Shown one piece after another: positions 1 through 64,000 of a stretch of DNA of 64,000 nt. The first letter of the stretch is position 1, and the number at the start of each line of letters is the position of its first letter. The position numbers were made by a program, and so were the translations under genes. Source of the stretch: a virus; the IMG/VR virus record IMGVR_UViG_3300028920_000049; one strand, written 5' to 3'. The notes under the pieces are model-generated. The model saw only the letters and a program-made list of their open reading frames with translations, had not been told where the DNA came from and made no database searches.

Positions 1-2200
1 AGGTTGTGATCTCTGTCTTGTTTGTCGTAACCGCTGCCAACTTAACCTTGGTACCTTTGGGCATCTGCTTGATGTCCTCGATACTGTTAAATCTGTGGCC
101 AAACAGCTTAGTGCCTATCTCTGCAAGAGGGTGAGCAGATACGAAAAAGCCTAGGAGCTCGTGCTCGTCTGCGAGCAGCTTGTCCTGAGCATGTTCATCC
201 ATCTCAAGAATCGTGGGCCACTCTGGTTCCTCTGGTCTTACCGGAGGCTTGAGCACCTTTAGTTGCTTACCCTTTTCAGATAGTACACCTTTCTCAATAT
301 CTTCTAATCTCTGGGCACAGGCATCGAGTTTCTTCTGATATGTCTCGAGCTTCTTGAAGTACTTCTTCATCTCTGCTCGGTGATTCCAGATGATCTCAAC
401 AGCGCTCTGCATTGTTGCTCGGGTCATCCCCATGCAGTCGAATGCACCTGCTTTGATCAGAGAGTCGAGCTTCAATCTGTTGATCGTGCCCAAGTCAACA
501 CGTTCACAGAAATCCCTCAGGCTGGTGAAGGGTCTCTTCTCTCGTTCCTCGATAACCTTCTCGACTGGGCCCTCACCTAGGTTCTTAATCGGACCCAATC
601 CAAAGCGTATGTTGCCTTCTTTGGTAACGTGAAAGGACTGCCTGCTCTCGTTGATATCAGGAGGCAGCACATGTATACCTAGCCTCTTGCACTCAGCTAG
701 GTAGCGAATCATCTGGTCTTTGTTGCCCGCATCGCAGGTCATTACAGCGCACATATACTCTGTAGGATAGTGCGTCTTTAGCCAGGCTGTCTGGTATGTG
801 ATATACGCATATGCAGCTGCGTGACTCTTATTAAAGCCGTACGCGGCAAAGGCCACCATGTCGTTCCAGAGCCTGTCTGCCATCTTCTCTGGCAACCCTG
901 ACTCTTTCCACCCCTGCTTAAATTTAGGCTCATGCTTCTCCATGAGCTTTCGTTTCTTCTTGCCTACGGCCTTTCTCAGCTCGTCAGCTTCACCCCCTGA
1001 GTAGCCACAGAGCTGCTTCGCAATCTCCATGATCTGCTCTTGATAGATTAGCCAGCCGGCAGTTCTGGACAGGATAGGTTCCAGCTCTGGAACCAAATAC
1101 TCTGGGTCTCTCTGCCCTGCTCGGACAGATAGGTAGATGTCTTTGTAGTCAGAGTCCAACGGACCTGGACGGTAAATGGCTACCAAGGCAGTGAGGTCTT
1201 CTAGGCAGGTCGGACGGATAAGGACCAGCAGGTCTTTCATTCCTGAGCTCGCCTCGAGCTGGAACACGCCTACGTTGTCACCTGTGCGCAGGTTTGCAAA
1301 GACTTTGTCGTCCTCAATGTCTACCTGGTTGATGTCTATCTTCTTCCCGTGTCTTTCCTCAATAATATCAACACACTTGTGAATCTTATCCAGAGCCTCG
1401 AGACCCAGGAAGTCGAATTTGATCAGGCCGAATTCCTCGATGTTGTTCATCTCCCACTGGGTCGTAACCTCGTCCCCTCTGCCCTTGAACAGAGGAACCG
1501 TGTTCATCATCGTCTCGTTGCTGATTACCACACCTGAGGCGTGGACACCCACGCTGTTTATATGATCCTCCACCTTTTCGGCCCATCTCAAAATGTCTCC
1601 TTGTGTACTGTCGGAATTCCTATACGCATGGAGCTCGGGCACCAGTTTGATGGATGTTGTCAGGGTCTGTGGTTTGCCGTGAACGGGAGCCAACAGGAGC
1701 TTGGCTAGCTGGTCACCTACTGCATACGGATGGCCCAAAGTTTTGGCAATACCACGTACTGCCGCCTTGGCTCGTTGCATATTAAAGGTTCCAATGTGAG
1801 CTACTCGGTCTTGGCCATACTTCTGTGTTACATAGTCGATGACTCTGTCGCGATATCTCTTCTCGAAGTCTACATCGATATCAGGCATTGAGATTCTGTC
1901 AGGGTTAAGGAACCTCTCGAATAGCAGCCCGAATTTCAGTGGATCTATTTCTGTGATGTGGAGACAGTAGGCTACCAAGCTTCCGGCTGCACTTCCACGA
2001 CCAGGACCGACATAGATCCCGTTCCTCTTTGCCCACTCAATGAAGTCTTGGACGATAAGGAAGTACCCAGGGAAACCCATCTTTATGATGGTCTCCATCT
2101 CGTAACGCAACCTGTCTTTGTATTCTGTTTTGTTCAGTAGGCCTCTCGTTTGTAGGCCCACCTCACACTTGTATACAAAATAGCGATCTAGCTCATTCAT
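1..2200 (-). CDS. dnaE: DNA polymerase III alpha subunit, catalytic part (runs off the window edge, so absent from the ORF track)
   Basis: Hand translation from ATG at 2200 gives MNELDRYF...MGFPGYFLIVQDFI...VGPGRGSAAGSLVAY...FERFLNP.R.SMPDIDVDF, which are DnaE motifs. The frame is also open at the window edge. ATGA overlap with the upstream PHP gene. Confidence 0.92.
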   Translation of the reverse strand, partial: MNELDRYFVYKCEVGLQTRGLLNKTEYKDRLRYEMETIIKMGFPGYFLIVQDFIEWAKRNGIYVGPGRGSAAGSLVAYCLHITEIDPLKFGLLFERFLNPDRISMPDIDVDFEKRYRDRVIDYVTQKYGQDRVAHIGTFNMQRAKAAVRGIAKTLGHPYAVGDQLAKLLLAPVHGKPQTLTTSIKLVPELHAYRNSDSTQGDILRWAEKVEDHINSVGVHASGVVISNETMMNTVPLFKGRGDEVTTQWEMNNIEEFGLIKFDFLGLEALDKIHKCVDIIEERHGKKIDINQVDIEDDKVFANLRTGDNVGVFQLEASSGMKDLLVLIRPTCLEDLTALVAIYRPGPLDSDYKDIYLSVRAGQRDPEYLVPELEPILSRTAGWLIYQEQIMEIAKQLCGYSGGEADELRKAVGKKKRKLMEKHEPKFKQGWKESGLPEKMADRLWNDMVAFAAYGFNKSHAAAYAYITYQTAWLKTHYPTEYMCAVMTCDAGNKDQMIRYLAECKRLGIHVLPPDINESRQSFHVTKEGNIRFGLGPIKNLGEGPVEKVIEEREKRPFTSLRDFCERVDLGTINRLKLDSLIKAGAFDCMGMTRATMQSAVEIIWNHRAEMKKYFKKLETYQKKLDACAQRLEDIEKGVLSEKGKQLKVLKPPVRPEEPEWPTILEMDEHAQDKLLADEHELLGFFVSAHPLAEIGTKLFGHRFNSIEDIKQMPKGTKVKLAAVTTNKTEITT

Positions 2201-3222
2201 GTTTGTTGGGTTCTAAGTATACTACAGTCTCTCTCTTGCCATGCAAGAAAATCTTGGTAGTCATCACTGGCGGTGATGTCAAACTGGGGGTTCTGGTACT
2301 TACCTAGTGTAATTTCCACGTTGCAACTCTCTGCAATCTTTGTGGTATTCCAGAACGCTTCTTCTACTCCCATTGCGGCAGCAGCCTTATACATATCTTC
2401 GGGATCTCGGATGAAAAAATTTCCACCCGAGTAGTCGTTTTTATCTTCTTTTTCTTCGTATTCTGTCAGCGTCATCTTCATCTGCTGGGCCATGATCAAG
2501 TTGTGTGTGGCCTTATCTTCTTCACGTAGATAGTGTGCGTCCGCAGTGATGACCATAGGAAGACCCCACTCCTGTGCCTTATTGATGAGCCACTTGTTGT
2601 AAGCCTTCTGCATCTTGATCTCATGGTCTTGCACCTCGAGATAGAATCTGTCTTTGAAGAAGGGGCGGATCATCTCTACCCATCGCTCTCCTTCTCCAAA
2701 CGGATCAGTGAACTCGTCTTTGTCTTCCTCGTAGATGCTGCCCTGCATCTTAACTTCATCTGTGCCTGGAACAAAAGCGGTCTTCTTGGCAGCTATGCCT
2801 CCCATACAAGCAGTAGTAGCAATCAGGCCTTCGGACCTCTTTTCGAAGTTTCCGTAGTAAATCCTGGGCTTGTAGTAGAAGTTGTTCAGATTGGCATTAT
2901 TGATGAGCCAGATGAGATTCTTGAAACCTGTCTCGTTTTGTACAAGTAGGACCATGTGACGGTTGTCTCGATGGCGGTCGGTCTTCTCGATCCCATCTTT
3001 GTCTTCCGTAACGTAGGCCTCACAGCCAATGATCGGCTTGATACCTGCCTCCTTGGCCTTTTTGTAGAACTCTATGACTCCGTGCAGTACGCCGTGGTCT
3101 GTGATTGCACAGGCAGACATGCCAAGATTCTTTACTCTCTCGACTAGCTTCTCGATTTTATTGGCTCCATCTAGCACCGAGTATTCTGTGTGTGCGTGCA
3201 GGTGTGTGAAATCTTTACTCAT
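2197..3222 (-). CDS. dnaE: DnaE N-terminal PHP domain as a separate gene
   Basis: HLHAHTEYSVLDGA, AITDHG, IIGCEAY and ITADAHY motifs. Likely start is MSKDF at 3222 (track ORF starts at 3279). Confidence 0.92.
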   Translation of the reverse strand: MSKDFTHLHAHTEYSVLDGANKIEKLVERVKNLGMSACAITDHGVLHGVIEFYKKAKEAGIKPIIGCEAYVTEDKDGIEKTDRHRDNRHMVLLVQNETGFKNLIWLINNANLNNFYYKPRIYYGNFEKRSEGLIATTACMGGIAAKKTAFVPGTDEVKMQGSIYEEDKDEFTDPFGEGERWVEMIRPFFKDRFYLEVQDHEIKMQKAYNKWLINKAQEWGLPMVITADAHYLREEDKATHNLIMAQQMKMTLTEYEEKEDKNDYSGGNFFIRDPEDMYKAAAAMGVEEAFWNTTKIAESCNVEITLGKYQNPQFDITASDDYQDFLAWQERDCSILRTQQT

Positions 3223-3535
3223 TGTTGTCTCCAAACAGCAAAGCGAGGCGGTCGATAGGTTTGGGCTTCTCTTCTTCAACCTGCTCCCCAGATATGACTG
3301 TGTAGGCGATCTCAGCTAGCAGGTGATTGAGCTCACCTTGTGTTAGGGACAGGCCCTGATTGTACCTGTTGCGTACGTCAATGGCGTATTTCCACACGCC
3401 ACCCTCGTGTGGATCTATCTTACGCCATATGTACACATGAATGAAGCGTTTGTTCCAGTTACCACTCCATATGTGGGTGCAGCCATCGTATCCCCCCGAC
3501 TGGTAATCAAAGGGGCCATCAAATTCGTGAGCCAT
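3215..3535 (-). CDS. hypothetical protein
   Basis: 106-aa ORF tightly packed between recA and the PHP gene. Confidence 0.6.
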   Translation of the reverse strand: MAHEFDGPFDYQSGGYDGCTHIWSGNWNKRFIHVYIWRKIDPHEGGVWKYAIDVRNRYNQGLSLTQGELNHLLAEIAYTVISGEQVEEEKPKPIDRLALLFGDNNE

Positions 3536-4570
3536 TTACAGCTTGGATTGGATTTCCCGAATCAGGTCTGGCTTTTCTTTCAAAGCTACTACGACGTTGG
3601 CTTCTCCCTGGCCAAGTTTATCTCCGGCATAGGAATACCAAGCTCCAGATTTTTCTACGACATTGTGTTTAACCGCAACCGATAGAAGATCTTGTACGAT
3701 ATCAATGCCTTTACCGTATCTGATTTGGAACTCAGCCTGCCTAAACGGAGGAGCTACCTTATTCTTGACTACCTTAACGCGAGTGGAGTTTGCAACAAAT
3801 TCTTTGTCATCTCCTGCTCCTTCTGAGACACCACCAGTACGCCTGATGTCTAGTCTTTGCGAAGAGTAGAACTTTAATGCATTCCCGCCTGATGTAGTCT
3901 CTGGGTTACCGAACATGACTCCGATCTTCATTCGGATCTGGTTAACGAACATAACAGTAGTTTTAGTACGAAGACATGGACCCACGAGCTTGCGCATAGC
4001 CTGGCTCATGAGCCTCGCTTGCCTACCTACGTGGCTATCTCCGATCTCACCCTCAATCTCTGCCTGTGGAGTTAGTGCTGCTACTGAGTCGATTACAACG
4101 AGACCTAGTGCACCAGACTTGATCAGCCTGTCTGCAATCTGTAGTGCCTGCTCGCCGTTGTCAGGCTGAGAAAAGATGAGCTTATTGGTATCGATACCAA
4201 TGTTCGCTCCATAGATTGGGTCAAATGCATGCTCGACATCGATGAACGCTGCACGTCTATCGATCTTCTGCATCTCTGCAATAGCGTGCAAACAAAGTGT
4301 AGTCTTTCCGCTGGATTCGGGTCCAAAGATTTCAACGATTCTACCCTTAGGGTATCCTCTATCATAGTGACCGGTAAGAGCTTTATTAAGGCTCATACAT
4401 CCAGACGAGAACCATTCTACGTCTGGGATGACTGCGTCGCCCACGATTAGAGCTTCCTTCCCAATGTCTTTTTCGATTGATGAGATTGCCAGTTCCAGAG
4501 CCTTATCTTCTGGAGACATTGTGTCGGTGGTTACCTTATCTTTCTTCTTCTGTGCCATGGTACCTTCCAT
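3536..4570 (-). CDS. recA: RecA recombinase
   Basis: [52 protein letters not shown] and [10 protein letters not shown]. Start may be 4558. Confidence 0.97.
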
Positions 4571-4886
4571 GCTTCTCTTTGAAGCGTTCTAACATTCTTT
4601 TACGGAACCACTTGACGTCTATGTCTACGATTCCAAGTAGGTCCTCTTGCGATAATTCCAGATCTCCCCACATGATTTTATAGTCTTCATCAAAGATGAA
4701 CCCCACTGCCGTTTCCCAGATAGCTATGTCGTTTGGTAAGTTCGAGCCAAACAGCGAAAGGTAGTCCCTTACTGCTTGCTCTACTACCTTCAGAATTAAA
4801 AACCGGCACTCTTCTATGTCTGGAAGATAGAAGCTTAGGTCAAACTGTGTTGATCCATGTTGGTAGAGCCGGTTATATCTATCCAT
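4536..4886 (-). CDS. hypothetical protein
   Basis: 116-aa ORF coupled to the RNR stop codon. Confidence 0.6.
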
Positions 4887-7873
4887 TAGCCCTGTGGAGG
4901 CGTCAGTTCACAACGTTCTGAGTCACAATATTTGTGTTCAAATCCTGATGTCTCAGATACTTTCTTCAGTTTTACTGGTTTTAGCTTCTTGACGACCTTC
5001 TCGTACTCCTCTTTAGTCATTGGCTGGTAGGGAGCGTGCTTGTATCCATGTTCTGTAAGCGGAAGGAAGCTGACAGACTTCAGGCGTGTCTCGTAGAGCT
5101 CGAGCGCCTGTTTGATCTGACATGCCTCTTCAGGCTTAAATGTAACGGTTACGGACACTTGGTTGTCTGCCCACCAGTATTGCATCTGGGCTACTATCTC
5201 TAGCTGCTCCCAGATGGAGAGTTCTGATCTGCTCTTATAAAAATTATCCTCTTTTACGGGGAAATAGACAACCACTGTGTTGTGGCCTTCACCTTCCTCT
5301 ATTCTGTATCCAGCCTTTTCGAGAGCCTCAACCAGCTGGGATCCAGCATCCATTCGGATGGTTCGCCAATAGTACTCGGCGTACGGGAAATGTACTCCTG
5401 GAGTTGATCCAGGGAGAAGTGACACAGTGCCACTGGGCTTAACGCTGGTAATTTTAATAGATTCAGGTATACAGAGCCACTTACTATACTTCCTGTCCAG
5501 ATTTCTGAGGTACCTGTAGCCGTCATCACATATCTGATAGTGGCCTCGTATCCCAAATTTTCTAAAAGACTGCGCGATGCCACTTTGACTAGTGCCGATC
5601 CGTCTGTTTCGTAACATAACAGCATTTGTCCTGGCGTTATGTGTTGGAACAAGTGTAACGGTTTTTGCATATAAATATGCGAACTTAAGAGTTCGTTGAT
5701 ATTCTTCAAAGTTTTGATGACGGGCTGGAAATGTCTCGACAAGACATTGGTATGTAAGGACGTTGCCAAAGACACCCTTGTGTTCTCTGGGTTCTGTAAA
5801 GCAGAAGACATCTTGTGTATCTTCAAGCTTCGTTACTGAAACAACTTTTTGTTTTCTGGCTCTATCTATTATTGTCCCTGGATGAGCATTGTTCTTCCCA
5901 AATCTACTTCCAAATCTAGTCGCTTTCTTGAGTCTAGTTCGGATAGCTTGACATTCGTAGCTGGGGATCAGTAGAACCCAAAGAGAGTAGTTGCGCTCCC
6001 CATAATTAGTCGCTTCGCCTTGATCGGCTTCTTTCCTTAGAGACGCATGGTTGATCCCTAACTTACGTAATAGTAGTTGTGCATCCCTCAACCTCTTCTC
6101 ATTACCATGTAGAACATAGTGATCTGTTTTAGGGTTCTTTCTTAGACAACCATCTGTATCTATCCACCCACCAAAAAAGTCAGCTAATGACTCAGCATCC
6201 CAAGAGAAAATTTCTTCTGGGAGACCCGCCTCTTTTGCTCTTAAAGAACGAGCAAGACGGAGTGGGAAATTAGGTAATCTGACTCTCTTAAATGGCCTGG
6301 CATAATTATTAGGATGTTGCTCCTTATATTCTCTACCGTTTAGCTCTTCTAGGATTGCGTATTCTGGTTCTTGTACTAAGGCTATAACGGAATTGCTGTC
6401 GATGTATCCATCACCTGCTATCCATCCTGCCTGGTACCCAGTACAGTCACGGGGTAGATTCCCTTCGTCTGAAGTATCCAGCTCTGTGGATTCAAGATAC
6501 ATGCCTTCTTGTAGATCTTTGGTGGCTATTCGTCGATAGTTTCTTTGTGTTCGCAATCGCGCAGACCATTCATGATCGTTTGTTGTATCCAAATAAGACC
6601 CGTCACTTAGGGTCACCCTATAAATAGACTTATCATGAGCCGCAACAAAAGGCTTAACGGTAGACCATTCTTTTCCGTTCCATACTTCTACATCCTTGTC
6701 TACTACATCAATAATTCGTGGGTATCCATTACGCGTTAGGATGCGAGTGTCTGCCGTTACACAGCAAAGCTCATAGCTCTCCAGTGTCTGCTCACTGCAC
6801 GGGTTACAGCCTGCTGCGAGGCCGTCCTTCTCTGGGTCTGGTGGGTCTGCTAGCCGTCCGTAGTTCCTTGCTGTGTCTAACCACAGGTAGCCTGGCTCAC
6901 CGTTCTTAGCAGTGAGCTCAGCTACGACAGAGTAGTCCATGCCTATCTCTGCGAACAGACTATTGTTGGAGGCCCACCTCCACTCGTCTAACTTCTTCTT
7001 GTTGGTCAGGGGATCCTTGAGCTCGAGGAACTTTTCGTCCTCTGGATCACCAATCATGATCTCTGCTGAGCGCCGTACATTTCCTGAGACTACACACCTG
7101 CCAATAGCATTGAACAGATCTACAATAGCCTCTGAGTCGATGTAGTTGTCGATGTACGGATTCAGGATGGCGGGGATGTCGGTCTCTGCTAGCTGTTGAA
7201 GCGGAGCAGGACCTGAGGCTGTCCCTCCAAATGATTTGATTGGTGTTCCGTAGGGCCTTACCTTGCTGTAGTCTACCTCTGCTGGCAGAGCTCCACGCCC
7301 AAAGTAGGCGTCGATGTATGTACGTACCAACTCTACCCAGCCCTCTCGGGTATCTTCCACGACAAAGGTGTAGCTTCCTATTCTGGGTTCTCTGATCTTG
7401 ATAGTTTCGGCACCCTTGGTATCAGATCCTACACCTACTCCCAGCATGGACATGTCCATCAAGAAGCAGAATGGTTCTGAGTACTCGATGTGAAGATTCT
7501 TTGTGGAGACGAAGGAGCAGTTGTTAAGTGCAGCTCCACCGCGCTTCTCAACGAAGTCGGTTCCCATCATCCACAAGCCTCGCCCAGGGGGAAGGAATTT
7601 CATCTCCCACATGAGGCGAAACATTTCTTGTGCTGAGTGCTGTGCTTTTACACCATTCCAGGGTAGTTTTAGCCCCTCACAGTACCGCCTCTGGATGGTG
7701 TAGGTTCCTTCAACTACTCGTTGAAGAGTTTCCCACCACTCCTCGGTTCGGTTCTGGCCGGGGACTGGGCGTGCATACGTACGTTTGTACGTGATGTAGC
7801 CCAGTGGTCCCCATTCAGGCTGCTTGCCCTTGTACTTATCGATAAAGGCATCAGACAGACTGAAACTGGCCAT
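4886..7873 (-). CDS. nrdJ: class II (B12-dependent) ribonucleoside-triphosphate reductase, monomeric type, intein-containing (about 656 aa after splicing)
   Basis: TYKRTYAR, FLPPGRGLW, ALNNC, GNVRRSAE, NPCSEQTLESYELC/CLVETFP and TSVKPSGTVSLL motifs. Confidence 0.93.
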   Translation of the reverse strand: MASFSLSDAFIDKYKGKQPEWGPLGYITYKRTYARPVPGQNRTEEWWETLQRVVEGTYTIQRRYCEGLKLPWNGVKAQHSAQEMFRLMWEMKFLPPGRGLWMMGTDFVEKRGGAALNNCSFVSTKNLHIEYSEPFCFLMDMSMLGVGVGSDTKGAETIKIREPRIGSYTFVVEDTREGWVELVRTYIDAYFGRGALPAEVDYSKVRPYGTPIKSFGGTASGPAPLQQLAETDIPAILNPYIDNYIDSEAIVDLFNAIGRCVVSGNVRRSAEIMIGDPEDEKFLELKDPLTNKKKLDEWRWASNNSLFAEIGMDYSVVAELTAKNGEPGYLWLDTARNYGRLADPPDPEKDGLAAGCNPCSEQTLESYELCCVTADTRILTRNGYPRIIDVVDKDVEVWNGKEWSTVKPFVAAHDKSIYRVTLSDGSYLDTTNDHEWSARLRTQRNYRRIATKDLQEGMYLESTELDTSDEGNLPRDCTGYQAGWIAGDGYIDSNSVIALVQEPEYAILEELNGREYKEQHPNNYARPFKRVRLPNFPLRLARSLRAKEAGLPEEIFSWDAESLADFFGGWIDTDGCLRKNPKTDHYVLHGNEKRLRDAQLLLRKLGINHASLRKEADQGEATNYGERNYSLWVLLIPSYECQAIRTRLKKATRFGSRFGKNNAHPGTIIDRARKQKVVSVTKLEDTQDVFCFTEPREHKGVFGNVLTYQCLVETFPARHQNFEEYQRTLKFAYLYAKTVTLVPTHNARTNAVMLRNRRIGTSQSGIAQSFRKFGIRGHYQICDDGYRYLRNLDRKYSKWLCIPESIKITSVKPSGTVSLLPGSTPGVHFPYAEYYWRTIRMDAGSQLVEALEKAGYRIEEGEGHNTVVVYFPVKEDNFYKSRSELSIWEQLEIVAQMQYWWADNQVSVTVTFKPEEACQIKQALELYETRLKSVSFLPLTEHGYKHAPYQPMTKEEYEKVVKKLKPVKLKKVSETSGFEHKYCDSERCELTPPQG
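5747..6763 (-). mobile_element. intein (339 aa) with LAGLIDADG endonuclease in nrdJ
   Basis: Begins CVTADTRILTRNG and ends GVFGNVLTYQ before a +1 Cys. Internal LAGLIDADG-like blocks AGWIAGDG and GGWIDTDG. Removal restores ELC-CLVETFP. Confidence 0.9.
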
Positions 7874-8223
7874 TAGTCGATCTCGTTATCCGCCTTTGGT
7901 GGTGCTACAGTGTTGATTAGGTGATCGAGCTTCTGGCTCATTACCTGCACTGCGCGGCCAACTTCATGTACGAGCCTATCACCCATTACCTGGGTGTTAT
8001 TATAGACTGCGTCAATCTGCTTATTGGCGTGACCGTGCACACCTAGTAGCTCTACCAGGCCCTGGCTCTTCCCAAACACCTGGAATACGAAGTTGTTTTC
8101 TTCAGTGAGGCCAACCACATAGCCGATCTTAAGATCATTGAGGTTCAGCTGCTCTTCCTGTTCTGGTGCCTCAGTTACTTTTGTCTCTTCCACTTCGGTG
8201 GCTTGTGCTTCTACGTCACTCAT
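7873..8223 (-). CDS. hypothetical protein
   Basis: Likely start MSDVEAQ at 8223; stop abuts the nrdJ start. Confidence 0.6.
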   Translation of the reverse strand: MSDVEAQATEVEETKVTEAPEQEEQLNLNDLKIGYVVGLTEENNFVFQVFGKSQGLVELLGVHGHANKQIDAVYNNTQVMGDRLVHEVGRAVQVMSQKLDHLINTVAPPKADNEID

Positions 8224-8228
8224 AATGA

Positions 8229-8807
8229 TTATTTCCTTTCGCCGTTGCTGTGTTGCATACGGTCTAGACTTTTGCTGTGGTTCATTTCCACTGCACATGA
8301 AATTGCTGCTTGTTCGACCATCTTCTGGACCTTGGAGATCTGCTCAAGGATCTGTTTCCAGAAGCTGTACTCACTCTTGTAAATAGCTGCAGCTTGGCTA
8401 TAGTTTTGTACTTCATGTTCGGCCAAAGAGTCAAGGGTTGCTGCAGCTGGAAGTTTCCAGCCATTCTCCCTATATTCGTCGACAATTTGCTTCTTGACGT
8501 CGGCATAAGAGGAGTCTTTGCTGACCTCGAAATTCTCTTTCTTTTTCTGGGCTTCGATGAAGTAGAAAGATGCCTCTTGATAGAGGTTTGCTAGCTGGAG
8601 ATTAATCTCAATAGCAAGCTGTGGAGACATATTGTCCATAGGAATACGGACCTGGAAGTGTTCCTTCCATTGTGTCAGCGTCTTCCCCCTGACCATATAT
8701 CTCTGCTCGAATGATTTATTGAGAGTCTCAGCTAATGCATGTCCTGCCAGCACTTTTTGCATGATCAGGTCGGCTTGCGCCTTTGGTGTGAGTTGGGATA
8801 CCTTCAT
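8229..8807 (-). CDS. hypothetical helical protein
   Basis: Likely start MKVSQL at 8807, with a TAATG overlap and GAGG RBS. Confidence 0.65.
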   Translation of the reverse strand: MKVSQLTPKAQADLIMQKVLAGHALAETLNKSFEQRYMVRGKTLTQWKEHFQVRIPMDNMSPQLAIEINLQLANLYQEASFYFIEAQKKKENFEVSKDSSYADVKKQIVDEYRENGWKLPAAATLDSLAEHEVQNYSQAAAIYKSEYSFWKQILEQISKVQKMVEQAAISCAVEMNHSKSLDRMQHSNGERK

Positions 8808-9142
8808 TAATCCTCGTTCATTATCTGCCACCATCTGCTCGGCGGCGTGATTGGCTTTTCTTGATAGCCTGCTAGATACTCATGATGCTCTAGGGCTTTT
8901 TGTTCTGTAGCATAGCGATACATTTCTTCTTCGTTGCTACCGTCGCGTGTCACCATGGTCTCGAAGATGAGAGGTCCTTCGGGACTACTTCCGTGTGAGA
9001 GTCCTAGCCAGATCGTTGAGATGTCTGTCCCGTCATGGAGGTGTGTGAGTTTAACGCTTCTATATTCGTCATTCTCGAATAGACGCGTCCACTCTTCTTC
9101 CGTGATTGGATTGTTCTCTCTATCAAAGTATTCTAGTGACAT
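8807..9142 (-). CDS. hypothetical phage protein
   Basis: 111-aa ORF in operon context. Confidence 0.6.
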   Translation of the reverse strand: MSLEYFDRENNPITEEEWTRLFENDEYRSVKLTHLHDGTDISTIWLGLSHGSSPEGPLIFETMVTRDGSNEEEMYRYATEQKALEHHEYLAGYQEKPITPPSRWWQIMNED

Positions 9143-10094
9143 CTGCGTATATCTCTGGGAGATGACACTCCTGAAAGTCGTAATAATACTGGGCTTTCCT
9201 GATGTTTATCAGCACCTCTTCCCAGGTCCCTGCGTGTGGGGTTACAGCCTTATACTTATAGGGGCAGCCCGACACTGAGCCATCCGGCCAGATCTGGAAT
9301 TTGGATATGTTTGCTGAGCATCCGTAGCCTGTATCTTTGAACTTTACGACATCTCGTAGGCACCCGTCAACAAGTAGTTTATGGCGGTAGCCATTTCTTT
9401 CGGCCATTTCATAGACCTGCTCAATAAAGTGCAGGTCTGTCCTCATCTGTTGCTTGTCTATCTCGGCTGTCTGAAGTGTTCTCTTAGCTCCAACAGGAGA
9501 CTTGGTGAGCATTAGATAGATCTGATCTAAGTATGCCTGTGCTTCGTCGATCCAGCGCAAACCAGTTAGGATACTGTTCTTATCCATCTTGCTGGGAATC
9601 TTCACATTCCAGCCAAACTGTGTATTTTCTAGTCTCTTGGTTAGGTTTCTAAAGCCATGCCTTCTCATCGTGGGCGGGTGGCTGAGACTAATGAAGTCTA
9701 GTCTTTCCAGTTCAGTGTCATCTATCTTTAGTGTCTCAATGTAATCCCTGAGCACTCCTGCACTATGTACTGTAATGTGAAGCTCTGGCCTGCTGGGGAG
9801 TATGTTGGCTAGGTATAGAAACTCTTGGAACAACGCACCTAGGTGGGCTCGGCGAGGAAGTGCCCCTGGAGTGTTCACACCAGGGAGTGTATCGACAGAC
9901 ATAGTAATCTGGCCAATGTCGTGATCGCGGCATAGACGACCAAGCAGGCTTGTCTGCTCTGTGCATGGCATCTGTAGAGTCTCTGTGTGGGCTTTGACAT
10001 AGCAGCCCTTACAGTTCATTCCACAGTATCTTGTGGGCTGAAAGAAGACAGCATCAGCCTGGATCTTCTCACTGCCCTTTATTTGAACTAGCAT
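9123..10094 (-). CDS. radical SAM domain protein, probably with a SPASM-like C-terminus
   Basis: CxxxCxxC (CGMNCKGC) near the N-terminus; GCSANI...IWPDGSVSGCPY near the C-terminus. Confidence 0.7.
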   Translation of the reverse strand: MLVQIKGSEKIQADAVFFQPTRYCGMNCKGCYVKAHTETLQMPCTEQTSLLGRLCRDHDIGQITMSVDTLPGVNTPGALPRRAHLGALFQEFLYLANILPSRPELHITVHSAGVLRDYIETLKIDDTELERLDFISLSHPPTMRRHGFRNLTKRLENTQFGWNVKIPSKMDKNSILTGLRWIDEAQAYLDQIYLMLTKSPVGAKRTLQTAEIDKQQMRTDLHFIEQVYEMAERNGYRHKLLVDGCLRDVVKFKDTGYGCSANISKFQIWPDGSVSGCPYKYKAVTPHAGTWEEVLINIRKAQYYYDFQECHLPEIYADVTRIL

Positions 10095-10103
10095 GACCTT
10101 CTC

Positions 10104-11000
10104 CTACATCTCAATCATGCCAAATCGTGATGGCTTTTGGGGTCCTTCCTGAATAACATCTAGTCCGGACTGTCTCTCGTCAACTTTGATTTTGAACTTT
10201 GTCCACATCCACAACTGTATCTTCCACCAGCGTGGAATCTTTCCAATTTCATAGTCATAGTGTAGAGAGTAGTTAATTTTAGCTTGATGTTCTGCTACTA
10301 TGGCTGATCCCCAGTGAGGAAACAGCCAAGTATTTGGTTTATTTGCGGTAGAGAAATAATCTACTTCAATTAGAATGGCGTCGTTGAGATGCTTTCCTAG
10401 GTTTATTCCACGATAGTAGCCAGACAGCTGTCTTCCCAGAAAAAGATAAATTTTCTGGTTTGGATACTGACGCTTTCTTAGAGCTATTTCTTCTCTGATG
10501 GCGGGATCGCTCTTAGTGTCAATTAGGTTAGCGTGATGTAGCGCATCAATAAATCGATAGTTGTGATAGTTTCTAAAAGACCCTAAAGTATTTCGCCAGT
10601 TGAAGGTGAATGAACTCAGTTGAGAAGCGCAAGAAATACGTTTATGGTCTTCTTTTGTAGACGAATAGTCCATTCTGGCCCAAGACCTTCTGAAAGCATC
10701 AGATTTTCTGTTCCAGAAATAGTCACTATTGTTCTGAATGGAGTGTCTTCGAAATTCTATTTCTCGCGTACCTCCGTTATATATACTCGGTTTTAGCGTC
10801 GCATCTCGAAATAAATAAGCAACTGTTGAATCTGACATATCCGGGATAGTAGTATCGTCATAAAGCCATGCCCGGATGGACTTTGCCACATTTTCAGGAA
10901 ATCTATATGGACTTTCTATTTCTAGACTGTCCATATAGATCCTGAGTTCTTCCTCTGTGGGAAGCTTTGTATCTTGCAGGTGATCTGTCTTTGGCGGCAT
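10104..11000 (-). CDS. hypothetical protein
   Basis: Likely start MPPKTD at 11000; the track ORF extends into the upstream gene. Confidence 0.6.
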   Translation of the reverse strand: MPPKTDHLQDTKLPTEEELRIYMDSLEIESPYRFPENVAKSIRAWLYDDTTIPDMSDSTVAYLFRDATLKPSIYNGGTREIEFRRHSIQNNSDYFWNRKSDAFRRSWARMDYSSTKEDHKRISCASQLSSFTFNWRNTLGSFRNYHNYRFIDALHHANLIDTKSDPAIREEIALRKRQYPNQKIYLFLGRQLSGYYRGINLGKHLNDAILIEVDYFSTANKPNTWLFPHWGSAIVAEHQAKINYSLHYDYEIGKIPRWWKIQLWMWTKFKIKVDERQSGLDVIQEGPQKPSRFGMIEM

Positions 11001-11007
11001 AGGGTTC

Positions 11008-11250
11008 CTACCCTGAATGAACCATGTCTTTGACAGTTTCGATCGAGTTCCGGAACTCCCTGATATTTCCTTCGAGATCTCCATTCATGTACTGCATGAT
11101 GGTCTCTCTCAGTTCGGGAGTGTCTACGAAGTGAAATCGTTTGACTCTCCCGCTCGGGCCTTCCGAAGTCGTCTCCTGAATCTTGTACTTACAAGAGATC
11201 AGGACTGCTGTCAGATAAAAATCCGTAGTGGAATAGGTTCCTTCAGCCAT
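11008..11250 (-). CDS. small protein, DUF5659-like
   Basis: YSTTDFYLTAVL...RVKRFHF pattern, recalled family resemblance. Confidence 0.5.
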   Translation of the reverse strand: MAEGTYSTTDFYLTAVLISCKYKIQETTSEGPSGRVKRFHFVDTPELRETIMQYMNGDLEGNIREFRNSIETVKDMVHSG

Positions 11251-11252
11251 TC

Positions 11253-11447
11253 TTACTTTCCTGTATTGATATAGTCCGGTAGAACGTCTGGCACATGATA
11301 CTCATGAGTATGCTGTGTCTCCAGAGTCTGGTTGGACCGCGTCAAAACTTCGGTAATATCGGTGCACTTGCCGCCTTGCACACCTTCTACCTCAAATTCC
11401 ATCTCATTAGTCTCGGGGTCGATGACCACTGTTACTTTCTTTGACAT
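11253..11447 (-). CDS. DUF2997 family protein
   Basis: VTVVIDPETNEMEFEVEGVQGGKCTDIT; sits in the usual position after DUF1257. Confidence 0.7.
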   Translation of the reverse strand: MSKKVTVVIDPETNEMEFEVEGVQGGKCTDITEVLTRSNQTLETQHTHEYHVPDVLPDYINTGK

Positions 11448-11460
11448 TTTTCATCTCCTC

Positions 11461-11862
11461 TTATGCATAGCTTTCAAAGACCATGCGGATTTTGCCATCG
11501 GCTCCAACCTTACCTTCTGGATTGCTACTGCAATAGAAGTGGTTCTTGGTGAGCTCGCCCTTCGCCTGCTCTACGGCATAGCCGCTTGACAGCTCTTTGG
11601 TGAACTTCTTATTCCCGTTGGAACCGTAGTACTTCCTGAGTGACCGATCACCATGGTAGAAGTCTCCGACCATAGCCCAGGTGCCATCCTTCTGACGCTG
11701 GAGACCCACGGCCTTATCGACACGCAGTTCTGCCTTCTCAGAGGTGCCATACTGGCTGATGGTAAAGTTACCTTCCTCAACGGTGAGACCCATCCGCTCG
11801 AGCGCCTTCTTGACGTACTCTTTGCTGGTGAGCTTGGTTCGAACACGAGTGAAATGACTCAT
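11461..11862 (-). CDS. DUF1257 (Ycf35-like) protein
   Basis: N-terminal MSHFTRVRTKL...KKALERMG and GLQRQKDGTWAMVGDF. Confidence 0.75.
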   Translation of the reverse strand: MSHFTRVRTKLTSKEYVKKALERMGLTVEEGNFTISQYGTSEKAELRVDKAVGLQRQKDGTWAMVGDFYHGDRSLRKYYGSNGNKKFTKELSSGYAVEQAKGELTKNHFYCSSNPEGKVGADGKIRMVFESYA

Positions 11863-11873
11863 CTTTCTCTCCT

Positions 11874-13667
11874 TTAGTTCTCTTTAGATATTTCTTCGAA
11901 GCGGTTACCCAACTTCTTCTTAGCCTTCTCATGCCTCTTCTTAGACGTAGTGGCTATTTCATCCATATTATCAAGTGCATCGTCCAGGTCAAGCTTTTTG
12001 CCCTTGCTGGTCTTGATTTCGTGCTTGCCGGCCTGCTCCTCAGCCCAGGAGCTAGCATAGGTATAGCTACCCTTGGCCTTATCTCGGAGCTTGCTGATCT
12101 TGGCTCCCATCACCTTGGAGATTGGCTTGGTCTCTGCCAGAGTCTTGAGAACGTTTGTGGTCTCCAGATCTTTCTGGTTGGCGTGGAAAGCTGCTGCAAT
12201 AGCATCCTTGACCGCCTTCTCAATCTCAGCGCCTGTGAAGCCATCAGTGGCTGTCAGAAGCTTGCTCTTGTCCTTCTCGAAACTCTTGATGTCTCGCCCG
12301 CGTTTTCTCAGATGGATCGCCAAGATGTCCCAGCGCTCATCTGGTCCAGGGAGGTCTACGAAAAAGACCTCATTGAACCTGCGGATGAACTCTGGTGGCA
12401 GCGCATTGATGTCGTTCGCTGTGGCTACAATGGTGACGCCCTTCAGGCCCTCTTCCATCGCGGTCAATAGCGTACCGAACACACGGCTAAGAGTACCACC
12501 ATCACTAAAGTTGGAACTCTTGGTACCGCTGAGTGCCTTCTCCACCTCATCGATCCAGCCGATGCAAGGAGCCATGGCCTCTAGCTGACCAATGACCTGC
12601 CTCATCTTCTCCTCAGATCCACCTACCAGACCTGTCATTACCTTGCCTACGTCGATACGTAGACCAGGTAGCTTCCAGGCTGACATGATAGCCTTAGCTA
12701 GAAGAGACTTGCCTGTTCCAGGGATTCCTGTGAGGAGCATCCCCTTCAGAGGCTCTACTCCAAAGTCTTTGGCTTCATCTGTCCACTGGCGTGAGTACCT
12801 GTTGAGATACTCCTTGGCATGGTCCATTCCGCCGACATCTTCCATGCCTACTGGCTGGTCGATGAACTCCAGAATCTGGTTCTTCTTGATGATCTGACGC
12901 TTTGCAGCAATCAGTCTCTGGACGTTCAGCTCCTGCATATGAGTGACTGATGTAGAGATTGCGTCATCTACTTCGATCATGGTCAGACCGGTCAGGGCGC
13001 GGGTGCACTCTTGGACCTCCATGTCATTGTAGGTGAGCCTGGTATCCTTGTGCTTCTGGCTTCTGTCGCTCTTCTTCATGTGCTGGATAGCTTCTCGCAC
13101 ACGAACTTCGATCTGATCTGGCCTTGGAAGCTCATAGTTTACCACAGTGATCTGCTTCTCGAGATTCGGCGGGAGACCCTGGATTGCTCCACCGCCTCCG
13201 TGAGCTAGCACGGGGCCAGTGATGATGAGGGTCTTGCCAGTGTTGATCAGATGCTCATACATGTCTCTGATTTGCCGAGTGATCGGTTCGGTCAGTGCCA
13301 TGTAGAAGTCACGCATCACATACACGATGCCTTTGACATCATTGTTTTGTGGCTTCATCTTGACGATGTGTTCCAGAGCAATAGGTGGCTGGAATGTTTC
13401 AGATTCCTCGCCAGTAGCTCTCATCCCCTGGCTGTCCATGTACTGGTTCTGTCTGATGAGGCCCTGATAGATAGACCACAGCCATACCTGCCTTGCATTG
13501 GGCTCGGCAACTGTATTGACGAAATCGTCAATGAATCTGCCCTCTTCATGGGTAACAACCCAGATGATTGGCACTCGGGCTTTGATCAACGCCAGGACTT
13601 CTTCCATAGTATTATGGAAGCGGTGGTCCTTGACCTCCTGGGTCTGGTTGGTTGCTTGCTCGGACAT
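11874..13667 (-). CDS. Ycf46-like AAA+ ATPase
   Basis: ARVPIIWVVTHEEGR, Walker A GIPGTGKS, Walker B WIDEVEK and LPPEFIRRFNEVFFVDLP. Confidence 0.9.
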   Translation of the reverse strand: MSEQATNQTQEVKDHRFHNTMEEVLALIKARVPIIWVVTHEEGRFIDDFVNTVAEPNARQVWLWSIYQGLIRQNQYMDSQGMRATGEESETFQPPIALEHIVKMKPQNNDVKGIVYVMRDFYMALTEPITRQIRDMYEHLINTGKTLIITGPVLAHGGGGAIQGLPPNLEKQITVVNYELPRPDQIEVRVREAIQHMKKSDRSQKHKDTRLTYNDMEVQECTRALTGLTMIEVDDAISTSVTHMQELNVQRLIAAKRQIIKKNQILEFIDQPVGMEDVGGMDHAKEYLNRYSRQWTDEAKDFGVEPLKGMLLTGIPGTGKSLLAKAIMSAWKLPGLRIDVGKVMTGLVGGSEEKMRQVIGQLEAMAPCIGWIDEVEKALSGTKSSNFSDGGTLSRVFGTLLTAMEEGLKGVTIVATANDINALPPEFIRRFNEVFFVDLPGPDERWDILAIHLRKRGRDIKSFEKDKSKLLTATDGFTGAEIEKAVKDAIAAAFHANQKDLETTNVLKTLAETKPISKVMGAKISKLRDKAKGSYTYASSWAEEQAGKHEIKTSKGKKLDLDDALDNMDEIATTSKKRHEKAKKKLGNRFEEISKEN

Positions 13668-13771
13668 TTCTGTCTCCTCTTTCTACTTTTTGTTTTATTA
13701 ACCCAACGTATGAGTTGAGTCGTGTATCCAGCTCTGCAATTCCTTCTTCTACTACACGTCGTGCAGCTTCA

Positions 13772-14401
13772 CTAAGGATTACCTTTCCGAATAAAGCTAG
13801 ACTTTGGTACAAGTTCGAACTCCCTAATCTTGAGAGTCTCCATTGCTGCCCGGATGAAAAAGAGTTCAACGAACGTTAAGTTTACATCTGCTGTACCCTC
13901 TTCAGGCTCCAAAGATAAACGTACTTTGAGTCCATCCTTGGTAACCCCTTCCCAGGCCTGCACCCCCTGTTCGTTCATAGCAGTTTCGAGCTGCTGTAGG
14001 ACTTGCTGGGAGGTCAGATCAGGCAGGGACTCCTCTTTAACAACGTTTACTTGACGCTCTTCAGCGCATATACTTGCACCGCTCGGGTCCCCTGAGTTCA
14101 GGGCACCCTTTAACTTGAGCAGTTTTTCATAAGCAAGCTCTCTCTCAGCTTCGTCACCATAGTCCGAGGCCAATCTATCTACATCTGGGAACTCTATCTT
14201 GACATAGCTCGGCTTGTCTTTTGCTTCTGTTACTCGCCAATGCTCGCCAAAGAAGAACACTACGTCCTCGCCGTTATGGATGGCATCATAGTTTTGCAGG
14301 TCGTAGATGTCCACAGCCTGTTCAGTAACTAGCCCTACCATTTGGCGGATCAGTTCGTGGTTATTAGAATTGAGGTTGAACCCGTATGCTATGAAGCGCA
14401 T
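13772..14401 (-). CDS. hypothetical protein
   Basis: 209-aa ORF coupled to the upstream stop. Confidence 0.6.
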   Translation of the reverse strand: MRFIAYGFNLNSNNHELIRQMVGLVTEQAVDIYDLQNYDAIHNGEDVVFFFGEHWRVTEAKDKPSYVKIEFPDVDRLASDYGDEAERELAYEKLLKLKGALNSGDPSGASICAEERQVNVVKEESLPDLTSQQVLQQLETAMNEQGVQAWEGVTKDGLKVRLSLEPEEGTADVNLTFVELFFIRAAMETLKIREFELVPKSSFIRKGNP

Positions 14402-15033
14402 TACTCCCCCATGATGGCGGCAAATCTGTTCCTAGCTGTCCTGTCCAATGGAGCAAAAAGGGCTTCACCATAACTGAGGATGACCTTGCACTGCCAGTAG
14501 CGCCCATGTACTTCCGCTCTCGTTTTTAGGATGGCTCCCCCTGTAAACATGGAAATGTTCTTGCTTACGGGACCAGAAATCCTTCCTGGGATAAATCCCA
14601 GGTCTCTGCCGTCCAGCGAATGCAGAGGGCTATCCGGGTCAGCGACTAGCCGTATCATTGTGGCATTTGGGTCGAATTGATTATCGAGGACATGAACCAG
14701 CTCGATGCTATGTGTGCCCTGTTTTCCAAATGGATATAGCTGGTCTTCTGTGCCCCGCCAGACTGCTGCTTCCCAGATTAGTCGGTGTACCTCTTGACGA
14801 GACACCCCATCTGCTGTTGATGGCTTGGTAAATCCAGCAGGGTATAGCTCGAGTACTCCCTTGTCAGGCTGGTCATGAATAGCCCCTCTACTCTTCTTCT
14901 TCTCGCGGAAAGCGTGAGACTCCATGCCTAGAGGGCTGGGTTTTTCATACTGAACTTCAGTCTTCTGAATCCTTCTCCCCATCTTCTTCACTTTCATCTC
15001 CTTCACCGTTGAGGATATCTTGCAAATCGTCAT
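14401..15033 (-). CDS. HIRAN-like domain protein
   Basis: LDNQFDPNAT...DLGFIPG resembles the HIRAN N-x-x-D-x-NA and LGYIP motifs. True start probably 14982 or 14997. Confidence 0.5.
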   Translation of the reverse strand: MTICKISSTVKEMKVKKMGRRIQKTEVQYEKPSPLGMESHAFREKKKSRGAIHDQPDKGVLELYPAGFTKPSTADGVSRQEVHRLIWEAAVWRGTEDQLYPFGKQGTHSIELVHVLDNQFDPNATMIRLVADPDSPLHSLDGRDLGFIPGRISGPVSKNISMFTGGAILKTRAEVHGRYWQCKVILSYGEALFAPLDRTARNRFAAIMGE

Positions 15034-15613
15034 CAGTGATGTGTCCTTGGGCTCTTAGCTCCTCCAGTACTTCCCTAGGATTTGCACCAGCTAGGCTTGC
15101 CAGAGTAGCCACTGAATTGGCCTTGGACTTTCTGTGAATCTCTTCTATCTCTTCGTCTGACACAGGCTCTTCGAACGTGTAGATCTTAAGTTCTTCCTTC
15201 TGGATGAACTTCAGGATCAAGAGTCCGATAGCCATCATCTGAACAAAAGCTGCACGAGTCAGCTCGTTGGATAGATGGAATGCAGTGGCTCTGATGCCGA
15301 TCATGCGACCTAGGCCGCTGACGACTGACTGAGCCATAAGGGGCATAATCTGTTCATTGAACTGATTCCCCTCTTTGTCTTCCATCTTGTCCTTGCTGTA
15401 GTGGAGTAGCTGCTGGATAACATCCTTCAGCTCTACGGTGTCACCATCTGCGTCTCTGAGCTCGACTACGGTCTTGACCTTACGTCTCTTGTTGATCATG
15501 ACCATCGAGAACAGGTCTTCTGGGTCTACGTGGTCTTCTCCACCAGTATAGAGTTCTTCCAACTCTTCGTCGTCCCAGTTCTCTTCCCAGTCATCTTGCC
15601 AATCTTCGTTCAT
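14957..15613 (-). CDS. hypothetical acidic protein
   Basis: 218-aa ORF with an AGGA RBS. Confidence 0.6.
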   Translation of the reverse strand: MNEDWQDDWEENWDDEELEELYTGGEDHVDPEDLFSMVMINKRRKVKTVVELRDADGDTVELKDVIQQLLHYSKDKMEDKEGNQFNEQIMPLMAQSVVSGLGRMIGIRATAFHLSNELTRAAFVQMMAIGLLILKFIQKEELKIYTFEEPVSDEEIEEIHRKSKANSVATLASLAGANPREVLEELRAQGHITDDDLQDILNGEGDESEEDGEKDSED

Positions 15614-15630
15614 CTCATCTTCCTTTCCTA

Positions 15631-16479
15631 TTAAGGATTGGTTAGTTCTGTGAGTGGGCCAGCTCTGTGTCTCATGATGGCCCAGATTGCGCGGACATTC
15701 TCTAGGTGTTCCCTGTCGCCGATGGGATAGTCCAGCACATCTTCGTACCCTTCCACCTCGAGGGTGGCTTTATTTCTAATAGTGCGCATGATCATCTTAT
15801 ATCTTGCTAGCTGACCATGAGTGGCCTCTTTTTTGAGGTCTCGCATTAGCGCATGTAGGTATAGTACGTCACCTACTATGTATTCCTTTTGCTTGGCACT
15901 GAGTTTTCCATCCCAGTTATACGTGCCCAGGTAAGGTAGGCTGATCCCATACCTGGATTTTACCAAGTGTGCTAGTCCTGCCTTTATGCCTGGGTAGATC
16001 AATTTGTGCAGAGTTTTAGTACACTCTACTTTCCCCATTACATCAATAGCCATCCACCTTTTGATGAATCTCAGGTCGAACAGCGCATGATGAAAAATCT
16101 TGGTCGAGTATGCATGTAGTAATAGGGCCTGTAACCACCTACTGTGGGCGTCAGGTTCTCTGATGACATAACATCGGGCATCTGAGGTAGAGATCTGCAC
16201 TAATCTCAGTTTGTCTGATAGCCAGTTGAGTCCGTCTGTCTCAGTATCGACTGCCAGGTATTCACGTTTAGCTAGGCTGTGATACAGCCTCTTGTCAATG
16301 TCCTGCTCGAGAATTCTTAGTGTCTTGGCACGTCTAACTCGTCTTGTGCGAGGTAGTTTGCTTTCTTTAGTGCCTGGGTGCTGTTCCTTGGTCTCCACAC
16401 GAACCTCACCTCTACTGGTAGTCTCTCCACGAACTCTAGAATTATGTCTCTTTTGTTTCTTAGCGACTCGTCGCGGCAT
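15631..16479 (-). CDS. DnaQ-superfamily 3'-5' exonuclease (RNase D / PolA-exo-like)
   Basis: ExoI AVDTET, ExoII HHALFDL, ExoIII YIVGDV. Start uncertain because of a 163-nt overlap with RNase H. Confidence 0.8.
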   Translation of the reverse strand: MPRRVAKKQKRHNSRVRGETTSRGEVRVETKEQHPGTKESKLPRTRRVRRAKTLRILEQDIDKRLYHSLAKREYLAVDTETDGLNWLSDKLRLVQISTSDARCYVIREPDAHSRWLQALLLHAYSTKIFHHALFDLRFIKRWMAIDVMGKVECTKTLHKLIYPGIKAGLAHLVKSRYGISLPYLGTYNWDGKLSAKQKEYIVGDVLYLHALMRDLKKEATHGQLARYKMIMRTIRNKATLEVEGYEDVLDYPIGDREHLENVRAIWAIMRHRAGPLTELTNP

Positions 16480-16916
16480 TCCATTTCCTTATTCAGTTGT
16501 TCTATTGCCAGCCTACTGTCTGACCTCACCTCCACCATTGAGCCGGGGTTATTGTGTAGGTTGAACAATGACATCAAGGCGAAGTAGATAGCTTCATACT
16601 CTGCCTGATTGTTCGTTGTGGCCTTTGACTGTCTGCTCATTGAGAGTTCAGGTCTGTTGTCTGGGAATTCGATAACGATTCCTAGCGACGCGGGGCCACC
16701 GGGGTTCTTTTTGATTGAAGCATCACAAGACACAATAATGTGTGATCTAGTCAATGGTCTTTGTTCCCTTGTGGGCCTTACTCCTAAGGCTACGCAACTG
16801 ATTTCTGTTAGTACTTTTTGAGAGCTAACAAGCATATCAGCGCTGCTCATGTGCTCATAGATCATCTCTACGATAGTCTCGAGCCTGTCGTTTGCTTCTT
16901 TTCTTTCGAAATTCAT
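16317..16916 (-). CDS. rnhA: ribonuclease HI-like protein
   Basis: SCDASIKKNPG, TNNQAEYEAI, VRSDSRLAIEQL and WRPRN...ANYLAQ. Confidence 0.8.
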   Translation of the reverse strand: MNFERKEANDRLETIVEMIYEHMSSADMLVSSQKVLTEISCVALGVRPTREQRPLTRSHIIVSCDASIKKNPGGPASLGIVIEFPDNRPELSMSRQSKATTNNQAEYEAIYFALMSLFNLHNNPGSMVEVRSDSRLAIEQLNKEMECRDESLRNKRDIILEFVERLPVEVRFVWRPRNSTQALKKANYLAQDELDVPRH

Positions 16917-16953
16917 TTGATCTCCTGGATAGGTATGAGGACTGGGCGTCAGC

Positions 16954-17517
16954 TTACCAATTAAGTGCCTGTGGGATGGCCGCTTGTAGCAGTGCCCTAA
17001 GGGTCAAAGCTTCGGATCCATCTAGTGGCACTTCGTGCTTTCTCTCTTGCCCGCCGGACTGCTGGGTCATAGTGACCATGCAGCCCTTAGCAACACCTTT
17101 GGGAGAGTAAAGGCGCATGAATTTCTTCACTGTGCCTTGGGATTCACTCTTGGCACCCGGGTCGTGCATGAGACTAAGAGTCTCATTGCCTTTCGGGTCT
17201 GTTCCCATGGTTAGGAAGTAGAGAATTTGTCCCATGTCGCTGACTGAGAGGGCGAAAACGACCTTATTGTCCCAGTCATACACATTTTTATCTTTAGCGG
17301 ATGTGATGTTCAAAAACAGACATCCATCTCTTGAACTCCAGCCCTCTTTGAGCCTTCGTTTTCCGTCCACAACCTCATAGATGGACTCGCCGTCGCTGTC
17401 CTTCTCGTTGAAGGATTTTTCCTTCCCCTTGTAGTGGTGTGGTGCCTGGGGAGTGATTTGGATTGCTCCAAATTTACCTGTAACTCCCTTATATACAGCC
17501 CATTGCATTGGTAGCAT
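16954..17517 (-). CDS. Whirly-like ssDNA-binding protein
   Basis: VYKG, YDWDNKVVFALSVSDMGQI, HDPGAKSESQGTVKK and terminal PQALNW align by eye with plant WHY motifs. Confidence 0.75.
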   Translation of the reverse strand: MLPMQWAVYKGVTGKFGAIQITPQAPHHYKGKEKSFNEKDSDGESIYEVVDGKRRLKEGWSSRDGCLFLNITSAKDKNVYDWDNKVVFALSVSDMGQILYFLTMGTDPKGNETLSLMHDPGAKSESQGTVKKFMRLYSPKGVAKGCMVTMTQQSGGQERKHEVPLDGSEALTLRALLQAAIPQALNW

Positions 17518-17521
17518 TACA

Positions 17522-17692
17522 TTATTCCTCCTGAGTATCTTCGTTTAGCTGTATGCTTTTCCAGTCCTCATACCAAGTCTGGTTTGTAACAATTAAGCGT
17601 ATACACGTCTTGCTTACGCCAAACTGTTTTGCAAGTTCTATCTGTCTGCATTTCTTAGCAGCATATAGTTCTCTAATTTGTCTAGATCTAGC
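17522..17692 (-). pseudogene. startless HTH remnant carrying a duplicated gene 3' end
   Basis: In frame right after the stop at 17693: ARSRQIRELYAAKKCRQIELAKQFGVSKTCIRLIVTNQTWYEDWKSIQL. No start codon. Confidence 0.55.
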
Positions 17693-18022
17693 TTACTGTT
17701 TGGATTTGTCAATACTTTCAAGCTGTATGCTTTGCCAATCTGAATACCAAGATGTGACCGTCATCCCTTGTAACATGAGCGCTACGCCCAAGTGCTTCTT
17801 TTTATCGCTGCTGCCTGCATAGTAGAGTTTCTCTAGTTCCTCAGGCGACGGTCCTTTCTCTTTGTATCCAGCTATCGATGCCCCGAGAGTATAGCCAAGG
17901 TTGCCGTATAGAACCAAGAGTTCTCCGACAGTTAGCTTGCCCTCTTGAAGCATGTCTACGATCTTCTCATGAGCGTCTGACACTTTTTCCGGGCTGAATT
18001 CCAGAACTTTTTCCTTATCCAT
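17693..18022 (-). CDS. hypothetical protein
   Basis: Likely start MDKEKV at 18022. Confidence 0.6.
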   Translation of the reverse strand: MDKEKVLEFSPEKVSDAHEKIVDMLQEGKLTVGELLVLYGNLGYTLGASIAGYKEKGPSPEELEKLYYAGSSDKKKHLGVALMLQGMTVTSWYSDWQSIQLESIDKSKQ

Positions 18023-18209
18023 TTGGGCTCTCCAGGAAGTAACCTTTACACATGTCGCAGTAGAACATCGTTGTCGTGCTTTCTCTGCCATCTATTCCCT
18101 TGAGTGGGAAGCTTACTAATTTCAGGGGGTTTCTGCAGTCGGGACAGACCTTCTTGATCTCTCCCATCTCTATCGCTATCTCTCTGAATCTGCGCGTATC
18201 TGTCATCAC
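18015..18209 (-). CDS. small zinc-ribbon protein
   Basis: CPDC...CDMC; ATGA overlap with the upstream gene. Confidence 0.55.
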
Positions 18210-18643
18210 ATCTCGATGCGGTCGAATCTGCTTGTCCCCGTACTACTAGACTGACCTGCCTCCTTCCGCCTCTTATCTATGAAGTCTTTGAGAGCGTTGT
18301 TGAGACTAGGGGTGCCGTCCATCTTCCTACTACCGTGACACCTGGGGTAGTCTGAGCAGCCCAGGAACTCTCCATACTGCCCCCTTCTCTGAGTCAGGTG
18401 ACATCCACAGATGGGGCAGACAGTCTGGTCTGAATAGCAGTATTGGTCTATATACTGCTGTATGATGGGGGGAACGCGAGATTGAAAGATTCTATCGAAG
18501 TCCCTTATCAGTGTTTGTAAGATTGCTGAGAGCTGCCTCGCTGTTGATGAAGAATAAATCGATGCTGCAGCATGTTGTGCGTGCAGTCTCCTTCTAAATC
18601 TTTCCACTGGTGACCCGTGCGGAGGTATCCTGCCTCGAGGCAT
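18206..18643 (-). CDS. topoisomerase-I-type C4 zinc finger protein
   Basis: [27 protein letters not shown]. Confidence 0.75.
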
Positions 18644-18645
18644 GG

Positions 18646-19401
18646 CTATTCTTTCTTTCTTTTCTTCTTTGTCTTAGCTTTTCTAGTAGCCTTCTTGGGC
18701 TTCTTACTGCCCCTATCCTTTTTAGATACGAACACCTCGTCACAGAGGCCATGCTTGAGCATTTCCTCTGGTGTGAGCCAGTGGTCTGTGTCTAGGAGGA
18801 TGTGCTTTCGGATGTCCTCCTCAGTCCTGTACCTGCTGTGAGCAATGAGATGTCTAATTTCTCTCCTGTGCTCCATGTCCTCCGCTTTGCGCTGAGCTAC
18901 CAGGTCACTGTAGGTTCCCTGACTACCCCACGAGAACTGGTGAATCATTGCACATGAGTTGGGAGACATGATGCGCTCGTCACCAGCAATAAAAATACTG
19001 GTTGCCATAGAGCAAATCTCGCCCATGGCGATGGTCCTGATCTTCAGGTTAACAAAGGCCATCATGTCGATGAATGCCCAGCCTGCGTCGGTGTATCCGC
19101 CTGGGCTATTGATAATGATCTGAACTTCTTCTTTGAATTCTTTGTCGAAATGTAGTCTAAGTAGAGTACGTGTGGCTCGAGCTAGAGACTCTTTAGAGAT
19201 TTCGCCAGAGATCATAATGATCCCTCGATTTTCTAGGGATCCCATGTCTCGATTCAGCTGTGCAAAGTATTCAAAAGGGTTGACGAACTCTTCTTCGTCT
19301 TCTTCCTCTTCACCCTCCTGCGCCAGCCTTTCCATCTCTTGCATCAGTTTTCTGATAGCTTCGTCTTTAGCCCTGATGCCAGCCTCATGTAGCTTTGCCA
19401 T
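18646..19401 (-). CDS. clpP: ClpP-like protease subunit
   Basis: [17 protein letters not shown] (catalytic Ser), MIHQ (His) and [16 protein letters not shown]. Confidence 0.88.
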
Positions 19402-19404
19402 TTA

Positions 19405-19635
19405 CTACTCTCCAAAACTGTCCATGTCTCCACAGAATACCTCTGTGGGCGCTTCGTCGGTGTCTGCTGGGTCATTCCCAGTTGTCTCTATCTGTTCGAT
19501 CACTTGCTCAGATAGAGCATCAATATAGCTGCAGATTTCGTCGTTTGGTTCACACCAACTCTCGACTACTCTCCATAGCTCTTCACTCAGTTCCGCTTTC
19601 AGTTGGTCCCTGTTCTCGCTCATCCTCTGGGGCAT
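19405..19635 (-). CDS. hypothetical protein
   Basis: 76-aa acidic ORF with a GAGG RBS. Confidence 0.5.
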   Translation of the reverse strand: MPQRMSENRDQLKAELSEELWRVVESWCEPNDEICSYIDALSEQVIEQIETTGNDPADTDEAPTEVFCGDMDSFGE

Positions 19636-19709
19636 CCTCTTCTATGTGTACTCGTGGGCGCTTATTTTCCTCTTCCTTCTTCTTCTTTTTGATCTTCTTT
19701 TTAAGGAAA

Positions 19710-20027
19710 TCAATGACTACTGGGTTCGGAATCCTCACGGAAGACTACCTGTACCTCACCATAGATTCTCTTGGTCTCCCACTCGACAGAGGCTGCGGGC
19801 ACTCTCTCAACTGGCTTACCATCTTTGTCGGTCTCGAAGTATCGACTAGATACCTTCTCAATCCCGCCTGACTCTACGAGCTCGGCCTTGGTTTCATCTA
19901 CTTTGGGCAGCATTACATCTACCCATCCTTCGTCTGTGTCCAGCTCAACCGCCATGGTCACACGTTTTCCGTTGCACACAACGTGCATAATGTCGGCAGC
20001 TTTGGGATCGGATGATTTTAGGTGCAT
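19710..20027 (-). CDS. hypothetical protein
   Basis: 105-aa ORF in the co-directional run. Confidence 0.55.
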   Translation of the reverse strand: MHLKSSDPKAADIMHVVCNGKRVTMAVELDTDEGWVDVMLPKVDETKAELVESGGIEKVSSRYFETDKDGKPVERVPAASVEWETKRIYGEVQVVFREDSEPSSH

Positions 20028-20236
20028 TCTATTATCTCCATTAATACTCGAGCTGTATGTCGAGTTGTTTCAACTATTTGCTTTACTATATGAACTGTTC
20101 CACAATGACAGTGAATGGTTCTTGGAAGCTGTTCACTCTCTACCATGTCATAGTAGTGGGCACAACCTTTTCCAGGACAGTCCCAATATAACCTATTTGC
20201 TACACGGTTCACAGTAACGAACTTCTTCTTGCCCAT
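20018..20236 (-). CDS. small zinc-binding protein
   Basis: CPGKGC...CHCG. Confidence 0.5.
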   Translation of the reverse strand: MGKKKFVTVNRVANRLYWDCPGKGCAHYYDMVESEQLPRTIHCHCGTVHIVKQIVETTRHTARVLMEIIECT

Positions 20237-20374
20237 TCGCCATCTCGCTCTTTCTACCAGATAGAGTTACCTCTTTCTCTTTTTGTACTTAGCGCTGCGC
20301 ACTTTGCGTTTCTTAGAGCCTCGTTTTCTGCGTCCCCTGTGCTTTGCTTTTGGTCCTACCTTCATAGGATCATT

Positions 20375-20875
20375 CTAGTATAGCTGCATTAATTTGTACA
20401 CAAGGTTCTTGTCGGGAAGTCGCCAGTAATGGCTAAAAACGCCCTGAAATACGCTTTCTAAGACATCTTTGGTCATTGACTTAATGCGTCGAGGGCTTTG
20501 AGGATAATTTGCTAAGACAAATCCACCTGGAGCTAGTAAATTTGCACAGTTAACAAGTACCTCGAGGACTTGATCCTGATTTTCCTGTACATTCAAGACG
20601 TTAGACAACATAATGATGTCAAACTCAGAGCCAATCAGACTTGGATTGATGTCAAAGTCATGCGGAATAACATCTAGGCCATACTTTAACAGCTTTTTTG
20701 TCTGCCTTTGTCTTGGCCCACAGCCGAAATCCAGGATCTTTAAGCCGGAGTAGCCCAGCTTAATGGCCCATCGAGATACTGCTGTTAATCTATTGCCTAC
20801 TGCCCCGCCAGCGCGAGCAGTTTTTTGTAGTCTTTTAATTACTTCTGGAGTGTACGCAGGTTTTCTGCGCTTCAT
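20375..20875 (-). CDS. class I SAM-dependent methyltransferase
   Basis: Motif I ILDFGCG; FDIIMLSNVLNV. Confidence 0.8.
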   Translation of the reverse strand: MKRRKPAYTPEVIKRLQKTARAGGAVGNRLTAVSRWAIKLGYSGLKILDFGCGPRQRQTKKLLKYGLDVIPHDFDINPSLIGSEFDIIMLSNVLNVQENQDQVLEVLVNCANLLAPGGFVLANYPQSPRRIKSMTKDVLESVFQGVFSHYWRLPDKNLVYKLMQLY

Positions 20876-20877
20876 GG

Positions 20878-21156
20878 TTAGTTCTTCTTGGTTTTACCCT
20901 GCTTAATAATATCTTCCTGAAGCTGGGCGTGTCGTTCCAGACCGGAGGTGTCCCATCCGTTATGTCTGGCTCGCTTACGTGGATTTTGATCCTTACTCCA
21001 CGTATGAACCTTTGTTGCCTCTGTCTGATTTCTCTTCCAGCGCGCAATTTTCATGCGTAATTTGCGCAAAACCTTTCGAGCTCTAGCCATACGGCTAATG
21101 CCACTACTGGTTCTCTGCTTGCGTGGTCTCTTGGCGTTTTTCGATTTGGTTGCCAT
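20878..21156 (-). CDS. hypothetical basic protein
   Basis: 92-aa K/R-rich ORF with an AGGAG RBS. Confidence 0.55.
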   Translation of the reverse strand: MATKSKNAKRPRKQRTSSGISRMARARKVLRKLRMKIARWKRNQTEATKVHTWSKDQNPRKRARHNGWDTSGLERHAQLQEDIIKQGKTKKN

Positions 21157-21451
21157 TTTCTCTCCTTCTCTTACGCTTTCTATATTCCTTCTTGGCGTCC
21201 TTTGCTAGGCCCTTTAGATGATCCACAAACTCGTCCATCTCCCTATCCACCTGGTCCATCTCGTCCTCGCCTAGGATGTAGATGAGGTAGTCCTTGGCTT
21301 GCAGAATCGGCACGCCAAGTTTGCCTCGTTTGACGAGGTGCATGTTTGCATCTCTGATCTTCTCAAGATTGGGGTCCATCACTATATCCTTTCTAGTCTT
21401 CCTCCACAATTTGTACGAACCGAAGTGTTCGTATCTCTTGTGCGGAGACAC
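21104..21451 (-). CDS. hypothetical protein
   Basis: ORF in the co-directional run; start may be the internal MDPNLEK. Confidence 0.5.
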   Translation of the reverse strand: MSPHKRYEHFGSYKLWRKTRKDIVMDPNLEKIRDANMHLVKRGKLGVPILQAKDYLIYILGEDEMDQVDREMDEFVDHLKGLAKDAKKEYRKRKRRRENGNQIEKRQETTQAENQ

Positions 21452-21743
21452 GTCTCAACCAACTCTCAGGTGCAGTACGCTGGTACGAGAGTTGGGTATT
21501 GGACATTTTAATGCCAGTTACATACTCGGTATCCTTAGACCTTCGGGCTACGAATGCTCGAGCAGCAGTGAAGAGGTTCACATCACGAGCAGCAAAGATA
21601 CACCAACAGATCTGATATCCATGCCCACGTTTATCTGGCTCAGTTTGCAGTACAAGCCCCTCCATACCGTCTTTCCTCTTGACGATATCTCCGGGCTGAA
21701 ACTGTCTTTTGGGCCGCTTGTCTGTTTCTCTTAGCTTAGCCAT
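21393..21743 (-). CDS. hypothetical protein (KOW/SH3-like N-terminus)
   Basis: FQPGDIVKRKDGMEGLV. Confidence 0.5.
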   Translation of the reverse strand: MAKLRETDKRPKRQFQPGDIVKRKDGMEGLVLQTEPDKRGHGYQICWCIFAARDVNLFTAARAFVARRSKDTEYVTGIKMSNTQLSYQRTAPESWLRRVSAQEIRTLRFVQIVEED

Positions 21744-22063
21744 GTTTTGGGCTGAAAGATACTTCCCAGCCTCAAGGTAAGCTCAGATCTCCGCTTGGTA
21801 ATAGCTCTACCAATCAGAGCCTTCTGCTGCTCACACACCAGTCCTGTGATGGACTTGTCGGAGACTGCGTTGATCTTAACTCTATAGGACCGGTTCTTCT
21901 CTCCGTCTGGAGTCTTGGTGATCTCGCCTCTGCAAACGAATAGGGTCTCTGGATCCTGTTTGGTAAAAGCATGGAAGAACACTTCTCTTCCCTGCTTGAA
22001 AGGGTCTTCTCTTTTGGGTTGCGCGGACTCTTTCATGTTCCGGTTTTTCCTTTTCTTTCCCAC
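21731..22063 (-). CDS. hypothetical protein
   Basis: 110-aa ORF with an AGGAG RBS and GTG start. Confidence 0.55.
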   Translation of the reverse strand: MGKKRKNRNMKESAQPKREDPFKQGREVFFHAFTKQDPETLFVCRGEITKTPDGEKNRSYRVKINAVSDKSITGLVCEQQKALIGRAITKRRSELTLRLGSIFQPKTWLS

Positions 22064-22072
22064 TGTATTCTC

Positions 22073-22663
22073 CTAGAGGAATGTGTCCCAGAAACTTCTC
22101 TTGGTGTCATTGAATGGGACACCTATATGTGACTTCCAGTGGGGTTCCTTTGGTACTTTGAGAAGCTTCCATCCCATATCCTCGAGTGATTTATCTTCCT
22201 TTTTCCCGTTACAAGTTATGCAGCAAGCTACTACGTTGGTCCAAGAACTCTTGCCACCCTTTGATCGAGGGACGATATGGTCCAATGTTAGGTCTTTCTT
22301 GCTACATTTCTTGCCACAGTACTGGCACGTATGTTTATCTCTAAGGTACACGCTGCGTCTTGAATACCGGACAGTCTTGATGTGGGGGCTGTTGAACTCG
22401 CAGTCCGGATCTATAACCACCTCAGGAACTAAGAGGGTAGTAGACGGAGAGCGTACGACTCCTGCATATCTTCTCGCTCCCTCACTCTCCAAATATGCTT
22501 CTGTAAAAATTTTCCAGTTTTCGAGATCATATGTCGAGTAGTCCAGGTCGACGCACTTCACCTTTCCGCTCACCAGAGCAGTGATTGCAGCCCTAGCGCT
22601 GGTGACTTGTATCGCCATGAAATACTTGTTGAGTACGAGGACGCTGGCATTGAGCAATCTCAT
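22073..22663 (-). CDS. HNH endonuclease (McrA/COG1403-like)
   Basis: VLVLNK N-terminus, RDKHTCQYCG, TLDHIVPRSKGG and NVVACCITCNGKK. Confidence 0.9.
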   Translation of the reverse strand: MRLLNASVLVLNKYFMAIQVTSARAAITALVSGKVKCVDLDYSTYDLENWKIFTEAYLESEGARRYAGVVRSPSTTLLVPEVVIDPDCEFNSPHIKTVRYSRRSVYLRDKHTCQYCGKKCSKKDLTLDHIVPRSKGGKSSWTNVVACCITCNGKKEDKSLEDMGWKLLKVPKEPHWKSHIGVPFNDTKRSFWDTFL

Positions 22664-23540
22664 ATTCTCGTCTCTTTCTCTGGTAATAATTTAGAAGTTT
22701 TATATAGGCATGTTCGTCGATGGACTTGATATAGGCAAGATATCCTTGTGTGTACTGATCTATTGGGAGGCCAGCCATAGCTAGCTGATGAAGCCGAGCC
22801 CTGGTATTCCTCTTCATTTCCCTACTTGCTGCGTTCATTCTGCCTACAGATACCCCAGTAACAGCCAGAACATCGACATTTCTAGTTAACCACTTGGTTT
22901 TCTTCTGGTTAGGTTTGTAACCGTGGTTCCGAACTTGGTCTGTTACTTCATCGATCAGACTCCACTTCCTTCTCTTCGCTGTGGTTGAGAAGATCATGTC
23001 GTCTAAGTATCTAGTATATCTGTAGTTCTCCTCGCTGGCTAGGGCAGCCAGTACTCTATCCAGTGGGGTGAGTGCAATATTGCAGAGAATTGGGCTAGTT
23101 GGAGCTCCTGTGGGGAGCATCCAAACCCCTCTCTTCTTGTCGTAACAGAAGCCTAGCTTCAGGCCGCTCTTCACAATCTCCCACCACCTACCCCGAGGGA
23201 ATGACTCGGCAGTCCACCTTAGCCTGATAGCCTGATAGCAGCCTTTGATGTCTACTTTGAGGAGGAAGCGAGCTCCTTCGTGAACCCTGGCATTATCGGC
23301 CACTCCTCGCCCTGGTCTAGCAACGCAGGCGGGATGGAGTGGATAGTCTGCTAAGAAGGGTAGGTAGGCTGTCTGGATGGCTTTAAGCTCGTCTTTGGGC
23401 TCTTCTATCTGTCTGAGTTTCTTACCTTGTCTGATTTTGTATCTTTTGTAGTGAAGGTTTGGGTCTTTGAAGATCTCGAGGATTCTTTCCTGTGAGATTC
23501 CAGTCTCCTCCGACAGGGTGTTGAGGAGCAACTTGTGCAT
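22593..23540 (-). CDS. retron-type reverse transcriptase (315 aa)
   Basis: RQIEEP, NARVH (retron region X NAxxH), KVDIKG, LPTGAPTSPILCN, YTRYLDDMIFS and AVTG (region Y VTG). Start MHKLL at 23540 follows AGGAG. Confidence 0.9.
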   Translation of the reverse strand: MHKLLLNTLSEETGISQERILEIFKDPNLHYKRYKIRQGKKLRQIEEPKDELKAIQTAYLPFLADYPLHPACVARPGRGVADNARVHEGARFLLKVDIKGCYQAIRLRWTAESFPRGRWWEIVKSGLKLGFCYDKKRGVWMLPTGAPTSPILCNIALTPLDRVLAALASEENYRYTRYLDDMIFSTTAKRRKWSLIDEVTDQVRNHGYKPNQKKTKWLTRNVDVLAVTGVSVGRMNAASREMKRNTRARLHQLAMAGLPIDQYTQGYLAYIKSIDEHAYIKLLNYYQRKRREYEIAQCQRPRTQQVFHGDTSHQR

Positions 23541-23542
23541 GT

Positions 23543-23947
23543 CTACTCCTTGACGACTTGAAGCTGATTCACCACTTCTACGACCGGAGCTTTCTTCTCT
23601 TTTACTTCCTTCTTGGGTCTGTTCTTGTTTCCCTTGCGGTCGCGTGGGTTGGTCCACTGTTTCTTTTCCTTCTTTCTGAAGGATGGCCTGGACTTCTTAC
23701 GCGGAGGCGTGACAGGAGCTTCCCGAGCCGCCTTAGGCTTCTCTCCTGTGAGTACGATAAAGCACTGTGGACAGACTCTGATTTCCTTAACGATCTCAGA
23801 GCCATGCGTAGTCAGGATGGTCCCCTTTTGCTTGCCTCTTTTAATCTTGTTTTCATAGGTCCTGGGGCGAGTCTCCAGGACGATACGGTTTTCAGGTTGT
23901 CTGGCTGGGGTCACAACCCCACAGTTTGCGTTTTCGCATCTGAACAT
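23543..23947 (-). CDS. zinc-ribbon protein with a basic tail
   Basis: CENANC...CPQC. Likely start MFRCE at 23947 after AAGGAG; stop lies 3 nt before the RT start. Confidence 0.65.
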   Translation of the reverse strand: MFRCENANCGVVTPARQPENRIVLETRPRTYENKIKRGKQKGTILTTHGSEIVKEIRVCPQCFIVLTGEKPKAAREAPVTPPRKKSRPSFRKKEKKQWTNPRDRKGNKNRPKKEVKEKKAPVVEVVNQLQVVKE

Positions 23948-24157
23948 TTTTCTGATCTCCTTTAGAATTTTGCAAGTTTCATCTTCCTTTATCACCAGTT
24001 CCCCTCGTGGGCCTGCTTGAGGGTCACCGGGTGGCCCATTGGAAGAATTTTCTCGCTCAATTCTATGTTTTTATTTAAGGCTACTAATGTATATATTAAA
24101 TATATTAATCTTTATATAAACTCTTCTTGATGTTGTCTGTCTATTAGTACCCTTTAA

Positions 24158-24185
24158 TTCGAGTTTGACGTTAGTCAAACTCGAA
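24158..24185. repeat. perfect 12-bp hairpin (terminator or ncRNA element)
   Basis: ttcgagtttgac-gtta-gtcaaactcgaa. Confidence 0.75.
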
Positions 24186-24240
24186 CATCCTAATCATATC
24201 GCTCTTCGTGTCTCGAGTACTTTATGATTAAGATCTTCTT

Positions 24241-24318
24241 GATCAAGGTTCGGAGATGAGCGAAACCAAGTTATAGGTTTTATTACTCTTCTAAATCGCG
24301 AAGATCCGAACCTTGATC
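24241..24318. repeat. perfect 14-bp inverted repeat enclosing two small hairpins
   Basis: gatcaaggttcgga (24241-24254) and tccgaaccttgatc (24305-24318). Confidence 0.8.
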
Positions 24319-24353
24319 CTTTCTCTTTAACCTGGCGATGCGCCTAGGTTTTG

Positions 24354-24440
24354 CGGTGAGAGTGGGATTTGAACCCACGTGTCCTTGCGGACAGCCGCTT
24401 TAGCAGGGCGGTGCAATCAGCCTGACTCTGCCATCTCACC
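24354..24440 (-). tRNA. tRNA-Ser(GCU)
   Basis: Cloverleaf with long variable arm; anticodon loop CUGCUAA. Confidence 0.93.
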
Positions 24441-24457
24441 TATATTGTGCGCCTGGT

Positions 24458-24533
24458 TGGTGGGAGCAGAAGGACTTGAACCTTCGGCCACAGCGTTATC
24501 AGCACTGTGCTCTACCGCCTGAGCTATGCTCCC
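24458..24533 (-). tRNA. tRNA-Ile(GAU)
   Basis: Loop CUGAUAA; CCA encoded. Confidence 0.95.
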
Positions 24534-24571
24534 ACATGTTCGATATCTGTGGCAATTTCATCTTGTTCTCC

Positions 24572-24647
24572 TGGAAGCCCCGGCCGGATTCTAACCGACA
24601 TTCCCTCAGTTGCAGTGAGGAGCCTTTGACATTTTAGCTACGGGGCT
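24572..24647 (-). tRNA. tRNA-Cys(GCA)
   Basis: Loop CUGCAAC, U73, CCA encoded. Confidence 0.88.
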
Positions 24648-25669
24648 GTGATCTCTTCTAGAATTACACTATAAGTAGCTAGTTCGTCAACTATGATCTG
24701 ATAAAAGTCCTTAGCTAGATGCTCCATGCCCATGAGTCCTGGCTTTATTCGGTCACCAGCGACTAGCTTGGTCACGACTGAGGTAGTCAGGGCAGTAGTT
24801 CTTTGCATGGCCGTCAAACCATCCTGGCCTTTCTCTACCATTCTGAACTGCCTGCCATCAATGTCGCAGAAGAGCACGAGTTGATCCTCTACTTCCCTAC
24901 ATTTATGCAATTCTCCAATGAACTTCTCTTTGTCCTTCAGAAGCGGGAGCACCTTTTCGACATGCCCAGGATGGCGCATGGTCTTCTCAAACAGGGTCTT
25001 CACATTCTTGAGCCTGAGAGCGCTTCTAAGGCCGTCAGTAAGAAAAGCCTCCATCATACCTACCCCAGGTATGTAGACCTCTTCTACGCCTGATAGAGCG
25101 TCTCTGTGGATGATTGTCCCTCTGTCGATCAGCGCGGCCTTTCTGACATACTCCTCATAGAGGTCCTCGAGAGACCATGTAGTAGCGTAACCATAGGGGG
25201 CGTTAGGATCCGCTGCCATTCCCCCTACATAAAGTCTGCCTGCTTCTATTCCACCATTAGCATGGTGTACATAACCAGCGACCAGGTTTGTCAGACCAGG
25301 TGCTACTCCTGTATCTATGATGATCGGGATCTTCTGAGCTAGTGCCCATTCGTTCCAATCTTCCCAATGCTTGTAGAGCTCCTGGTAGGATACGTCTACT
25401 AGGGGGACCTTGTGCTTGACTGCAGCCTCCCAGACTAGGAGAGCCATTCTAGAAGGCAACGCATTAACCACTACGTCTACCTGGTCTACCAGCCTGTGAA
25501 TTATTTCAGGCTTTAGATCACAAGCTAGTGTCTTGACTGTAGAATCTTTGAGTCTATCGTTGATATTCTTATCGGCTACTGTGACGGTGTGGTTGGTATC
25601 TATGGAGATATCTTCGGCGACTACAGATCCGATGTGCCCACCGCCTAGAACTAGAATACTTTTACCCAT
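24638..25669 (-). CDS. saccharopine dehydrogenase / lysine 6-dehydrogenase-like oxidoreductase
   Basis: Rossmann ILVLGGGHIG, DTGVAPGLTN, YVGG...P, EAFLTDGL and TAMQRTTA. Start MGKS at 25669 (the track extension is tRNA-Gly sequence). Confidence 0.85.
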   Translation of the reverse strand: MGKSILVLGGGHIGSVVAEDISIDTNHTVTVADKNINDRLKDSTVKTLACDLKPEIIHRLVDQVDVVVNALPSRMALLVWEAAVKHKVPLVDVSYQELYKHWEDWNEWALAQKIPIIIDTGVAPGLTNLVAGYVHHANGGIEAGRLYVGGMAADPNAPYGYATTWSLEDLYEEYVRKAALIDRGTIIHRDALSGVEEVYIPGVGMMEAFLTDGLRSALRLKNVKTLFEKTMRHPGHVEKVLPLLKDKEKFIGELHKCREVEDQLVLFCDIDGRQFRMVEKGQDGLTAMQRTTALTTSVVTKLVAGDRIKPGLMGMEHLAKDFYQIIVDELATYSVILEEITAP

Positions 25670-25678
25670 TGAATCTCC

Positions 25679-25754
25679 TGGTGCGGGTAGTGGGTCTCGA
25701 ACCCACGGCTCCGAACTTGGCAAGCTCGTGCTCTACCTGCTGAGCTATACCCGC
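25679..25754 (-). tRNA. tRNA-Gly(GCC)
   Basis: Loop UUGCCAA; CCA encoded. Confidence 0.95.
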
Positions 25755-26017
25755 GTCATTTTCTTCCATGGTCTCTCTGACCACCATCCTCGGATGCCAT
25801 CAGGGTGGCCCTTGTGGATGGCGATGATAGCCACGAAGAAGACTATTGGAACAAGCATTCCAACTGCTGTCAATGGGCCAGGGCCAAAAATTCCAGTGGC
25901 AATCCATGCTCCCAGAAGTGCCACTCCGACCATCCCACAAAGGAATAGTACTGTGAGGAACATGTCCCAGAAAGCTGGGTTTCCTTCGTAGAGCCAGCTC
26001 CAGATTTTACCCCACAT
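25745..26017 (-). CDS. small membrane protein
   Basis: Two hydrophobic segments; stop lies inside tRNA-Gly. Confidence 0.6.
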   Translation of the reverse strand: MWGKIWSWLYEGNPAFWDMFLTVLFLCGMVGVALLGAWIATGIFGPGPLTAVGMLVPIVFFVAIIAIHKGHPDGIRGWWSERPWKKMTRV

Positions 26018-26276
26018 CTTCTAGTCCTTTGATAGGTTTCTTTAGTTCTTTTAGGGTTATTCTTGAGTAATGAAATTCACCTAGCTCTGCCTTGAGCAAG
26101 TCAGCCGCTAGTATGAGCTCAACTGCGTCGTGTTCTGTGTCTAGTATGTCTATCATGGCCTGAGCGGCCGATGCTACTCTCGAGGCTCTGCAGTACCAGC
26201 AAAGAAACTTTTCACCCTGTTCCACAGGCTTGGGCGGTTTAACTCTTTTTGGTCTGTTGCATTTGACGCAGGGCAT
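26007..26276 (-). CDS. hypothetical zinc-binding protein
   Basis: CVKC...CWYC with an AGGAG RBS. Confidence 0.5.
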   Translation of the reverse strand: MPCVKCNRPKRVKPPKPVEQGEKFLCWYCRASRVASAAQAMIDILDTEHDAVELILAADLLKAELGEFHYSRITLKELKKPIKGLEDVG

Positions 26277-26500
26277 GGGGTGCTCCTTGGACTATACAGG
26301 AAGATATTGGCTGTCTTCTGTTGCAGGGTTTGTAGGGCTAGTTCATGTAGTTCAGGATCTAATCCTTCAAAGTCAAAGACTGCAGAGAGAGTTCCTACCA
26401 CATGTCCATCTTGAAAGAATTGTAAGAAGTTGGTGAAGATAGCCTTGGGTTCTGACTCAACAACTACGCCTGTGATTCCCTTACCAAATGTAATGCTCAC
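26174..26500 (-). CDS. hypothetical protein
   Basis: ATG overlaps the MazG stop; C-terminus overlaps the next ORF. Confidence 0.5.
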   Translation of the reverse strand: MSITFGKGITGVVVESEPKAIFTNFLQFFQDGHVVGTLSAVFDFEGLDPELHELALQTLQQKTANIFLYSPRSTPCPASNATDQKELNRPSLWNRVKSFFAGTAEPRE

Positions 26501-26829
26501 CTGTTGTCTCCGTCACCCTTGATGACATTTCTCTTGTTGCGTTCTAGAAGCTTATCGACGTTCATGTCAGCTACCATATTAAATGGGCAACCGAGCTCCC
26601 AAGCTACCATAGCTAGGTACCACAGAATGTCTCCGCACTCCTTGAGCAGGTCGTTCCTGACTTCAGGAGTCAGTGTCTTATCTCCGCGCATGAGCTTCTT
26701 TACCTTATTCTGAAGCTCTCCTGCTTCTCCACCGAGGGCTAGCGTACAATACACTAGGCCCATGGTATCTCCCTCACTGGGGTACTTTCTGAGAGTTGCG
26801 CAGATCTCTTGGTATTTGTCAAAGTCCAT
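26497..26829 (-). CDS. MazG-like nucleoside triphosphate pyrophosphohydrolase
   Basis: LALGGEAGELQNKVKK...KECGDILWYL...NVDKLLER. Confidence 0.88.
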   Translation of the reverse strand: MDFDKYQEICATLRKYPSEGDTMGLVYCTLALGGEAGELQNKVKKLMRGDKTLTPEVRNDLLKECGDILWYLAMVAWELGCPFNMVADMNVDKLLERNKRNVIKGDGDNR

Positions 26830-26831
26830 GT

Positions 26832-27056
26832 TTAGTCCTTTGTTAGGTCAACAAAGACCAGGTTATCGACGTCGCTTTCGATCTTTATGGGTTCAGATGC
26901 AGCATTTGTAAATACCTGATACTTACAGATGGGGCACTCTAGAACATCGCCCGCATAATACAAGTCCTTCTGTACCCTAGCTAATCTACCAATAGCCATG
27001 GACTTCATCTTTGTATTACACTTCACACAAAGTGTTCCGATCATATTGTTCTCCAC
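26832..27056 (-). CDS. small zinc-ribbon protein
   Basis: CVKC...CPIC. Confidence 0.5.
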   Translation of the reverse strand: MENNMIGTLCVKCNTKMKSMAIGRLARVQKDLYYAGDVLECPICKYQVFTNAASEPIKIESDVDNLVFVDLTKD

Positions 27057-27077
27057 TTTGTTATCTTTCTATCCTTG

Positions 27078-27150
27078 AGCCGATGAGAGGACTTGAACCC
27101 CCAACATCCTGATTACAAAACAGGTGCTCTACCAATTGAGCTACACCGGC
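27078..27150 (-). tRNA. tRNA-Thr(UGU)
   Basis: Loop UUUGUAA. Confidence 0.94.
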
Positions 27151-27398
27151 TTGACTAACAATCCGTAATTATCTCCATAGGCAGGAGGAGTAATATCAAT
27201 AAGCTTCCTGTACTGCTCTACTCCTGTAACTTCCCATGTATTACCATTAATCTGAATTCTATCGCCTACTTTGACTTCGGTAATTTCTGGGTGATCATGC
27301 TTGTTCACATTGAACACCTGTCCACGTCCAGATATTTGGAATTCATCATATTTGTCGAAGGAATATGTCTCATTCGGTATATTTCTGCGGTGCGTCAT
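27141..27398 (-). CDS. hypothetical protein
   Basis: 85 aa; ATGA-coupled to the upstream ORF; stop inside tRNA-Thr. Confidence 0.6.
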   Translation of the reverse strand: MTHRRNIPNETYSFDKYDEFQISGRGQVFNVNKHDHPEITEVKVGDRIQINGNTWEVTGVEQYRKLIDITPPAYGDNYGLLVKPV

Positions 27399-27628
27399 TC
27401 GTTCATTTCCTTGAGGTAGGCTTTGTAAGCATGGTATCTCCCCCCAGTATGTGCTAGACCAAAGTAGTTCCCACAGTCACATTTGTAGTAGATCTGGACC
27501 TGAGGTTCAGGGTCGTCTACGACTTTGATTTCATCTTCGATAGCTACATCGTGGCACACATCACAGCGTTCCATCTCGGTGAGCCAGTAGGGACGTTTAC
27601 ACATTATTCTACCGTCCCTTCGATCCAC
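27395..27628 (-). CDS. small zinc-binding protein
   Basis: CDVC...CDC. Confidence 0.5.
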   Translation of the reverse strand: MDRRDGRIMCKRPYWLTEMERCDVCHDVAIEDEIKVVDDPEPQVQIYYKCDCGNYFGLAHTGGRYHAYKAYLKEMNE

Positions 27629-27789
27629 ATGTCAGCTTCGCAGAACCTGTCGTACTCTTCCCAGCCACCTTTGTCAGTCAGGCCAGGGATCTCGTCGGCT
27701 ACCTTATTGATAGCTTCTTGCTCACTCTCAGCTTCAACAAGCTTCATGTGGGTAATGCTCTCGCATACGCATACTTTGTATGTCTTCAT
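27604..27789 (-). CDS. hypothetical protein
   Basis: 61 aa with an AGGAG RBS. Confidence 0.55.
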   Translation of the reverse strand: MKTYKVCVCESITHMKLVEAESEQEAINKVADEIPGLTDKGGWEEYDRFCEADMWIEGTVE

Positions 27790-27802
27790 CTTTATCTCCT
27801 GT

Positions 27803-27878
27803 TGGAGCCGGAGATGGGTATCGAACCCACTGCCTCTTCCTTACCAAGGAAACGCTCTACCGTCTGAGCTACTCCGGC
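27803..27878 (-). tRNA. tRNA-Thr(GGU)
   Basis: Loop UUGGUAA; CCA encoded. Confidence 0.95.
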
Positions 27879-27879
27879 T

Positions 27880-27956
27880 TGGTGGGTCTGGTGGGAATTG
27901 AACCCACAACTTCTCGCTTAAGAGGCGAATACTCTGCCTAATTGAGTTACAGACCC
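27880..27956 (-). tRNA. tRNA-Lys(CUU)
   Basis: Loop CUCUUAA; CCA encoded. Confidence 0.95.
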
Positions 27957-27957
27957 A

Positions 27958-28155
27958 TTAGCTCTTGCCACTTGCTCCCAGGATCAGGACGACCAGGAAG
28001 GCACCGAACCAGCTACCTGCTGTGACCGGAACTGAGAAGCCAGCGACCGCTGCTCCACCAATGAGGTTGATGCCTGCAATGAGAAGCAGGGGACCAACGA
28101 CTACTCCAAGGAACAGGATTATCAACACTAGCACAACTTTGTTGAAGCTGTCCAT
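27958..28155 (-). CDS. small membrane protein
   Basis: Two hydrophobic segments. Confidence 0.55.
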   Translation of the reverse strand: MDSFNKVVLVLIILFLGVVVGPLLLIAGINLIGGAAVAGFSVPVTAGSWFGAFLVVLILGASGKS

Positions 28156-28169
28156 CTTTGTCTTCTTTC

Positions 28170-28445
28170 TTATGCTTTGTAGTGGCCTCTACCACCACGT
28201 GAACCACGACGCCGTCTTGCGTCGATATTCTCTTGGTTTCTGATTGCTCTGACCTGTGCCATGGTGCTGTAGTAATTCTTCACCTTGCCATCAGCAGCAG
28301 TCTTATCGATGTCCATCCACTGTCCACCAGCGGTGTTCATCTGACCATTGATGACCTTGTGCGCATTCACACCTTTGCGCGGGGACCAGTGGTTTCTTCC
28401 TGGTCCTTTGTCAGGACGCTTCCTACCACCCTTGATTGTGGCCAT
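28170..28445 (-). CDS. hypothetical basic protein
   Basis: Likely start MATIKGG at 28445 (TAATG overlap). Confidence 0.55.
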   Translation of the reverse strand: MATIKGGRKRPDKGPGRNHWSPRKGVNAHKVINGQMNTAGGQWMDIDKTAADGKVKNYYSTMAQVRAIRNQENIDARRRRGSRGGRGHYKA

Positions 28446-28885
28446 TATTCTTTCCTTTCTGCTTTCCTTGCATCTATCTCTAGAGGATTCATCTTGTATG
28501 GATCCCCTCTTATCGCACCAATTAGTAGTCCAAAACAGTACACAAATGGGAACAGCGGACCGAGTATGAACCACTGTATGCAGTGTCGCCTCTCGTGTCT
28601 GCAGGTCTTCTCAATAAACCTTCTGTCCCATGAGTGTAGGCTATCGTCTCGGTAAATGTAGGCGCAGGGTAGTCCGAGTCCACCCCAATTGGACCACCAC
28701 TTACTGTGGAGCTTGTTTAGGTTGGGGTTATCTCGATCAATTTTGAACCTGGCGATAAAAGGCCCATCCCATTGTTTGAATTCAATGTCCTTGAATATCC
28801 AGGAGGGCAGAATGTAGAACAACCATACTAAAATGGTCGCTGGGAGACACCAGAGGGCTCCCAGAAGATGTGCTAGTAGCTTCAT
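28445..28885 (-). CDS. hypothetical membrane protein with an HExxH motif
   Basis: TCRHERRH and hydrophobic segments. Confidence 0.55.
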   Translation of the reverse strand: MKLLAHLLGALWCLPATILVWLFYILPSWIFKDIEFKQWDGPFIARFKIDRDNPNLNKLHSKWWSNWGGLGLPCAYIYRDDSLHSWDRRFIEKTCRHERRHCIQWFILGPLFPFVYCFGLLIGAIRGDPYKMNPLEIDARKAERKE

Positions 28886-28902
28886 GAAAGCATTCTAGCA
28901 TG

Positions 28903-28978
28903 TGGTGCGGGCGAAGGGAATCGAACCCTCAGCATCCAGCTTGGAAGGCTGGCACTCTGCCAATTGAGTTACACCCGC
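28903..28978 (-). tRNA. tRNA-Gly(UCC)
   Basis: Loop CUUCCAA; CCA encoded. Confidence 0.95.
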
Positions 28979-28979
28979 A

Positions 28980-29056
28980 TGGTGCTCCCGGAGGGGCTCG
29001 AACCCTCATTTCCAGATTGAAAGTCTGACTACCTGACCTTTGGTAATGACGGGAGC
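28980..29056 (-). tRNA. tRNA-Glu(UUC)
   Basis: Loop CUUUCAA; CCA encoded. Confidence 0.9.
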
Positions 29057-29059
29057 TTG

Positions 29060-29132
29060 TGGACCGGGCCGGAATTGCACCGACGACACCCTGGGCTTCA
29101 ACCAAGTGCTCTACTATCTGAGCTACCGATCC
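29060..29132 (-). tRNA. tRNA-Phe(GAA)
   Basis: Loop UUGAAGC. Confidence 0.9.
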
Positions 29133-29368
29133 TCTTCTTCATGTACTTTCTCTACTATAGAGAAGAATTCATTTAAGTCCATTACTCTGACACCCTCTTG
29201 CTGCATACATATCTTAGCTAATTCCCAGGCTGTATCTAGAGCTGTCTCGTAGACAGCAAGACGCTCGAGCAGGTCATCTATCCTATTTCTCTGGACCTTT
29301 GCTAACTCTTCCCAAAGAGCTCTTTCTTTATCGTCCATTACTCTTCCGTTGTCAACTCTTGTTGACAT
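29123..29368 (-). CDS. hypothetical protein
   Basis: Coiled-coil-like; stop inside tRNA-Phe. Confidence 0.55.
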   Translation of the reverse strand: MSTRVDNGRVMDDKERALWEELAKVQRNRIDDLLERLAVYETALDTAWELAKICMQQEGVRVMDLNEFFSIVEKVHEEEDR

Positions 29369-29475
29369 CCACTGTAGTTAGTTGCTACGTTACATGTAGC
29401 GAAGGCTGCGAAGGCTAGGATTACTACCAGGCCCACGACTTTTACGATGTTATCTTGATGCATTGTCTATTCCTT

Positions 29476-30633
29476 TCACTTCTCCCCCAGTGCGGCGCGG
29501 GCGATAGCATAAACACGGCCCCGCCAATCATCGCAGTAGGCGCATTCGCCAAACTCCGCACGTATTTGCCGCAACGCATCCCGCAGCCGGTCCCGCTCGG
29601 CCTCGGCTTTCTCAACACGCTTCAACAAATCGGCGACGCCACGTGAAAACCCATCAGCTCTGGCTGTCTCTGCGTCCCGCTCGGACTCGGCTTTCTCGGC
29701 CGCCTCTTTCCATCCAACGAGCCGGCGGCGGTAGTTGTCGCGCTCGCGGGTGAGTGTGGCGACTTCGCGCTTGCGGTCTGCGTGTTCAGCGCTACGCACG
29801 CTGACCTGAAAATTGATGTCCTTCTCCAACTCGGCAATGCGGGCGCGGAGCGAGGCAACGCTATCGTGCTTCCAGCTATCGATTTCATCGCGCAGGTCTG
29901 CCTCGGCTCTATCCGCGCGCTGCTGCTCGTACCTGAATCCCTCCTCGGCAGCGTCCCGTTCGCGGGTGGCGCACACCAGCGCTCCGATGATCGCCGTTAC
30001 GGCATCCGCAACAGAGCCATCCCCGATGCCGAGGCGGTCACCGACGTCGGGCATTGACATGATGGCGTCGAGTTCTGCTCCATACCGGTCGCGCTCCTCG
30101 TGTAGGATTTCGTTCTCGCGGGTGAGGGTGGCGACATCTGAGAGTGGGTGGCCGGTGGCGTTCGCAACGGCTCCCTGTAGCTCCTGTGCCTGCGCCTCCA
30201 TCTCGGCAATGCGGGCGCGGCTTTTTAACTCGGCATCCTGCCACTGCCGCTTAAGCCTACGCTCACTCGCAATCTCTTCCCGCGCCTGCCGCAGGTCGGC
30301 GATGAGGCGAATGGTTTTCGGATCCTTGATTGTGGCTCTGCGCTCCAGGTCTTCCCACTTCCGCAACTCCTCCTCGCTCACCGGCTCGCTCGGCTCGGGG
30401 TCGACAAGGCCGAGGCGGACTGCTACCGGAATATAGTCAGACTCGGGAGTGGGGGTTTCCGACTCGGGAGCGACCCGGGCCAAGTATTCGTCTATCGCAT
30501 CGACCACCCGGAGGCCAGAGCCATCGATCTGTGCCCGCGCCTCACGCAGCAACTCGATGGCTTCGGCGAGCTTCTCCGTTGCCTCTTGTAACTGTGCACC
30601 TGAAGCGGATTTGTTTCTATCAAAATGGTGCAT
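29476..30633 (-). CDS. coiled-coil phage protein in a GC-rich segment
   Basis: 385 aa with repeated RARIAE/TLTRE heptads and a C-terminal CAYC. Confidence 0.65.
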   Translation of the reverse strand: MHHFDRNKSASGAQLQEATEKLAEAIELLREARAQIDGSGLRVVDAIDEYLARVAPESETPTPESDYIPVAVRLGLVDPEPSEPVSEEELRKWEDLERRATIKDPKTIRLIADLRQAREEIASERRLKRQWQDAELKSRARIAEMEAQAQELQGAVANATGHPLSDVATLTRENEILHEERDRYGAELDAIMSMPDVGDRLGIGDGSVADAVTAIIGALVCATRERDAAEEGFRYEQQRADRAEADLRDEIDSWKHDSVASLRARIAELEKDINFQVSVRSAEHADRKREVATLTRERDNYRRRLVGWKEAAEKAESERDAETARADGFSRGVADLLKRVEKAEAERDRLRDALRQIRAEFGECAYCDDWRGRVYAIARAALGEK

Positions 30634-30675
30634 TATCCTGTCTTTCTCTTGTTTTGTTGCTATTAGAGTGGTGTA

Positions 30676-30849
30676 TTATTCTTCAATGATGTCGCCACTC
30701 ATATCTACTAAAAGTCTGTAGCCATTGTCATTCGTGAATCTGCGAACCTGAATGTCCGTGACTTGAACTATTAGTCCGTCTACTTCGTAGATACGACCGA
30801 GTTCGATGTTGTGGCTGATCTCGTTGTCTTTTTTCTTTTTCTTTGCCAT
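30676..30849 (-). CDS. hypothetical protein
   Basis: Start MAKKK at 30849 after GAGG (track extension is tRNA-Arg sequence). Confidence 0.5.
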   Translation of the reverse strand: MAKKKKKDNEISHNIELGRIYEVDGLIVQVTDIQVRRFTNDNGYRLLVDMSGDIIEE

Positions 30850-30867
30850 GATTTCCTCGCTTTCTTG

Positions 30868-30942
30868 AGCCCCTGACAGGATTCGAACCTGCATAAATAC
30901 TGATTTCGTAGACCAGTGCCTATCCAGTTAGACTACAGGGGC
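30868..30942 (-). tRNA. tRNA-Arg(ACG)
   Basis: Loop CUACGAA. Confidence 0.93.
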
Positions 30943-30945
30943 AGG

Positions 30946-31064
30946 AGGTGAGAATTAGCGACTAGAGAAGAAAATACCGCCCTTTGCGGCCATGTCAGCT
31001 TGTCCCTTTCGGGTGCTATCATAAGGAGTTGAACCTTGAAGTATCTCTAACCTTCACTTGACCT
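30946..31064 (-). ncRNA. Y RNA-like (YrlA-type) copy 1
   Basis: AGGU...ACCU ends, motif GUGAAGGUUAGAGAUACUUC, T-arm AAGG-UUCAACU-CCUU, and two further hairpins. Confidence 0.75.
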
Positions 31065-31067
31065 TGT

Positions 31068-31206
31068 GAGCAGTAGAGGGATTGGCTCTTACTGCTCTGT
31101 CGAGGTTACCAAGCGTTCACTTGGCGGGCTACTGCTTCCGGCTGGGTCACCCTGATACCTTCTCGGTACCACCTCTAGGACATACCAGTTGATCACACCG
31201 ATATGT
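31068..31206 (-). ncRNA. unidentified structured RNA (multi-stem domain flanked by hairpins)
   Basis: GAGGU/ACCUC closes several short hairpins, including GUACC-GAGA-(A)GGUAU; hairpin GAGCAGUA/UACUGCUC. Confidence 0.5.
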
Positions 31207-31210
31207 CTTG

Positions 31211-31254
31211 TGGAGTCGATGGGGCTTGAACCCATTGCAAATCCCGTAGACTCC
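31211..31254 (-). ncRNA. 44-nt tRNA-like minihelix (acceptor stem and T-arm only)
   Basis: GGAGUC/GACUCC-A acceptor stem, T-arm AUGGG-UUCAAGC-CCCAU, 12-nt linker. Confidence 0.6.
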
Positions 31255-31265
31255 TGATATTATCT

Positions 31266-31339
31266 TGGTGGAGGATAGGGGAGTCAAACCCCTAATTCAG
31301 CCGTGCAAAGGCTGCGTGATCTCATTTCACCAATCCCCC
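31266..31339 (-). tRNA. tRNA-Ala(UGC)
   Basis: Loop UUUGCAC, G3-U70 pair, CCA encoded. Confidence 0.92.
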
Positions 31340-31350
31340 AGGAGTTGTTA

Positions 31351-31845
31351 ATGATTACAAGACAATGTAAACAGTGTCAAGAAGAATTTCAGCCAGATCC
31401 TCGAGAAGTTAAGCGAGGGAATGGTTATTTCTGTTCCTTGTCCTGTTCTGCTAAGTTCAATAGCCTGAAGCGTTCAGCTAAGCTAAATAAACCCAATGTC
31501 TCTTGTGCCTATTGTCAGAAGAGATTCTATAAGAGCCCTAGTAAGCAAAAGAAGTCCAAGTCAGGCTTGTTCTTTTGCTGCCGAGCTCATAAAGATCTAG
31601 CTAATCGTCTGGATGGAATTAAGGCGATCCATCCTCCGCATTTTGGTCAGGACAACTCTAGGCATTATCGCACTCTGGCTCTACGTAAATTGCCCAACCG
31701 ATGTAACCGATGTCCTTATGATAAGTTCGTTGAGGCTTTAGTTGTACATCATAAAGACCATGATAGGAGCAACAATAAGTTATCTAACTTAGAGGTCCTT
31801 TGCCCTACTTGTCATTGGGAGCATCATCTAGGCTTAACAAATTGA
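31351..31845 (+). CDS. HNH homing endonuclease (the only well-supported plus-strand gene)
   Basis: Tandem CxxC...CSxxC zinc motifs and VVHHKDHDRSNNKLSNLEVLCPTCHWEHH. Start at 31351 after AGGAG. Confidence 0.88.
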   Translation: MITRQCKQCQEEFQPDPREVKRGNGYFCSLSCSAKFNSLKRSAKLNKPNVSCAYCQKRFYKSPSKQKKSKSGLFFCCRAHKDLANRLDGIKAIHPPHFGQDNSRHYRTLALRKLPNRCNRCPYDKFVEALVVHHKDHDRSNNKLSNLEVLCPTCHWEHHLGLTN

Positions 31846-31856
31846 GCTACGACCCC
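31840..31856 (-). pseudogene. tRNA 5' remnant
   Basis: GGGGUCGUAGCUCAAUU; first 14 nt identical to the tRNA-Lys(UUU) 5' end. Contains the HNH stop on the other strand. Confidence 0.6.
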
Positions 31857-31880
31857 AGAAGTCAGATGATCTAACTATTC

Positions 31881-32093
31881 TTATTTTCTGTCAAGGATTT
31901 TACGCGCTTCTACTATTCTTTCGTTGAGAGTTCTAAGTCTAGCATTCCTTTCAGCTAGTGTCTTGAGTAGAAACGTAATGTCTTGTTGATACTTAGCCTC
32001 CCAGAAGGTGGCGGTCAGGGTCTCCGTTCTGCCAGCCTTGATCTCTGTCAGGGTTTGCAACACGTCATTGATTATTTCTTCATAGCTGGCCAT
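31881..32093 (-). CDS. hypothetical protein
   Basis: 70 aa with an AGGAG RBS. Confidence 0.55.
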   Translation of the reverse strand: MASYEEIINDVLQTLTEIKAGRTETLTATFWEAKYQQDITFLLKTLAERNARLRTLNERIVEARKILDRK

Positions 32094-32101
32094 GCTGTCT
32101 C

Positions 32102-32383
32102 CTAGTAATAGGTATGTGAGTTGATGCTCACGCGAGTGCTCTTGATTGCCTTCTTGATCAGTCTCTCGAGCTCTTTCTCCATGTTTTTGGCAAAGGTCTC
32201 CTTAATTCTCTTCTGTAAAGCTGGTCTTAGCTCTCTCATGAGTTTCTTGACTTCCTTGTCGACGACCTCGGCCATATTCTGGCTTAGTCTTTGCTTGAAG
32301 TTATTATTATACTGCTCTCTGATGAACTTGCGCTCATCAACAGACATCTTCTGCATGATCTCTTCGAATAGATCTCTTGGCAT
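32102..32383 (-). CDS. hypothetical coiled-coil protein
   Basis: 93 aa with an AGGAG RBS. Confidence 0.55.
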   Translation of the reverse strand: MPRDLFEEIMQKMSVDERKFIREQYNNNFKQRLSQNMAEVVDKEVKKLMRELRPALQKRIKETFAKNMEKELERLIKKAIKSTRVSINSHTYY

Positions 32384-32403
32384 TTCTCTCTCTCTCCTGT
32401 TTG

Positions 32404-32474
32404 TTGGGGCACTAGGATTCGAACCTAGAATAAGTGGGTCAGAGCCACCCAGTTTACCATTAGCTTATGCCCCA
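32404..32474 (-). tRNA. tRNA-Gln(CUG)
   Basis: Loop CUCUGAC; U1-A72. Confidence 0.92.
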
Positions 32475-32488
32475 ATGTGATGTTTTCT

Positions 32489-32743
32489 CTAGTAGTCACT
32501 CCAGCCAATGTATGACTTGTCGATATACTCTCTTGCCATCTCTGGTAACTTCTTGTCCAGTAGCTCCTTGACTTGCTTCTGAACCTCTGTGTCGATCTTA
32601 TTTTTGTTCTCTTTAATATAGCGCTTGACAGCTTTGTGAGCCAGTTTTCTGGCTTCCTCTTTCACGAAGTTGTCCAGGTTCTCTTGGACTGCGCGATCGA
32701 ATGCTCTTTCTTGAGCCTTGGTAAACTCGTTTTTGACTGTCAT
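32489..32743 (-). CDS. hypothetical coiled-coil protein
   Basis: 84 aa with an AGGAG RBS. Confidence 0.55.
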   Translation of the reverse strand: MTVKNEFTKAQERAFDRAVQENLDNFVKEEARKLAHKAVKRYIKENKNKIDTEVQKQVKELLDKKLPEMAREYIDKSYIGWSDY

Positions 32744-32753
32744 TTTAATCTCC

Positions 32754-32828
32754 TGGTTGAGGGGGAGAGGATCGAACTCTCGACATCTAGGGCCAAAACC
32801 TAGCGCTCTACCGCTGAACTACCCCTCA
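32754..32828 (-). tRNA. tRNA-Gln(UUG)
   Basis: Loop UUUUGGC, U1-A72, CCA encoded. Confidence 0.93.
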
Positions 32829-32833
32829 AGAGT

Positions 32834-33079
32834 TTAGTTATTTTCTACCTTCGCGTATTTCTTGATTAATTGTGCACATCTAGTCTCGTCAATTGAAGCT
32901 GTTCCCTGACCGAGTTTCAGCGCACAGATATGGTTCTCTACATCAATAAAATAGATTGCGTTAAATTGTATATTAACGTAGATAATTCCCGGATTATCGT
33001 CTTTAAGGATGGCGTTTTCAGAACACCCCCATAGCATTATTGCTATGAATACGAGAGCCGAGAAGAGTCTCTTTCTCAT
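32834..33079 (-). CDS. putative lipoprotein
   Basis: Basic N-terminus, hydrophobic core and lipobox LWGC. Confidence 0.6.
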   Translation of the reverse strand: MRKRLFSALVFIAIMLWGCSENAILKDDNPGIIYVNIQFNAIYFIDVENHICALKLGQGTASIDETRCAQLIKKYAKVENN

Positions 33080-33089
33080 CTTTATCTCC

Positions 33090-33166
33090 TGGTGGGGTCG
33101 GAGGGATTCGAACCCTCGACCGCCTGGTTAAAAGCCAGATGCTCTACGCTACTGAGCTACGACCCC
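33090..33166 (-). tRNA. tRNA-Lys(UUU)
   Basis: Loop CUUUUAA; CCA encoded. Confidence 0.95.
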
Positions 33167-33394
33167 ATTCTTGCCTGATACTTCGTCTTGCATCTCTTTC
33201 ATAATACTGGGTGAGATATGCACGCTGTCAAGCACAATACATTGCTTCATAGAGTGGCATATGTCACACTCTGCTACTTCTTCTGATTCCCTGATAGGCA
33301 GGGGGAAGCGCATGGCGCATGATTTGCAGTATTTCATGGTTCGTTTGCTGGTCACTTCAGCCTCTTGCTGTCTGTCTGTCTTTCCGAATCCCAC
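33149..33394 (-). CDS. small zinc-binding protein
   Basis: CKSC...CDIC; stop inside tRNA-Lys; start uncertain. Confidence 0.5.
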   Translation of the reverse strand: MGFGKTDRQQEAEVTSKRTMKYCKSCAMRFPLPIRESEEVAECDICHSMKQCIVLDSVHISPSIMKEMQDEVSGKNGVVAQ

Positions 33395-34158
33395 TTAAAG
33401 CTAGTTCCACGCAGTTCTCCTGAGTGACTATCCTGAATTCCATCTGAACTTCCAGCGGTCCCAGTGTAGAAGCCTGTTGATGCAACTGCCCCACCGCCTG
33501 TGTTAGAGGCGTTAACCAGATGATCATAGTACTGCTGGGATGCGACGTCCTTAGTTATTGTCATTTGTCTGAGGCCAGCAGCATCAGCAGTCCACCGTAT
33601 AGTGTTCCCTGCATTGATATTGGTGGCATCCTGAACTTCGGCTAGGTCCTGGTTCGCTCCTTCATAGACGAATGTCCACCGCCCGGTGGCCTGCATCTCC
33701 CGCACCATAGCTGAGATATGGGATGCTCCAAAGTTCTTTGAGTTATTTTCAACTCCGTCACTCATGATGAACATGAGTACTGAGGTGTTTTTGTCATTGA
33801 TATCAGGCTGCTGTTGCAGTCTTTGAATTACATACCCAACGGCATCATACATTGCTGTCATACCAAAGGGCTCATAATCTTCCAGTGGAATCGGATCGAT
33901 CTCTTGCAGCGGGCGACACCAGAGTTCTGGTTGGTCTACCTTGCTGGAGAATGTGACCAGAGATACCTCCGTTTTGATATGGTCTTGGCCTTCAAGGCCG
34001 CTCTTCGTCTGCTCAACCTGGTGGTTGATACAATCTAGTGCTTCTTCTCTGATGCTTTTCATGCTAGTAGAGCGATCCAGCAGGAACACTACATAGTGCT
34101 TCATCTGGACTGGCCCTTCATTTACTTCATCAATTACTTGCTCGAGTCTGTCTGTCAT
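33352..34158 (-). CDS. von Willebrand factor A domain protein
   Basis: MIDAS motif FLLDRSTSM, GMTAMYDAVG and FIMSDGVEN. Confidence 0.85.
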   Translation of the reverse strand: MTDRLEQVIDEVNEGPVQMKHYVVFLLDRSTSMKSIREEALDCINHQVEQTKSGLEGQDHIKTEVSLVTFSSKVDQPELWCRPLQEIDPIPLEDYEPFGMTAMYDAVGYVIQRLQQQPDINDKNTSVLMFIMSDGVENNSKNFGASHISAMVREMQATGRWTFVYEGANQDLAEVQDATNINAGNTIRWTADAAGLRQMTITKDVASQQYYDHLVNASNTGGGAVASTGFYTGTAGSSDGIQDSHSGELRGTSFKWDSERQTDSKRLK

Positions 34159-34496
34159 TATGCCCTTCCATAATCATCAGAGAAGCGTTCGATATCGTCT
34201 TCTCCGAAGTAGGTCCCCGTCTGTACCTCGATAAAGATCAGGGGCTCTTCTCCTGTGTTGTGCATTCTATGTATAACTCCCACCGGAACGTGGAAGTAGC
34301 TGTTTGGTGTTACGTCTTCCTCATACCTGCCTAGAGTAATGATTCCTGTGCCCTGAATGATGACCCAGAACTCGCGTCTCATTTGGTGGCTTTGCAGGCT
34401 GAGCTTTTGCCCTGGATTTACACAGATCCTTTTGACCTTGTGTGTCTCATTGTCAGATAGGACTTCGTACCAGCCCCAGGGTCTGTGCTCTTGCAT
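34158..34496 (-). CDS. cupin, mannose-6-phosphate isomerase type II C-terminal-like
   Basis: RPWGWYEVL, LSLQSHQMRREFWV, HRMHN and IEVQTGTYFGEDDIERFSDDYGR. Start MQEH at 34496. Confidence 0.88.
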   Translation of the reverse strand: MQEHRPWGWYEVLSDNETHKVKRICVNPGQKLSLQSHQMRREFWVIIQGTGIITLGRYEEDVTPNSYFHVPVGVIHRMHNTGEEPLIFIEVQTGTYFGEDDIERFSDDYGRA

Positions 34497-34517
34497 GATT
34501 AGTCCTTTATTAGTTTG

Positions 34518-34560
34518 TGTGGATGGCGAGATTCGAACTCCCACGCCCTCACGGACACTA
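34518..34560 (-). pseudogene. 3' half of a class II (Leu/Ser-type) tRNA
   Basis: Variable arm UGUCCGUGAGGGCG, T-arm GGGAG-UUCGAAU-CUCGC, acceptor 3' strand CAUCCAC-A. No matching 5' half next to it. Confidence 0.6.
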
Positions 34561-34788
34561 AAAATCTAACAGCTCCAATCCTGTCGCACATTTGGGTACT
34601 GCTGAGCCAAAGAGAACAGGGAAATCAATATACATGTCTTTTACTATATGTTTCATCCACTCTGGTGTTGGAGTTTTGGTGACGATCCAGTATCGCCATC
34701 CAGTTGAAGTCATCTCTCTGTTGGCATCACAGTTAGCACATTCTTCATGTCTATCCTGTGTTACCCACTGGTGTTCCTTCTTGTCCAT
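34558..34788 (-). CDS. hypothetical protein
   Basis: 76 aa with a GGAG RBS. Confidence 0.5.
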   Translation of the reverse strand: MDKKEHQWVTQDRHEECANCDANREMTSTGWRYWIVTKTPTPEWMKHIVKDMYIDFPVLFGSAVPKCATGLELLDF

Positions 34789-34799
34789 CTTCCGCTCCG

Positions 34800-34886
34800 T
34801 GGTGGGCGAGACAGGATTCGAACCTGCACATCCGAAGATACACGGGCCTAAACCGTGCGCGTATTCCTGAGTTCCGCCACTCGCCC
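34800..34886 (-). tRNA. tRNA-Leu(UAG)
   Basis: Loop UUUAGGC, long variable arm, CCA encoded. Confidence 0.93.
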
Positions 34887-35147
34887 TTTATTCTTCCCGC
34901 TATTGTTAAAGGTCTGAGCATGACAGTTTGGACAAAGGATTTGCAAATTTTCTATCCTATTGTCCCACCTATCTCCATTAATATGGTGAAGCTCCAATGG
35001 AATAGGGTAACCGTTCCATTCACTTCTGCTGCACCTCTCACAATTTCTGTCTTTTAGTCCGTCCTCTATTAGCTTAGTCTTTAGTTTGTGGCTATTGATG
35101 AGCTTACCATCTTTCTCAAGGTAATCAATTGCCGGTGTTCTTTGCGT
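34848..35147 (-). pseudogene. startless HNH endonuclease remnant (not in the ORF track)
   Basis: Hand translation: KLKTKLIEDGLKDRNCERC...PLELHHINGDRWDNRIENLQILCPNCHAQT. In frame after the def TAG TAG; ends at the tRNA-Leu anticodon. Confidence 0.8.
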
Positions 35148-35150
35148 CTA

Positions 35151-35819
35151 CTAAACAGTTGGGGGTGTCAAGAATTCTGAGTGGTCTTTCAACGCCTTCT
35201 TCAACTGGTTCAGTCTATTGTATTCATTCTTCTTTTGGTCCTTGATGTACCTGTTCCAGCGTCGGTCATTCTTCTTGAGCTTGCTCGCAATCGTGTCTCT
35301 CTTGAGTTTAGAGAGGTAGTCGAGCATGGTCTTCCCATTGAGGTGATCTACCTCATGTTGGATGCACCTAGCTAGTAGGTGACTAGCGTCCAGTGTCTGA
35401 ATCATGCCGTCTTCGTCATGGTACTGCACTCGAATCTTTTCATGCCTTGGTACCTTGACCTTGACTCCTGGCATAGACAGACATCCCTCGAGAGACTCTA
35501 CGAGTTTGCCAGACCTGTCTGTGATGACTGGGTTAACCAAACATCCCTCGTCTGCTCCTACACTGTAGGTAATGACAGGGAGTTTCCTGTTGATCTGTGG
35601 TGCAGCTAGACCAATGCCACCCAGTGCTTTCATTGTTTCAAACATTTCGATGATCAGGCTGGTAAGCTTTCTGTCAAAGTTCTTGATCTCTGCCTTAACG
35701 GGCTGTCTCAAGATCATGTCAGGGTAGATAGCAAGCTTGGAGTCGTGCGGATCAACGGACTCTTGCGTAAGCGTTGTCTTCAACGGATCTGGCCTCTCGG
35801 CAAGCTTCTCAGGTTCCAT
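35151..35819 (-). CDS. def: peptide deformylase
   Basis: GIGLAAPQI, EGCLS and QHEVDHLNG. Confidence 0.95.
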   Translation of the reverse strand: MEPEKLAERPDPLKTTLTQESVDPHDSKLAIYPDMILRQPVKAEIKNFDRKLTSLIIEMFETMKALGGIGLAAPQINRKLPVITYSVGADEGCLVNPVITDRSGKLVESLEGCLSMPGVKVKVPRHEKIRVQYHDEDGMIQTLDASHLLARCIQHEVDHLNGKTMLDYLSKLKRDTIASKLKKNDRRWNRYIKDQKKNEYNRLNQLKKALKDHSEFLTPPTV

Positions 35820-35942
35820 GTATATTAGCTCTTTCTCTTTGGCTTAAGGTTCCTAATCTTAGGACCTCTCTTCTTACCAAAAGCACGCAGCCAACGTCTG
35901 ATCTTGCGTGATGGTTTCTTCATTAATATCACTCCCTAAATA

Positions 35943-36016
35943 TGGCGGGTCGACCAAGATTTGAACTCGGACCAAAAGTTTTGGAGACTTTCATGCTACC
36001 GTTACACCATCGACCC
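35943..36016 (-). tRNA. tRNA-Trp(CCA)
   Basis: Loop CUCCAAA; CCA encoded. Confidence 0.93.
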
Positions 36017-36026
36017 GTAGCGCCGC

Positions 36027-36055
36027 ATTGTACTCAGTTGTTTTTCCGAGTACAA
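36027..36055 (-). promoter_or_regulatory. sigma70-like promoter for tRNA-Trp
   Basis: TTGTAC-17 nt-TACAAT ending about 10 nt upstream of the tRNA. Confidence 0.55.
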
Positions 36056-36073
36056 GTTTTATATTTGCACACT

Positions 36074-36256
36074 TTATTTCTTAGTCAATACAAGATCGGC
36101 TCTTATTTCCCAGTGACGTTCACATAAAGGGAGATCATGCTTGGTCAACTTATGAGTAGCGTCGATCACCATTGATGGCTCTGTGCATCTAGCTGCCGCG
36201 CACCAGTCGCGAGGATACCCATCTTCACTTGGGCGCTTGAGTTGTAACTTTCTCAC
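36074..36256 (-). CDS. small Cys/His-containing protein
   Basis: CAAARC...CERH. Confidence 0.45.
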   Translation of the reverse strand: MRKLQLKRPSEDGYPRDWCAAARCTEPSMVIDATHKLTKHDLPLCERHWEIRADLVLTKK

Positions 36257-36563
36257 CAGCGCTTACCTTTGTTGTGCACTCAGGAATCTGTGTCCATATC
36301 CCAAACAGGATACCAAGGAAAGCAATTACTATTGCTACGTTGATTAGCTTGCCTGTCGTTGTTAATCTCTTGGCCATTAACTAGTCCTTTCTGTCTATTT
36401 CTAGATTGCTTCGGGCTTCCTGTATCTTACGTCTAGCCTGATACATCAGTTCAGCTATGTATTCTCTTTTAGCCTGCTCTGCGCAGACCATGGCGTGAAA
36501 GAGGTCTTCTTCTAGCTCAACCAGAGCTAGGCTTAGTTGTTGTTCTTGTTCTGTCATTGTTTG

Positions 36564-36636
36564 TGACCCTGACGAGATTTGAACTCGTAGTCTTTGCCTT
36601 GAGAGGGCAATGTCCTAACCGTTAGACGACAGGGCC
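36564..36636 (-). tRNA. tRNA-Glu(CUC)
   Basis: Loop CUCUCAA. Confidence 0.93.
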
Positions 36637-36639
36637 GTG

Positions 36640-36722
36640 TGCCGGTGGAGAGATTCGAACTCTCAATCTCTTACGAGCAGGAGATTTTAAGTCTCCAGTG
36701 TATACCGTTCCACCACACCGGC
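36640..36722 (-). tRNA. tRNA-Leu(UAA)
   Basis: Loop CUUAAAA; long variable arm. Confidence 0.93.
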
Positions 36723-36728
36723 TTATTG

Positions 36729-36811
36729 TGCGGGTGAAGAGAGTCGAACTCTTACGCCCCGAAGGACACGGGTTTTTGAGACCCGTCTGTCTACCATTCC
36801 ATCACACCCGC
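36729..36811 (-). tRNA. tRNA-Leu(CAA)
   Basis: Loop CUCAAAA; long variable arm. Confidence 0.93.
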
Positions 36812-37104
36812 ATGCGTCTTAGAAAAGCCTTGAAACAATCTACCACATTTTTGTGAAGAATGGGATGCTCTCCTAGTTTGTAGTCATATTTCGTCTCGAG
36901 TTTACTATCACAGATAGTACAAGTATAGTGATCATGCTCATCGTAGGTCCAGTTACCGGGCTCCATGCCGATTTCAGCTAGCTCTTCCTTGACGACTCGT
37001 CTGATCTGGTCCTCAAGTGTTTCAACACTGCTTCCCAGTTCAGCCACTCGACGGACCCGCTCCCGCATTTCGGACATACTACTGGTTGGGGGTTTACCTG
37101 CCAT
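36802..37104 (-). CDS. hypothetical protein (start may be 36966)
   Basis: CTIC...HPILH; stop inside tRNA-Leu(CAA). Confidence 0.5.
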   Translation of the reverse strand: MAGKPPTSSMSEMRERVRRVAELGSSVETLEDQIRRVVKEELAEIGMEPGNWTYDEHDHYTCTICDSKLETKYDYKLGEHPILHKNVVDCFKAFLRRMRV

Positions 37105-37142
37105 CTAAATTTACACTTTCTGCACTTAAAATCTGCATCCAT
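36978..37142 (-). CDS. small zinc-ribbon protein
   Basis: CRKC...CPKC from MDADF. Confidence 0.45.
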   Translation of the reverse strand: MDADFKCRKCKFRWQVNPQPVVCPKCGSGSVEWLNWEAVLKHLRTRSDESSRKS

Positions 37143-37356
37143 TTTTGATGATCCGATGGACATCATGAGGCTGGACTCCCTTAGGGAAGTCATGCGGGTA
37201 GAACTCTAGCTTTCTGTAGATGCTTGTTGGCTTGTGGAACAGAACGAGCTCGTGCTTTCCGATGTTCTGCCACTCCTCGTCACTAATGTCCTGTACCTTC
37301 CACTCCCAGGTTTCTCCATCAACACTGATCTTCCTGGTTTTCTTGGATCTGGACAT
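37126..37356 (-). CDS. hypothetical protein
   Basis: Likely start MSRSKK at 37356. Confidence 0.5.
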   Translation of the reverse strand: MSRSKKTRKISVDGETWEWKVQDISDEEWQNIGKHELVLFHKPTSIYRKLEFYPHDFPKGVQPHDVHRIIKNGCRF

Positions 37357-37408
37357 GCTGACAGCCTTTCTGAAAAAATTTTTCAAATTTGCCTCTATAA
37401 GAGGATTG

Positions 37409-37756
37409 TGGAGCTGCCGGGATTCGCACCCGGGTCCTAAACTCTTCCAGTTACCTTCGTATGACCATAAGGGGCGCTAGTTGCCCAGCGCCTCCACCAG
37501 GTGAGTTTCGGGCCTCATCACCAGGAGTACCTATTCTATTGATCTGTTTAAGTTCACATCTCAGCTAGGTATTAACCCACCCGTCTTCTGTTGCCAGGCC
37601 AGGGTTCCAGGCCCCGCTTAGGAGCTTACGCTGCCTGAGCAAATGCTACGGTGTTATCGTTAGCAACTAAATGGTTGAGTATTGATTATAGTGAGCCATA
37701 CTCTCTCACTGGTCATCCAGTTTCCTTCAATAGCCTAGTCGAATCTATTCAGCCCC
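37409..37756 (-). ncRNA. ssrA: tmRNA, tag ANDNTVAFAQAA
   Basis: 5' GGGGCUGAAUAGAUUCGAC, G3-U acceptor pair, 3' GGGUGCGAAUCCCGGCAGCUCCA, resume frame GCU AAC GAU AAC ACC GUA GCA UUU GCU CAG GCA GCG UAA. Confidence 0.93.
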
Positions 37757-38000
37757 CTTTATGTTTGTTTGCTCTGACTACTACCATGACCTCAACTGCT
37801 GTCACCTCGTTAGCTGGTAGTGCGTCAATAAATTCGCCTCTATGAACGTTCCAAGCTGACTTCTTATTGTCATCAGACAGCTTGAGGCATAGAGAGGTCA
37901 TTGGATCAGCTCTATGTCCGCTGATATAGTATTCCCCTACTGCTAGGTCTCTAAAGAAGCAGTTATAGGTCCCGTCTCTTGAGTCTCTGATATGTATCAT
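37749..38000 (-). CDS. hypothetical protein
   Basis: Start MIHIRD at 38000; stop inside the tmRNA 5' end. Confidence 0.55.
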   Translation of the reverse strand: MIHIRDSRDGTYNCFFRDLAVGEYYISGHRADPMTSLCLKLSDDNKKSAWNVHRGEFIDALPANEVTAVEVMVVVRANKHKGG

Positions 38001-38018
38001 GTCTCTTTCCTTTACTTG

Positions 38019-38104
38019 AGGGTAGGGAGGGACTTGAACCCCCAACGTTTCTGATGTCACTGATTTACAGTCAGCTGCCTTCACCCAGTTTGGCATACCT
38101 ACCC
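38019..38104 (-). tRNA. tRNA-Tyr(GUA)
   Basis: Loop CUGUAAA, long variable arm, U at the discriminator position. Confidence 0.9.
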
Positions 38105-38129
38105 GAGGGCAGGACCTCTCATCCTGCTT

Positions 38130-38310
38130 CGAGAATTAACTCGCCACACCATAGTGGAACCTTTCTTTGAAGGCCTAAGTCATCCGTTTCGTGGAGCACG
38201 GTGAACTTCCGTCTTTAAGCGATCTACCTCGATATTCGCGCGGGGCCGGGCAGGGCAACCTAGGCTTGTACGCTTCCCCACTTGCACCCTCGAGGTTTGT
38301 TCACTTCTCG
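38130..38310 (-). ncRNA. unidentified structured RNA of about 181 nt (6S-like or divergent Y-like)
   Basis: CGAGAA/UUCUCG closing stem, nested helices AGUGG..AA/UUCCACU and GCCUAGGU/ACUUAGGC; no ORF between tRNA-Val and tRNA-Tyr. Confidence 0.5.
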
Positions 38311-38314
38311 CTTG

Positions 38315-38387
38315 TGCGCGGTGACGGGCTTGAACCGCCGACCTATTGGGTGTAAACCAATTGCTCTCCCAACTGAGCTAACCGCGC
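38315..38387 (-). tRNA. tRNA-Val(UAC)
   Basis: Loop UUUACAC. Confidence 0.94.
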
Positions 38388-38608
38388 TCTTCGTCTTCTG
38401 CTTTTCGATCTTTATCTATGTAAGTGATAATAGCTGTCACTGTCAAGTCTGGTTCGTTTGTATCTTCATCAATGCTAGGCTCAATCTCCGTGACGTTTAG
38501 GCCAAACGCTCCGTCTGGTGTGTCTAAGGCAACCCCTCCCTCGAGGAGTTTACCTATCATGCCCCGAGGGACAGTGAAAACGATAGTGTCACCTACATCA
38601 GCTGCCAT
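38378..38608 (-). CDS. hypothetical protein
   Basis: 76 aa; stop inside tRNA-Val. Confidence 0.55.
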   Translation of the reverse strand: MAADVGDTIVFTVPRGMIGKLLEGGVALDTPDGAFGLNVTEIEPSIDEDTNEPDLTVTAIITYIDKDRKAEDEERG

Positions 38609-38635
38609 AGGAACAGACTGACATGCTGCTGAGGG

Positions 38636-39013
38636 TCAGTCAAGCTCTATGTCATTAAATCTGTGATATGGCTTCGGTTTTATGATTTTTTCAAGGTAGA
38701 AAGGGTGGTACCGGGCCGAGTCAAATCTTACCCGGTACCCTTTGCGTGCTAGCTCCTCAAAGAGGAGCTTTGTGCCGATTTGATAGGCTTCTTCTTCGGG
38801 TGCACAGAATGGTTTCTCAAGGACATAGACTCCACATTCAGCTGGAACTAGTTCCTTTATCTCTACGAGATCTTCGAGAGGAAACCACTTCTTTACAATC
38901 ACCTTACCAGAATTTGTACCGAAGAATGCCCACCATGCGTGATTAGACTCGTGTTTGTGTGGTGTAACATATCCTCGCTCTATCAATTCAGTTAAGCACG
39001 TCATCTTCTCCAC
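38636..39013 (-). CDS. hypothetical protein
   Basis: 125 aa in the co-directional run. Confidence 0.55.
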   Translation of the reverse strand: MEKMTCLTELIERGYVTPHKHESNHAWWAFFGTNSGKVIVKKWFPLEDLVEIKELVPAECGVYVLEKPFCAPEEEAYQIGTKLLFEELARKGYRVRFDSARYHPFYLEKIIKPKPYHRFNDIELD

Positions 39014-39206
39014 CTGCTACTGGAGTTACCTCCAGTTCAGGGTGCTCGGTTTGACCCACTTTCACCTGTTCAATCATTCTCTCCATTAGGTCCTTGAGTA
39101 TGGCTATGCCCTGCTCAAAATGGACCTTGTGAAACAATGCTTCATAGGCTTCTAGGTTATCTGGATCCCACCTTACACGAATTTCTGGATAGTCCTCATC
39201 AGGCAT
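38988..39206 (-). CDS. hypothetical protein
   Basis: 72 aa after a GGAG RBS. Confidence 0.55.
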   Translation of the reverse strand: MPDEDYPEIRVRWDPDNLEAYEALFHKVHFEQGIAILKDLMERMIEQVKVGQTEHPELEVTPVAGGEDDVLN

Positions 39207-39208
39207 TT

Positions 39209-39556
39209 TTACTCCGAAAGGATGTTGGCGAATCTTCTGAGGGATGCATCAGTTGCGCTGTTTTTGTTTAGCTTTCTCTTTGGTCTCTTGATTGTCTTCT
39301 TGCCTGTGTTATCGACGTATCCCTTAGCTAGCTTCTTATTGATGATAGACCTGGCATATCCCGAAGCCAGAGACTGGCTATAGAAGGTCTTTCTAACACC
39401 AGCCCTGGGCTTCTTTGTACCGATGGCCCCATGACTAGTTTCTACGTGCCACTTGTGCGTCTTCCCCTCTTCGAGATAGCACTTGACCTCGTAGAACTTG
39501 TTATGAGTGCCAGTGGTGCACTCAAGATAGTATTTATCCGTGAGTGTCTTTGCCAT
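39209..39556 (-). CDS. WGR domain protein
   Basis: YLECTTGTHNKFYEV...VETSHGAIGT...KLAKGY. Confidence 0.7.
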   Translation of the reverse strand: MAKTLTDKYYLECTTGTHNKFYEVKCYLEEGKTHKWHVETSHGAIGTKKPRAGVRKTFYSQSLASGYARSIINKKLAKGYVDNTGKKTIKRPKRKLNKNSATDASLRRFANILSE

Positions 39557-39565
39557 GTCTTTCCC

Positions 39566-41338
39566 TTAGAAGTTCTCCCTGATGTACTCGATAGTGAAGA
39601 CTTGCTTCTCTTCGGTCTCACCAGTTTCCTTGTTCACGACGACCTCAGTCCTCAGTCCTTCGAACTCGAGGATGGTGTCGAGCAACTTCTCTGAATAGCC
39701 GGCTACCAAGTTGGTCTTGGTGTCCTTCTGCTCAGTCAGGGCACGGCCATAACCAGCGAGGTCCAGACAGTGAAGGAAACACTTCTTGTTTTTCTCCTTC
39801 CTGTAGTCCCTGATTAGCTCCTTGACTGACCTTCTGTCGCGACTTCTGCTGCCCCAGTAGTAGTCAGAGTGGCTACCATAGGTCTGCATGTCAGAGATGA
39901 TGATCATGCGGTCAAATGTGATGTTGTTTTGTTTGAGCGCCCACTTGAGTGCCTCTTCTGCGTTGGTGCTGTGACCAACTCGGAGCGTAGCAACCTCGTC
40001 AGCGATGTCAAACACGTTACCACTAGCCCGTGGGTTGATCTGAGCTGGTTTCCATGTATCACCGAACGCACCGATTACGGAGTTAGGCTCGCTCTTCTTG
40101 GCAATGATGGTACCCAGAATGCAGGCAGCCTTATTCATGCTCATCTGAGAGTTGCTGCTGATCGGGTTGCCCATGCTACCAGAGTTGTCAACTGCGATGA
40201 GACTGGTGCCTGGAATGTCATCCAGAGCATCGATCACCTTCTCAACGGCCTCGCCCAGAGCGTCGTACAGCTTCTTCTCCTGACCGGTGAGGTTTGGAGC
40301 CTGAGGAGCGTAGTACCTGTTCACGCTGAGCTGACCGGTGATTGCGTCCCTGGCTGCCAGGAACCTGTGGGGGAGCTGCTTGCTCTTCACAGCACCGTTG
40401 ATCAGCTTGTCGCACACCATCTGGATGTACTTGGCATCCACGCCAGCCTGCAGGATATTCCTGAGGTTACGCAGCATAGCCATGTACGGAAGCTGGTTGC
40501 TCTCAATGAGATGTTCCCAGATATCCTTGGTGTTACCGAACTGAGAGAGCAGAACCTCCCAGCCAGCGCCACTCTTCTTGGCAAACTGCTGAGCTCGAGG
40601 CCCGAATTCCTTCATCTTGCTGAGGTTTTTCCTTGCAGCGATGACTGGAGTAGCCTTTGGATCTGTGACCTCACCTGTCTTCAGGTAGTGGTCTAGTGCC
40701 TTCGGAAGCGGGTAGTTTGTACTTCTGTCGATCATCTTGAGGACGTCTGAGAAGTATGGGCGGTGCTGACCCTCATACTTCAGGAAGTCCCGCTCCTTGA
40801 ACTTGCTGAACGCATCAGCGAGACCACGCTTCAGGCTGTTTGGAAGAGCAGTCTGAGTGCCGTACAGAGACCTGGAGGCCACGAACACCTGTTTCAGCTC
40901 GTCTGCCCTCTGAATGACCTTCGGACAGTAGGTGCGTACGTACTGCTTGGTCTCCGCACACTGTGCAGCGACTGCAACCAGCACCTGAGGTGTGGTCCTG
41001 AGCTTCATCTCCTTGCGTGCCCAGTGGGCAATCGCTAGGAGGTCACGAGGACTCTCGGACTCAGCGATCTCGTGCGCAGTGTTGATGATCAGCTGTGCAT
41101 GCTCATCAAAGTCCGACTCGTCGTAGTTGTACCCACGATCCATCGCCTGAGGATCGGTTGGGTAGTACTTCGGCTCGTTGAACATTGATGACCCTAGGAT
41201 GGCGATCATGCGCTCAGAGGGATCCTGAATCTCATGGACCTGGGTTCCCACGGCACTGGTTGCCATGACCTCGCGAATGCTGGTCTTTCCGTCCTTGACC
41301 TTGCGCTTGAGATTGGTCTTAACCTTGCTCTTCTTCAT
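39566..41338 (-). CDS. Ro60/Rsr-like TROVE domain RNA-binding protein with a vWA domain
   Basis: AHWARKEMKLRTTP, IQRADEL, LPYMAMLRNLRN, SKQLPHRFLAA, MIDAS IAVDNSGSM, IIISDMQ and LVAGYSEK. Confidence 0.92.
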   Translation of the reverse strand: MKKSKVKTNLKRKVKDGKTSIREVMATSAVGTQVHEIQDPSERMIAILGSSMFNEPKYYPTDPQAMDRGYNYDESDFDEHAQLIINTAHEIAESESPRDLLAIAHWARKEMKLRTTPQVLVAVAAQCAETKQYVRTYCPKVIQRADELKQVFVASRSLYGTQTALPNSLKRGLADAFSKFKERDFLKYEGQHRPYFSDVLKMIDRSTNYPLPKALDHYLKTGEVTDPKATPVIAARKNLSKMKEFGPRAQQFAKKSGAGWEVLLSQFGNTKDIWEHLIESNQLPYMAMLRNLRNILQAGVDAKYIQMVCDKLINGAVKSKQLPHRFLAARDAITGQLSVNRYYAPQAPNLTGQEKKLYDALGEAVEKVIDALDDIPGTSLIAVDNSGSMGNPISSNSQMSMNKAACILGTIIAKKSEPNSVIGAFGDTWKPAQINPRASGNVFDIADEVATLRVGHSTNAEEALKWALKQNNITFDRMIIISDMQTYGSHSDYYWGSRSRDRRSVKELIRDYRKEKNKKCFLHCLDLAGYGRALTEQKDTKTNLVAGYSEKLLDTILEFEGLRTEVVVNKETGETEEKQVFTIEYIRENF

Positions 41339-41370
41339 TGCTCTTCTCCTTGAGAGTAGTTACTGCTCAA

Positions 41371-42171
41371 TTACTTGGTCTCAAAACCGAGTGCGACCAA
41401 GCTATCGAAATCCAACGTGTATTTCTCTTCGTCCCTGAGATGCATGCTCACTAGGCTCAGACTCTCTGCCTCAGCCTTGAGTACCTTGATATGCCCACCA
41501 ATCAGAACAAGCTTCTTCTGGGCATCAGTCACTTTGCGACGCAGAGTATTCAGCCTTGCTGCTGCCTTGTCTACCTGTGTTGGGAGCCCAGTGGTTCCAT
41601 TGGTTGCACGTGCCCTCTGCTGGCGTTCTGGGTACTCCTGGCCTTCTGCCATATCGGCTGCGCAGGGCTGGATTGCCAGGTTACCGTCTTGCATCCCGGC
41701 GTAGGCGCCTGGAAGACATCCCGAGACTCCCGAGGATGCTCTCACAACACTTTTTGACTGATCCAGCTCTTTTGCGAGCTCATCGATCTCTTTGAAACGC
41801 TCCTGGAACTTATCGAAGCCGTCTTCGAAGACCACAGCCTTTTCACCGACTAGCTTATCGGTTTCCTTGTTGAAATCGAACTCAGTGTCGGCCCACGCCT
41901 TAAACACTTCGTCCAGCTGCCTCTGGTAGGGGCGTGCTGCGGCTACCTTGTCGTTGCTACGCTCCTGGTAGAACTCACGAAGAGCCATGAGTTCCTTCTC
42001 TTTGTCGTTTACGAACGCAGAGACGTCTTTGGTCGCTCCCTCGAGTCTCTGAACTTCGCCAGAGATCTCGTCAACTCTGCGAGCGACTGCCTCTTTGATT
42101 TCTTTCCCTGTCTTGGCAAAGAGGAAGCCAACGACAGTATCACCTAGCAGGCGAGGCTGAAACTGATTCAT
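41371..42171 (-). CDS. coiled-coil hypothetical protein between Y RNA copy 2 and Ro60
   Basis: Start MNQF at 42171 after AAGGA (track extension is Y RNA sequence). Confidence 0.65.
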   Translation of the reverse strand: MNQFQPRLLGDTVVGFLFAKTGKEIKEAVARRVDEISGEVQRLEGATKDVSAFVNDKEKELMALREFYQERSNDKVAAARPYQRQLDEVFKAWADTEFDFNKETDKLVGEKAVVFEDGFDKFQERFKEIDELAKELDQSKSVVRASSGVSGCLPGAYAGMQDGNLAIQPCAADMAEGQEYPERQQRARATNGTTGLPTQVDKAAARLNTLRRKVTDAQKKLVLIGGHIKVLKAEAESLSLVSMHLRDEEKYTLDFDSLVALGFETK

Positions 42172-42194
42172 TTTATTGTCCTTTGTCGAAAAAT

Positions 42195-42310
42195 GGGCCG
42201 AGGAAAGTCGAATAGAGTGGATTACTGTGGGACTTGAACCCACGACAGTCATTTCACAATAATGATGCCCTACCAACTGGGCGAAGTAACTCGATTCTTC
42301 ACTACGGCCC
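42195..42310 (-). ncRNA. Y RNA (YrlA-type) copy 2 with a full tRNA-like domain
   Basis: GGGCCG/CGGCCC stem, GUGAAGAAUCGAGUUACUUC, D-arm GCCC-AGUUGGUA-GGGC, anticodon-like arm, T-arm GUGGG-UUCAAGU-CCCAC. Lies about 0.9 kb upstream of Ro60. Confidence 0.85.
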
Positions 42311-42462
42311 TTGTGCTCTACCGAAACTTTCTTTCCGGTGGGGCTATGGCGTCTTCGATAGCGGCTCCGAGAAAAAGACCGGCAATGCCGGCTAATAGGA
42401 GCATAGTGGAGGGAATGAATATAGGCATGACAATAGCCAAGGTCAAGCCTTCTCTGAATGTC

Positions 42463-42852
42463 TTAATCATCTTTCTCTCCTATTAATGCAGGATGTGGAT
42501 CTCCTGCAAATAGAACGCGTCCAAATCTTGGGTCCTTGAAGCAGATTCTCTTTGAAAGACCATGAAGCTCATAATCTACAGTTGTTCCGCGCAGAACGTC
42601 AAGATCTCCTGTATCGCACCAGACTTTGACCTCATCCTTGTAGCAAGCTACCAACACGTCTGAGGAAGTAATGTTGTCTTTGTCTTCACAGGCTAGCCAG
42701 AGAACACTATTGACCAGTCCGATTCTATAACAAATGTCTTTTGTGTTCATTTCCTTTTTGAATGATGCCAGGAATTCTAATACTTCTGTCGAGAAGATGA
42801 GCTTCATCTTTTCCCTTTCTCTGATTGCATCTAGCTTACATTTCCAACACAC
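42463..42852 (-). CDS. hypothetical protein
   Basis: 129 aa; start may be the internal MKLIF. Confidence 0.55.
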   Translation of the reverse strand: MCWKCKLDAIREREKMKLIFSTEVLEFLASFKKEMNTKDICYRIGLVNSVLWLACEDKDNITSSDVLVACYKDEVKVWCDTGDLDVLRGTTVDYELHGLSKRICFKDPRFGRVLFAGDPHPALIGEKDD

Positions 42853-43073
42853 TAGCGTTTCTCCGGATCTGCTGAGAACAAATGACCGATATCAGCTAGG
42901 AATTCGTCGCCAACATCCTGCAGGAATTTATCAAATGCCTGACGGATAACCTGGTTTACTGAGCTTTCATTTATTACACCAAGGGTATGCCCCAGGTGAG
43001 CAAAGGAGACTCTTTCATTCATGTGGTGTAGAGCCGCCAGGAATCTTGTATTGAGCTTTTCTTTATCTGCCAT
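42852..43073 (-). CDS. hypothetical protein
   Basis: 73 aa. Confidence 0.5.
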   Translation of the reverse strand: MADKEKLNTRFLAALHHMNERVSFAHLGHTLGVINESSVNQVIRQAFDKFLQDVGDEFLADIGHLFSADPEKR

Positions 43074-43097
43074 TGCGTAGCCCTGAAGTATGCTTAG

Positions 43098-43499
43098 TTA
43101 CTTAATTTCTAGCCTTTTGGGCTTAGATTCTTCTCTCTGTGGAGCCTTAATGGTCAAAAGACCATTATCGTATTTGACCTCAGCTGACGCTAGGTCATAA
43201 TTGCCCGAAACTTCTCTTCGCTTCCAGGTGAATGCCTTCCCAGCATGAAGATTGTCTCCGGATTCCACTTTCTTTCCCGTCACAGTGATGCAATCACCAG
43301 TGACCTCGACTGACAGGTGGTCCTCGGGGTAGCCCGCTAGTGCGAACTGGATAATGAGGTCTTCTCCATAATTCACGCGGGCCTCTGGAAAACCAGAAGA
43401 AGCATGAACCTGGGGAAAGAACTCATCAAAGAGCCTGTCAAATTCTTGGAATGAGATCAGCGGAGCTCTCATTGAGCTCCTCATAAGTGCATTTGTCAT
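43098..43499 (-). CDS. small heat-shock protein (Hsp20, IbpA-like)
   Basis: FALAGYPEDHLSVEV, AEVKYDNGLLTI and C-terminal LEI. Confidence 0.88.
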   Translation of the reverse strand: MTNALMRSSMRAPLISFQEFDRLFDEFFPQVHASSGFPEARVNYGEDLIIQFALAGYPEDHLSVEVTGDCITVTGKKVESGDNLHAGKAFTWKRREVSGNYDLASAEVKYDNGLLTIKAPQREESKPKRLEIK

Positions 43500-43560
43500 A
43501 GCAAATACCTCCTTCAGTAAGCAAGGTTTACCAAGCCTAGCTCCTCAATAGGCAGCTAGT
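43497..43560 (-). promoter_or_regulatory. ROSE-like RNA thermometer
   Basis: GUAAA-CCUUGCUU-ACUG-AAGGAGG-UA-UUUGC-UAUG: the UUGCU motif pairs with the SD with a bulged G; upstream CUAGCU/AGCUAG hairpin. Confidence 0.7.
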
Positions 43561-43573
43561 ACTCCAGGGCTAC

Positions 43574-43663
43574 TGGCGGGTAGAGTAGGATTCGAACCCA
43601 CGGACGCCGGAGCGTCTCCGGTTTTCAAGACCGGTGCAATTAGCCAGACTCTGCCATCTACCC
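43574..43663 (-). tRNA. tRNA-Ser(UGA)
   Basis: Loop CUUGAAA, long variable arm, G73, CCA encoded. Confidence 0.95.
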
Positions 43664-43921
43664 TTATAAAATCACTCTAAAAAAAATTTCTCAAATTTGT
43701 CCTATATAGGACTTTTGACCTTTCATTCTACTAGCTCCAAAACAGGCTGAACAGTCATTTTTTAGAACAGCGCTCTCTAGAACTCCAGGTCATACATTGT
43801 AAATAAAATATAAGTAATATTGGGACACAATGGCATTACAAGTTGCACTCATGTTCCCTTTATGACCATTCCTGCTGGATTTATGGAGCTAGGAATATCT
43901 CCTATCCGGATATGGTCGTTG

Positions 43922-43995
43922 CAGGGCCGACGAGATTTGAACTCGCGATCTCTGGCGTGACAGGCCAGCGCTTTAACACACTAAGCTACGACCCT
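43922..43995 (-). tRNA. tRNA-Asp(GUC)
   Basis: Loop CUGUCAC; G73. Confidence 0.93.
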
Positions 43996-44482
43996 ATTTG
44001 CCTAATAGAACCAATAGAGGATCTATATGGCACTTCTGAAGCCCAATGTCAAACTCGGTTTTCACCAGTTTGTCCATATGAGGCTCCATGTCTGTATCAT
44101 CGTCAATAATGGCGAATCTGTCAATATCGCTTCTCTCAGAAAGCCATTTATCGATCTCTTGACCTCTTTTTGACCATCTGCCGGTATAGTCGCCATTTTC
44201 GTCAAATAGCCGAAACGCTCGAGGCGTTCTAGCGATGATTGGAGTCCTTACACCTTGAGAAGCGATGTACTTCTTTGTGCTTTCAAAGCGTTCTTCAGTG
44301 CCATTTCGCCAGCTAGAGGAAAGCACTAAGAATGCGCCGGTCTCGTTACAGATGTAATTTAGTAAATGGACGCAATTTGGATCAAATTCGTAATGATGCT
44401 CTCCGTCCCAAGGGATCATTGGCCGTTCAATTGTTTTCCTATTGTTGAGAACGCCATCTATATCGAGAAAGATGATTTTCAT
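43994..44482 (-). CDS. HAD-superfamily phosphatase (Swiss Army Knife RNA-repair type, HAD_SAK_2-like)
   Basis: MKIIFLDIDGVLN, VLSSSWR, RGQEIDKWL and AIIDDDTD. Confidence 0.85.
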   Translation of the reverse strand: MKIIFLDIDGVLNNRKTIERPMIPWDGEHHYEFDPNCVHLLNYICNETGAFLVLSSSWRNGTEERFESTKKYIASQGVRTPIIARTPRAFRLFDENGDYTGRWSKRGQEIDKWLSERSDIDRFAIIDDDTDMEPHMDKLVKTEFDIGLQKCHIDPLLVLLGK

Positions 44483-44708
44483 TACTTAAGTCCTGATAGC
44501 ATGGCCAGAATGACCACCGCTACAATAATTCCACCTATCACAAAAGTTCTTTCTTTACCTTGCGGGCACAACCATGTGCCCCCATCTTGTAGCAAGTTGC
44601 TACAGCTTGGGATACACCCTTCTTTCTACCTTCGCGGTAACCAAGGTATACAGTGGCTATTATGATTAACATCACCACTACAAACGTGTAAATTAGGACG
44701 ATCATCAA

Positions 44709-44954
44709 TTAGACAAGTCCCTTGCGTATAGCTACCAGCATGCTTAATATATCCCACTGCTTGACATCCCAAACGCCTAGCCGTGCGAAGAAGGTGATTG
44801 AGTCGTCTAGCTTCCGAATTAAAGAGGTCAGCTCTGACTGTGATAACTGCGACTTCAGTTCCTGAGCGAGGGATTCCTCGGTACATTGGTGCCCAAGCTT
44901 CTGTGCCGCCGGTAAAGCGATTTCGAGAAATTCTTTGAATGCTGACATGAACAC
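44709..44954 (-). CDS. hypothetical protein
   Basis: 81 aa. Confidence 0.45.
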   Translation of the reverse strand: MFMSAFKEFLEIALPAAQKLGHQCTEESLAQELKSQLSQSELTSLIRKLDDSITFFARLGVWDVKQWDILSMLVAIRKGLV

Positions 44955-44956
44955 AA

Positions 44957-45226
44957 TTAAGGCTTAGGAGGCTTGATAGGAGTAGACTTGATAATAGCTT
45001 CACGCTTCCAGACCTTCCAGCCTTCTCCTTCGTTGTTAAAGCCAAATTCCTCATGAGAGAGGTACTTTTCTAGCCAGACATATGCTCCACCAGAAACGAC
45101 AGTAGGTAGCCAGGCAAAACGCTTAACAACTCTTCTTTCGCCATGCTTAGGGGCTTTCCACTTTATCGCCTTCTTTTGTGGCTTCGTTGCCAAGCTTTTA
45201 CCTTTGGGCTTTCCTCGTAGTTGCAT
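44957..45226 (-). CDS. hypothetical protein
   Basis: RRVVKRFAWLP...WLE motif typical of small phage proteins. Confidence 0.55.
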   Translation of the reverse strand: MQLRGKPKGKSLATKPQKKAIKWKAPKHGERRVVKRFAWLPTVVSGGAYVWLEKYLSHEEFGFNNEGEGWKVWKREAIIKSTPIKPPKP

Positions 45227-45331
45227 CCTAGCCTCACACAGAGCTGAGATATCTCATTTTTCAGCCAGACCAGTCCGCACCTGGAACAGGCTTTTCTGGA
45301 GATGCCTGTTAGAAGATACCATTTGTGAGGC

Positions 45332-45550
45332 TCATGTGCCATGCTGCCACTTCAGGTATGTCTGCCCTTCGGGCTTCTTGAGCCAGATTTGACCTACTCT
45401 CGTATTGAGGAATTCTGAGAACTCCTGATGGTATTCCTCTTCCGTCAGATAGCTCTCCCAGAGCTCGTCAAATGTTATTCCGAGGTTTCGCCACTTCTTG
45501 ATGCGGCGATTCAGATCTCGTTTGAAGTATAGCGCTTTGATGTTATCCAT
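45332..45550 (-). CDS. hypothetical protein
   Basis: Likely start MDNIK at 45550. Confidence 0.5.
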   Translation of the reverse strand: MDNIKALYFKRDLNRRIKKWRNLGITFDELWESYLTEEEYHQEFSEFLNTRVGQIWLKKPEGQTYLKWQHGT

Positions 45551-45730
45551 ATTGTGGCTACTTCTAGTTTGACTCAGCTTACCTTCCCATGAAGTGGAGA
45601 CAGTAAGGAACGGAATGCTCTTTCCTGCATTCATTGTATAGAGAGCAGCCATGTATCGCCGATAGCACGAAGACTGACAGTAGTGCTGCGATTATAGCAA
45701 CTAATTTGATCGTTTCTTTGGTTCCGCGCC

Positions 45731-46033
45731 TCATTTCTTTTCTTTCTGAAGGTCGGTAACTTCTCTTGCACCCTCGGCATAGAAGGCAGCTTCTTCTGGG
45801 TCCAGCTCATAGAGGAGCTGCAGGAACTCTCCAGCATGTACCTTTTCTTCGTCGGCAATCTCGAGTAGTACTTCCTTGGCTAGTTTGTTGCTTGTAGCTT
45901 CAGCTAGCTGTTGGTACATCTGGACTGCCTCAAATTCAGCTGCCATCATGAATCTGATGCCTCGCACGAGCTCCTCGTCAGTTACTTTGCCCTTAGCTAG
46001 GACATGTTTCATATAGTCGCCGAATTCTGGCAT
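45731..46033 (-). CDS. short ferritin-like / rubrerythrin-like protein (EncFtn-type)
   Basis: IRFMMAAEFEAVQMY...IADEEKVHAGEF. Start MPEF at 46033 after AAGGAG (track extension is tRNA-Pro sequence). Confidence 0.85.
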   Translation of the reverse strand: MPEFGDYMKHVLAKGKVTDEELVRGIRFMMAAEFEAVQMYQQLAEATSNKLAKEVLLEIADEEKVHAGEFLQLLYELDPEEAAFYAEGAREVTDLQKEKK

Positions 46034-46047
46034 TGTTGCTCTCCTTG

Positions 46048-46122
46048 TGGTCGGGGTGGCCAGGATCGAACTGGCGACATCTTGGTCCCAAACCAAGCGC
46101 GCTACCGCTGCGCTACACCCCG
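46048..46122 (-). tRNA. tRNA-Pro(UGG)
   Basis: Loop UUUGGGA, C1-G72, CCA encoded. Confidence 0.95.
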
Positions 46123-46166
46123 TGAATCTCTGGTTATACAACAATATTGAAAGACTGGAAAGTCCT

Positions 46167-46538
46167 TTATAAAGTCTCTTCGAAATTCTGTTTCTTTTGT
46201 TTCGGAGCCGATTGGACCTTAGGTACTGCGCAAATTCCTCTGACTTCAGCAGCATCTACACCTAGCCATACCCAATGATGCCCTTGAGATACGCACATCT
46301 CTACCATTGGTGCCATGTTGTCTAGGATTGCCTGAACTCTATGGTCGAGTATCCTTACATCCTCACTAGCCCTATCTGCCCTCCATGTATCATATGCAGT
46401 AGCAGACATGAAGCTAAGGGACAGAAGTGCTCCCGCGATTATAGTAAGAAGCAGAGCTAGACCAGTTATTGGGCTAAAGATCTTTTTCAGGGCAGCTTTG
46501 ACTCTTTCCCACTTTGTAGGTTTCTTCTTTTTTGACAT
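46167..46538 (-). CDS. single-pass membrane protein
   Basis: Basic N-terminus followed by a hydrophobic segment. Confidence 0.55.
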   Translation of the reverse strand: MSKKKKPTKWERVKAALKKIFSPITGLALLLTIIAGALLSLSFMSATAYDTWRADRASEDVRILDHRVQAILDNMAPMVEMCVSQGHHWVWLGVDAAEVRGICAVPKVQSAPKQKKQNFEETL

Positions 46539-46608
46539 GCTCTTCTCCTATCTGACAATTTTGACAGGAGAATCATGTATTTACAATGTAGGGAAAGGTG
46601 GTTATTTG

Positions 46609-46683
46609 CGGGGGAGAAGGGACTCGAACCCTTGACACACGACTTAACAGGCCGTCGCTCTGAACCAACTGAGCTACACCCCC
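46609..46683 (-). tRNA. tRNA-Asn(GUU)
   Basis: Loop CUGUUAA; G73. Confidence 0.93.
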
Positions 46684-46690
46684 TAATTTA

Positions 46691-47569
46691 TTACTTCTTT
46701 GCTTTCTTGACTTTGTACATGAGTTCATCAGCACTTGCAAGCATTGATAGCAGGTTGGGTAGCTTTCCAGCTTCGTAGCAAGATGCTCCGATACTCACAG
46801 ACAGTCTAACGTCACATTCAGGGATACGCTTGCCCTTGATTGCGTTGTTAATTCTTTCCTTCAGCTTTTCAGCCTGGATTACGTCGGTATTTGGCAAGAA
46901 CACAGCAAATTCATCACCGCCCATACGTCCAACAATATCTGCATCTCGTGTAGTGTCGAGCAAAGCAGATGCTACCTTCAGTAGTGCAATGTCTCCGTAT
47001 TCATGACCATACTCGTCATTGATCGGCTTTAGGTCGTCTACATCAACAAAGAGGACTGCGGCTGGCTGATCAAAGCGCTTAGATACCTTGAGCTGCTGCT
47101 GGCCTAGTGTGATGAATCCTCTTCTGTTGAACACCTGAGTGAGCTCGTCAGTGAACAGCTCATTCCTGACATCATCCAGTCTCTTCTGGCGTTCAATGCT
47201 GAATAGAATTGCAGAGATGAGTGCGTGAGAGGTGAGTCCTTCCTTCACTAGGAAGTCATGCGCACCAATCTGCACAGCTCTGTATCCTAGATGGAAGTCA
47301 TCTTTTTCATCTGTCATGACAATGACAGGAGTAGCCATTACCTCACCATTGAGCTTAGTGAGGGCTTCTAGGTTGGCAAAACCAGGTAGGCTAAGATCTA
47401 GGAGAATTGAGTGATAGCTCTTATTTGTGAGGTTCTCTTGAGCTTCCTCAACAGAAGATACCGTGTCGATTCGAAAGGTATACCTGTGGTCATCGAGAAG
47501 CATGTTCTCAATAACTGTTGACTCATCTTGATCATCATTAATGATCAATACTTTTGGTCTCCAGAGCAT
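46691..47569 (-). CDS. response regulator-diguanylate cyclase (REC-GGDEF)
   Basis: LIINDD, ILLDLSLP (acceptor Asp), DELTQVFNRR, DVDDLKPINDEYGH, RDAD I-site and intact GGDEF. Confidence 0.93.
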   Translation of the reverse strand: MLWRPKVLIINDDQDESTVIENMLLDDHRYTFRIDTVSSVEEAQENLTNKSYHSILLDLSLPGFANLEALTKLNGEVMATPVIVMTDEKDDFHLGYRAVQIGAHDFLVKEGLTSHALISAILFSIERQKRLDDVRNELFTDELTQVFNRRGFITLGQQQLKVSKRFDQPAAVLFVDVDDLKPINDEYGHEYGDIALLKVASALLDTTRDADIVGRMGGDEFAVFLPNTDVIQAEKLKERINNAIKGKRIPECDVRLSVSIGASCYEAGKLPNLLSMLASADELMYKVKKAKK

Positions 47570-47642
47570 CTCGACTCCTCTGTCGTTTAGACAATTCTAT
47601 CATGCACTTTTGATGTTTTGAATGTAGGAGAGTGTAGGTTTA

Positions 47643-49343
47643 TTACAGGGTAGTGTCAATGATTAGGTCGTCGGTATATCCCTGGTAGGCTGTCTCGTGG
47701 GGATAGCCATAAGGATTACAGATTAGCTCAGTGTCACCTAGAGTCAGGTGTCTGAAATCATGTGTATGACCGAAGAACCAGAAGTCTGGCTGGTGCCAGA
47801 TTATCGCGTCAAAGTTAGATGAGAAAAACACGTTACAAGTGTTGTGCCGCCATCTTGGATGGGCACACTCTTGGACAGGAAGGTGGTGTGTAACCACGAT
47901 ATCTCCCCGCTGGACGTTGTTTTTCAGAAACTCTTCGGTTTTTGCGTGTTCGGCGATTATTGCATCCCTTTTACCCTCAATTAGTCTCTGATCTGGCCAT
48001 TTATCTCCTAGCTGCATAGCTATAATGCTATTAGGATACCAGCCAGTGGCACCTATGAACCTTTGTCCATCAATGACTGTGGAGCTCTTTTCTAGGAAGT
48101 GCAGATTGTCTATCTTACTGCTGAGGTTGTTGAGAGATTCGTGTCTTCTCTCTATGCTAGAGTGCCAGCAATTGCCTGTAAAAAAGGCCTTTCCGTTTCT
48201 GCGTACTGCGAAGTTTGAATATGGAACATTTAAGCACCAGACAGTTCCGTTGTATTGGGTCTTCTTAAGGCCACGGGCCAGATTCTCAACTTGTGTGTTC
48301 TCTTTGTTGAAGGCCAGGTTTAAGCGAAAGGCTCCTGGTCTATATTCAACTAGGCTGCTGCGAATGCCACTTTGGACAGCTAAGCTTTGTACCCATTCTA
48401 GGAATTCCTTTGTTCCGTTTAGTGCACCGGCTTGTCTTCCTGGGGCCCAGGATCCATCCCCATTCATAGCTTCTCGAATGAAGATCCTAAACTGTCTAGC
48501 CGATAAGTGCCTAAACATGTTTTTGTTTGGGGTCTTATCTGAAAAGATCCATCTGCGTAGTAGGCCTGAGCTTTCTGATTTAATATAGAATTGTCCCTGT
48601 GATAAACAGGACTTTATTTTCTTTCCAGCAATCTCTTTTATCTCTCTATCTCTAGACGTGAAAGTGTATTTATAGCCTAGATTACTCAGTACATTTTTAA
48701 TTCTTTGTATACCTTCTGGTTTTGATTGATAGATGCTAAAGAGGTGGTTTTGACATCCTCCGTCAGTAAGAATCCATGCGAGTAGCCTAATTTCGTCATC
48801 TTCTATAAAGTCTAATTCTCTGTTTTCTACCTTTCTCGCGCATGGAAGATTGATCCGAGTATTAGGAATATCTTGTGAAGTGCCATATCTAAGGTCTGAA
48901 AATTCTCCGTTGGCCTTTCTAAGATAGAAGGGGATTCTATGTCCTTTTGTAATTCCAAAACTTACTGCTTGATTTTCGTAGCAGTAAATGTCATTGGCTT
49001 CTTTAATGATAACTTTGTTGATTGGAACCCATGCGGCAGTCTCTTCTGGAGTAATAGACAGAACCATATCCATGGGTTGGATTTCGTTATACTTTATCCA
49101 ACCACGGAGAGTTAACAGCTCGGTTTCAGTATCCAAACAGTCATGATTTCCTAGCACAAAAATTACGTGCTCGAACCGATCACAAAATTTTCTGAGAGCT
49201 TTCTTTAGTCTCTTCTTGTAGCCAACAGCTAGATCGCCGGCTATGACAAGCACATCAACGCCTTCGTTGGGAAGCCTGTCTGGGACCATGGAATTGGGGT
49301 GACCGAATTCAACGTGAATGTCACTGATTAGCTTGATCTTCAT
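47643..49343 (-). CDS. calcineurin-like metallophosphoesterase, intein-containing (about 243 aa after splicing)
   Basis: SDIH, IAGD, GNHD, VVTHH and FGHTH. Confidence 0.9.
   Translation of the reverse strand: MKIKLISDIHVEFGHPNSMVPDRLPNEGVDVLVIAGDLAVGYKKRLKKALRKFCDRFEHVIFVLGNHDCLDTETELLTLRGWIKYNEIQPMDMVLSITPEETAAWVPINKVIIKEANDIYCYENQAVSFGITKGHRIPFYLRKANGEFSDLRYGTSQDIPNTRINLPCARKVENRELDFIEDDEIRLLAWILTDGGCQNHLFSIYQSKPEGIQRIKNVLSNLGYKYTFTSRDREIKEIAGKKIKSCLSQGQFYIKSESSGLLRRWIFSDKTPNKNMFRHLSARQFRIFIREAMNGDGSWAPGRQAGALNGTKEFLEWVQSLAVQSGIRSSLVEYRPGAFRLNLAFNKENTQVENLARGLKKTQYNGTVWCLNVPYSNFAVRRNGKAFFTGNCWHSSIERRHESLNNLSSKIDNLHFLEKSSTVIDGQRFIGATGWYPNSIIAMQLGDKWPDQRLIEGKRDAIIAEHAKTEEFLKNNVQRGDIVVTHHLPVQECAHPRWRHNTCNVFFSSNFDAIIWHQPDFWFFGHTHDFRHLTLGDTELICNPYGYPHETAYQGYTDDLIIDTTL
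48171..49139 (-). mobile_element. intein (323 aa) with LAGLIDADG endonuclease
   Basis: Begins CLDTETELLTLRGW right after GNHD and ends RRNGKAFFTGN before a +1 Cys. Blocks LAWILTDG and AMNGDG. Confidence 0.9.
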
Positions 49344-49357
49344 TCTATGCCTGCGTG

Positions 49358-49428
49358 TGCTGGTAGAAAGAATCGAACTTTCCCCAGACGCTTATGAGGC
49401 GTCTTGGCCCAACCTGAGCCCTACCAGC
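49358..49428 (-). tRNA. tRNA with CAU anticodon (Met or Ile2)
   Basis: Loop CUCAUAA; short variable region. Confidence 0.8.
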
Positions 49429-49429
49429 T

Positions 49430-49510
49430 TGGAGGCGGTGCCACGAGTTGAACGTGTTGCGCTGAGTTTATGAGACTCAGTGAGCTCGCCCGGCTCTTAT
49501 GCACACCGCA
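49430..49510 (-). tRNA. atypical initiator-like tRNA(CAU)
   Basis: U1/C72 mismatch, GAGC/GCUC D-stem, 5-nt insertion before the D-stem, loop CUCAUAA, CCA encoded. Confidence 0.65.
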
Positions 49511-49516
49511 GCAAAT

Positions 49517-49649
49517 AGGACGAGGATTATCGATAAGAGTCAGTTTGTTATCGTCCTCCATAAGTTGCGGAGGACCTTGGATTTGCACCAAGTCAAAAAC
49601 ATTAAATTGTTTTATCGTCTTGAAGTAACTCTTGCCTTCACTTCGTCCT
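49517..49649 (-). ncRNA. Y RNA-like copy 3
   Basis: AGGACG/CGUCCU stem, GUGAAGGCAAGAGUUACUUC, T-arm CUUGG-UGCAAAU-CCAAG, extra GUCCUCC/GGAGGAC hairpin. Confidence 0.78.
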
Positions 49650-49752
49650 TGTTTCCTACCTAGATGACTCCAGGTAGGAATGTAGATCAGCCTAACTAGA
49701 CGAGAATGGTCGTTACTTCCATTCTCTTTAATCCCATCGGTCACTGACATGA

Positions 49753-49878
49753 CCTAGCTTAAGTTCCTCTCAGTCCTAGGTGTGGAGGTTCGTATAAGCA
49801 GGAACTAATCAAACTGTCAGCCACACGGTTTTTCTCAATGCCTGTCAGAGCCTGATTCTAACCTTTAAGTCTGGCATT
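49753..49878 (-). ncRNA. unidentified structured RNA with a possible kissing-loop interaction
   Basis: Hairpins AAUGCC/GGCAUU, GUGUGG/CCACAC and CCUAG/CUAGG; loop segments AGUUCCU and AGGAACU are complementary. Confidence 0.45.
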
Positions 49879-49910
49879 GCACGGAATCCCTAGTGAGTCG
49901 TGCTGTTTTT

Positions 49911-50019
49911 GGCTGGGAAAGGTCGGAAAGAGTAACGAACTGGGCCCACCCTCACACCTGAATCGAACAGGCAGTCTTTGTTTGCAATAAAAGAAGTAAC
50001 TCTAACCTTCACCACAGCC
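49911..50019 (-). ncRNA. Y RNA-like copy 4
   Basis: GGCUG/CAGCC stem, GUGAAGGUUAGAGUUACUUC, anticodon-like loop containing UUGCAAA, T-arm CCUG-UUCGAUU-CAGG. Confidence 0.8.
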
Positions 50020-50023
50020 TTTT

Positions 50024-50093
50024 GATAATCTAAGAGTCCTAAGCCGATAAATAAGCTGGCCAGCTTGGGTCAGCCCGGTATCCTTAGATCATC
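50024..50093 (-). ncRNA. unidentified 70-nt branched RNA
   Basis: 11-bp closing stem GAUGAUCUAAG/CUUAGAUUAUC with inner GGG/CCC and AAGCUG/CAGCUU hairpins. Confidence 0.45.
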
Positions 50094-50097
50094 TTTT

Positions 50098-50196
50098 GAG
50101 CGAGTATAGACGGTAAGAGAAACGCCCTTTGAGTCGAGCAGACTTGGTAGCAGATTAAAATATCAGCTTGAAGTATCTCTCGCCTTCACTACGCTC
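50098..50196 (-). ncRNA. Y RNA-like copy 5 (degenerate T-arm)
   Basis: GAGCG/CGCUC stem, GUGAAGGCGAGAGAUACUUC. Confidence 0.72.
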
Positions 50197-50200
50197 TTTT

Positions 50201-50274
50201 GTTGTTGGTCGATAGGTTGCCACTTAAGAGAACTGCAGGGGCCTATCTGTTACATGTTCCCTTACACCAACAAC
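50201..50274 (-). ncRNA. unidentified 74-nt stem-loop RNA
   Basis: 9-bp closing stem GUUGUUGGU/ACCAACAAC and inner GAUAGG/CCUAUC stem. Confidence 0.45.
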
Positions 50275-50275
50275 T

Positions 50276-50351
50276 TGGGGTGACTGACGGGTATTGAACC
50301 CGCGACCTTCTGGGCCACAACCAGATGCTCTACCGCTGAGCTACAGCCACC
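50276..50351 (-). tRNA. tRNA-His(GUG)
   Basis: Encoded G-1 opposite C73, loop UUGUGGC, CCA encoded. Confidence 0.95.
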
Positions 50352-50355
50352 AAAA

Positions 50356-50424
50356 ATTCGGGAGAAGGGGCGTTAAGAGTGTTTTCTTATTCGCCGAAGT
50401 ATCTCTCAACTTCACTTCCCGAAT
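50356..50424 (-). ncRNA. minimal Y RNA-like copy 6 (Ro-binding stem only)
   Basis: AUUCGGGA/UCCCGAAU stem, GUGAAGUUGAGAGAUACUUC, no T-arm; 69 nt. Confidence 0.7.
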
Positions 50425-50429
50425 ACTTA

Positions 50430-50458
50430 TTTATGTATGTTCTTTAGTCCTTTGTCAA
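50430..50458 (-). promoter_or_regulatory. sigma70-like promoter for the Y RNA/tRNA-His cluster
   Basis: TTGACA-17 nt-CATAAA ending 6 nt before copy 6. Confidence 0.5.
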
Positions 50459-50460
50459 GG

Positions 50461-50649
50461 CTAAAGTAGGAGTATCATTACCCAAACTAACATGCCGCCG
50501 GCGACTACAATACCCAGAACATCCTTACCTGGCGTAATATGTTCTATTCTAGGGTAGTCATTCTGACTTAGCCTAAATAGGTCATGAATCATGGAAAGTA
50601 CATAAATGAATGCCATGAAAGCTAAGTAAACTGTCATTGCTGCTGTCAT
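50461..50649 (-). CDS. small membrane protein
   Basis: Two hydrophobic segments; AAGGAG RBS. Confidence 0.6.
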   Translation of the reverse strand: MTAAMTVYLAFMAFIYVLSMIHDLFRLSQNDYPRIEHITPGKDVLGIVVAGGMLVWVMILLL

Positions 50650-50662
50650 CTTATCTCCTTTT

Positions 50663-50859
50663 CCTTACTCAAGGTCACCCCTATACCAACTTAGCTAATG
50701 AGGGTAGGGAGGCTGGGGGCTCACCCCAGAATAGCTGAGTATTCTGTCTATAAAACAGCCCTCATCACTATCATCCCCGGAGTAAGGTCTCATTCCCCCT
50801 CGAGCTCGCTGCAGCTAGCCGGATCTTCGATCCTAGGCGACGATGCGGGAGCTCGAGGG
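50663..50859 (-). ncRNA. unidentified multi-domain structured RNA (possible cis-regulatory leader)
   Basis: CCUUACUC/GAGUAAGG, AUGAGGG/CCCUCAU, GGCUG/CAGCC and an 11-bp CCCUCGAGCUC/GAGCUCGAGGG helix. Confidence 0.5.
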
Positions 50860-50863
50860 AAGA

Positions 50864-50892
50864 GACGAAAAACCGCGTACAGGTTTTTCGTC
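50864..50892. terminator. perfect 11-bp hairpin, possible terminator
   Basis: gacgaaaaacc-gcgtaca-ggtttttcgtc. Confidence 0.45.
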
Positions 50893-50994
50893 AGGAATGT
50901 TAAAGTTGCTTCTTTTCTTAGTAATCGTTTCGTTTCAATGGTTTTGTCAAAATGTTAAGAAGCATTTCCTTAACTTGGCGGAACCGCCTAAGGA

Positions 50995-51123
50995 GACGAG
51001 AATAGTCAGAAAGAGATTACGTTTACTTGTCACCTTGACATCCCCCTCATGGGGGGGGGATCTGGGAATCGAACCCAGCTAAGCTCATTAGTATTGAGAA
51101 GTATCTCTTGCTTTCACTGCGTC
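50995..51123 (-). ncRNA. Y RNA-like copy 7
   Basis: GACG/CGUC stem, GUGAAAGCAAGAGAUACUUC, T-arm CUGGG-UUCGAUU-CCCAG, extra AUCCCCC/GGGGGAU hairpin. Confidence 0.78.
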
Positions 51124-51298
51124 CTTTTGACTCATGAGGGCTAGGAGGGGATAGTGCCCCCATGAGTCTGAGGAGGTGATATGTACCATTTCTGGTACAT
51201 CTTCTGGATCTGTTGTGCGGAGACAGACCCGAAGACCTATTCCTACAGTATTTTTTGTGGTTAGGCAAGTCCTTTCGAACCTGCCTGACCTGTGCAAC

Positions 51299-51541
51299 TT
51301 AGTACATTGTACCCACGCTGCGTCTGGCCTGACTTGCGGTCGTCACGTAGGGATAATAGGTCCCTCTGGTGACGTTAGCACGGAAGGCTGCGATGCTAGC
51401 GTTGGAGATCTTGTACTTGTTGCGAATGCGCTCGTTTGTCCAGCCACGGTGAATAGCATCAACAACGTTGAATGCTATCTTTCCGTAGAACTTCCGAAAC
51501 TCTGCGCGAGCCTTGCGAGCTCTCTTCGACAACGTAGCCAT
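51299..51541 (-). CDS. hypothetical basic protein
   Basis: 80 aa with an AGGAG RBS. Confidence 0.55.
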   Translation of the reverse strand: MATLSKRARKARAEFRKFYGKIAFNVVDAIHRGWTNERIRNKYKISNASIAAFRANVTRGTYYPYVTTASQARRSVGTMY

Positions 51542-51551
51542 AATGGCTCTC

Positions 51552-52382
51552 CTAGGTCATGCTACCTCTAGTTCTTTTTAGATTACTAAGAATCTTTTGA
51601 AGAACCTTCTTTGGGCACTGGTCCGGTAGCCTTGTGATAACCATTGCCCTGTTTACCTCGTCGATTAGTTGCTCTATTTCTAGAGACATCTTCTCGACCT
51701 GTATTTCGTCAAGCTGGCTGCGTCTTTCTTCTGGTTTCATATATGATTCCAGAATCGCACCAGCAGTAGGGAGTTCAAAGACTGGCTTGGGATAGTCCCA
51801 TAGAGCCTCTGCTCTCCATTCAAATTCTTCCTCGCGAAGGTAGTAAATTGCCTGCAGTAGCCGGTAATAAGCCATTATGGCTTTCTTTTTGTCCTTCTTG
51901 GATTTTCTCCAATCGTGCAGCGCATTACCTTTAGCAGCCCTACCGATCTTGTTCGTCAGCCCTTCTCTCATCAGGTTAATGAGTCCTGAAGATCCAATTG
52001 CATGATGAATCTCAGGCATATAAAGGATTTCGTAGGTTACAAACGATCCTTTAAGCAGCAGACTAATGAACTTCCACATCTCGAAACTGTCGACCGAGAA
52101 GTCTCCACCTTTTGTCCCCGTGGGGACTTCTTCGAGGTCTAGTGTGAAGCTTTTTCTGATTACCTGTTGCCTAGGCCTAAAGTCAGGATGCTCAAGGATG
52201 TCCCAGGTATCCATTAGGTGTAAACCTAGATAATCTCTGTCTGACGTGTCGACGCTTAGACCATAAGCACGAGAGCCCGAAAGAATGCAGGAGATTGGTT
52301 GGACACCTCCTGGATAACCTTCATTGACAATATACTCGGCAATCTCTTCTTCTGTTACGCTGTCTTGGATTCCTTCTTCCAC
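51552..52382 (-). CDS. Pol-beta superfamily nucleotidyltransferase (RlaP / PF10127-like)
   Basis: ILSGSRAYGL.VDTSDRDYLG, FEMWKFISLLLKGS..TYEIL. Confidence 0.82.
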   Translation of the reverse strand: MEEGIQDSVTEEEIAEYIVNEGYPGGVQPISCILSGSRAYGLSVDTSDRDYLGLHLMDTWDILEHPDFRPRQQVIRKSFTLDLEEVPTGTKGGDFSVDSFEMWKFISLLLKGSFVTYEILYMPEIHHAIGSSGLINLMREGLTNKIGRAAKGNALHDWRKSKKDKKKAIMAYYRLLQAIYYLREEEFEWRAEALWDYPKPVFELPTAGAILESYMKPEERRSQLDEIQVEKMSLEIEQLIDEVNRAMVITRLPDQCPKKVLQKILSNLKRTRGSMT

Positions 52383-53134
52383 AGTCTAGCTACCTCAACT
52401 CTCATTGGAAATGCATGCTTCTGATCTGGTTGCGTCTCGTAGTAGTCGTAGTGACTCCACTGCAGGATCTTATACCGAGCGACTCTTTCGATGTCTCTCT
52501 GGAGCATTGGTCGGTATTTTCTTCGAATCCTGCTATTGCCGCCACCTTTCTCTCTATTACTTGTATGCCACACAGCCAGAACTAGTTTCTTACTTCCACA
52601 ATTAGCTATACCCCTAACTAAATTGTAGATTATTTTCGTGTTCAGCTGCTTCATTGAGTCAAAGTCAATTATCTGGTACTTGACTGGAGTTTGCTTCATA
52701 AAATCCAGCATGTCCATATAATGAGCTGCGAAGTGACCGTTCCACGAACCCCGATACGCTTCTTGTACCAAGGGGATGTATTCTTGCACCGAATGGTAGT
52801 CTTGTCTACCGAGCTGGCACGTATCGAACCTCTTTGTGATGAATGGACACAGAACCGTATAGATCTCGGGAATGTGGGCAGCAGCTAGCCCCAGATAGTT
52901 TCCGGAAATCATGTTCTTTGCACATGCACCTGCAATATCAGAGTAAATGACGTCTTTACAGACGCGTACAGTCTTGTACCCGAATACTGTCGGTCTGTGA
53001 ACCAACAGCTCCTTTCTCAGAGGAGTGCCATAAAGGCTACTCTTCTGGCTCCAGGGCCTTAGGATAGAGTCCACCCCAGGTGGGATCCTTAAGGGCTGCT
53101 CGTTCTTCTTCAGCCATACGGGTCCTGAAAGCAT
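52355..53134 (-). CDS. hypothetical protein
   Basis: 259 aa overlapping both neighbours. Confidence 0.6.
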   Translation of the reverse strand: MLSGPVWLKKNEQPLRIPPGVDSILRPWSQKSSLYGTPLRKELLVHRPTVFGYKTVRVCKDVIYSDIAGACAKNMISGNYLGLAAAHIPEIYTVLCPFITKRFDTCQLGRQDYHSVQEYIPLVQEAYRGSWNGHFAAHYMDMLDFMKQTPVKYQIIDFDSMKQLNTKIIYNLVRGIANCGSKKLVLAVWHTSNREKGGGNSRIRRKYRPMLQRDIERVARYKILQWSHYDYYETQPDQKHAFPMRVEVARLWKKESKTA

Positions 53135-53276
53135 GTAATCTATCTCTCTTTTTCAGGAGGGCTGAGAGCTCAGCCTCACACCGAGCTCTCAGATCCCTAT
53201 GCATAAACATCTCGTACTCGAGCTTGTGAATCAAACGCCGGATACGATTATTGAGCCACTCCCCTATGTGAGTCAA
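53037..53276 (-). CDS. hypothetical protein
   Basis: 79 aa with a GAGG RBS. Confidence 0.5.
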   Translation of the reverse strand: MTHIGEWLNNRIRRLIHKLEYEMFMHRDLRARCEAELSALLKKRDRLHAFRTRMAEEERAALKDPTWGGLYPKALEPEE

Positions 53277-53292
53277 TACAGTTTACCTCCTC

Positions 53293-53625
53293 TTAGCCAA
53301 ACGGAATGTTTTGCTTTTGATCGGAAGGACCGTCAGCCTCGCCCTGAGGTGCTGGACCGTTGCCAACCTCTTCATTGTAGGCATTAATTACAGTCTGGGT
53401 CAACTCCTGCCGAGCTTCCTTGCTCACGCAGGCAACATCGTCGAACCAAGTCTGCTTTCCGTCCTTCTCTCCGTAGTGACCGGGGAGTGCCACCCAAAGA
53501 CCCTTTTCGCCTTGTCTGACAGATGCCGAGATTGAGAACTTCTCATCAATCACGATTCTGCAGTTGGCTTTGATCTTCGGATGATCCTTTTTCAGAGGCC
53601 AGACCTTTACGGAACTGATAGGCAT
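53293..53625 (-). CDS. spoVG: SpoVG-like nucleic-acid-binding protein
   Basis: KANCRIVID, VRQGEKGLWVALP and ARQELTQTVINAY. Confidence 0.75.
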   Translation of the reverse strand: MPISSVKVWPLKKDHPKIKANCRIVIDEKFSISASVRQGEKGLWVALPGHYGEKDGKQTWFDDVACVSKEARQELTQTVINAYNEEVGNGPAPQGEADGPSDQKQNIPFG

Positions 53626-53649
53626 TGTTTTCTCCTTAGCTTGTTACCT

Positions 53650-54153
53650 CTATGGTTTATACCCCACCAATAAGCGCCGTCTGATGATGGCGTTAGCGAT
53701 GAAATTGTAGTTGGCATCAGTGTGACCAGTAACTGTCTCAACAGTCACATCTGGTTTGATAGGGGTTTCGTCCAGATGCTCAATCACCCATTCAACCGTT
53801 GCAATCTCATCCCTAAGTCTATACTTAAATGGTGGAATTCTCTTTCTTCTTCGCTCGCGAACTCTTATCTGGAGCTCCTCTGGGTCTCCTGTCATCAGGA
53901 CAGTAAAAACATTTCTGTTCTTGTGCCTAAGGAAGATACCTTCCAACTGATGATTGAGACCACAAGTCTCCAGTATAACGTCAGTGCTTAACTGCAAGTC
54001 CCCCTCTAGCTTCTCCCAAGCTTCTGGCTCATTCGAGCTTTCAGCTCTATAGCCAGCTATGTCGCATAGCTTGAAGTAGGGATGTTCTAGGACGAACCTT
54101 GCTGCGAACGTGGATTTGCCAGAGCCTGGAGGCCCTATTAAGTTGACGATCAC
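53650..54153 (-). CDS. P-loop nucleotide/polynucleotide kinase
   Basis: IVNLIGPPGSGKSTFA, VILET and LQIRVRER lid. Confidence 0.75.
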   Translation of the reverse strand: MIVNLIGPPGSGKSTFAARFVLEHPYFKLCDIAGYRAESSNEPEAWEKLEGDLQLSTDVILETCGLNHQLEGIFLRHKNRNVFTVLMTGDPEELQIRVRERRRKRIPPFKYRLRDEIATVEWVIEHLDETPIKPDVTVETVTGHTDANYNFIANAIIRRRLLVGYKP

Positions 54154-54524
54154 TAGTGTTTTGCTTCTCGCTGTTCTTTCGTCATTGTAGACAGATGATA
54201 CTGTTGTATCTGCGCGAAAGCCTTAGCTCGTGCACGAATACTGTCGAAGCGTTCAGCTGGAACGCTTACCTCAGGGTAAACGCTCTTTGCCCACTCCAGA
54301 AACTCTTCTGACGTGCACTCTACCAGGTCCTTAGAGATGAAGCCCTCACCCTTACGAATGGTGAGCATAAGCCCAGAGAGCTTCTTCTCTTTTTTGGCCT
54401 TCTTCTTTTTCTTCTTCGAGTTCTCAGACAGGACGTCCTTCGGTCGAGACTTAGACTTCTTTTCTCCCTCAAGGTCGCTGAAGTCCAGGTCAAGCGGCTT
54501 GTTCTTGGGAGTTTTCTCTTCCAT
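54153..54524 (-). CDS. hypothetical protein
   Basis: Likely start MEEKTP at 54524 after AGGAGG. Confidence 0.6.
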   Translation of the reverse strand: MEEKTPKNKPLDLDFSDLEGEKKSKSRPKDVLSENSKKKKKKAKKEKKLSGLMLTIRKGEGFISKDLVECTSEEFLEWAKSVYPEVSVPAERFDSIRARAKAFAQIQQYHLSTMTKEQREAKH

Positions 54525-55950
54525 TGATTTCCTCCTGTTTGAGTTCGTTATCCAACTCCTTCTTGAGCAGATGGTAGTACGCCCAGATGGGAGACCAGTT
54601 GATCTTCCCACCAGCCTTGGTTCTCTGAGCGTCGATCATCTTACCACGGTAAGAGTTGAAGATTCTAGCGCTTTTCCGGTCCTTAGACATCTCAAGGGCT
54701 TTTTCCATCCCCTCCATGATCCGAGAGGAACGCTCGTCCACAGCGAATGCGCGTCTGGTAATCAGACCCTGATCATAGGCCTGCTCCAGACTATAGAATG
54801 GACGCTCTACCCAGATCTTGCGTGCGAGAGTATCGCCAAAGATGTTCTTCAGCTTCCCCATGTCGCACTTGTTGATGTCGATGCCTCTGACAAAGACCTT
54901 CGGGCAATGCTTGTCACGGATCTTCCGGTACAGAGCCCAGTGATGAGATCTCATCTTGTCTCGGTGCTCTTTCCAGAGGATCTGACCAAACGCACGGACC
55001 TTGTTGTGCAGTGTCTGGCCCTGGCTAGCCTCGTGATCCCAGAGCTTCTCGTTTCTCTTCAGCATCATGTAAAGAGAGTCTTTCTCGAGTCTCTTCTTAG
55101 CCTTTCCGTGCCACTGCTCAGCCCATACACGGTCGATGGTTTCGAGTACTGCCTCGGTCATGAGAATCGGACTCTTATCAGTCTCAGCTATGGCAAAGCA
55201 CAGCTTGCTGAGAAGGGTCGATACATAGCGTCTCATGGGCGCATTATTGGCCCAGTTTGAGAACCACTCAGCATAGTCAGGAGTGATCTCATCCCACTCT
55301 TTGTTGAGCATGTTCAGGGCGGCGCTGATCATGCCAGCATTCGGATGTCCTTCCGGGAACTCATCGTAGAACATCTGGCTGCTGTTGCCCATGTACAGCA
55401 TCATGTCTCGAGGAGTCTTTGGCATGTCGATGTGCTTCTCCATGCCGGGGAACTTTTCGAGCTGGCTGTAGGGCAGAGTGTCTGCATGGTCATATGCATC
55501 TTCAGACTGCATGCGACGCTCTTGCTCAACCTCAACAGCCTCACGATAGGCGTCCATCTCGCTCTGGCTCGGTGGCCTGGTCTCGATGACCTCACCGGCT
55601 TCATTCCACTTGGTGGGAATGGCAACATACCGTTTGAGCCAATCTCCCAGGTCTTCCCCACGGAGATTCATGGGGTCTTTATCGAACATGGTTGTCGAGG
55701 GTTCGGTACGGAAGATCTTCCCGTTCCTTGTGTGGATCAGGCCATCCCAAAGCTGTCTGTCGCCGTCAGAAAGACCGCTGACATGCTTCATGGTGGCGTC
55801 ACCAATGGAGCCAAAGTAATTGTCGCCTTCTACTCCACCCTCCTGCTGGGGGACAACCAGAGCTCGAGCGTTAACGTTCATGACACTGTCATAGATTCGT
55901 TCTTGCACCGCACATCTCCTTGTTGTTTTTGATAGGGGACAGGCTCTCAC
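54490..55950 (-). CDS. hypothetical protein (about 470-486 aa)
   Basis: Long ORF with biased codon use; true start probably the GTG near 55908 after AGGAG. Confidence 0.7.
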   Translation of the reverse strand: MRACPLSKTTRRCAVQERIYDSVMNVNARALVVPQQEGGVEGDNYFGSIGDATMKHVSGLSDGDRQLWDGLIHTRNGKIFRTEPSTTMFDKDPMNLRGEDLGDWLKRYVAIPTKWNEAGEVIETRPPSQSEMDAYREAVEVEQERRMQSEDAYDHADTLPYSQLEKFPGMEKHIDMPKTPRDMMLYMGNSSQMFYDEFPEGHPNAGMISAALNMLNKEWDEITPDYAEWFSNWANNAPMRRYVSTLLSKLCFAIAETDKSPILMTEAVLETIDRVWAEQWHGKAKKRLEKDSLYMMLKRNEKLWDHEASQGQTLHNKVRAFGQILWKEHRDKMRSHHWALYRKIRDKHCPKVFVRGIDINKCDMGKLKNIFGDTLARKIWVERPFYSLEQAYDQGLITRRAFAVDERSSRIMEGMEKALEMSKDRKSARIFNSYRGKMIDAQRTKAGGKINWSPIWAYYHLLKKELDNELKQEEINGRENSQEQAA

Positions 55951-55983
55951 CCGCCCCTATCGTTGGAGCATCGAGTTTGCTGA

Positions 55984-56412
55984 TTACGCCTCAGCAGGGG
56001 CGTCCTGCGGGCTGTCGCTCGCAGTATCCTCGATCGGAACGTCCGGAGCCTGATCAGCCTCAGTCTCGGGCTGAGCAGCCGGGGCGTTCTTCCTGCGGAC
56101 CAGGTTGACCTTGCAGTTGTCGAGCTTCATCCGACCTCTGGTCATCTGATTGTCGTTGTTCTTGTCCTCGTAGTTGTCGTCCACGAGCTGACCTTCGACG
56201 ATGACGTGGTCACCCTTGTCGAGCGTGCCGACGAACTCGGCAATCTTGCTCCACGCGGTGCACTTGGGGAAGGTGGTCTTCTCGACACCCGCACGTCTGC
56301 GCAGGTTGTTCGCGATGGTGAACTCTACCACCGGAACACCAGAGGGAGTCTCCCTCAGAATCGGCTTTCTGGTGAGTCGACCGGACATCAGGGTGTAATT
56401 TGCATCACTCAT
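55984..56412 (-). CDS. ssb: single-stranded DNA-binding protein
   Basis: LMSGRLTRKPILRETPSG, CTAWSKIAE, KGDHVIVEGQL and an acidic tail. Confidence 0.88.
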   Translation of the reverse strand: MSDANYTLMSGRLTRKPILRETPSGVPVVEFTIANNLRRRAGVEKTTFPKCTAWSKIAEFVGTLDKGDHVIVEGQLVDDNYEDKNNDNQMTRGRMKLDNCKVNLVRRKNAPAAQPETEADQAPDVPIEDTASDSPQDAPAEA

Positions 56413-56723
56413 CTTTTCTCTCCTTGTTGTACCCGAAAACGTTTCCTGTGTCGGGCGTTACATTGAACAAACTCAAACACTTTGAGTTCGTAAAGTCCTT
56501 TATCCTTTTTAGTACGGTAGAGCATTCTGTACTCTTGGTTACACTTTTTGCATCTACCTATGTTTTGCAGCCTTGGAACAGCCTCACCCTGAAGTGAGCT
56601 GGGTATGTACATCAGGCTGGTGCTTAATCTGAACCCGCAATTAGCACACGTAAATGAGACTAAAACAGGCTCTATGCCTCTTGAGTCTCTGTCCTTAGAT
56701 GTCCTTTTAGCCCGTCGTGCCAT
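56409..56723 (-). CDS. zinc-ribbon protein
   Basis: CANC...CKKC. Confidence 0.55.
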   Translation of the reverse strand: MARRAKRTSKDRDSRGIEPVLVSFTCANCGFRLSTSLMYIPSSLQGEAVPRLQNIGRCKKCNQEYRMLYRTKKDKGLYELKVFEFVQCNARHRKRFRVQQGEKR

Positions 56724-56777
56724 CCTGCAATAAACTCCTCGATAATTTGGAATAGGGTCCCGATCTTATCGAGATTT

Positions 56778-57281
56778 TCAGCCATCCTTCTTCCCAGAAG
56801 GTACATCAGGTTGGCCACAATTCGTCGCAGCTTCTGGATTGCTGTTAGCTCCATTGCTCATCATTCCTGCCATCCCGTTGAGCTGAGTCAACAGGTTCTG
56901 AACCTGGCTGATTCTCTCAGTGATTCCATTCATGCCAATCTGGCCACCCTTGAATTCACCCATCAGCTGGTCTACTGCCGCATTTGGATTCTGCGGAACT
57001 GGCTGTGGTGCTGGCGGTGTTTGAGAGTCCATGAACCTATCCTCGATGGCCTTGGTAAAGCCTGAGGATGCCATACTCGAAGCCATTTGGTTCACGGTCT
57101 CTTCATCCAGTCCTAGCCGCTCACATGCCCTTCTGAGAGCCTTCAGCATAGCTGCAGGTAGCTCTACCTCTACTGTAATGGTCTCCATTGGGATTTTAGT
57201 CCCTAGGATCTTAGCTGAGATTACAGCCTTAGCTGCTCCCTCGAGCTCTTCTCTCCAGATCCTCGCTACGTCATCTGACAT
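56778..57281 (-). CDS. hypothetical protein
   Basis: 167 aa with an AAGGAG RBS. Confidence 0.6.
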   Translation of the reverse strand: MSDDVARIWREELEGAAKAVISAKILGTKIPMETITVEVELPAAMLKALRRACERLGLDEETVNQMASSMASSGFTKAIEDRFMDSQTPPAPQPVPQNPNAAVDQLMGEFKGGQIGMNGITERISQVQNLLTQLNGMAGMMSNGANSNPEAATNCGQPDVPSGKKDG

Positions 57282-58656
57282 GCTTTCTCCTTACGATCTC
57301 CAGGAGCTCTTCTTTTGTGTTTCTGTGAGGCTCGTTGATGACCAAAGCCCATGCATCCTGGAATATCTGCTTGTATATTGGTCCGGGTTTAATGCCCAGT
57401 GCCTTCAGATCGTTGCCATTGATAGCTAGGTCAGAATTGAAGATTGGATCTCCGGCATTGATGATATTCTGAGCTCTCTCAATCAATTCGCGCATGTGCT
57501 TGGTAATGGCAGACTTTCCAGCCTTAGCCATGTTTCCCTTCCTGTCACATGCACGTAGAGTAATGAGATCTTCCCAGCTTTCACCTACGTCCCGTAGCCA
57601 CTTTCTGATTGTTTTGTCCTTGCTATCGTTCTGGAAGCGCCACTGATGGTTTCTGACCAGCTTAGTGACGTACTCCCGCTCTTTGTTTGAGAATTTGAGG
57701 GACTTCATCCACTCATCAGCAATGATCATCCCATGGACTTCATGCTTATAGAAGTGGATTCTCCCATCTTTGCCAGTACTCTTTGTACCAGGCTTCCCCA
57801 CATCGTGAAGAAGAGCTGCCAACCTGAGGAGTACATTATCGGTGAACTGTACGGATGCATCGACTGAGTACATGAGGTGATCAAAGACTGTCTCTGCATG
57901 GTGCTCATTCTGTTCTACGCCAACAGCATCTGCAATAGGTCTGCAGATACGGCTAAGAAGTTTGTAACTGTGGAGACTTCTAAAGAAGTTGCTCGGCACA
58001 GGATACTGAAGAGCCTTAATGATTTCATCCCTGATCCTTTCCCTGGAGACTGAGTCTACGTGCTCAGCTAGCTTCCTAGCTGCACGCGTACTGAGACTTT
58101 CGGTATGCCAGGCTTTGCCGAGCGCTGTAAAGCGAGCCGCTCTGACCATCCGCAGGAAATCTTCGTTAATCCGCTCTTCCGGTTCGCCGACGAAGCGTAT
58201 CGTACAGTTGCGAAGGTCTTGCAACCCTCCTGATACATCGATGATTTCACCTAGCATACCCTCCGCGTCTATCTCAGCAGCCATCGCGTTGATAGTCAAG
58301 TCCCTACGCCAAAGATCTTCCTCAATGGAATCAGCGAACTGTACGTCCGCATGACGACCATCGCAGCTCACGTCTTTTCTGAGAGTAGCTAGATCGATGA
58401 TACCCTGAGGGCTAGCGATCCTAATTATACCATGTTTCCAGGCATTCTTGTCATCGATGACCTTGAGGCCACGCTCAGCCATGGCTCCAGACGATAGAGA
58501 TGGGGGCAGATCTGTTACTAGATCAATGTCCTTGGGTTTCTGTTGCAGCAGCAGGTCTCTGATACAGCCACCTACTGCCCAGATTCTTCCACCTTTTCTT
58601 TCGACTGCACGGATGACCAAGGCCTCCGTGTCAGTCAGAGTGAGCGGTACGCTCAT
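57271..58656 (-). CDS. cca: class II CCA-adding tRNA nucleotidyltransferase with an HD domain
   Basis: VGGCIRDLLL, KDIDL, DLWRRDLTINAMA, EDFLRMVRAARF, VSRERIRDE and LLHDVGKP. Confidence 0.92.
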   Translation of the reverse strand: MSVPLTLTDTEALVIRAVERKGGRIWAVGGCIRDLLLQQKPKDIDLVTDLPPSLSSGAMAERGLKVIDDKNAWKHGIIRIASPQGIIDLATLRKDVSCDGRHADVQFADSIEEDLWRRDLTINAMAAEIDAEGMLGEIIDVSGGLQDLRNCTIRFVGEPEERINEDFLRMVRAARFTALGKAWHTESLSTRAARKLAEHVDSVSRERIRDEIIKALQYPVPSNFFRSLHSYKLLSRICRPIADAVGVEQNEHHAETVFDHLMYSVDASVQFTDNVLLRLAALLHDVGKPGTKSTGKDGRIHFYKHEVHGMIIADEWMKSLKFSNKEREYVTKLVRNHQWRFQNDSKDKTIRKWLRDVGESWEDLITLRACDRKGNMAKAGKSAITKHMRELIERAQNIINAGDPIFNSDLAINGNDLKALGIKPGPIYKQIFQDAWALVINEPHRNTKEELLEIVRRKHVR

Positions 58657-58667
58657 CTTTCACCTCG

Positions 58668-59006
58668 TTAGAGCATCTTCTCGAGTGCTCTGTGCAGAGC
58701 CTTAGATCGGCCTGCCTTTGCGTTGAATTTGCTTTCGGTCTTGATGTGAGGTTTCCCTCTTTTGCTGATCTGTTTGAGCTGTTTGATGTCGTTGGGGTTG
58801 AACTTGGCCCAACCGATGAACTCGTTGTCTCCACTCTTTACCACAGCCACGGTCAGATTACCATCCTGGAGGTATCTAACATTGTTGATAAAAGGGATCA
58901 GGCCATTCTTATTACGCCTGATCATCATAGTCTCCAGCTCTTTGCGTGCAATCAGCGTCTCAAACGTGCTCACATAAACCGTCCCGGGTTCTGTTTCTTG
59001 ATCCAT
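58668..59006 (-). CDS. hypothetical protein
   Basis: 112 aa with an AAGGAG RBS. Confidence 0.6.
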   Translation of the reverse strand: MDQETEPGTVYVSTFETLIARKELETMMIRRNKNGLIPFINNVRYLQDGNLTVAVVKSGDNEFIGWAKFNPNDIKQLKQISKRGKPHIKTESKFNAKAGRSKALHRALEKML

Positions 59007-59021
59007 CTTTTTCTCCTTGGC

Positions 59022-60053
59022 TTACTCAGCCATGATTTGTTCTATTCTGCTTCGGTAGTTGTTGAAGAGGCCAGTCATCCGCCCTGCCGCCTGCTCCATC
59101 GGTGTTCTTTGGAACAGGGGTAAACTCTTAGCGAGTGCCATGATTCTCCTCGCTGCCTCGATTTTCGCGATCCTCTCGTCCTTTGACCATTCTTCTTCCA
59201 GAATGTCATAGAGTCTCTTAGGCATCGAATCAATGTCCTTCGCGTAGCTCAGAGCCTGAGCCATTGGCAAGCCCTCTTCCCAAGCTTCGGCTAGTTGGAC
59301 GACACCAACCTGAGCAATCTCTCTGGCCTGTCTGACTAACTCTTGTACTTTCTCTGGGTTGAAGTCACCTCTGTGAATGATGCGCAGGTTGACTCCTTGA
59401 GCTGCCAGCGATCGTCTGTCTGCAAAGTGGACAGCTGGGATATTGACGATGGGCTCGATCCAAACAGCGCCCTGGCCGACCTCGCTATTGGAGATGAGAA
59501 CACCTGCTACGTGTTCAACATTCTGGTACGTACGTCTGCAGTCGTCGAACTCGACGAACAGTCTGGTGATGTTGTCATCCCAAACAAATGAGGTAAAGCG
59601 AAGATGCTCTGTATGCTCCTTCTGTAGCTCTTCGATCACGACTGGGAAGACCTCATGGTCGTCCATGATGCCGTATCTATCACTCAGTACGGCACGAACT
59701 TTATGGTTTTCGTCCTGTACATGAGGCACGAATCGATAGAGAAGCTTTTTCTCGATCTTTCTTTTTCCAGTGACGTGCTTCGACGTGATGTGCTCAGCGA
59801 AGATTCTGTTCTTCAGGCCCATGCTGCTTCTATCATAGAAGTGCACAGGAATGCTGAATCTGTTGAGCAGCTGAGTAAATGCCCATCTACTGTAATGAGC
59901 AACGGCAGTTTTCCCGGCTTTCTTACCAGCTACAGTGTAGACCATCCTGTCATCGGCCACATGGCATCTGACGTCTTTAACCTTGATTACGTCGTCAAAG
60001 TTACTTTCTTTCTTAGACTCGATTTGATCGAGGATACTCTGAGCCTCTATCAT
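59022..60053 (-). CDS. DUF932-like phage protein
   Basis: VRAVLSDRYGIMDD and GVLISNSEVGQGAV. Confidence 0.65.
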   Translation of the reverse strand: MIEAQSILDQIESKKESNFDDVIKVKDVRCHVADDRMVYTVAGKKAGKTAVAHYSRWAFTQLLNRFSIPVHFYDRSSMGLKNRIFAEHITSKHVTGKRKIEKKLLYRFVPHVQDENHKVRAVLSDRYGIMDDHEVFPVVIEELQKEHTEHLRFTSFVWDDNITRLFVEFDDCRRTYQNVEHVAGVLISNSEVGQGAVWIEPIVNIPAVHFADRRSLAAQGVNLRIIHRGDFNPEKVQELVRQAREIAQVGVVQLAEAWEEGLPMAQALSYAKDIDSMPKRLYDILEEEWSKDERIAKIEAARRIMALAKSLPLFQRTPMEQAAGRMTGLFNNYRSRIEQIMAE

Positions 60054-60064
60054 CTATTTCTCCT

Positions 60065-60607
60065 TTAGGCAGCTTCCTGAGCTCTGGGGCAAACATGAAG
60101 CATAATCCAGCTATTCCCGCTGGAATTGAATTTCTGAATGATTGCGACATTGAAGTCCTCGGGATTCGTCCTTAGACAGTCCAGCAGTTCCCTCTGCTTA
60201 ATGTATCTAGGATCGTACCACTTATCTTCGAGGATCTTCTTGAGTGCCAGCGGAGAGATACGAATGTACCTCATATTGATGCTGTACTCTTTGCCAGCTG
60301 CGTTCAACAGCTTGAACTCTTTCCAGTTCTTTTGAGTGTTGTAAATGAGCCTGCGCCACTTATTGTAAGTCTTTTGGGCTAGCTCAATCAGGTTTCCCTC
60401 GTCATCTCTGCTTCTCAGCGGGATAGCTTGAGGAAGCAGGACATCGGTTTGTTGGGTGTACTGCTTCGAGGTCACACGCTCGAGCAGCTCTTCTTTTGAT
60501 CCCTCTGTGCTGAGCTCCAGCCCTTCACAGATGGCTCTGAGTTCGGTTTCGGTTTTGTCTTGGAGAACGAGATACTGCTGGATTTGTTCTGCTGTCTCGA
60601 TTGCCAT
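60065..60607 (-). CDS. hypothetical protein with a SAP-like N-terminus
   Basis: ELRAICEGLELSTEGSKEELLER resembles a SAP motif. Confidence 0.55.
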   Translation of the reverse strand: MAIETAEQIQQYLVLQDKTETELRAICEGLELSTEGSKEELLERVTSKQYTQQTDVLLPQAIPLRSRDDEGNLIELAQKTYNKWRRLIYNTQKNWKEFKLLNAAGKEYSINMRYIRISPLALKKILEDKWYDPRYIKQRELLDCLRTNPEDFNVAIIQKFNSSGNSWIMLHVCPRAQEAA

Positions 60608-60626
60608 TCCAATCTCCTCTGTCTCT

Positions 60627-60980
60627 CTAGTTGGAGTTCTTGGTTGTTACTTTTAGTCCTCCTAACTTGTAAGTCCTTTGTTCTTTCGCTAGGTGATCAA
60701 TCGCTCCTTGTTGATGTTGAACGGCATCTCTGAGCATTTGAGCCTTCTGGTCCAGCCCATAGACAGCGTTCTCTATTGCACTGCGCCACTCACTCTTCCT
60801 GTACTTGTCGTCTAGCTCTACCAGAGCTTTAGCTAAGATATTGATCTTCTGGGCCTGCACTTCCAATCTCTGTTCTAGATCCTCTAGCTCACACAGGAAA
60901 AAGCTCTGGCCAAACAGTAAAACTTTTATCCTGAGTAGGGTCCTCCGAAAGAACTTCCTAATAAAAACAAGTATCCCCAT
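60627..60980 (-). CDS. hypothetical coiled-coil protein
   Basis: 117 aa. Confidence 0.5.
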   Translation of the reverse strand: MGILVFIRKFFRRTLLRIKVLLFGQSFFLCELEDLEQRLEVQAQKINILAKALVELDDKYRKSEWRSAIENAVYGLDQKAQMLRDAVQHQQGAIDHLAKEQRTYKLGGLKVTTKNSN

Positions 60981-61073
60981 GCACTTAGCTTAGCACAGGG
61001 AGAAACATTAGGCCAAACAGTTCAGGCCAAACGGCTAAAATACCCCGTAGTAAGACCCCCCATAGCCTTCCTG

Positions 61074-61130
61074 GCCAGCTAAGCTGGCCTCTCAGAGAAG
61101 AGAGGCTTTAGCTTAGCTACCTGGCCAGCG
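61074..61130. repeat. long interrupted hairpin after the lipoprotein gene
   Basis: TGGCC/GGCCA, AGCTAAGCT/AGCTTAGCT and GCCTCTC/GAGAGGC. Confidence 0.55.
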
Positions 61131-61571
61131 ATTGTGAATCGGATTCTGGTAGCCTTCTGTGTTCCTCTCTTGGAGGCTACCTTCGACAACCCAGCAGACA
61201 GTGCACACATCAGCAGTGCAATCTGCTGTGACAAAATATTCCAGCTCGCCTGTAAAGTAATCGCCACCATCAGGATTCAGATGCATCTCAGTCCTGATTT
61301 GGTAGCGGCACTGCTCGTCCTCTTCCCACTCTGTCTTAGCAAAGAAGATAGTTCCTTTGCTTGCATAGCCAGAGATTGTAGAGCCGTTCCGGTGCTGAAT
61401 GCCGTACTTGTCCCCGATATGGTCAACGTACCAGACGGGGAAGTTCAGATCAGCTTGGTTGTACCCACAGGTGTCCTCAACCTGTATGGTAGTGACGTCG
61501 TAAATTCCTTCTTCCAGGAGAGGTCCTCCGCAAGCACAGAGGCAAACGAGTAAGCATGGAATGAGTCTCAT
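61113..61571 (-). CDS. putative lipoprotein
   Basis: Signal peptide with lipobox LCAC. Confidence 0.6.
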   Translation of the reverse strand: MRLIPCLLVCLCACGGPLLEEGIYDVTTIQVEDTCGYNQADLNFPVWYVDHIGDKYGIQHRNGSTISGYASKGTIFFAKTEWEEDEQCRYQIRTEMHLNPDGGDYFTGELEYFVTADCTADVCTVCWVVEGSLQERNTEGYQNPIHNRWPGS

Positions 61572-61795
61572 GTGGTCACACTAGCTAGGAAAAGGGTGGT
61601 CATAACCATGAATAAGATAAAGCTGGTTTGGCGTAAGCCAAACCAGTCTCCTTCATGGTGCGACTGAAAATAGAACGTCTGGGCCGCAGCAATTAGCATG
61701 CCGAGGCCCAGAAGCCCTTCAGTCGTAAGGAAGGAAGCTACCAGATCACTGGGCATCAGCTTCAACTGGCTGAGGCTTGATGCCCTTTTTCTCAC
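61568..61795 (-). CDS. small membrane protein
   Basis: Two hydrophobic segments. Confidence 0.5.
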   Translation of the reverse strand: MRKRASSLSQLKLMPSDLVASFLTTEGLLGLGMLIAAAQTFYFQSHHEGDWFGLRQTSFILFMVMTTLFLASVTT

Positions 61796-62120
61796 GGTAG
61801 CGGTTTCCGTACTCAGTGAGAGTCTCTTTCAGCACAGCCATCTGCTCAACAAGGAAGTCCTTCATGTCATAAAGATACAGGAAGTCTTCCTTGTGGTTTG
61901 CGATGTGCAGCAAGATGCTGACGAACACGCAGACCATCGCGCCTGCCATGAGAGCAGTAAGCGTGCCGCCCAGCAAAGCATAGACGGCAATGGCAGCCAG
62001 AAGATCAGTAATCAGGCTGAACTTCTCGAGATATCTCCGAATCTTGCGCGGTAGCTTCTGATAAATCAGAATAAAACCGCCAGTAGAGACAACTGCGAGG
62101 GCAAAAGCATTACCGATCAT
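61746..62120 (-). CDS. membrane protein
   Basis: Several hydrophobic segments; AGGAG RBS. Confidence 0.6.
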   Translation of the reverse strand: MIGNAFALAVVSTGGFILIYQKLPRKIRRYLEKFSLITDLLAAIAVYALLGGTLTALMAGAMVCVFVSILLHIANHKEDFLYLYDMKDFLVEQMAVLKETLTEYGNRYREKKGIKPQPVEADAQ

Positions 62121-62122
62121 GA

Positions 62123-62707
62123 CTAGCTCTCCTGAGGTTGGGGTTCAGCTTCGTCCATCATGCCCTTGACCTGGTCGACGAGACCGGCGACCTGCTCTTT
62201 GAGCTCGGACTGTTCTTGCTTGATCTGCTCTTTCTGCTCCTGAGTGACTTCAGGACGAAGACGTGCAACGTGTCCCTTGAGTGCGTTGGCCATGACCTCG
62301 CCCTCTTTCCAGGGCACACGCATCATCTCGACCTCGAGTTCCATCTGCATGGCAGCAGCGCGGACGGCCATGGCCTTGGCCTTACTGCTCTTGTTGTCCT
62401 CGATCTCTTCACAGGCATTGAGGATCTTGTTGCCCTTGGCGAGGAGATCCATCTCGCGAACAGCCTGCGGATCCTTGAGGTTCATCTCAGCACGCTTGTG
62501 AATGGCAGCGAACGGATTGCTGAGGAACTTTACGGTGTGGAAGTACCCACGAGCCACAGCGGTCTCGGCGAACGGCCTACTGTCAGCGTTCTTGAGCTGG
62601 CTGATCATGAAACGGGCAGCCTTAATCGACTTCTGGTGCTCCTTGATCTGCTCCTCGAGCTGCTCGATGGCGATCTGGTTCTCAGTCTTGACTTCGTCCT
62701 TACTCAT
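62123..62707 (-). CDS. coiled-coil hypothetical protein
   Basis: 194 aa with strongly biased codons and an AAGGAG RBS. Confidence 0.7.
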   Translation of the reverse strand: MSKDEVKTENQIAIEQLEEQIKEHQKSIKAARFMISQLKNADSRPFAETAVARGYFHTVKFLSNPFAAIHKRAEMNLKDPQAVREMDLLAKGNKILNACEEIEDNKSSKAKAMAVRAAAMQMELEVEMMRVPWKEGEVMANALKGHVARLRPEVTQEQKEQIKQEQSELKEQVAGLVDQVKGMMDEAEPQPQES

Positions 62708-62864
62708 GACTCTGCTCCTTGCAGTTTGCGTTGTTTTCTTCTTTCATCCCAAAGGATGAGGTAGTAATCAGCTACTCCAGTTAGCTTCTTTGACATCCAG
62801 AAACCTATGCCAAGGCAGGTTCCAGCTGCAATTAGCTTACCGGCAGTGATTGCAATGCTGGTCA

Positions 62865-63083
62865 TCAGTTCACGAAGAAGGTTTCTTCGTTGGGGCTTTT
62901 GGTATGTTCGACTTCGAAAATCTCGTCGATTACCAATCGAGCCTTTGCTCCGTCAGGGCCCTCAGTCTCATAGACTGCTGGCACCTTCTGGTCTTTGGCA
63001 ACTCTTTGCAAGAGAGAGTTGATAGCTGCTGGAATCCAGCCAGCATCTTCGCTCTCGACCGTGATCTTAACTCTGAACGCCAT
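62865..63083 (-). CDS. hypothetical protein
   Basis: 72 aa with a GGAGG RBS. Confidence 0.55.
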   Translation of the reverse strand: MAFRVKITVESEDAGWIPAAINSLLQRVAKDQKVPAVYETEGPDGAKARLVIDEIFEVEHTKSPNEETFFVN

Positions 63084-63089
63084 TGTTTC

Positions 63090-63491
63090 TCATCCTCCGT
63101 AGAGTGTTGTGTTGATTTTGCCTGCAATTCTCGTTGCTGCGTCGATTCCCAGTCCTCTGGTAACTCTAAGTTTGTATACCATGAACTGAAAGTCTCCTTG
63201 ACCTCTACCTGCTTCGCCTGGGACCAGAGGCTTGCCCTTGTAGGCTCCTATGACTTTGTCGCCGTACTTGGTTTTCATACCCTCAGTGACTTGGGTCTTG
63301 GTCCATGGCTCCATGACTTCTTTCCACCAGATCTTGGCTTTGGGAGTACCATGTTCATACGGACAATCCTGTATGTCCAGGATCCCATCGCCGTTAGTAT
63401 CTAGCTTTCCGAAGTCTTTTTCGAAGTCAATTTCACTACCGTCCCCGTCTTCGAGGGCTCCATCGAGCCAGCTGATGTCGAGGAACAGCAT
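63090..63491 (-). CDS. protein with an EF-hand-like calcium-binding loop
   Basis: DTNGDGILDIQD. Confidence 0.55.
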   Translation of the reverse strand: MLFLDISWLDGALEDGDGSEIDFEKDFGKLDTNGDGILDIQDCPYEHGTPKAKIWWKEVMEPWTKTQVTEGMKTKYGDKVIGAYKGKPLVPGEAGRGQGDFQFMVYKLRVTRGLGIDAATRIAGKINTTLYGG

Positions 63492-63688
63492 TGATCTCTC
63501 CTCTCCCGCAGTCTCTCAACAATGTAGGCTAGGCGAGACAAGCAGTCTTCCAGGTTTCCTAGCTGACCTAGGGTCATGGTTGGATCCTGGTTATAGATGG
63601 TATCAAGAACTGCTAGGTTAACGCGAAGGTCCATGCTGGCCATAGCCAGATCAAGCATTCTCTCCTGGTCCGGGGACAGTTGACTCAT
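63401..63688 (-). CDS. hypothetical protein
   Basis: 95 aa after AGGAG; overlaps the next ORF. Confidence 0.45.
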   Translation of the reverse strand: MSQLSPDQERMLDLAMASMDLRVNLAVLDTIYNQDPTMTLGQLGNLEDCLSRLAYIVERLRERRDQCCSSTSAGSMEPSKTGTVVKLTSKKTSES

Positions 63689-64000
63689 CGCATGCTCCTG
63701 AAATGTCGTTGCTTTCGAAGAGACGGACTTCTTCGTGGCCCTTGGTAAAGACCACAGGATACCTCTGGTTTGCGTTCTTCTCGGTCTGAGTGCGAGGGGA
63801 GCGAGTGAGGAGGAACAATTCTCCCTCTCTCCCGATGATCTTGCCGTTCATCTCGACGTCTTGTCCCAAAAGGATGCCGAAGATGCGGGAATTTTTGCAG
63901 AGTTTGAACTCTACCTTGCGTCCACGGAACGCATCGACATTGGTGAAGACCAGATCGTACTTTGCATGTTGCTTCCACCAGTCGATGTATTCTCGTTTAG
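63651..64000 (-). CDS. hypothetical protein, 5' end outside the window
   Basis: Frame is open from the window edge (KREYIDWWKQH...) through the track ORF 63651..63869. Confidence 0.55.
   Translation of the reverse strand, partial: KREYIDWWKQHAKYDLVFTNVDAFRGRKVEFKLCKNSRIFGILLGQDVEMNGKIIGREGELFLLTRSPRTQTEKNANQRYPVVFTKGHEEVRLFESNDISGACDESTVPGPGENA

Follow-up and report, generated by a model that had tools for sequence, protein, structure and literature searches.

Protein genes that end inside the following tRNA gene in a phage from marine sediment and in related phages

Why do protein genes in a phage tRNA array end inside the tRNA and tmRNA genes that follow them, and what would become of their messages when those RNAs mature? 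We examined this question in a 64,000-nt stretch of viral DNA (the window), in which the 29 tRNA calls and the tmRNA (ARAGORN; Rfam) are all on the minus strand, and in relatives found by protein searches. In this marine-sediment phage and its relatives, most protein genes located before tRNAs take their stop codons from the first bases of the tRNA. We argue that this layout is probably the product of a compaction ratchet, in which spacers are lost and the loss is locked by the near-universal back-up stop U8-A9-G10 of tRNAs.

Gene ends at tRNA and tmRNA junctions

A preliminary description had listed nine ORFs that borrow their stops from the next tRNA or tmRNA, and a frame-by-frame check bore out all nine, including the stops at tRNA nt 8–10, inside the tmRNA and across the 5′ end of tRNA-Asp (Table 1); the stop in tRNA-Lys, previously placed in the D-arm, lies in the D-loop. 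By the coordinates, position 1 of the RNA, where cleavage would be expected, precedes the stop or falls within it in 9/9 overlaps. Mis-set tRNA boundaries were ruled out as a cause by cloverleaf folds, which upheld the 5′ boundaries of tRNA-Cys, -Asp and -Lys. Likely starts were corrected to 25669 (343 aa), 29338 (71 aa), 33355 (68 aa) and 38000 (83 aa). Overlaps absent from the preliminary description are a start-less HNH frame (34848–35144), which is probably a decayed homing endonuclease gene and is missing from the relative L253, and a 20-codon mini-ORF from 24561 with its stop at tRNA-Ile nt 33–35. The ORF at 49421–49750, whose stop falls at nt 6–8 of an ARAGORN 'tRNA-Met', was dropped, the element having no Rfam match and the ORF having no Shine-Dalgarno sequence directly before its ATG and matching a relative only in residues 34–63.

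Real protein genes are interleaved here with co-oriented tRNA genes. Purifying selection was found in eight of the nine ORFs, those with orthologues (dN/dS 0.04–0.50), and spurious ORFs were ruled out by these values together with spacer shuffles. The 83-aa ORF is the lone orphan of the nine, for which a homologue search found none and Atlas leads were all below 0.9. No nuclease-family match was obtained among the nine, the extra truncated frame being the only HNH member, and no function is common to the overlapping genes. Their products, metabolic enzymes and small proteins, show no sign of toxicity. As context for the CCA-adding enzyme in Table 1, an encoded CCA is missing from half of the tRNAs and from the tmRNA; a peptide deformylase is also encoded in the window.

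Table 1. Protein genes and RNA genes at the junctions, and related genes of the window
Feature	Coordinates	Strand	Remarks
Saccharopine/lysine-6-dehydrogenase-like gene, 343 aa	24638..25669	-	TAG = tRNA-Cys nt 8-10; dN/dS 0.10
tRNA-Cys(GCA)	24572..24647	-	ARAGORN, Rfam, cloverleaf fold
90-aa hydrophobic ORF	25745..26017	-	TAG = tRNA-Gly nt 8-10; dN/dS 0.28
tRNA-Gly(GCC)	25679..25754	-	ARAGORN, Rfam
85-aa ORF	27141..27398	-	TAG = tRNA-Thr nt 8-10; dN/dS 0.31; own stop in L005 orthologue
tRNA-Thr(UGU)	27077..27150	-	ARAGORN, Rfam
71-aa ORF (81 aa from first ATG, 29368)	29123..29338	-	TAG = tRNA-Phe nt 8-10; dN/dS 0.04
tRNA-Phe(GAA)	29059..29132	-	ARAGORN, Rfam
68-aa ORF, two CxxC pairs	33149..33355	-	TAG = tRNA-Lys nt 16-18 (D-loop); dN/dS 0.08
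tRNA-Lys(UUU)	33090..33166	-	ARAGORN, Rfam, cloverleaf fold
HNH endonuclease frame, N-terminally truncated	34848..35144	-	Tenth overlap; stop at tRNA-Leu(UAG) nt 37-39
tRNA-Leu(UAG)	34800..34886	-	ARAGORN, Rfam
100-aa ORF	36802..37104	-	TGA = tRNA-Leu(CAA) nt 8-10; dN/dS 0.50
tRNA-Leu(CAA)	36728..36811	-	ARAGORN, Rfam
tmRNA, tag ANDNTVAFAQAA	37408..37756	-	ARAGORN; Rfam 92 bits vs cut-off 47
83-aa orphan ORF with Shine-Dalgarno	37749..38000	-	TGA = tmRNA nt 6-8
76-aa ORF	38378..38608	-	TAG = tRNA-Val nt 8-10; dN/dS 0.10; L253 has TA/G at -2..+1
tRNA-Val(UAC)	38314..38387	-	ARAGORN, Rfam
HAD_SAK_2 phosphatase gene, 162 aa	43994..44482	-	T/AG stop (-1..+2) straddles tRNA-Asp 5′ end; dN/dS 0.07
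tRNA-Asp(GUC), first base A1	43921..43995	-	ARAGORN, Rfam, cloverleaf fold
ClpP-family protease gene	18646..19401	-	Intact Ser-His-Asp triad positions; 5 kb from the array
CCA-adding/poly(A) polymerase family enzyme with HD domain	57271..58656	-	
A slash marks the tRNA 5′ end.

Frequency, conservation and switching

The preliminary description had proposed comparisons with chance and with other tRNA-rich phages. Shuffled spacers produced a mean of 1.3 overlaps and a maximum of 6, never 9, in 2000 shuffles. Overlaps occur at 9/15 junctions in the window (9/16 when the atypical element at 42217–42292, excluded from this count, is included) and at 36/55 in the window and relatives together, whereas other viral tRNA arrays have them at 50/226 (P=0.003); a comparison restricted to tight junctions gave 9/13 vs 50/162 (P=0.011). 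The layout is therefore a lineage trait, but it is not unique to the lineage, since it occurs in unrelated viral arrays with a mode at nt 8. The lineage rate (60–65%), about three times the background, counts against the compaction ratchet. Within the window, 35/98 gene-gene junctions overlap, a proportion not significantly below that of gene-tRNA junctions (10/19; P=0.20). No gene-tRNA overlap is annotated at 88–102 kb of phage Bxz1, and a literature search found no published account of genes ending inside tRNAs as a general phenomenon.

A stop triplet is present at nt 8–10 in 872 of 1499 tRNAs (58%), so this stop position is unsurprising and we rejected the view that it is a special signal. 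The frame with the earliest stop is used in 9/10 cases in the window, 18/18 in the relatives and 34/50 elsewhere.

Several collections were searched for relatives: no close relatives with the HAD or dehydrogenase proteins were found in IMG/VR, none with the ClpP among JGI metagenome contigs and none with the tmRNA among GenBank phages, and in contigs from three DNA runs the junctions had no informative variant. Among the relatives found by protein searches, the borrowed stop is kept across orthologues of the dehydrogenase, 90-aa, 71-aa, 100-aa, 76-aa and HAD genes. The stop-less state is not kept in all orthologues: in L005 the 85-aa gene ends on a stop of its own, as does the 68-aa gene in L256; the GGDEF gene, which needs no borrowed stop in the window, borrows tRNA-Asn nt 8–10 in L004; and the 70-aa gene overlaps tRNA-Ala only in L256. 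The overlaps persist at 48–93% protein identity with synonymous sites near saturation, which counts against the compaction ratchet. In L011 the frame has changed, yet the dehydrogenase still runs into tRNA-Cys (nt 12–14), and in L003 tRNA-Asp has been swapped, yet the HAD stop still lies across the cut site. Stops across the cut site (TA/G or T/AG) were found at 7 independent loci in the lineage versus 4 just outside it, as compared with 5 versus 28 in other phages (lineage contrast P=0.004); the TA/G share observed was 7/27. This excess is a residual oddity under the compaction ratchet.

Both the excess and the longevity of the overlaps, including the L011 and L003 cases, favor selected dampening of the kind proposed for segB of phage T4 (PMC2330249), in which maturation of the tRNA removes the stop, shortens the life of the message and limits how much protein is made; the work would fall to the general decay and rescue machinery of the host, with no specific part for the phage tmRNA and ClpP. 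We nevertheless regard this explanation as unlikely. T4 segB ends on a stop of its own, 5 nt ahead of tRNA-Arg, and is nevertheless proposed to lose it, so that an overlap is unnecessary for dampening; the stop state switches in four orthologue pairs; and the genes code for metabolic enzymes and small proteins without evident toxicity.

Compaction, processing and the phage tmRNA

The compaction ratchet starts from observed features: the overlaps, their coding status, conservation and switching, the frame choice and the base rate. Along an array where protein genes and tRNA genes alternate in the same orientation, the spacers flanking each tRNA, upstream and downstream, would have been worn almost to nothing. 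The U8-A9-G10 stop of most tRNAs would then catch a gene entering in that frame, and loss of the gene's own stop would add only 2–5 residues where the frame has an early stop, a change that may be tolerated. Once borrowed, the stop frame would be locked because a one-base indel would send the ribosome deep into the tRNA, and overlaps would therefore build up and last.

We infer co-transcription of the array, its processing and the fate of the cut messages as follows. Full-length proteins would come from the unprocessed transcript, and a terminating ribosome and RNase P would be mutually exclusive at one tRNA 5′ end. After the cut, the upstream message would have no stop and often no ribosome-binding site, the latter being lost in 3′ processing of the preceding tRNA; such a message would therefore be waste, to be cleared by any tmRNA-SmpB, of host or phage, together with RNase R. 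The use of the earliest stop, the gene-gene overlap rate that is not significantly lower, the stop switching between orthologues, the same layout in T5 and unrelated arrays, the lack of a positive association with tmRNA, the absence of a common function and the fact that genes abut tRNA 3′ ends as well all favor the ratchet. Shine-Dalgarno-like motifs lie within 10 nt of tRNA 3′ ends at 11/30 sites in the window, 27/88 in the lineage and 104/1407 elsewhere, and the arrangement CCA/GGAG, in which the slash marks the tRNA 3′ end, was found at 4/15 vs 0/1100; the Shine-Dalgarno sequence of the dehydrogenase-like gene overlaps the CCA of the upstream tRNA-Gly by its final A.

Because ribosome-binding sites adjoin tRNA 3′ ends in this way, excised fragments may be untranslatable, and the overlaps might have no non-stop consequence at all if proteins were made from a separate pool of transcripts, through internal promoters or because cut fragments are never translated. 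Promoter-like sites in the array (31 vs 20.5 ± 4.4 in shuffles) fit such a separation. We consider it very improbable: a tRNA with a coding leader still needs to be cut from a transcript begun within the gene or upstream of it, and terminator-like sites on both strands (14) are only at the chance level (16.9 ± 4.3), so that long read-through transcripts are likely.

RNase P makes the 5′ maturation cut at tRNA position 1. The proposal in the preliminary description that tRNA maturation would turn these messages into non-stop mRNAs follows from this chemistry and the coordinates, and this part stands as an expectation; the further claim of a designed link to the tmRNA and ClpP of the phage itself did not pass the tests below. 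The alternative raised in the same description, simple genome compaction, fits better.

In that designed version, the phage tmRNA would tag the products of programmed non-stop mRNAs and the phage ClpP would degrade them, coupling protein turnover to tRNA maturation as an ArfA-like switch of many genes. The tmRNA, whose CCA is not fully encoded, has a tRNA-like domain, the G3-U wobble and an intact tag ending in AA, features kept in a relative; the ClpP triad is intact and the protein is conserved at 88%; overlaps are enriched in the lineage; and the tmRNA itself is overlapped by unrelated ORFs, a 74-aa ORF of L253, non-homologous to the 83-aa ORF, having the same tmRNA stop. The use of tmRNA nt 6–8 by two non-homologous ORFs also counts against the compaction ratchet. 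However, overlaps were not more frequent in phages with a tmRNA than in those without (15/88 vs 10/36, P=0.22), and the strict gene set gave 3/45 vs 5/18 (P=0.037, in the opposite direction), where the split is made on whole records and the counts treat related phages as independent. Phage Wildcat has a tmRNA and no annotated overlap; overlaps are present in T5, where no tmRNA scored above the Rfam cut-off. A tblastn search with E. coli proteins, covering the 64,000-nt window of a source contig of at least 101,880 bases, found neither SmpB nor a tag-reading ATPase (ClpX/ClpA), a weak ClpX match (E=0.002) being a generic AAA gene at 11874–13667. ClpP alone does not read the tmRNA tag. The tag is read by ClpXP, ClpAP and Lon (PMC8012679). 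Furthermore, any frame would serve a designed non-stop state, yet the ORFs use the earliest stop. This mechanism is thus improbable, and the same low standing is given to an array-wide timer, in which the lineage would actively keep stops at or beyond the RNase P cut, each tRNA or tmRNA maturation would silence the gene before it, and late-made copies would be sent to tagging and proteolysis, with the phage tmRNA serving the timer.

Overlap of genes into tRNAs is common in phage tRNA arrays, at about one junction in five in this sample, and within a lineage it can come to prevail; such ORFs should therefore not be trimmed or discarded in annotation. The series of junction states on orthologous genes (own stop, TA/G, nt 8–10) offers a natural test of processing-limited expression, an idea proposed in 2008 for T4 segB for which our literature search found no measurement. 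If the phage tmRNA serves these messages, this would be a concrete answer to why phages carry tmRNA.

Comparison with known systems

In animal mitochondria, genes directly adjoin tRNAs, and once the tRNAs are excised the messages end in U or UA, which polyadenylation completes to UAA. The T/AG and TA/G junctions would give the same message ends, but a UAA-completing step is not established for phage messages, and most stops in the window lie wholly inside the tRNA.

For T4 segB, Brok-Volchanskaya et al. (2008) proposed that tRNA-maturation cleavage parts the ORF from its stop and lowers expression, and extended stop loss to T5 homing endonucleases (PMC2330249). In contrast to the window, a single homing endonuclease gene is concerned there, with its stop at −8 to −6, outside tRNA-Arg; the control was proposed, not measured, and tmRNA is not invoked in the relevant passage. 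In E. coli arfA, a cut upstream of the stop gives a message whose product undergoes trans-translation, through the gene's own stem-loop (RNase III or termination) and with a clear feedback logic (PMC8012679), whereas in the window the cut would be made by RNase P at the tRNA, none of the genes has to do with rescue, and the stop state varies between orthologues. A tmRNA together with many tRNAs and translation helpers is also encoded by huge phages (Al-Shayeb et al., 2020; PMC7162821), the helpers in the window including the peptide deformylase and the CCA-adding enzyme; a term search of that paper gave no passage on gene-tRNA overlap, and compared with those sets of translation genes, no SmpB was found in the window.

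The closest parallel is the tRNA cluster of T5 (NC_005859), in which protein genes also stand among co-oriented tRNA genes and four annotated CDSs (hegC, hegD, T5.057 and T5.069) have their stops within the tRNA that follows, at nt 12, 21, 4 and 22. In T5 a minority of junctions is affected, two of the four genes are HNH homing endonucleases and no tmRNA exceeds the Rfam cut-off, whereas in the window the majority of junctions is affected, mostly with non-nuclease genes and mostly at nt 8–10, the tmRNA included. The lineage of the window thus carries to an extreme a layout known from T5.

Stop codons within the tRNA array

The window is a portion of a large phage contig of at least 101,880 bases from marine sediment metagenomes. 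Between 24.3 and 50.4 kb it carries 29 tRNA calls and one tmRNA, all on the minus strand, and protein genes of the same strand alternate with the tRNA genes; neighbours of the array include ClpP, peptide deformylase, a Ro60/TROVE protein, a reverse transcriptase and a CCA-adding enzyme. According to a preliminary description, nine ORFs take their stop codon from the next tRNA or tmRNA, and our reading-frame check bore out all nine positions: six at tRNA nt 8-10 (counted from the RNA 5' end) and one each at nt 16-18 of tRNA-Lys, at nt 6-8 of the tmRNA and across the 5' end of tRNA-Asp. Folding confirms the tRNA 5' boundaries in three of the nine cases. A tenth overlap is that of a truncated HNH frame, whose stop lies at nt 37-39 of tRNA-Leu(UAG). 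The frequency exceeds chance, since shuffled spacers gave a mean of 1.3 such ORFs and never reached nine. A stop at nt 8-10 needs no special explanation, because a stop triplet occupies these positions in 58% of 1499 tRNAs.

The overlapping ORFs are genuine genes. Two contain Pfam families (saccharopine dehydrogenase and HAD_SAK_2) and eight have orthologues in related phages, with dN/dS of 0.04-0.50; the 83-aa ORF ahead of the tmRNA has a good ribosome-binding site and is an orphan. The layout is a trait of the lineage, as related contigs (L003-L012, L253 and L256) retain the overlaps of dehydrogenase with tRNA-Cys, 90-aa with Gly, 71-aa with Phe, 100-aa with Leu, 76-aa with Val, 68-aa with Lys and HAD with Asp. 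Near the dehydrogenase end a 12-base in-frame insertion has left the nt 8-10 stop in tRNA-Cys preserved, and in the more distant L011 this gene enters tRNA-Cys in a different frame and stops at nt 12-14. A 74-aa ORF of L253, unrelated to the 83-aa ORF, likewise stops at tmRNA nt 6-8. The overlap state is not fixed among orthologues: in the window the GGDEF gene ends on a stop of its own but in L004 on tRNA-Asn nt 8-10, and the 85-aa and 68-aa genes have their own stops in L005 and L256, respectively. Under a single rule 36 of 55 distinct lineage junctions overlap, a count that is non-independent and includes two resting on a doubtful Met element.

Features in and around the array of the window and related contigs
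Location	Strand	Feature	Observation
22073-23947	-	Reverse transcriptase	Retron-like; adjoins HNH gene, same neighbours in every relative spanning the region; tRNA array and a long hairpin lie immediately upstream
24499-24561	-	20-codon mini-ORF	Directly after tRNA-Cys; strong ribosome-binding site; stop at tRNA-Ile nt 33-35
29476-30633	-	385-aa gene	GC-rich; fragments Logan contigs with many joints; missing from L005 and L253
30943-31262; 38105-38313	-	Structured spacers	Within the array; few ORFs; one opens with a tRNA-minihelix-like hairpin and closes with anti-Shine-Dalgarno-like CACCTCCT right before tRNA-Arg
31351-31845	+	HNH gene	Strand opposite to entire array; wedged between tRNA-Ala 5' end and 19-base orphan tRNA 5' piece (~31838-31856)
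34506-34581	-	tRNA-Leu remnant	No D-arm; ORF ending at 34558 runs into it
37408-37756; L253 2479-2822		tmRNA	Message and pseudoknot part nearly identical; both halves of tRNA-like domain differ
42217-42292	-	Atypical tRNA-like element	ARAGORN: Thr in window, Ser in L004; ~0.9 kb upstream of Ro60/TROVE gene; candidate Y-RNA-like gene
L005 3926-4508		Broken tRNA-Thr	5' half broken just past anticodon, then 169-aa ORF, then second tRNA-Thr
L007 2718-2789; L253 14316-14387		tRNA in slot of tRNA-Thr(UGU)	UCA anticodon

The mini-ORF is probably the leftover stub of a deleted gene, because its slot holds just 1-31 bases in relatives. The intact tRNA-Ala of L253 starts with nearly the same sequence as the orphan piece, so the window tRNA-Ala looks to have been split and rebuilt through the HNH insertion; the L005 locus is a further insertion into a tRNA gene, and the 385-aa gene looks like a recent repeat-containing insertion. 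At the tRNA-Leu remnant slot, L253 and L256 carry an intact tRNA-Leu(GAG), with a short ORF ahead ending in TA|G, a stop codon split by the RNase P cut site. The UCA-anticodon tRNA is called SeC by ARAGORN yet has normal tRNA length, and is possibly an opal suppressor or a decayed tRNA. The structured spacers matched no Rfam family, and the atypical element gave no YrlA match in Rfam.

Frequency in other viruses and signs of compaction

The comparison sample consisted of about 240 IMG/VR loci that had either tandem tRNAs or tmRNA-like ends; the 148 with at least three tRNAs were analysed under the rule used for the window (ORF of at least 50 codons, stop within 60 nt of the tRNA start). By simple ORF calls without a gene finder and with statistics that ignore kinship, 50 of 226 distinct junctions overlap in these arrays (22%; 21 of the 50 at nt 8) against 9 of 15 in the window (P=0.003), and tight junctions alone give 50/162 against 9/13 (P=0.011). 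In L160 (IMG/VR 3300037067_027683), an unrelated viral array, five of seven genes run into tRNAs, and its 102-kb record (28% complete) contains no tmRNA; T5 has four annotated overlap cases.

Simple compaction had been named as the alternative to a regulatory role. Gene-gene junctions of the window overlap in 35 of 98 cases (median gap 7.5 nt), a rate not significantly lower than that of gene-tRNA junctions (10/19; P=0.20). The tRNA 3' sides are as tight as the 5' sides: a Shine-Dalgarno-like motif lies no more than 10 nt from the 3' end in 11 of 30 and elsewhere in 104 of 1407, a contrast that the background exaggerates because it includes tRNA-tRNA junctions, and the motif includes the last A of CCA in four window cases and in none of 1100 background CCA ends. 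The earliest-stop frame is chosen in 9/10 cases in the window, 18/18 in relatives and 34/50 elsewhere, which indicates that selection keeps the overlap short; this choice is not required of a designed non-stop message.

Compaction explains poorly the stops that straddle the cut site, which occur at seven independent lineage loci versus four just outside, the reverse of other phages (5 versus 28; P=0.004), and TA|G is found in 7 of 27 lineage junctions of that frame versus 6.7% expected by base composition. This excess is compatible with weak selection for the earliest stop after spacer loss, and also with selection holding stops to the tRNA side of the cut site. The straddling stops, the threefold enrichment and the repeated tmRNA overlap keep regulatory readings alive, although we consider these, taken jointly, rather unlikely.

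The arrangement most likely works through spacer loss with a back-up stop, processing following full-length synthesis. Long precursor transcripts would carry genes and tRNAs, and full-length protein would be made as long as the precursor stays intact. When terminating at nt 8-10, a ribosome would sit on the acceptor stem and D-arm and thus may delay RNase P. After the cut the upstream message would be without a stop codon, and for genes with tRNAs on both flanks it would probably also lose its ribosome-binding site; some tmRNA tagging of trailing ribosomes would be an expected by-product. Spacer loss with a back-up stop would make loss of the own stop nearly neutral and then lock the frame, giving a high overlap rate.

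The tmRNA, ClpP and known systems

The window tmRNA looks functional: it scores 92 bits, has G3-U and a tag that ends in AA, and is conserved in L253. Its tRNA-like domain looks as if it had been swapped or were faster-evolving. ClpP has its catalytic positions, and SmpB and ClpX were not found within the window. A host tmRNA is present in any case. The proposal that non-stop messages are tagged by the phage tmRNA and passed to the phage ClpP is not supported, overlap not being enriched with tmRNA. With tmRNA status scored on whole records and the tmRNA-less set restricted to records at least 60% complete, overlap was 15/88 in records with tmRNA and 10/36 in those without (P=0.22); stricter gene calls gave 3/45 and 5/18 (P=0.037), in the direction contrary to the coupling prediction. 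Wildcat carries a tmRNA and has no annotated overlaps. Because ClpXP, ClpAP and Lon all recognise the tags (PMC8012679), phage ClpP alone is insufficient.

Phage-encoded tmRNAs are already known (PMC7162821), and stop-codon loss in tRNA maturation has been proposed as a brake on expression of T4 segB and T5 homing endonucleases (PMC2330249). Unlike the window's overlaps, the segB stop lies 5 nt outside the tRNA, and overlap is therefore not required for stop loss by maturation. The established programmed non-stop message, arfA, has an invariant state, which the window ORFs as a set do not show. The window is a real, conserved and unusually dense case of a known arrangement.

What the first reader, a model, noticed from the sequence alone, without database searches (positions are those of the whole stretch)
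30946..51123. Phage Ro60 with seven modular Y-RNA-like genes
Seen: seven non-coding minus-strand elements (30946-31064, 42195-42310, 49517-49649, 49911-50019, 50098-50196, 50356-50424, 50995-51123). All share the exactly spaced 20-nt motif GUGAARNNNNGAGWUACUUC just inside a terminal stem, and each terminal stem has a different but compensating sequence. The module inside the stem differs between copies: full D/anticodon/T cloverleaf (copy 2), anticodon-like arm plus T-arm (3, 4), T-arm plus unrelated hairpins (1, 7), degenerate (5), or absent (6). A TROVE/Ro60 gene lies at 39566-41338. Known: bacterial YrlA RNAs join a Ro-binding stem to a tRNA-mimic domain and can tether Ro60 to effectors such as PNPase, and loci usually carry only one or a few. 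Inference: this phage has expanded the family into a set of interchangeable adaptors or decoys for a single Ro60 protein.
Basis: partly seen in the sequence, partly recalled or inferred. Interest (0 to 1): 0.9.

Follow-up and report, generated by a model that had tools for sequence, protein, structure and literature searches.

The report
Seven Ro60-partner Y RNAs in phage
A probable large phage from marine sediment carries one Ro60 gene and seven small RNA genes that share the Ro60-docking stem of bacterial Y RNAs but carry different tRNA-like or plain inserts; such multi-copy sets prove common in Ro60-encoding phages, so this is a rich variant of a known system, not a new kind.

Summary
The 20-nt motif occurs seven times (0 expected), always on the Ro60/tRNA strand. 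A covariance model built almost entirely from other viral contigs recovers those seven elements and nothing else. Each has a two-strand "handle": a variable terminal stem, an NNA bulge, a conserved GUGAA/UYCYC helix with a constant U mismatch, a 5-nt bulge, a covarying 9-bp helix and an invariant UACUUC.

The handle matches the Ro60-binding and anticodon-stem part of YrlA, including UA at nt 23-24. It sits beside Ro60 in many phages.

No window copy is a textbook YrlA, and Rfam's YrlA model scores none of them. W2 is a full cloverleaf with the handle on its acceptor end. W7 and W3 lack a D arm. W6 has no insert.

Sets of 3-6 copies are common (six each in CcrColossus and L001), so the expansion is not special to this phage. 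This scan has noted similar handle-plus-module sets before on other DNA.

Ro60 binding, expression and the adaptor or decoy roles are inferred, not shown. My verdict is a new variant of a known kind, of moderate interest.

The parts
30946..31064 (-). W1: Y-like RNA. Handle, then a 4-bp T-arm-like hairpin (loop UUCAACU) directly after UACUUC, then a branched hairpin and a GC hairpin. It ends 3 nt before tRNA-Arg (30867-30942).
   Evidence: Exact motif. R1 34.7 bits, E 1.2e-7. Module fold. The same layout occurs in L001f, L004a, L087c and L088c.
42195..42310 (-). W2: handle enclosing a complete canonical-order cloverleaf (D arm, anticodon arm with UGU, T arm). The acceptor 5' strand is handle nt m12-m18, and tRNA U8 is handle nt m19. 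It ends 857 nt upstream of the Ro60 start.
   Evidence: R1 38.7 bits. Rfam tRNA 48.7 bits over model positions 1-71, with an A1-C72 mismatch. ARAGORN calls Thr-tgt. The orthologue L001c carries anticodon UUG. It does not overlap a CDS, because the next gene starts at the ATG at 42171.
49517..49649 (-). W3: handle, then a V-like hairpin, a T-arm variant (loop UGCAAAU) and an 8-bp hairpin in the acceptor-stem-loop position. No D arm.
   Evidence: R1 27.5 bits, E 1.8e-5. Module fold.
49911..50019 (-). W4: handle, then a hairpin, a T arm (loop UUCGAUU) and a short GGG/CCC hairpin.
   Evidence: R1 43.6 bits. The module is orthologous to L004b (score 0.33 against 0.01 for the next best).
50098..50196 (-). 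W5: handle plus two hairpins. No T arm.
   Evidence: R1 38.0 bits. Contigs of a relative about 91% identical, found in four metatranscriptome libraries, cover it. The handle shows 1 change in 51 nt and the module 7 in 48.
50356..50424 (-). W6: minimal element, a handle closed by a 15-nt loop. It ends 5 nt before tRNA-His (50276-50350).
   Evidence: R1 60.8 bits, but it was in the model's seed. Module-less counterparts exist in L001e, L005b-d, L084a and L088b.
50995..51123 (-). W7: handle with GUGAAA, then a V region, a T arm (loop UUCGAUU) and a 7-bp acceptor-like hairpin. A 4-bp/3-nt mini-hairpin stands where YrlA has its D arm.
   Evidence: R1 27.7 bits. Module fold. The unique m6 A is compensated by U in the 3' strand (pair 15-127: GC 6, AU 1).
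39566..41338 (-). Ro60 orthologue (590 aa), the only TROVE gene in the window.
   Evidence: Pfam TROVE 1.8e-29 and vWA_Ro60 2e-11. PDB matches: Thermus phage phiLo Ro60 (9KOP/9L5Y) at 2.1e-13 and D. radiodurans Rsr (2NVO) at 3.9e-5. A single tblastn hit in the window.
39209..39556 (-). WGR-domain protein (115 aa) directly after Ro60. This neighbour is conserved and is a possible Ro60 partner.
   Evidence: Pfam WGR 5.9e-6. The same position holds a WGR gene in L001, L005, L084, L087, L088 and the JGI contig. Complex prediction gives weak support only (0.53, best control 0.00).
43994..44482 (-). Context: HAD_SAK_2 phosphatase of the kind found in RNA-repair proteins.
   Evidence: Pfam 2.8e-29. 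Also near Ro60 in L087 and the JGI contig.
57271..58656 (-). Context: CCA-adding enzyme / tRNA nucleotidyltransferase.
   Evidence: Pfam PolyA_pol 2.9e-26, HD and tRNA_NucTran2_2.

Best explanation
The seven elements are genes for Y RNAs, the small RNA partners of the Ro60 protein encoded at 39566-41338. They belong to the lineage that includes bacterial and phage YrlA.

Shown by sequence: each RNA has the same two-strand handle.
- a terminal stem of any sequence
- a 3-nt NNA bulge
- a conserved 5-bp helix GUGAA/UYCYC with a constant U mismatch
- a 5-nt bulge on the 3' side
- a 9-bp helix
- the invariant UACUUC

Inferred by homology: the bulged GUGAAG region is the Ro60 docking site. It corresponds to GNCGAA(N)G of YrlA and GGUCCGA of frog Y RNA. 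The 9-bp helix plus UA corresponds to the kinked anticodon-like stem of YrlA.

The insert beyond UACUUC differs by copy:
- a complete unpermuted tRNA joined through its acceptor end (W2, the Yrn1-like orientation)
- permuted V-T-acceptor-loop bodies with a reduced or missing D arm (W7, W3)
- T-arm-plus-hairpin bodies (W1, W4)
- hairpins only (W5)
- nothing (W6, YrlB-like)

Inferred mechanism: the RNAs are made from the tRNA-island transcripts and trimmed by tRNA-processing enzymes. All compete for one Ro60 ring. Module-bearing copies tether Ro60 to different tRNA-binding or RNA-decay/repair partners, and the minimal copies only gate the ring.
For: The motif occurs 7 times against 0 expected.

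Covariation of the terminal stem and the 9-bp helix was tested in 27 elements from 20 loci. 88.4% of cells pair against 61.7% in shuffles, and the score is 0.577 against 0.150 (0/500 shuffles; slid registers at most 0.141). 8 of 9 pairs are compensatory in each helix, and the U2 position is never paired in 27 of 27. The seven window copies alone show the same pattern.

Model R1 recovers exactly the seven copies.

Homology to YrlA rests on four points. Gordonia phage Neville has GCGAAG-N8/9-UUACUUC directly before its Ro60, and CcrColossus has the same motif plus a textbook V-T-AS-D body. R1 hits both phages. Rfam YrlA (RF02553) hits the handle-bearing L005a (44.4 bits, E 1.2e-6) and L001a (32.2 bits). 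WUAC falls at nt 22-25 and UA at nt 23-24, as in Salmonella YrlA (PMC4201824; 10.1101/312249).

Link to Ro60: 23 of 74 viral loci found by the motif alone hold a Ro60. All 24 exact motifs there are on the same strand, at a median of 398 nt and all within 4 kb. By comparison, 311 of 50,697 phage records match this Ro60.

The handle recurs next to Ro60 in relatives with 46-61% identical Ro60 and 32-50% GC.

Module types are conserved between phages.

In a relative about 91% identical, the handle has 1 change in 51 nt and the module 7 in 48 (p = 0.028). Those contigs come from four metatranscriptome libraries.
Against: There is no binding or expression evidence for this phage. The RNA-library contigs are from a relative, may include DNA, and run past the 3' end of W5.

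Rfam's YrlA model gives no hit on any of the seven, even at E <= 10.

The motif has U where the published Ro-contact motif has a conserved C.

Only W2 meets the published 'within 4 kb of Ro60' rule. The other six lie 8.2-9.8 kb away.

Alignment A1 was chosen with a pairing filter, which inflates the percentage paired (though not the variety of pair types). A2 is fitted to the model.

No virion gene lies in the window, so 'phage' rests on gene content and on relatives in viral contig collections.
Confidence: 0.8

Rival explanations
1. The handle is a processing or punctuation structure of the tRNA island. It could be a landing site for an RNase, or for another conserved neighbour such as the WGR protein. 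Under this view its closeness to Ro60 reflects shared residence in the tRNA/RNA-repair island, not binding.
For: Six of the seven copies lie more than 8 kb from Ro60, among tRNA genes. W1 and W6 abut tRNA-Arg and tRNA-His, with gaps of 3 and 5 nt. No promoter or terminator signal above chance accompanies the elements. The WGR gene is as conserved next to Ro60 as the RNAs are.
Against: In loci found by the motif alone, the element sits at a median of 398 nt from Ro60 on the same strand. This includes contigs where few or no tRNAs are nearby. The handle is homologous to the part of YrlA that binds Rsr in Salmonella and M. smegmatis (PMC4201824).
Confidence: 0.08
2. Only some copies are working Y RNAs. 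The others (W5, W6, perhaps W3) are decaying duplicates that keep a recognisable stem by recent descent.
For: W5 and W6 have no tRNA-like feature, and W3 has a non-canonical T loop. W3 and W7 score lowest with R1.
Against: Terminal stems differ in every copy yet still pair, which points to long-maintained structure. Module-less copies recur in L001, L005, L084 and L088 and score highest with the model. The W5 handle is conserved while its module drifts. Salmonella YrlB is a precedent for a working Y RNA without a tRNA-like part (PMC4201824).
Confidence: 0.15
3. W2 (and L001c) is primarily a tRNA precursor. RNase P and a 3' nuclease would release a decoding tRNA-Thr(UGU), and the paired leader and trailer (the handle) would mark the precursor for Ro60 quality control.
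For: Full-length Rfam tRNA match (48.7 bits) with U8, a D arm with GG, and a T loop UUCAAGU. The window encodes a CCA-adding enzyme. M. smegmatis YrlA is cut by RNase P and receives CCA (PMC4201824).
Against: There is an A1-C72 mismatch and the score is low beside the window's other Thr-UGU tRNA (66.1 bits). No CCA is encoded. The orthologue L001c keeps the acceptor and T arms but has a different anticodon (UUG). In both phages that anticodon duplicates a standard tRNA.
Confidence: 0.15

Closest known systems
YrlA (Y RNA-like A; Rfam RF02553) of Salmonella, M. smegmatis and 22 phages (Chen et al. 2014, PMC4201824; Wang et al. 2018, 10.1101/312249)
   Same: Encoded on the Ro60 strand. A 5' motif of the GNCGAA(N)G type precedes a helix that ends in YUAY at nt 22-25, with UA at nt 23-24. 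A T arm often follows. Relatives of this phage carry textbook copies with the same handle (L001a, L005a, L087b, L088d). The Rfam YrlA model hits L005a and L001a.
   Different: The motif is GUGAAG (U in place of the conserved C). Both strands of the handle are conserved, whereas only the 5' strand is recognisable in Salmonella and M. smegmatis. None of the seven has the full T-AS-D core, and none scores with RF02553. Six of the seven lie more than 4 kb from Ro60.
Yrn1 of Deinococcus radiodurans
   Same: As in W2, the tRNA-like part has the normal order (D side, anticodon-like arm, T arm), and the Ro-binding stem extends from the acceptor end (orientation as described in PMC4201824).
   Different: Yrn1 has only a partial D arm, a 6-nt 'anticodon' loop and no V arm. 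W2 is a complete cloverleaf that passes tRNA models. Chen et al. took Yrn1 and YrlA for independent lineages. Here both orientations carry one and the same handle within one locus (L001a and L001c).
YrlB of Salmonella
   Same: A second, shorter Ro60-bound RNA that shares only the Ro motif and has no tRNA-like part. W6 and W5 are like this.
   Different: No sequence relation was tested. W6 keeps the whole YrlA-type handle, including UACUUC.
Yrl1/Yrl2 of Thermus phage phiLo (PMC12135203)
   Same: A phage Ro60 with more than one Y-like RNA next to it. Binding to the phage Ro60 and to host PNPase was shown in vitro. The phiLo Ro60 is the best PDB match of this Ro60.
   Different: phiLo has two RNAs, identified by a CGAA motif. 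R1 finds no upstream hit there and only one weak downstream match (19.6 bits). The phiLo RNAs have no described tRNA-like modules.
Metazoan Y RNAs
   Same: Paired ends form a stem with a bulged, conserved Ro-binding helix. A variable internal module engages other proteins. There are 2-4 paralogues per species.
   Different: Metazoan Y RNAs have no tRNA-like module, use a different motif (GGUCCGA), and are made by Pol III.

Membership tests
YrlA (strict sense, RF02553) | Reaches the Rfam covariance model | tested here: not met
   No YrlA hit on any of the seven at E <= 10. The only window hit (27829-27926, 23.6 bits, E 1.3) spans a tRNA-Lys/tRNA-Thr junction. The positive control works below the gathering score: Neville 44.1 bits, CcrColossus 42.3, L005a 44.4, L001a 32.2.
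YrlA (strict sense, RF02553) | Permuted tRNA-like domain: V loop, T arm, closed acceptor stem-loop, D arm | tested here: not met
   W7 and W3 have V-T-AS but no D arm. W1 and W4 have a T arm plus other hairpins. W2 is unpermuted. W5 and W6 have none of these.
YrlA (strict sense, RF02553) | 5' motif GNCGAA(N0-1)G | tested here: not met
   All seven have RGUGAAR, with U at the C position. GCGAAG and GUGAAG copies co-occur in the same family and even in the same locus (L010, L041, L050).
YrlA (strict sense, RF02553) | Conserved YUAY at about nt 22-25 (UA kink at nt 23-24) | tested here: met
   WUAC is invariant in position. In W2 it falls at nt 22-25. It reads UUAC in 3 copies and AUAC in 4.
YrlA (strict sense, RF02553) | Within 4 kb of Ro60 on the same strand | tested here: inconclusive
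   All seven are on the same strand. Only W2 is within 4 kb (857 nt), and the others are 8.2-9.8 kb away. In other viral loci 24 of 24 motifs meet the rule.
Y RNA (broad: Ro60 partner RNA) | 5' and 3' ends pair into a stem holding a conserved bulged helix, with a variable internal module | tested here: met
   Three-helix handle with covariation. Modules differ.
Y RNA (broad: Ro60 partner RNA) | Co-occurrence with a Ro60/TROVE gene | tested here: met
   Ro60 lies in the window. 23 of 74 motif-found loci hold a Ro60. All close Ro60 relatives with enough flanking DNA carry the handle.
Y RNA (broad: Ro60 partner RNA) | Bound by Ro60 in vivo or in vitro | not testable with these tools
   No RNA-protein prediction or binding data are available.
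Y RNA (broad: Ro60 partner RNA) | Expressed as a discrete small RNA | tested here: inconclusive
   No RNA run holds this phage. Contigs of a relative about 91% identical, found in four metatranscriptome libraries, cover W5, tRNA-His and W6. Contigs cannot show RNA ends, and DNA carry-over is possible.
tRNA (W2 only) | Cloverleaf that passes tRNA models | tested here: met
   Rfam tRNA 48.7 bits over positions 1-71 (gathering score 29). ARAGORN calls Thr-tgt.
tRNA (W2 only) | Free, processed acceptor end that can be charged | not testable with these tools
   The acceptor stem continues into the handle helix. There is an A1-C72 mismatch and no CCA is encoded.
Ro60 / TROVE protein | TROVE HEAT-repeat ring plus a C-terminal vWA domain | tested here: met
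   Pfam TROVE and vWA_Ro60. PDB matches to phiLo Ro60 and D. radiodurans Rsr.

The most novel reading that the evidence does not exclude
One Ro60 docking handle is a portable module. In a whole clade of large phages it is grafted onto tRNA bodies at two different places: the anticodon-stem position (permuted YrlA type) and the acceptor end (unpermuted Yrn1/W2 type). It is also grafted onto non-tRNA hairpins or onto nothing at all. This gives a conserved set of 4-7 paralogues that direct a single phage Ro60 (perhaps with its WGR neighbour) to different tRNA-binding partners. Anticodon-displaying copies might serve as baits for host tRNA-cleaving defence nucleases. If so, YrlA and Yrn1 architectures would be interchangeable states of one family rather than independent inventions.
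Probability: 0.3. Interest if true: 0.75.

Novelty: new variant of a known kind. Interest (0 to 1): 0.55.

Why it matters
The role of the tRNA-like part of bacterial Y RNAs is still unknown, and only one or two RNAs per organism have been studied. This locus and its relatives provide a natural series. The same Ro60 handle carries a full tRNA, partial tRNA bodies, unrelated hairpins, or nothing.

The series is directly usable for binding, pull-down and structural work to find out what the module recruits.

It also shows that both tRNA orientations seen in Yrn1 and YrlA can share one handle. That bears on how Y RNAs evolved.

The two-strand handle model (R1) finds Y RNA candidates that the current Rfam YrlA model misses.

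Tried and rejected
- Rfam at gathering score found no Y family anywhere, including CcrColossus, Neville and phiLo. That negative was therefore uninformative until the permissive scan gave a working control.
- A megablast of the Ro60 region against sequenced phages found no match.
- A protein-pattern scan of viral contigs with Ro60 found nothing.
- No whole genome is held for the window, so genome-wide counts were impossible.
- The DNA of the JGI contig holding the 58%-identical Ro60 could not be fetched.
- The contig with the 89%-identical Ro60 (L083) is too short to include a W2 counterpart.
- The L085 and L086 contigs show no handle within 0.5-1.2 kb upstream of Ro60.
- A continuous-helix register and an alternative register for the NNNN positions were compared by eye. 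The register kept is the one supported by covariation.
- The 181-nt rod-like RNA at 38130-38310, considered as an eighth Ro partner, gets no R1 hit and has no homologue in any fetched locus.
- The spacer blocks between the Y elements have no homologue either.
- The σ70 promoter and terminator scan found nothing above chance.
- Ro60-WGR complex prediction gave weak support only. The score was 0.53 and the best control 0.00. The mark was reached by 51 of 78 solved complexes and 2 of 108 mismatched pairs. At 0.60 or under it was reached by only 5 of those 78 solved complexes, and by all 4 mismatches that passed.
- The supplements of Chen et al. 2014, the Sim et al. 2020 review and Burroughs & Aravind 2016 are not held. 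I could not check whether arrays of phage Y RNAs are already tabulated there.

Full report
**Observation**

The pattern GTGAARNNNNGAGWTACTTC matches seven times, all on the minus strand, with none expected from shuffles. The same strand carries the Ro60 gene at 39566-41338 (Pfam TROVE 1.8e-29, vWA_Ro60 2e-11), 29 tRNA genes and a tmRNA. Each motif lies 3 nt inside a terminal stem whose sequence differs in every copy.

**Anatomy**

Reading both strands showed that the 3' side is conserved too: W'-CUCU-NNN-Y, then G-N4, then UYCYC, then the stem. The resulting model runs from outside to inside as follows.
- a terminal stem of 4-7 bp
- a 5' bulge NNA
- a 5-bp helix G1U2G3A4A5 / UYCYC in which U2 never pairs
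- a 5-nt 3' bulge that usually starts with G
- a 9-bp helix (m6-m14)
- the invariant single-stranded U15-A-C-U-U-C20
- the insert

I tested this on 27 short, insert-free elements from 20 loci, which MAFFT aligned without ambiguity (A1). 88.4% of cells pair against 61.7% in shuffles. The covariation score is 0.577 against 0.150 (0 of 500 shuffles reach it), and slid registers reach at most 0.141. 8 of 9 pairs in the terminal stem and 8 of 9 in the 9-bp helix change on both sides. The U2 column is unpaired in 27 of 27.

One caveat applies. The elements were picked with a pairing filter, which inflates the percentage paired but not the diversity of pair types.

A covariance model built from A1 (R1) and run without filters over the window finds the seven reported elements, within 2 nt of the reported ends, at E 1.6e-15 to 1.8e-5. 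Nothing else scores below E = 1.2. The seven alone give a covariation score of 0.449 against 0.135, with 0 of 500 shuffles reaching it (this alignment is fitted to the model). One example: W7's unique GUGAAA is matched by a unique U in its 3' strand. A chance 3' partner appears in 4.1% of shuffles, against 7 of 7 observed.

**What family it is**

Chen et al. 2014 (PMC4201824) define YrlA by three features. These are a 5' GNCGAA(N)G motif taken to contact Ro60, a conserved YUAY at nt 22-25, and a permuted tRNA-like body (V loop, T arm, closed acceptor stem-loop, D arm). Wang et al. 2018 (10.1101/312249) place a conserved UA kink at nt 23-24 of the anticodon-like stem. In W2 the WUAC of the motif falls at nt 22-25.

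Gordonia phage Neville has GCGAAG-N8/9-UUACUUC directly before its Ro60. CcrColossus has ...UUACUUC followed by a textbook V-T-AS-D body. R1 hits both phages.

Rfam at gathering score reported no Y family in any locus, including these published phages. At a permissive threshold RF02553 (gathering score 69) gives significant sub-threshold hits. Neville scores 44.1 bits and CcrColossus 42.3, 30.5 and 29.9 bits. The handle-bearing L005a scores 44.4 bits (E 1.2e-6) and L001a 32.2 bits. The handle is therefore the Ro-binding and anticodon-stem portion of the YrlA lineage, with U in place of the conserved C.

**Link to Ro60**

The Ro60 here is under 31% identical to any Ro60 in sequenced phages. It has metagenomic relatives at 46-89% identity. 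Wherever enough flanking DNA is available, the handle recurs on the Ro60 strand, mostly directly upstream: L001 has 6 copies, L088 has 4, L005 has 4, L087 has at least 3, L004 has 2 and L084 has at least 1.

A scan of IMG/VR for the 5' motif alone returned 74 loci. 23 of them hold a Ro60 within the stretch fetched (median 7.3 kb). All 24 exact motifs in those loci are on the Ro60 strand, at a median of 398 nt and all within 4 kb. For comparison, 311 of 50,697 phage records match this Ro60 at all. Some motif hits, such as the L007 group, have poor 3' partners and may be something else.

**The seven are not textbook YrlA**

No window copy scores with RF02553, even at E <= 10. The single window hit lies across a tRNA-Lys/tRNA-Thr junction, which is the dimeric-tRNA artefact Chen et al. 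warn about.

The modules are as follows.
- **W2:** a complete cloverleaf in normal order. Rfam tRNA scores 48.7 bits over the full model, and ARAGORN calls Thr-UGU. Its acceptor 5' strand is handle nt m12-m18, and U8 is m19. The Ro-type stem therefore extends from the acceptor end, which is the orientation Chen et al. describe for D. radiodurans Yrn1.
- **W7:** V-T-AS with a mini-hairpin in place of the D arm.
- **W3:** V-T-AS with a variant T loop and no D arm.
- **W1:** a T-arm-like hairpin straight after UACUUC, then two hairpins.
- **W4:** a hairpin, a T arm and a small hairpin.
- **W5:** two hairpins.
- **W6:** a 15-nt loop only.

These types are shared across phages. W2 matches L001c (0.44 against 0.00 for the next best) and W4 matches L004b (0.33 against 0.01). 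The W1 layout recurs in L001f, L004a, L087c and L088c. Minimal copies occur in L001, L005, L084 and L088. Textbook copies occur in L001a, L005a, L087b and L088d.

W2 and L001c keep the acceptor and T arms but have different anticodons (UGU and UUG). Each anticodon duplicates a standard tRNA of its own locus. 8 of 102 collected elements hold an ARAGORN-recognisable tRNA.

**Copy number**

CcrColossus has six handle elements between 2572 and 3773, directly before its TROVE gene. Neville has four 5' motifs. Several IMG/VR loci have 3-5 copies. Seven is the highest count I saw but not an outlier. What distinguishes this window is dispersal over 20 kb of the tRNA island rather than a tandem array.

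**Expression and selection**

The DNA occurs in marine sediment metagenomes from at least three studies, and no RNA run holds it. Four sediment metatranscriptome libraries hold 204-391-nt contigs of a relative about 91% identical. These cover W5, the spacer, tRNA-His and the start of W6. Contigs cannot show RNA ends, DNA carry-over is possible, and the contigs run past the 3' end of W5.

Within W5 the handle has 1 change in 51 nt, in the bulge. The module has 7 changes in 48 nt (Fisher p = 0.028).

No σ70-type promoter or terminator signal above chance accompanies the elements. W1 and W6 end 3 and 5 nt before tRNA-Arg and tRNA-His. This fits co-transcription with the tRNAs followed by processing, but that step is an inference.

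**Context**

- A WGR-domain gene follows Ro60 here and in six relatives. A complex prediction gives weak support only (0.53, best control 0.00).
- The window also encodes a HAD_SAK_2 phosphatase, a CCA-adding enzyme, a nucleotidyltransferase, a peptide deformylase, a ribonucleotide reductase, RecA and a reverse transcriptase.
- No virion gene lies in the window, so 'phage' is inferred from gene content and from the viral contigs that carry the same system.

**Verdict**

The Y-RNA reading is supported at the level of the Ro-binding handle. The YrlA label in the strict sense fails, and the 'expansion in this phage' claim is replaced by 'a conserved multi-paralogue set typical of Ro60 phages'. 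No held paper describes such sets, but key supplements and reviews could not be read. Other agents of this scan have reported comparable handle-plus-module sets on other DNA.

Noticed in passing
window 39209-39556 (-), with L001 11689-12042, L005 3484-3828, L084 3252-3584, L087 2518-2850, L088 8835-9164: A small WGR-domain protein is encoded directly after Ro60 throughout this clade, often with touching or overlapping stop and start codons. The predicted interface with Ro60 has weak support only (0.53, best control 0.00).
   Followed up: partly
window 38130-38310 (-): A rod-like 181-nt non-coding stretch lies between tRNA-Val and tRNA-Tyr. Its ends (CGAGAAGUGAAC / UUAAUUCUCG) recall the handle helix. 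It has no UACUUC, no R1 hit and no homologue in any fetched locus.
   Followed up: partly
window 50425-50465 (-): A near-consensus promoter, TTGACA-N17-CATAAA, ends about 5 nt before the 5' end of W6. It is not reported by the scan tool because the last base is A. It might drive a W6-tRNA-His unit.
   Followed up: no
window 27829-27926 (-): Rfam YrlA gives a weak hit (23.6 bits, E 1.3) across the junction of tRNA-Lys and tRNA-Thr. This is the dimeric-tRNA artefact, not a Y RNA.
   Followed up: yes
window 22593-23657 (-): A reverse transcriptase gene (RVT_1, 8.3e-20) lies next to the tRNA island.
   Followed up: no
window 4886-7873 (-): A class II ribonucleotide reductase is interrupted by a LAGLIDADG domain, probably an intein.
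   Followed up: no
window 46691-47569 (-): A response-regulator/GGDEF diguanylate cyclase lies inside the island. A similar gene sits near Ro60 on the JGI relative contig.
   Followed up: no
L001 7263-7336 (+): ARAGORN calls a tRNA with anticodon CUA (labelled Pyl) in the tRNA island of the 206-kb relative. It is a possible amber suppressor.
   Followed up: no
L080 (CcrColossus) 2572-3773 (+): This published phage has about six handle-bearing elements in a 1.2-kb tandem array before its TROVE gene. One of them is annotated in GenBank as tRNA-Gln.
   Followed up: partly
window 51552-52382 (-): A nucleotidyltransferase (phrog_388, 4.4e-13) lies just upstream of W7. Neville also has a nucleotidyltransferase near its Ro60.
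   Followed up: no
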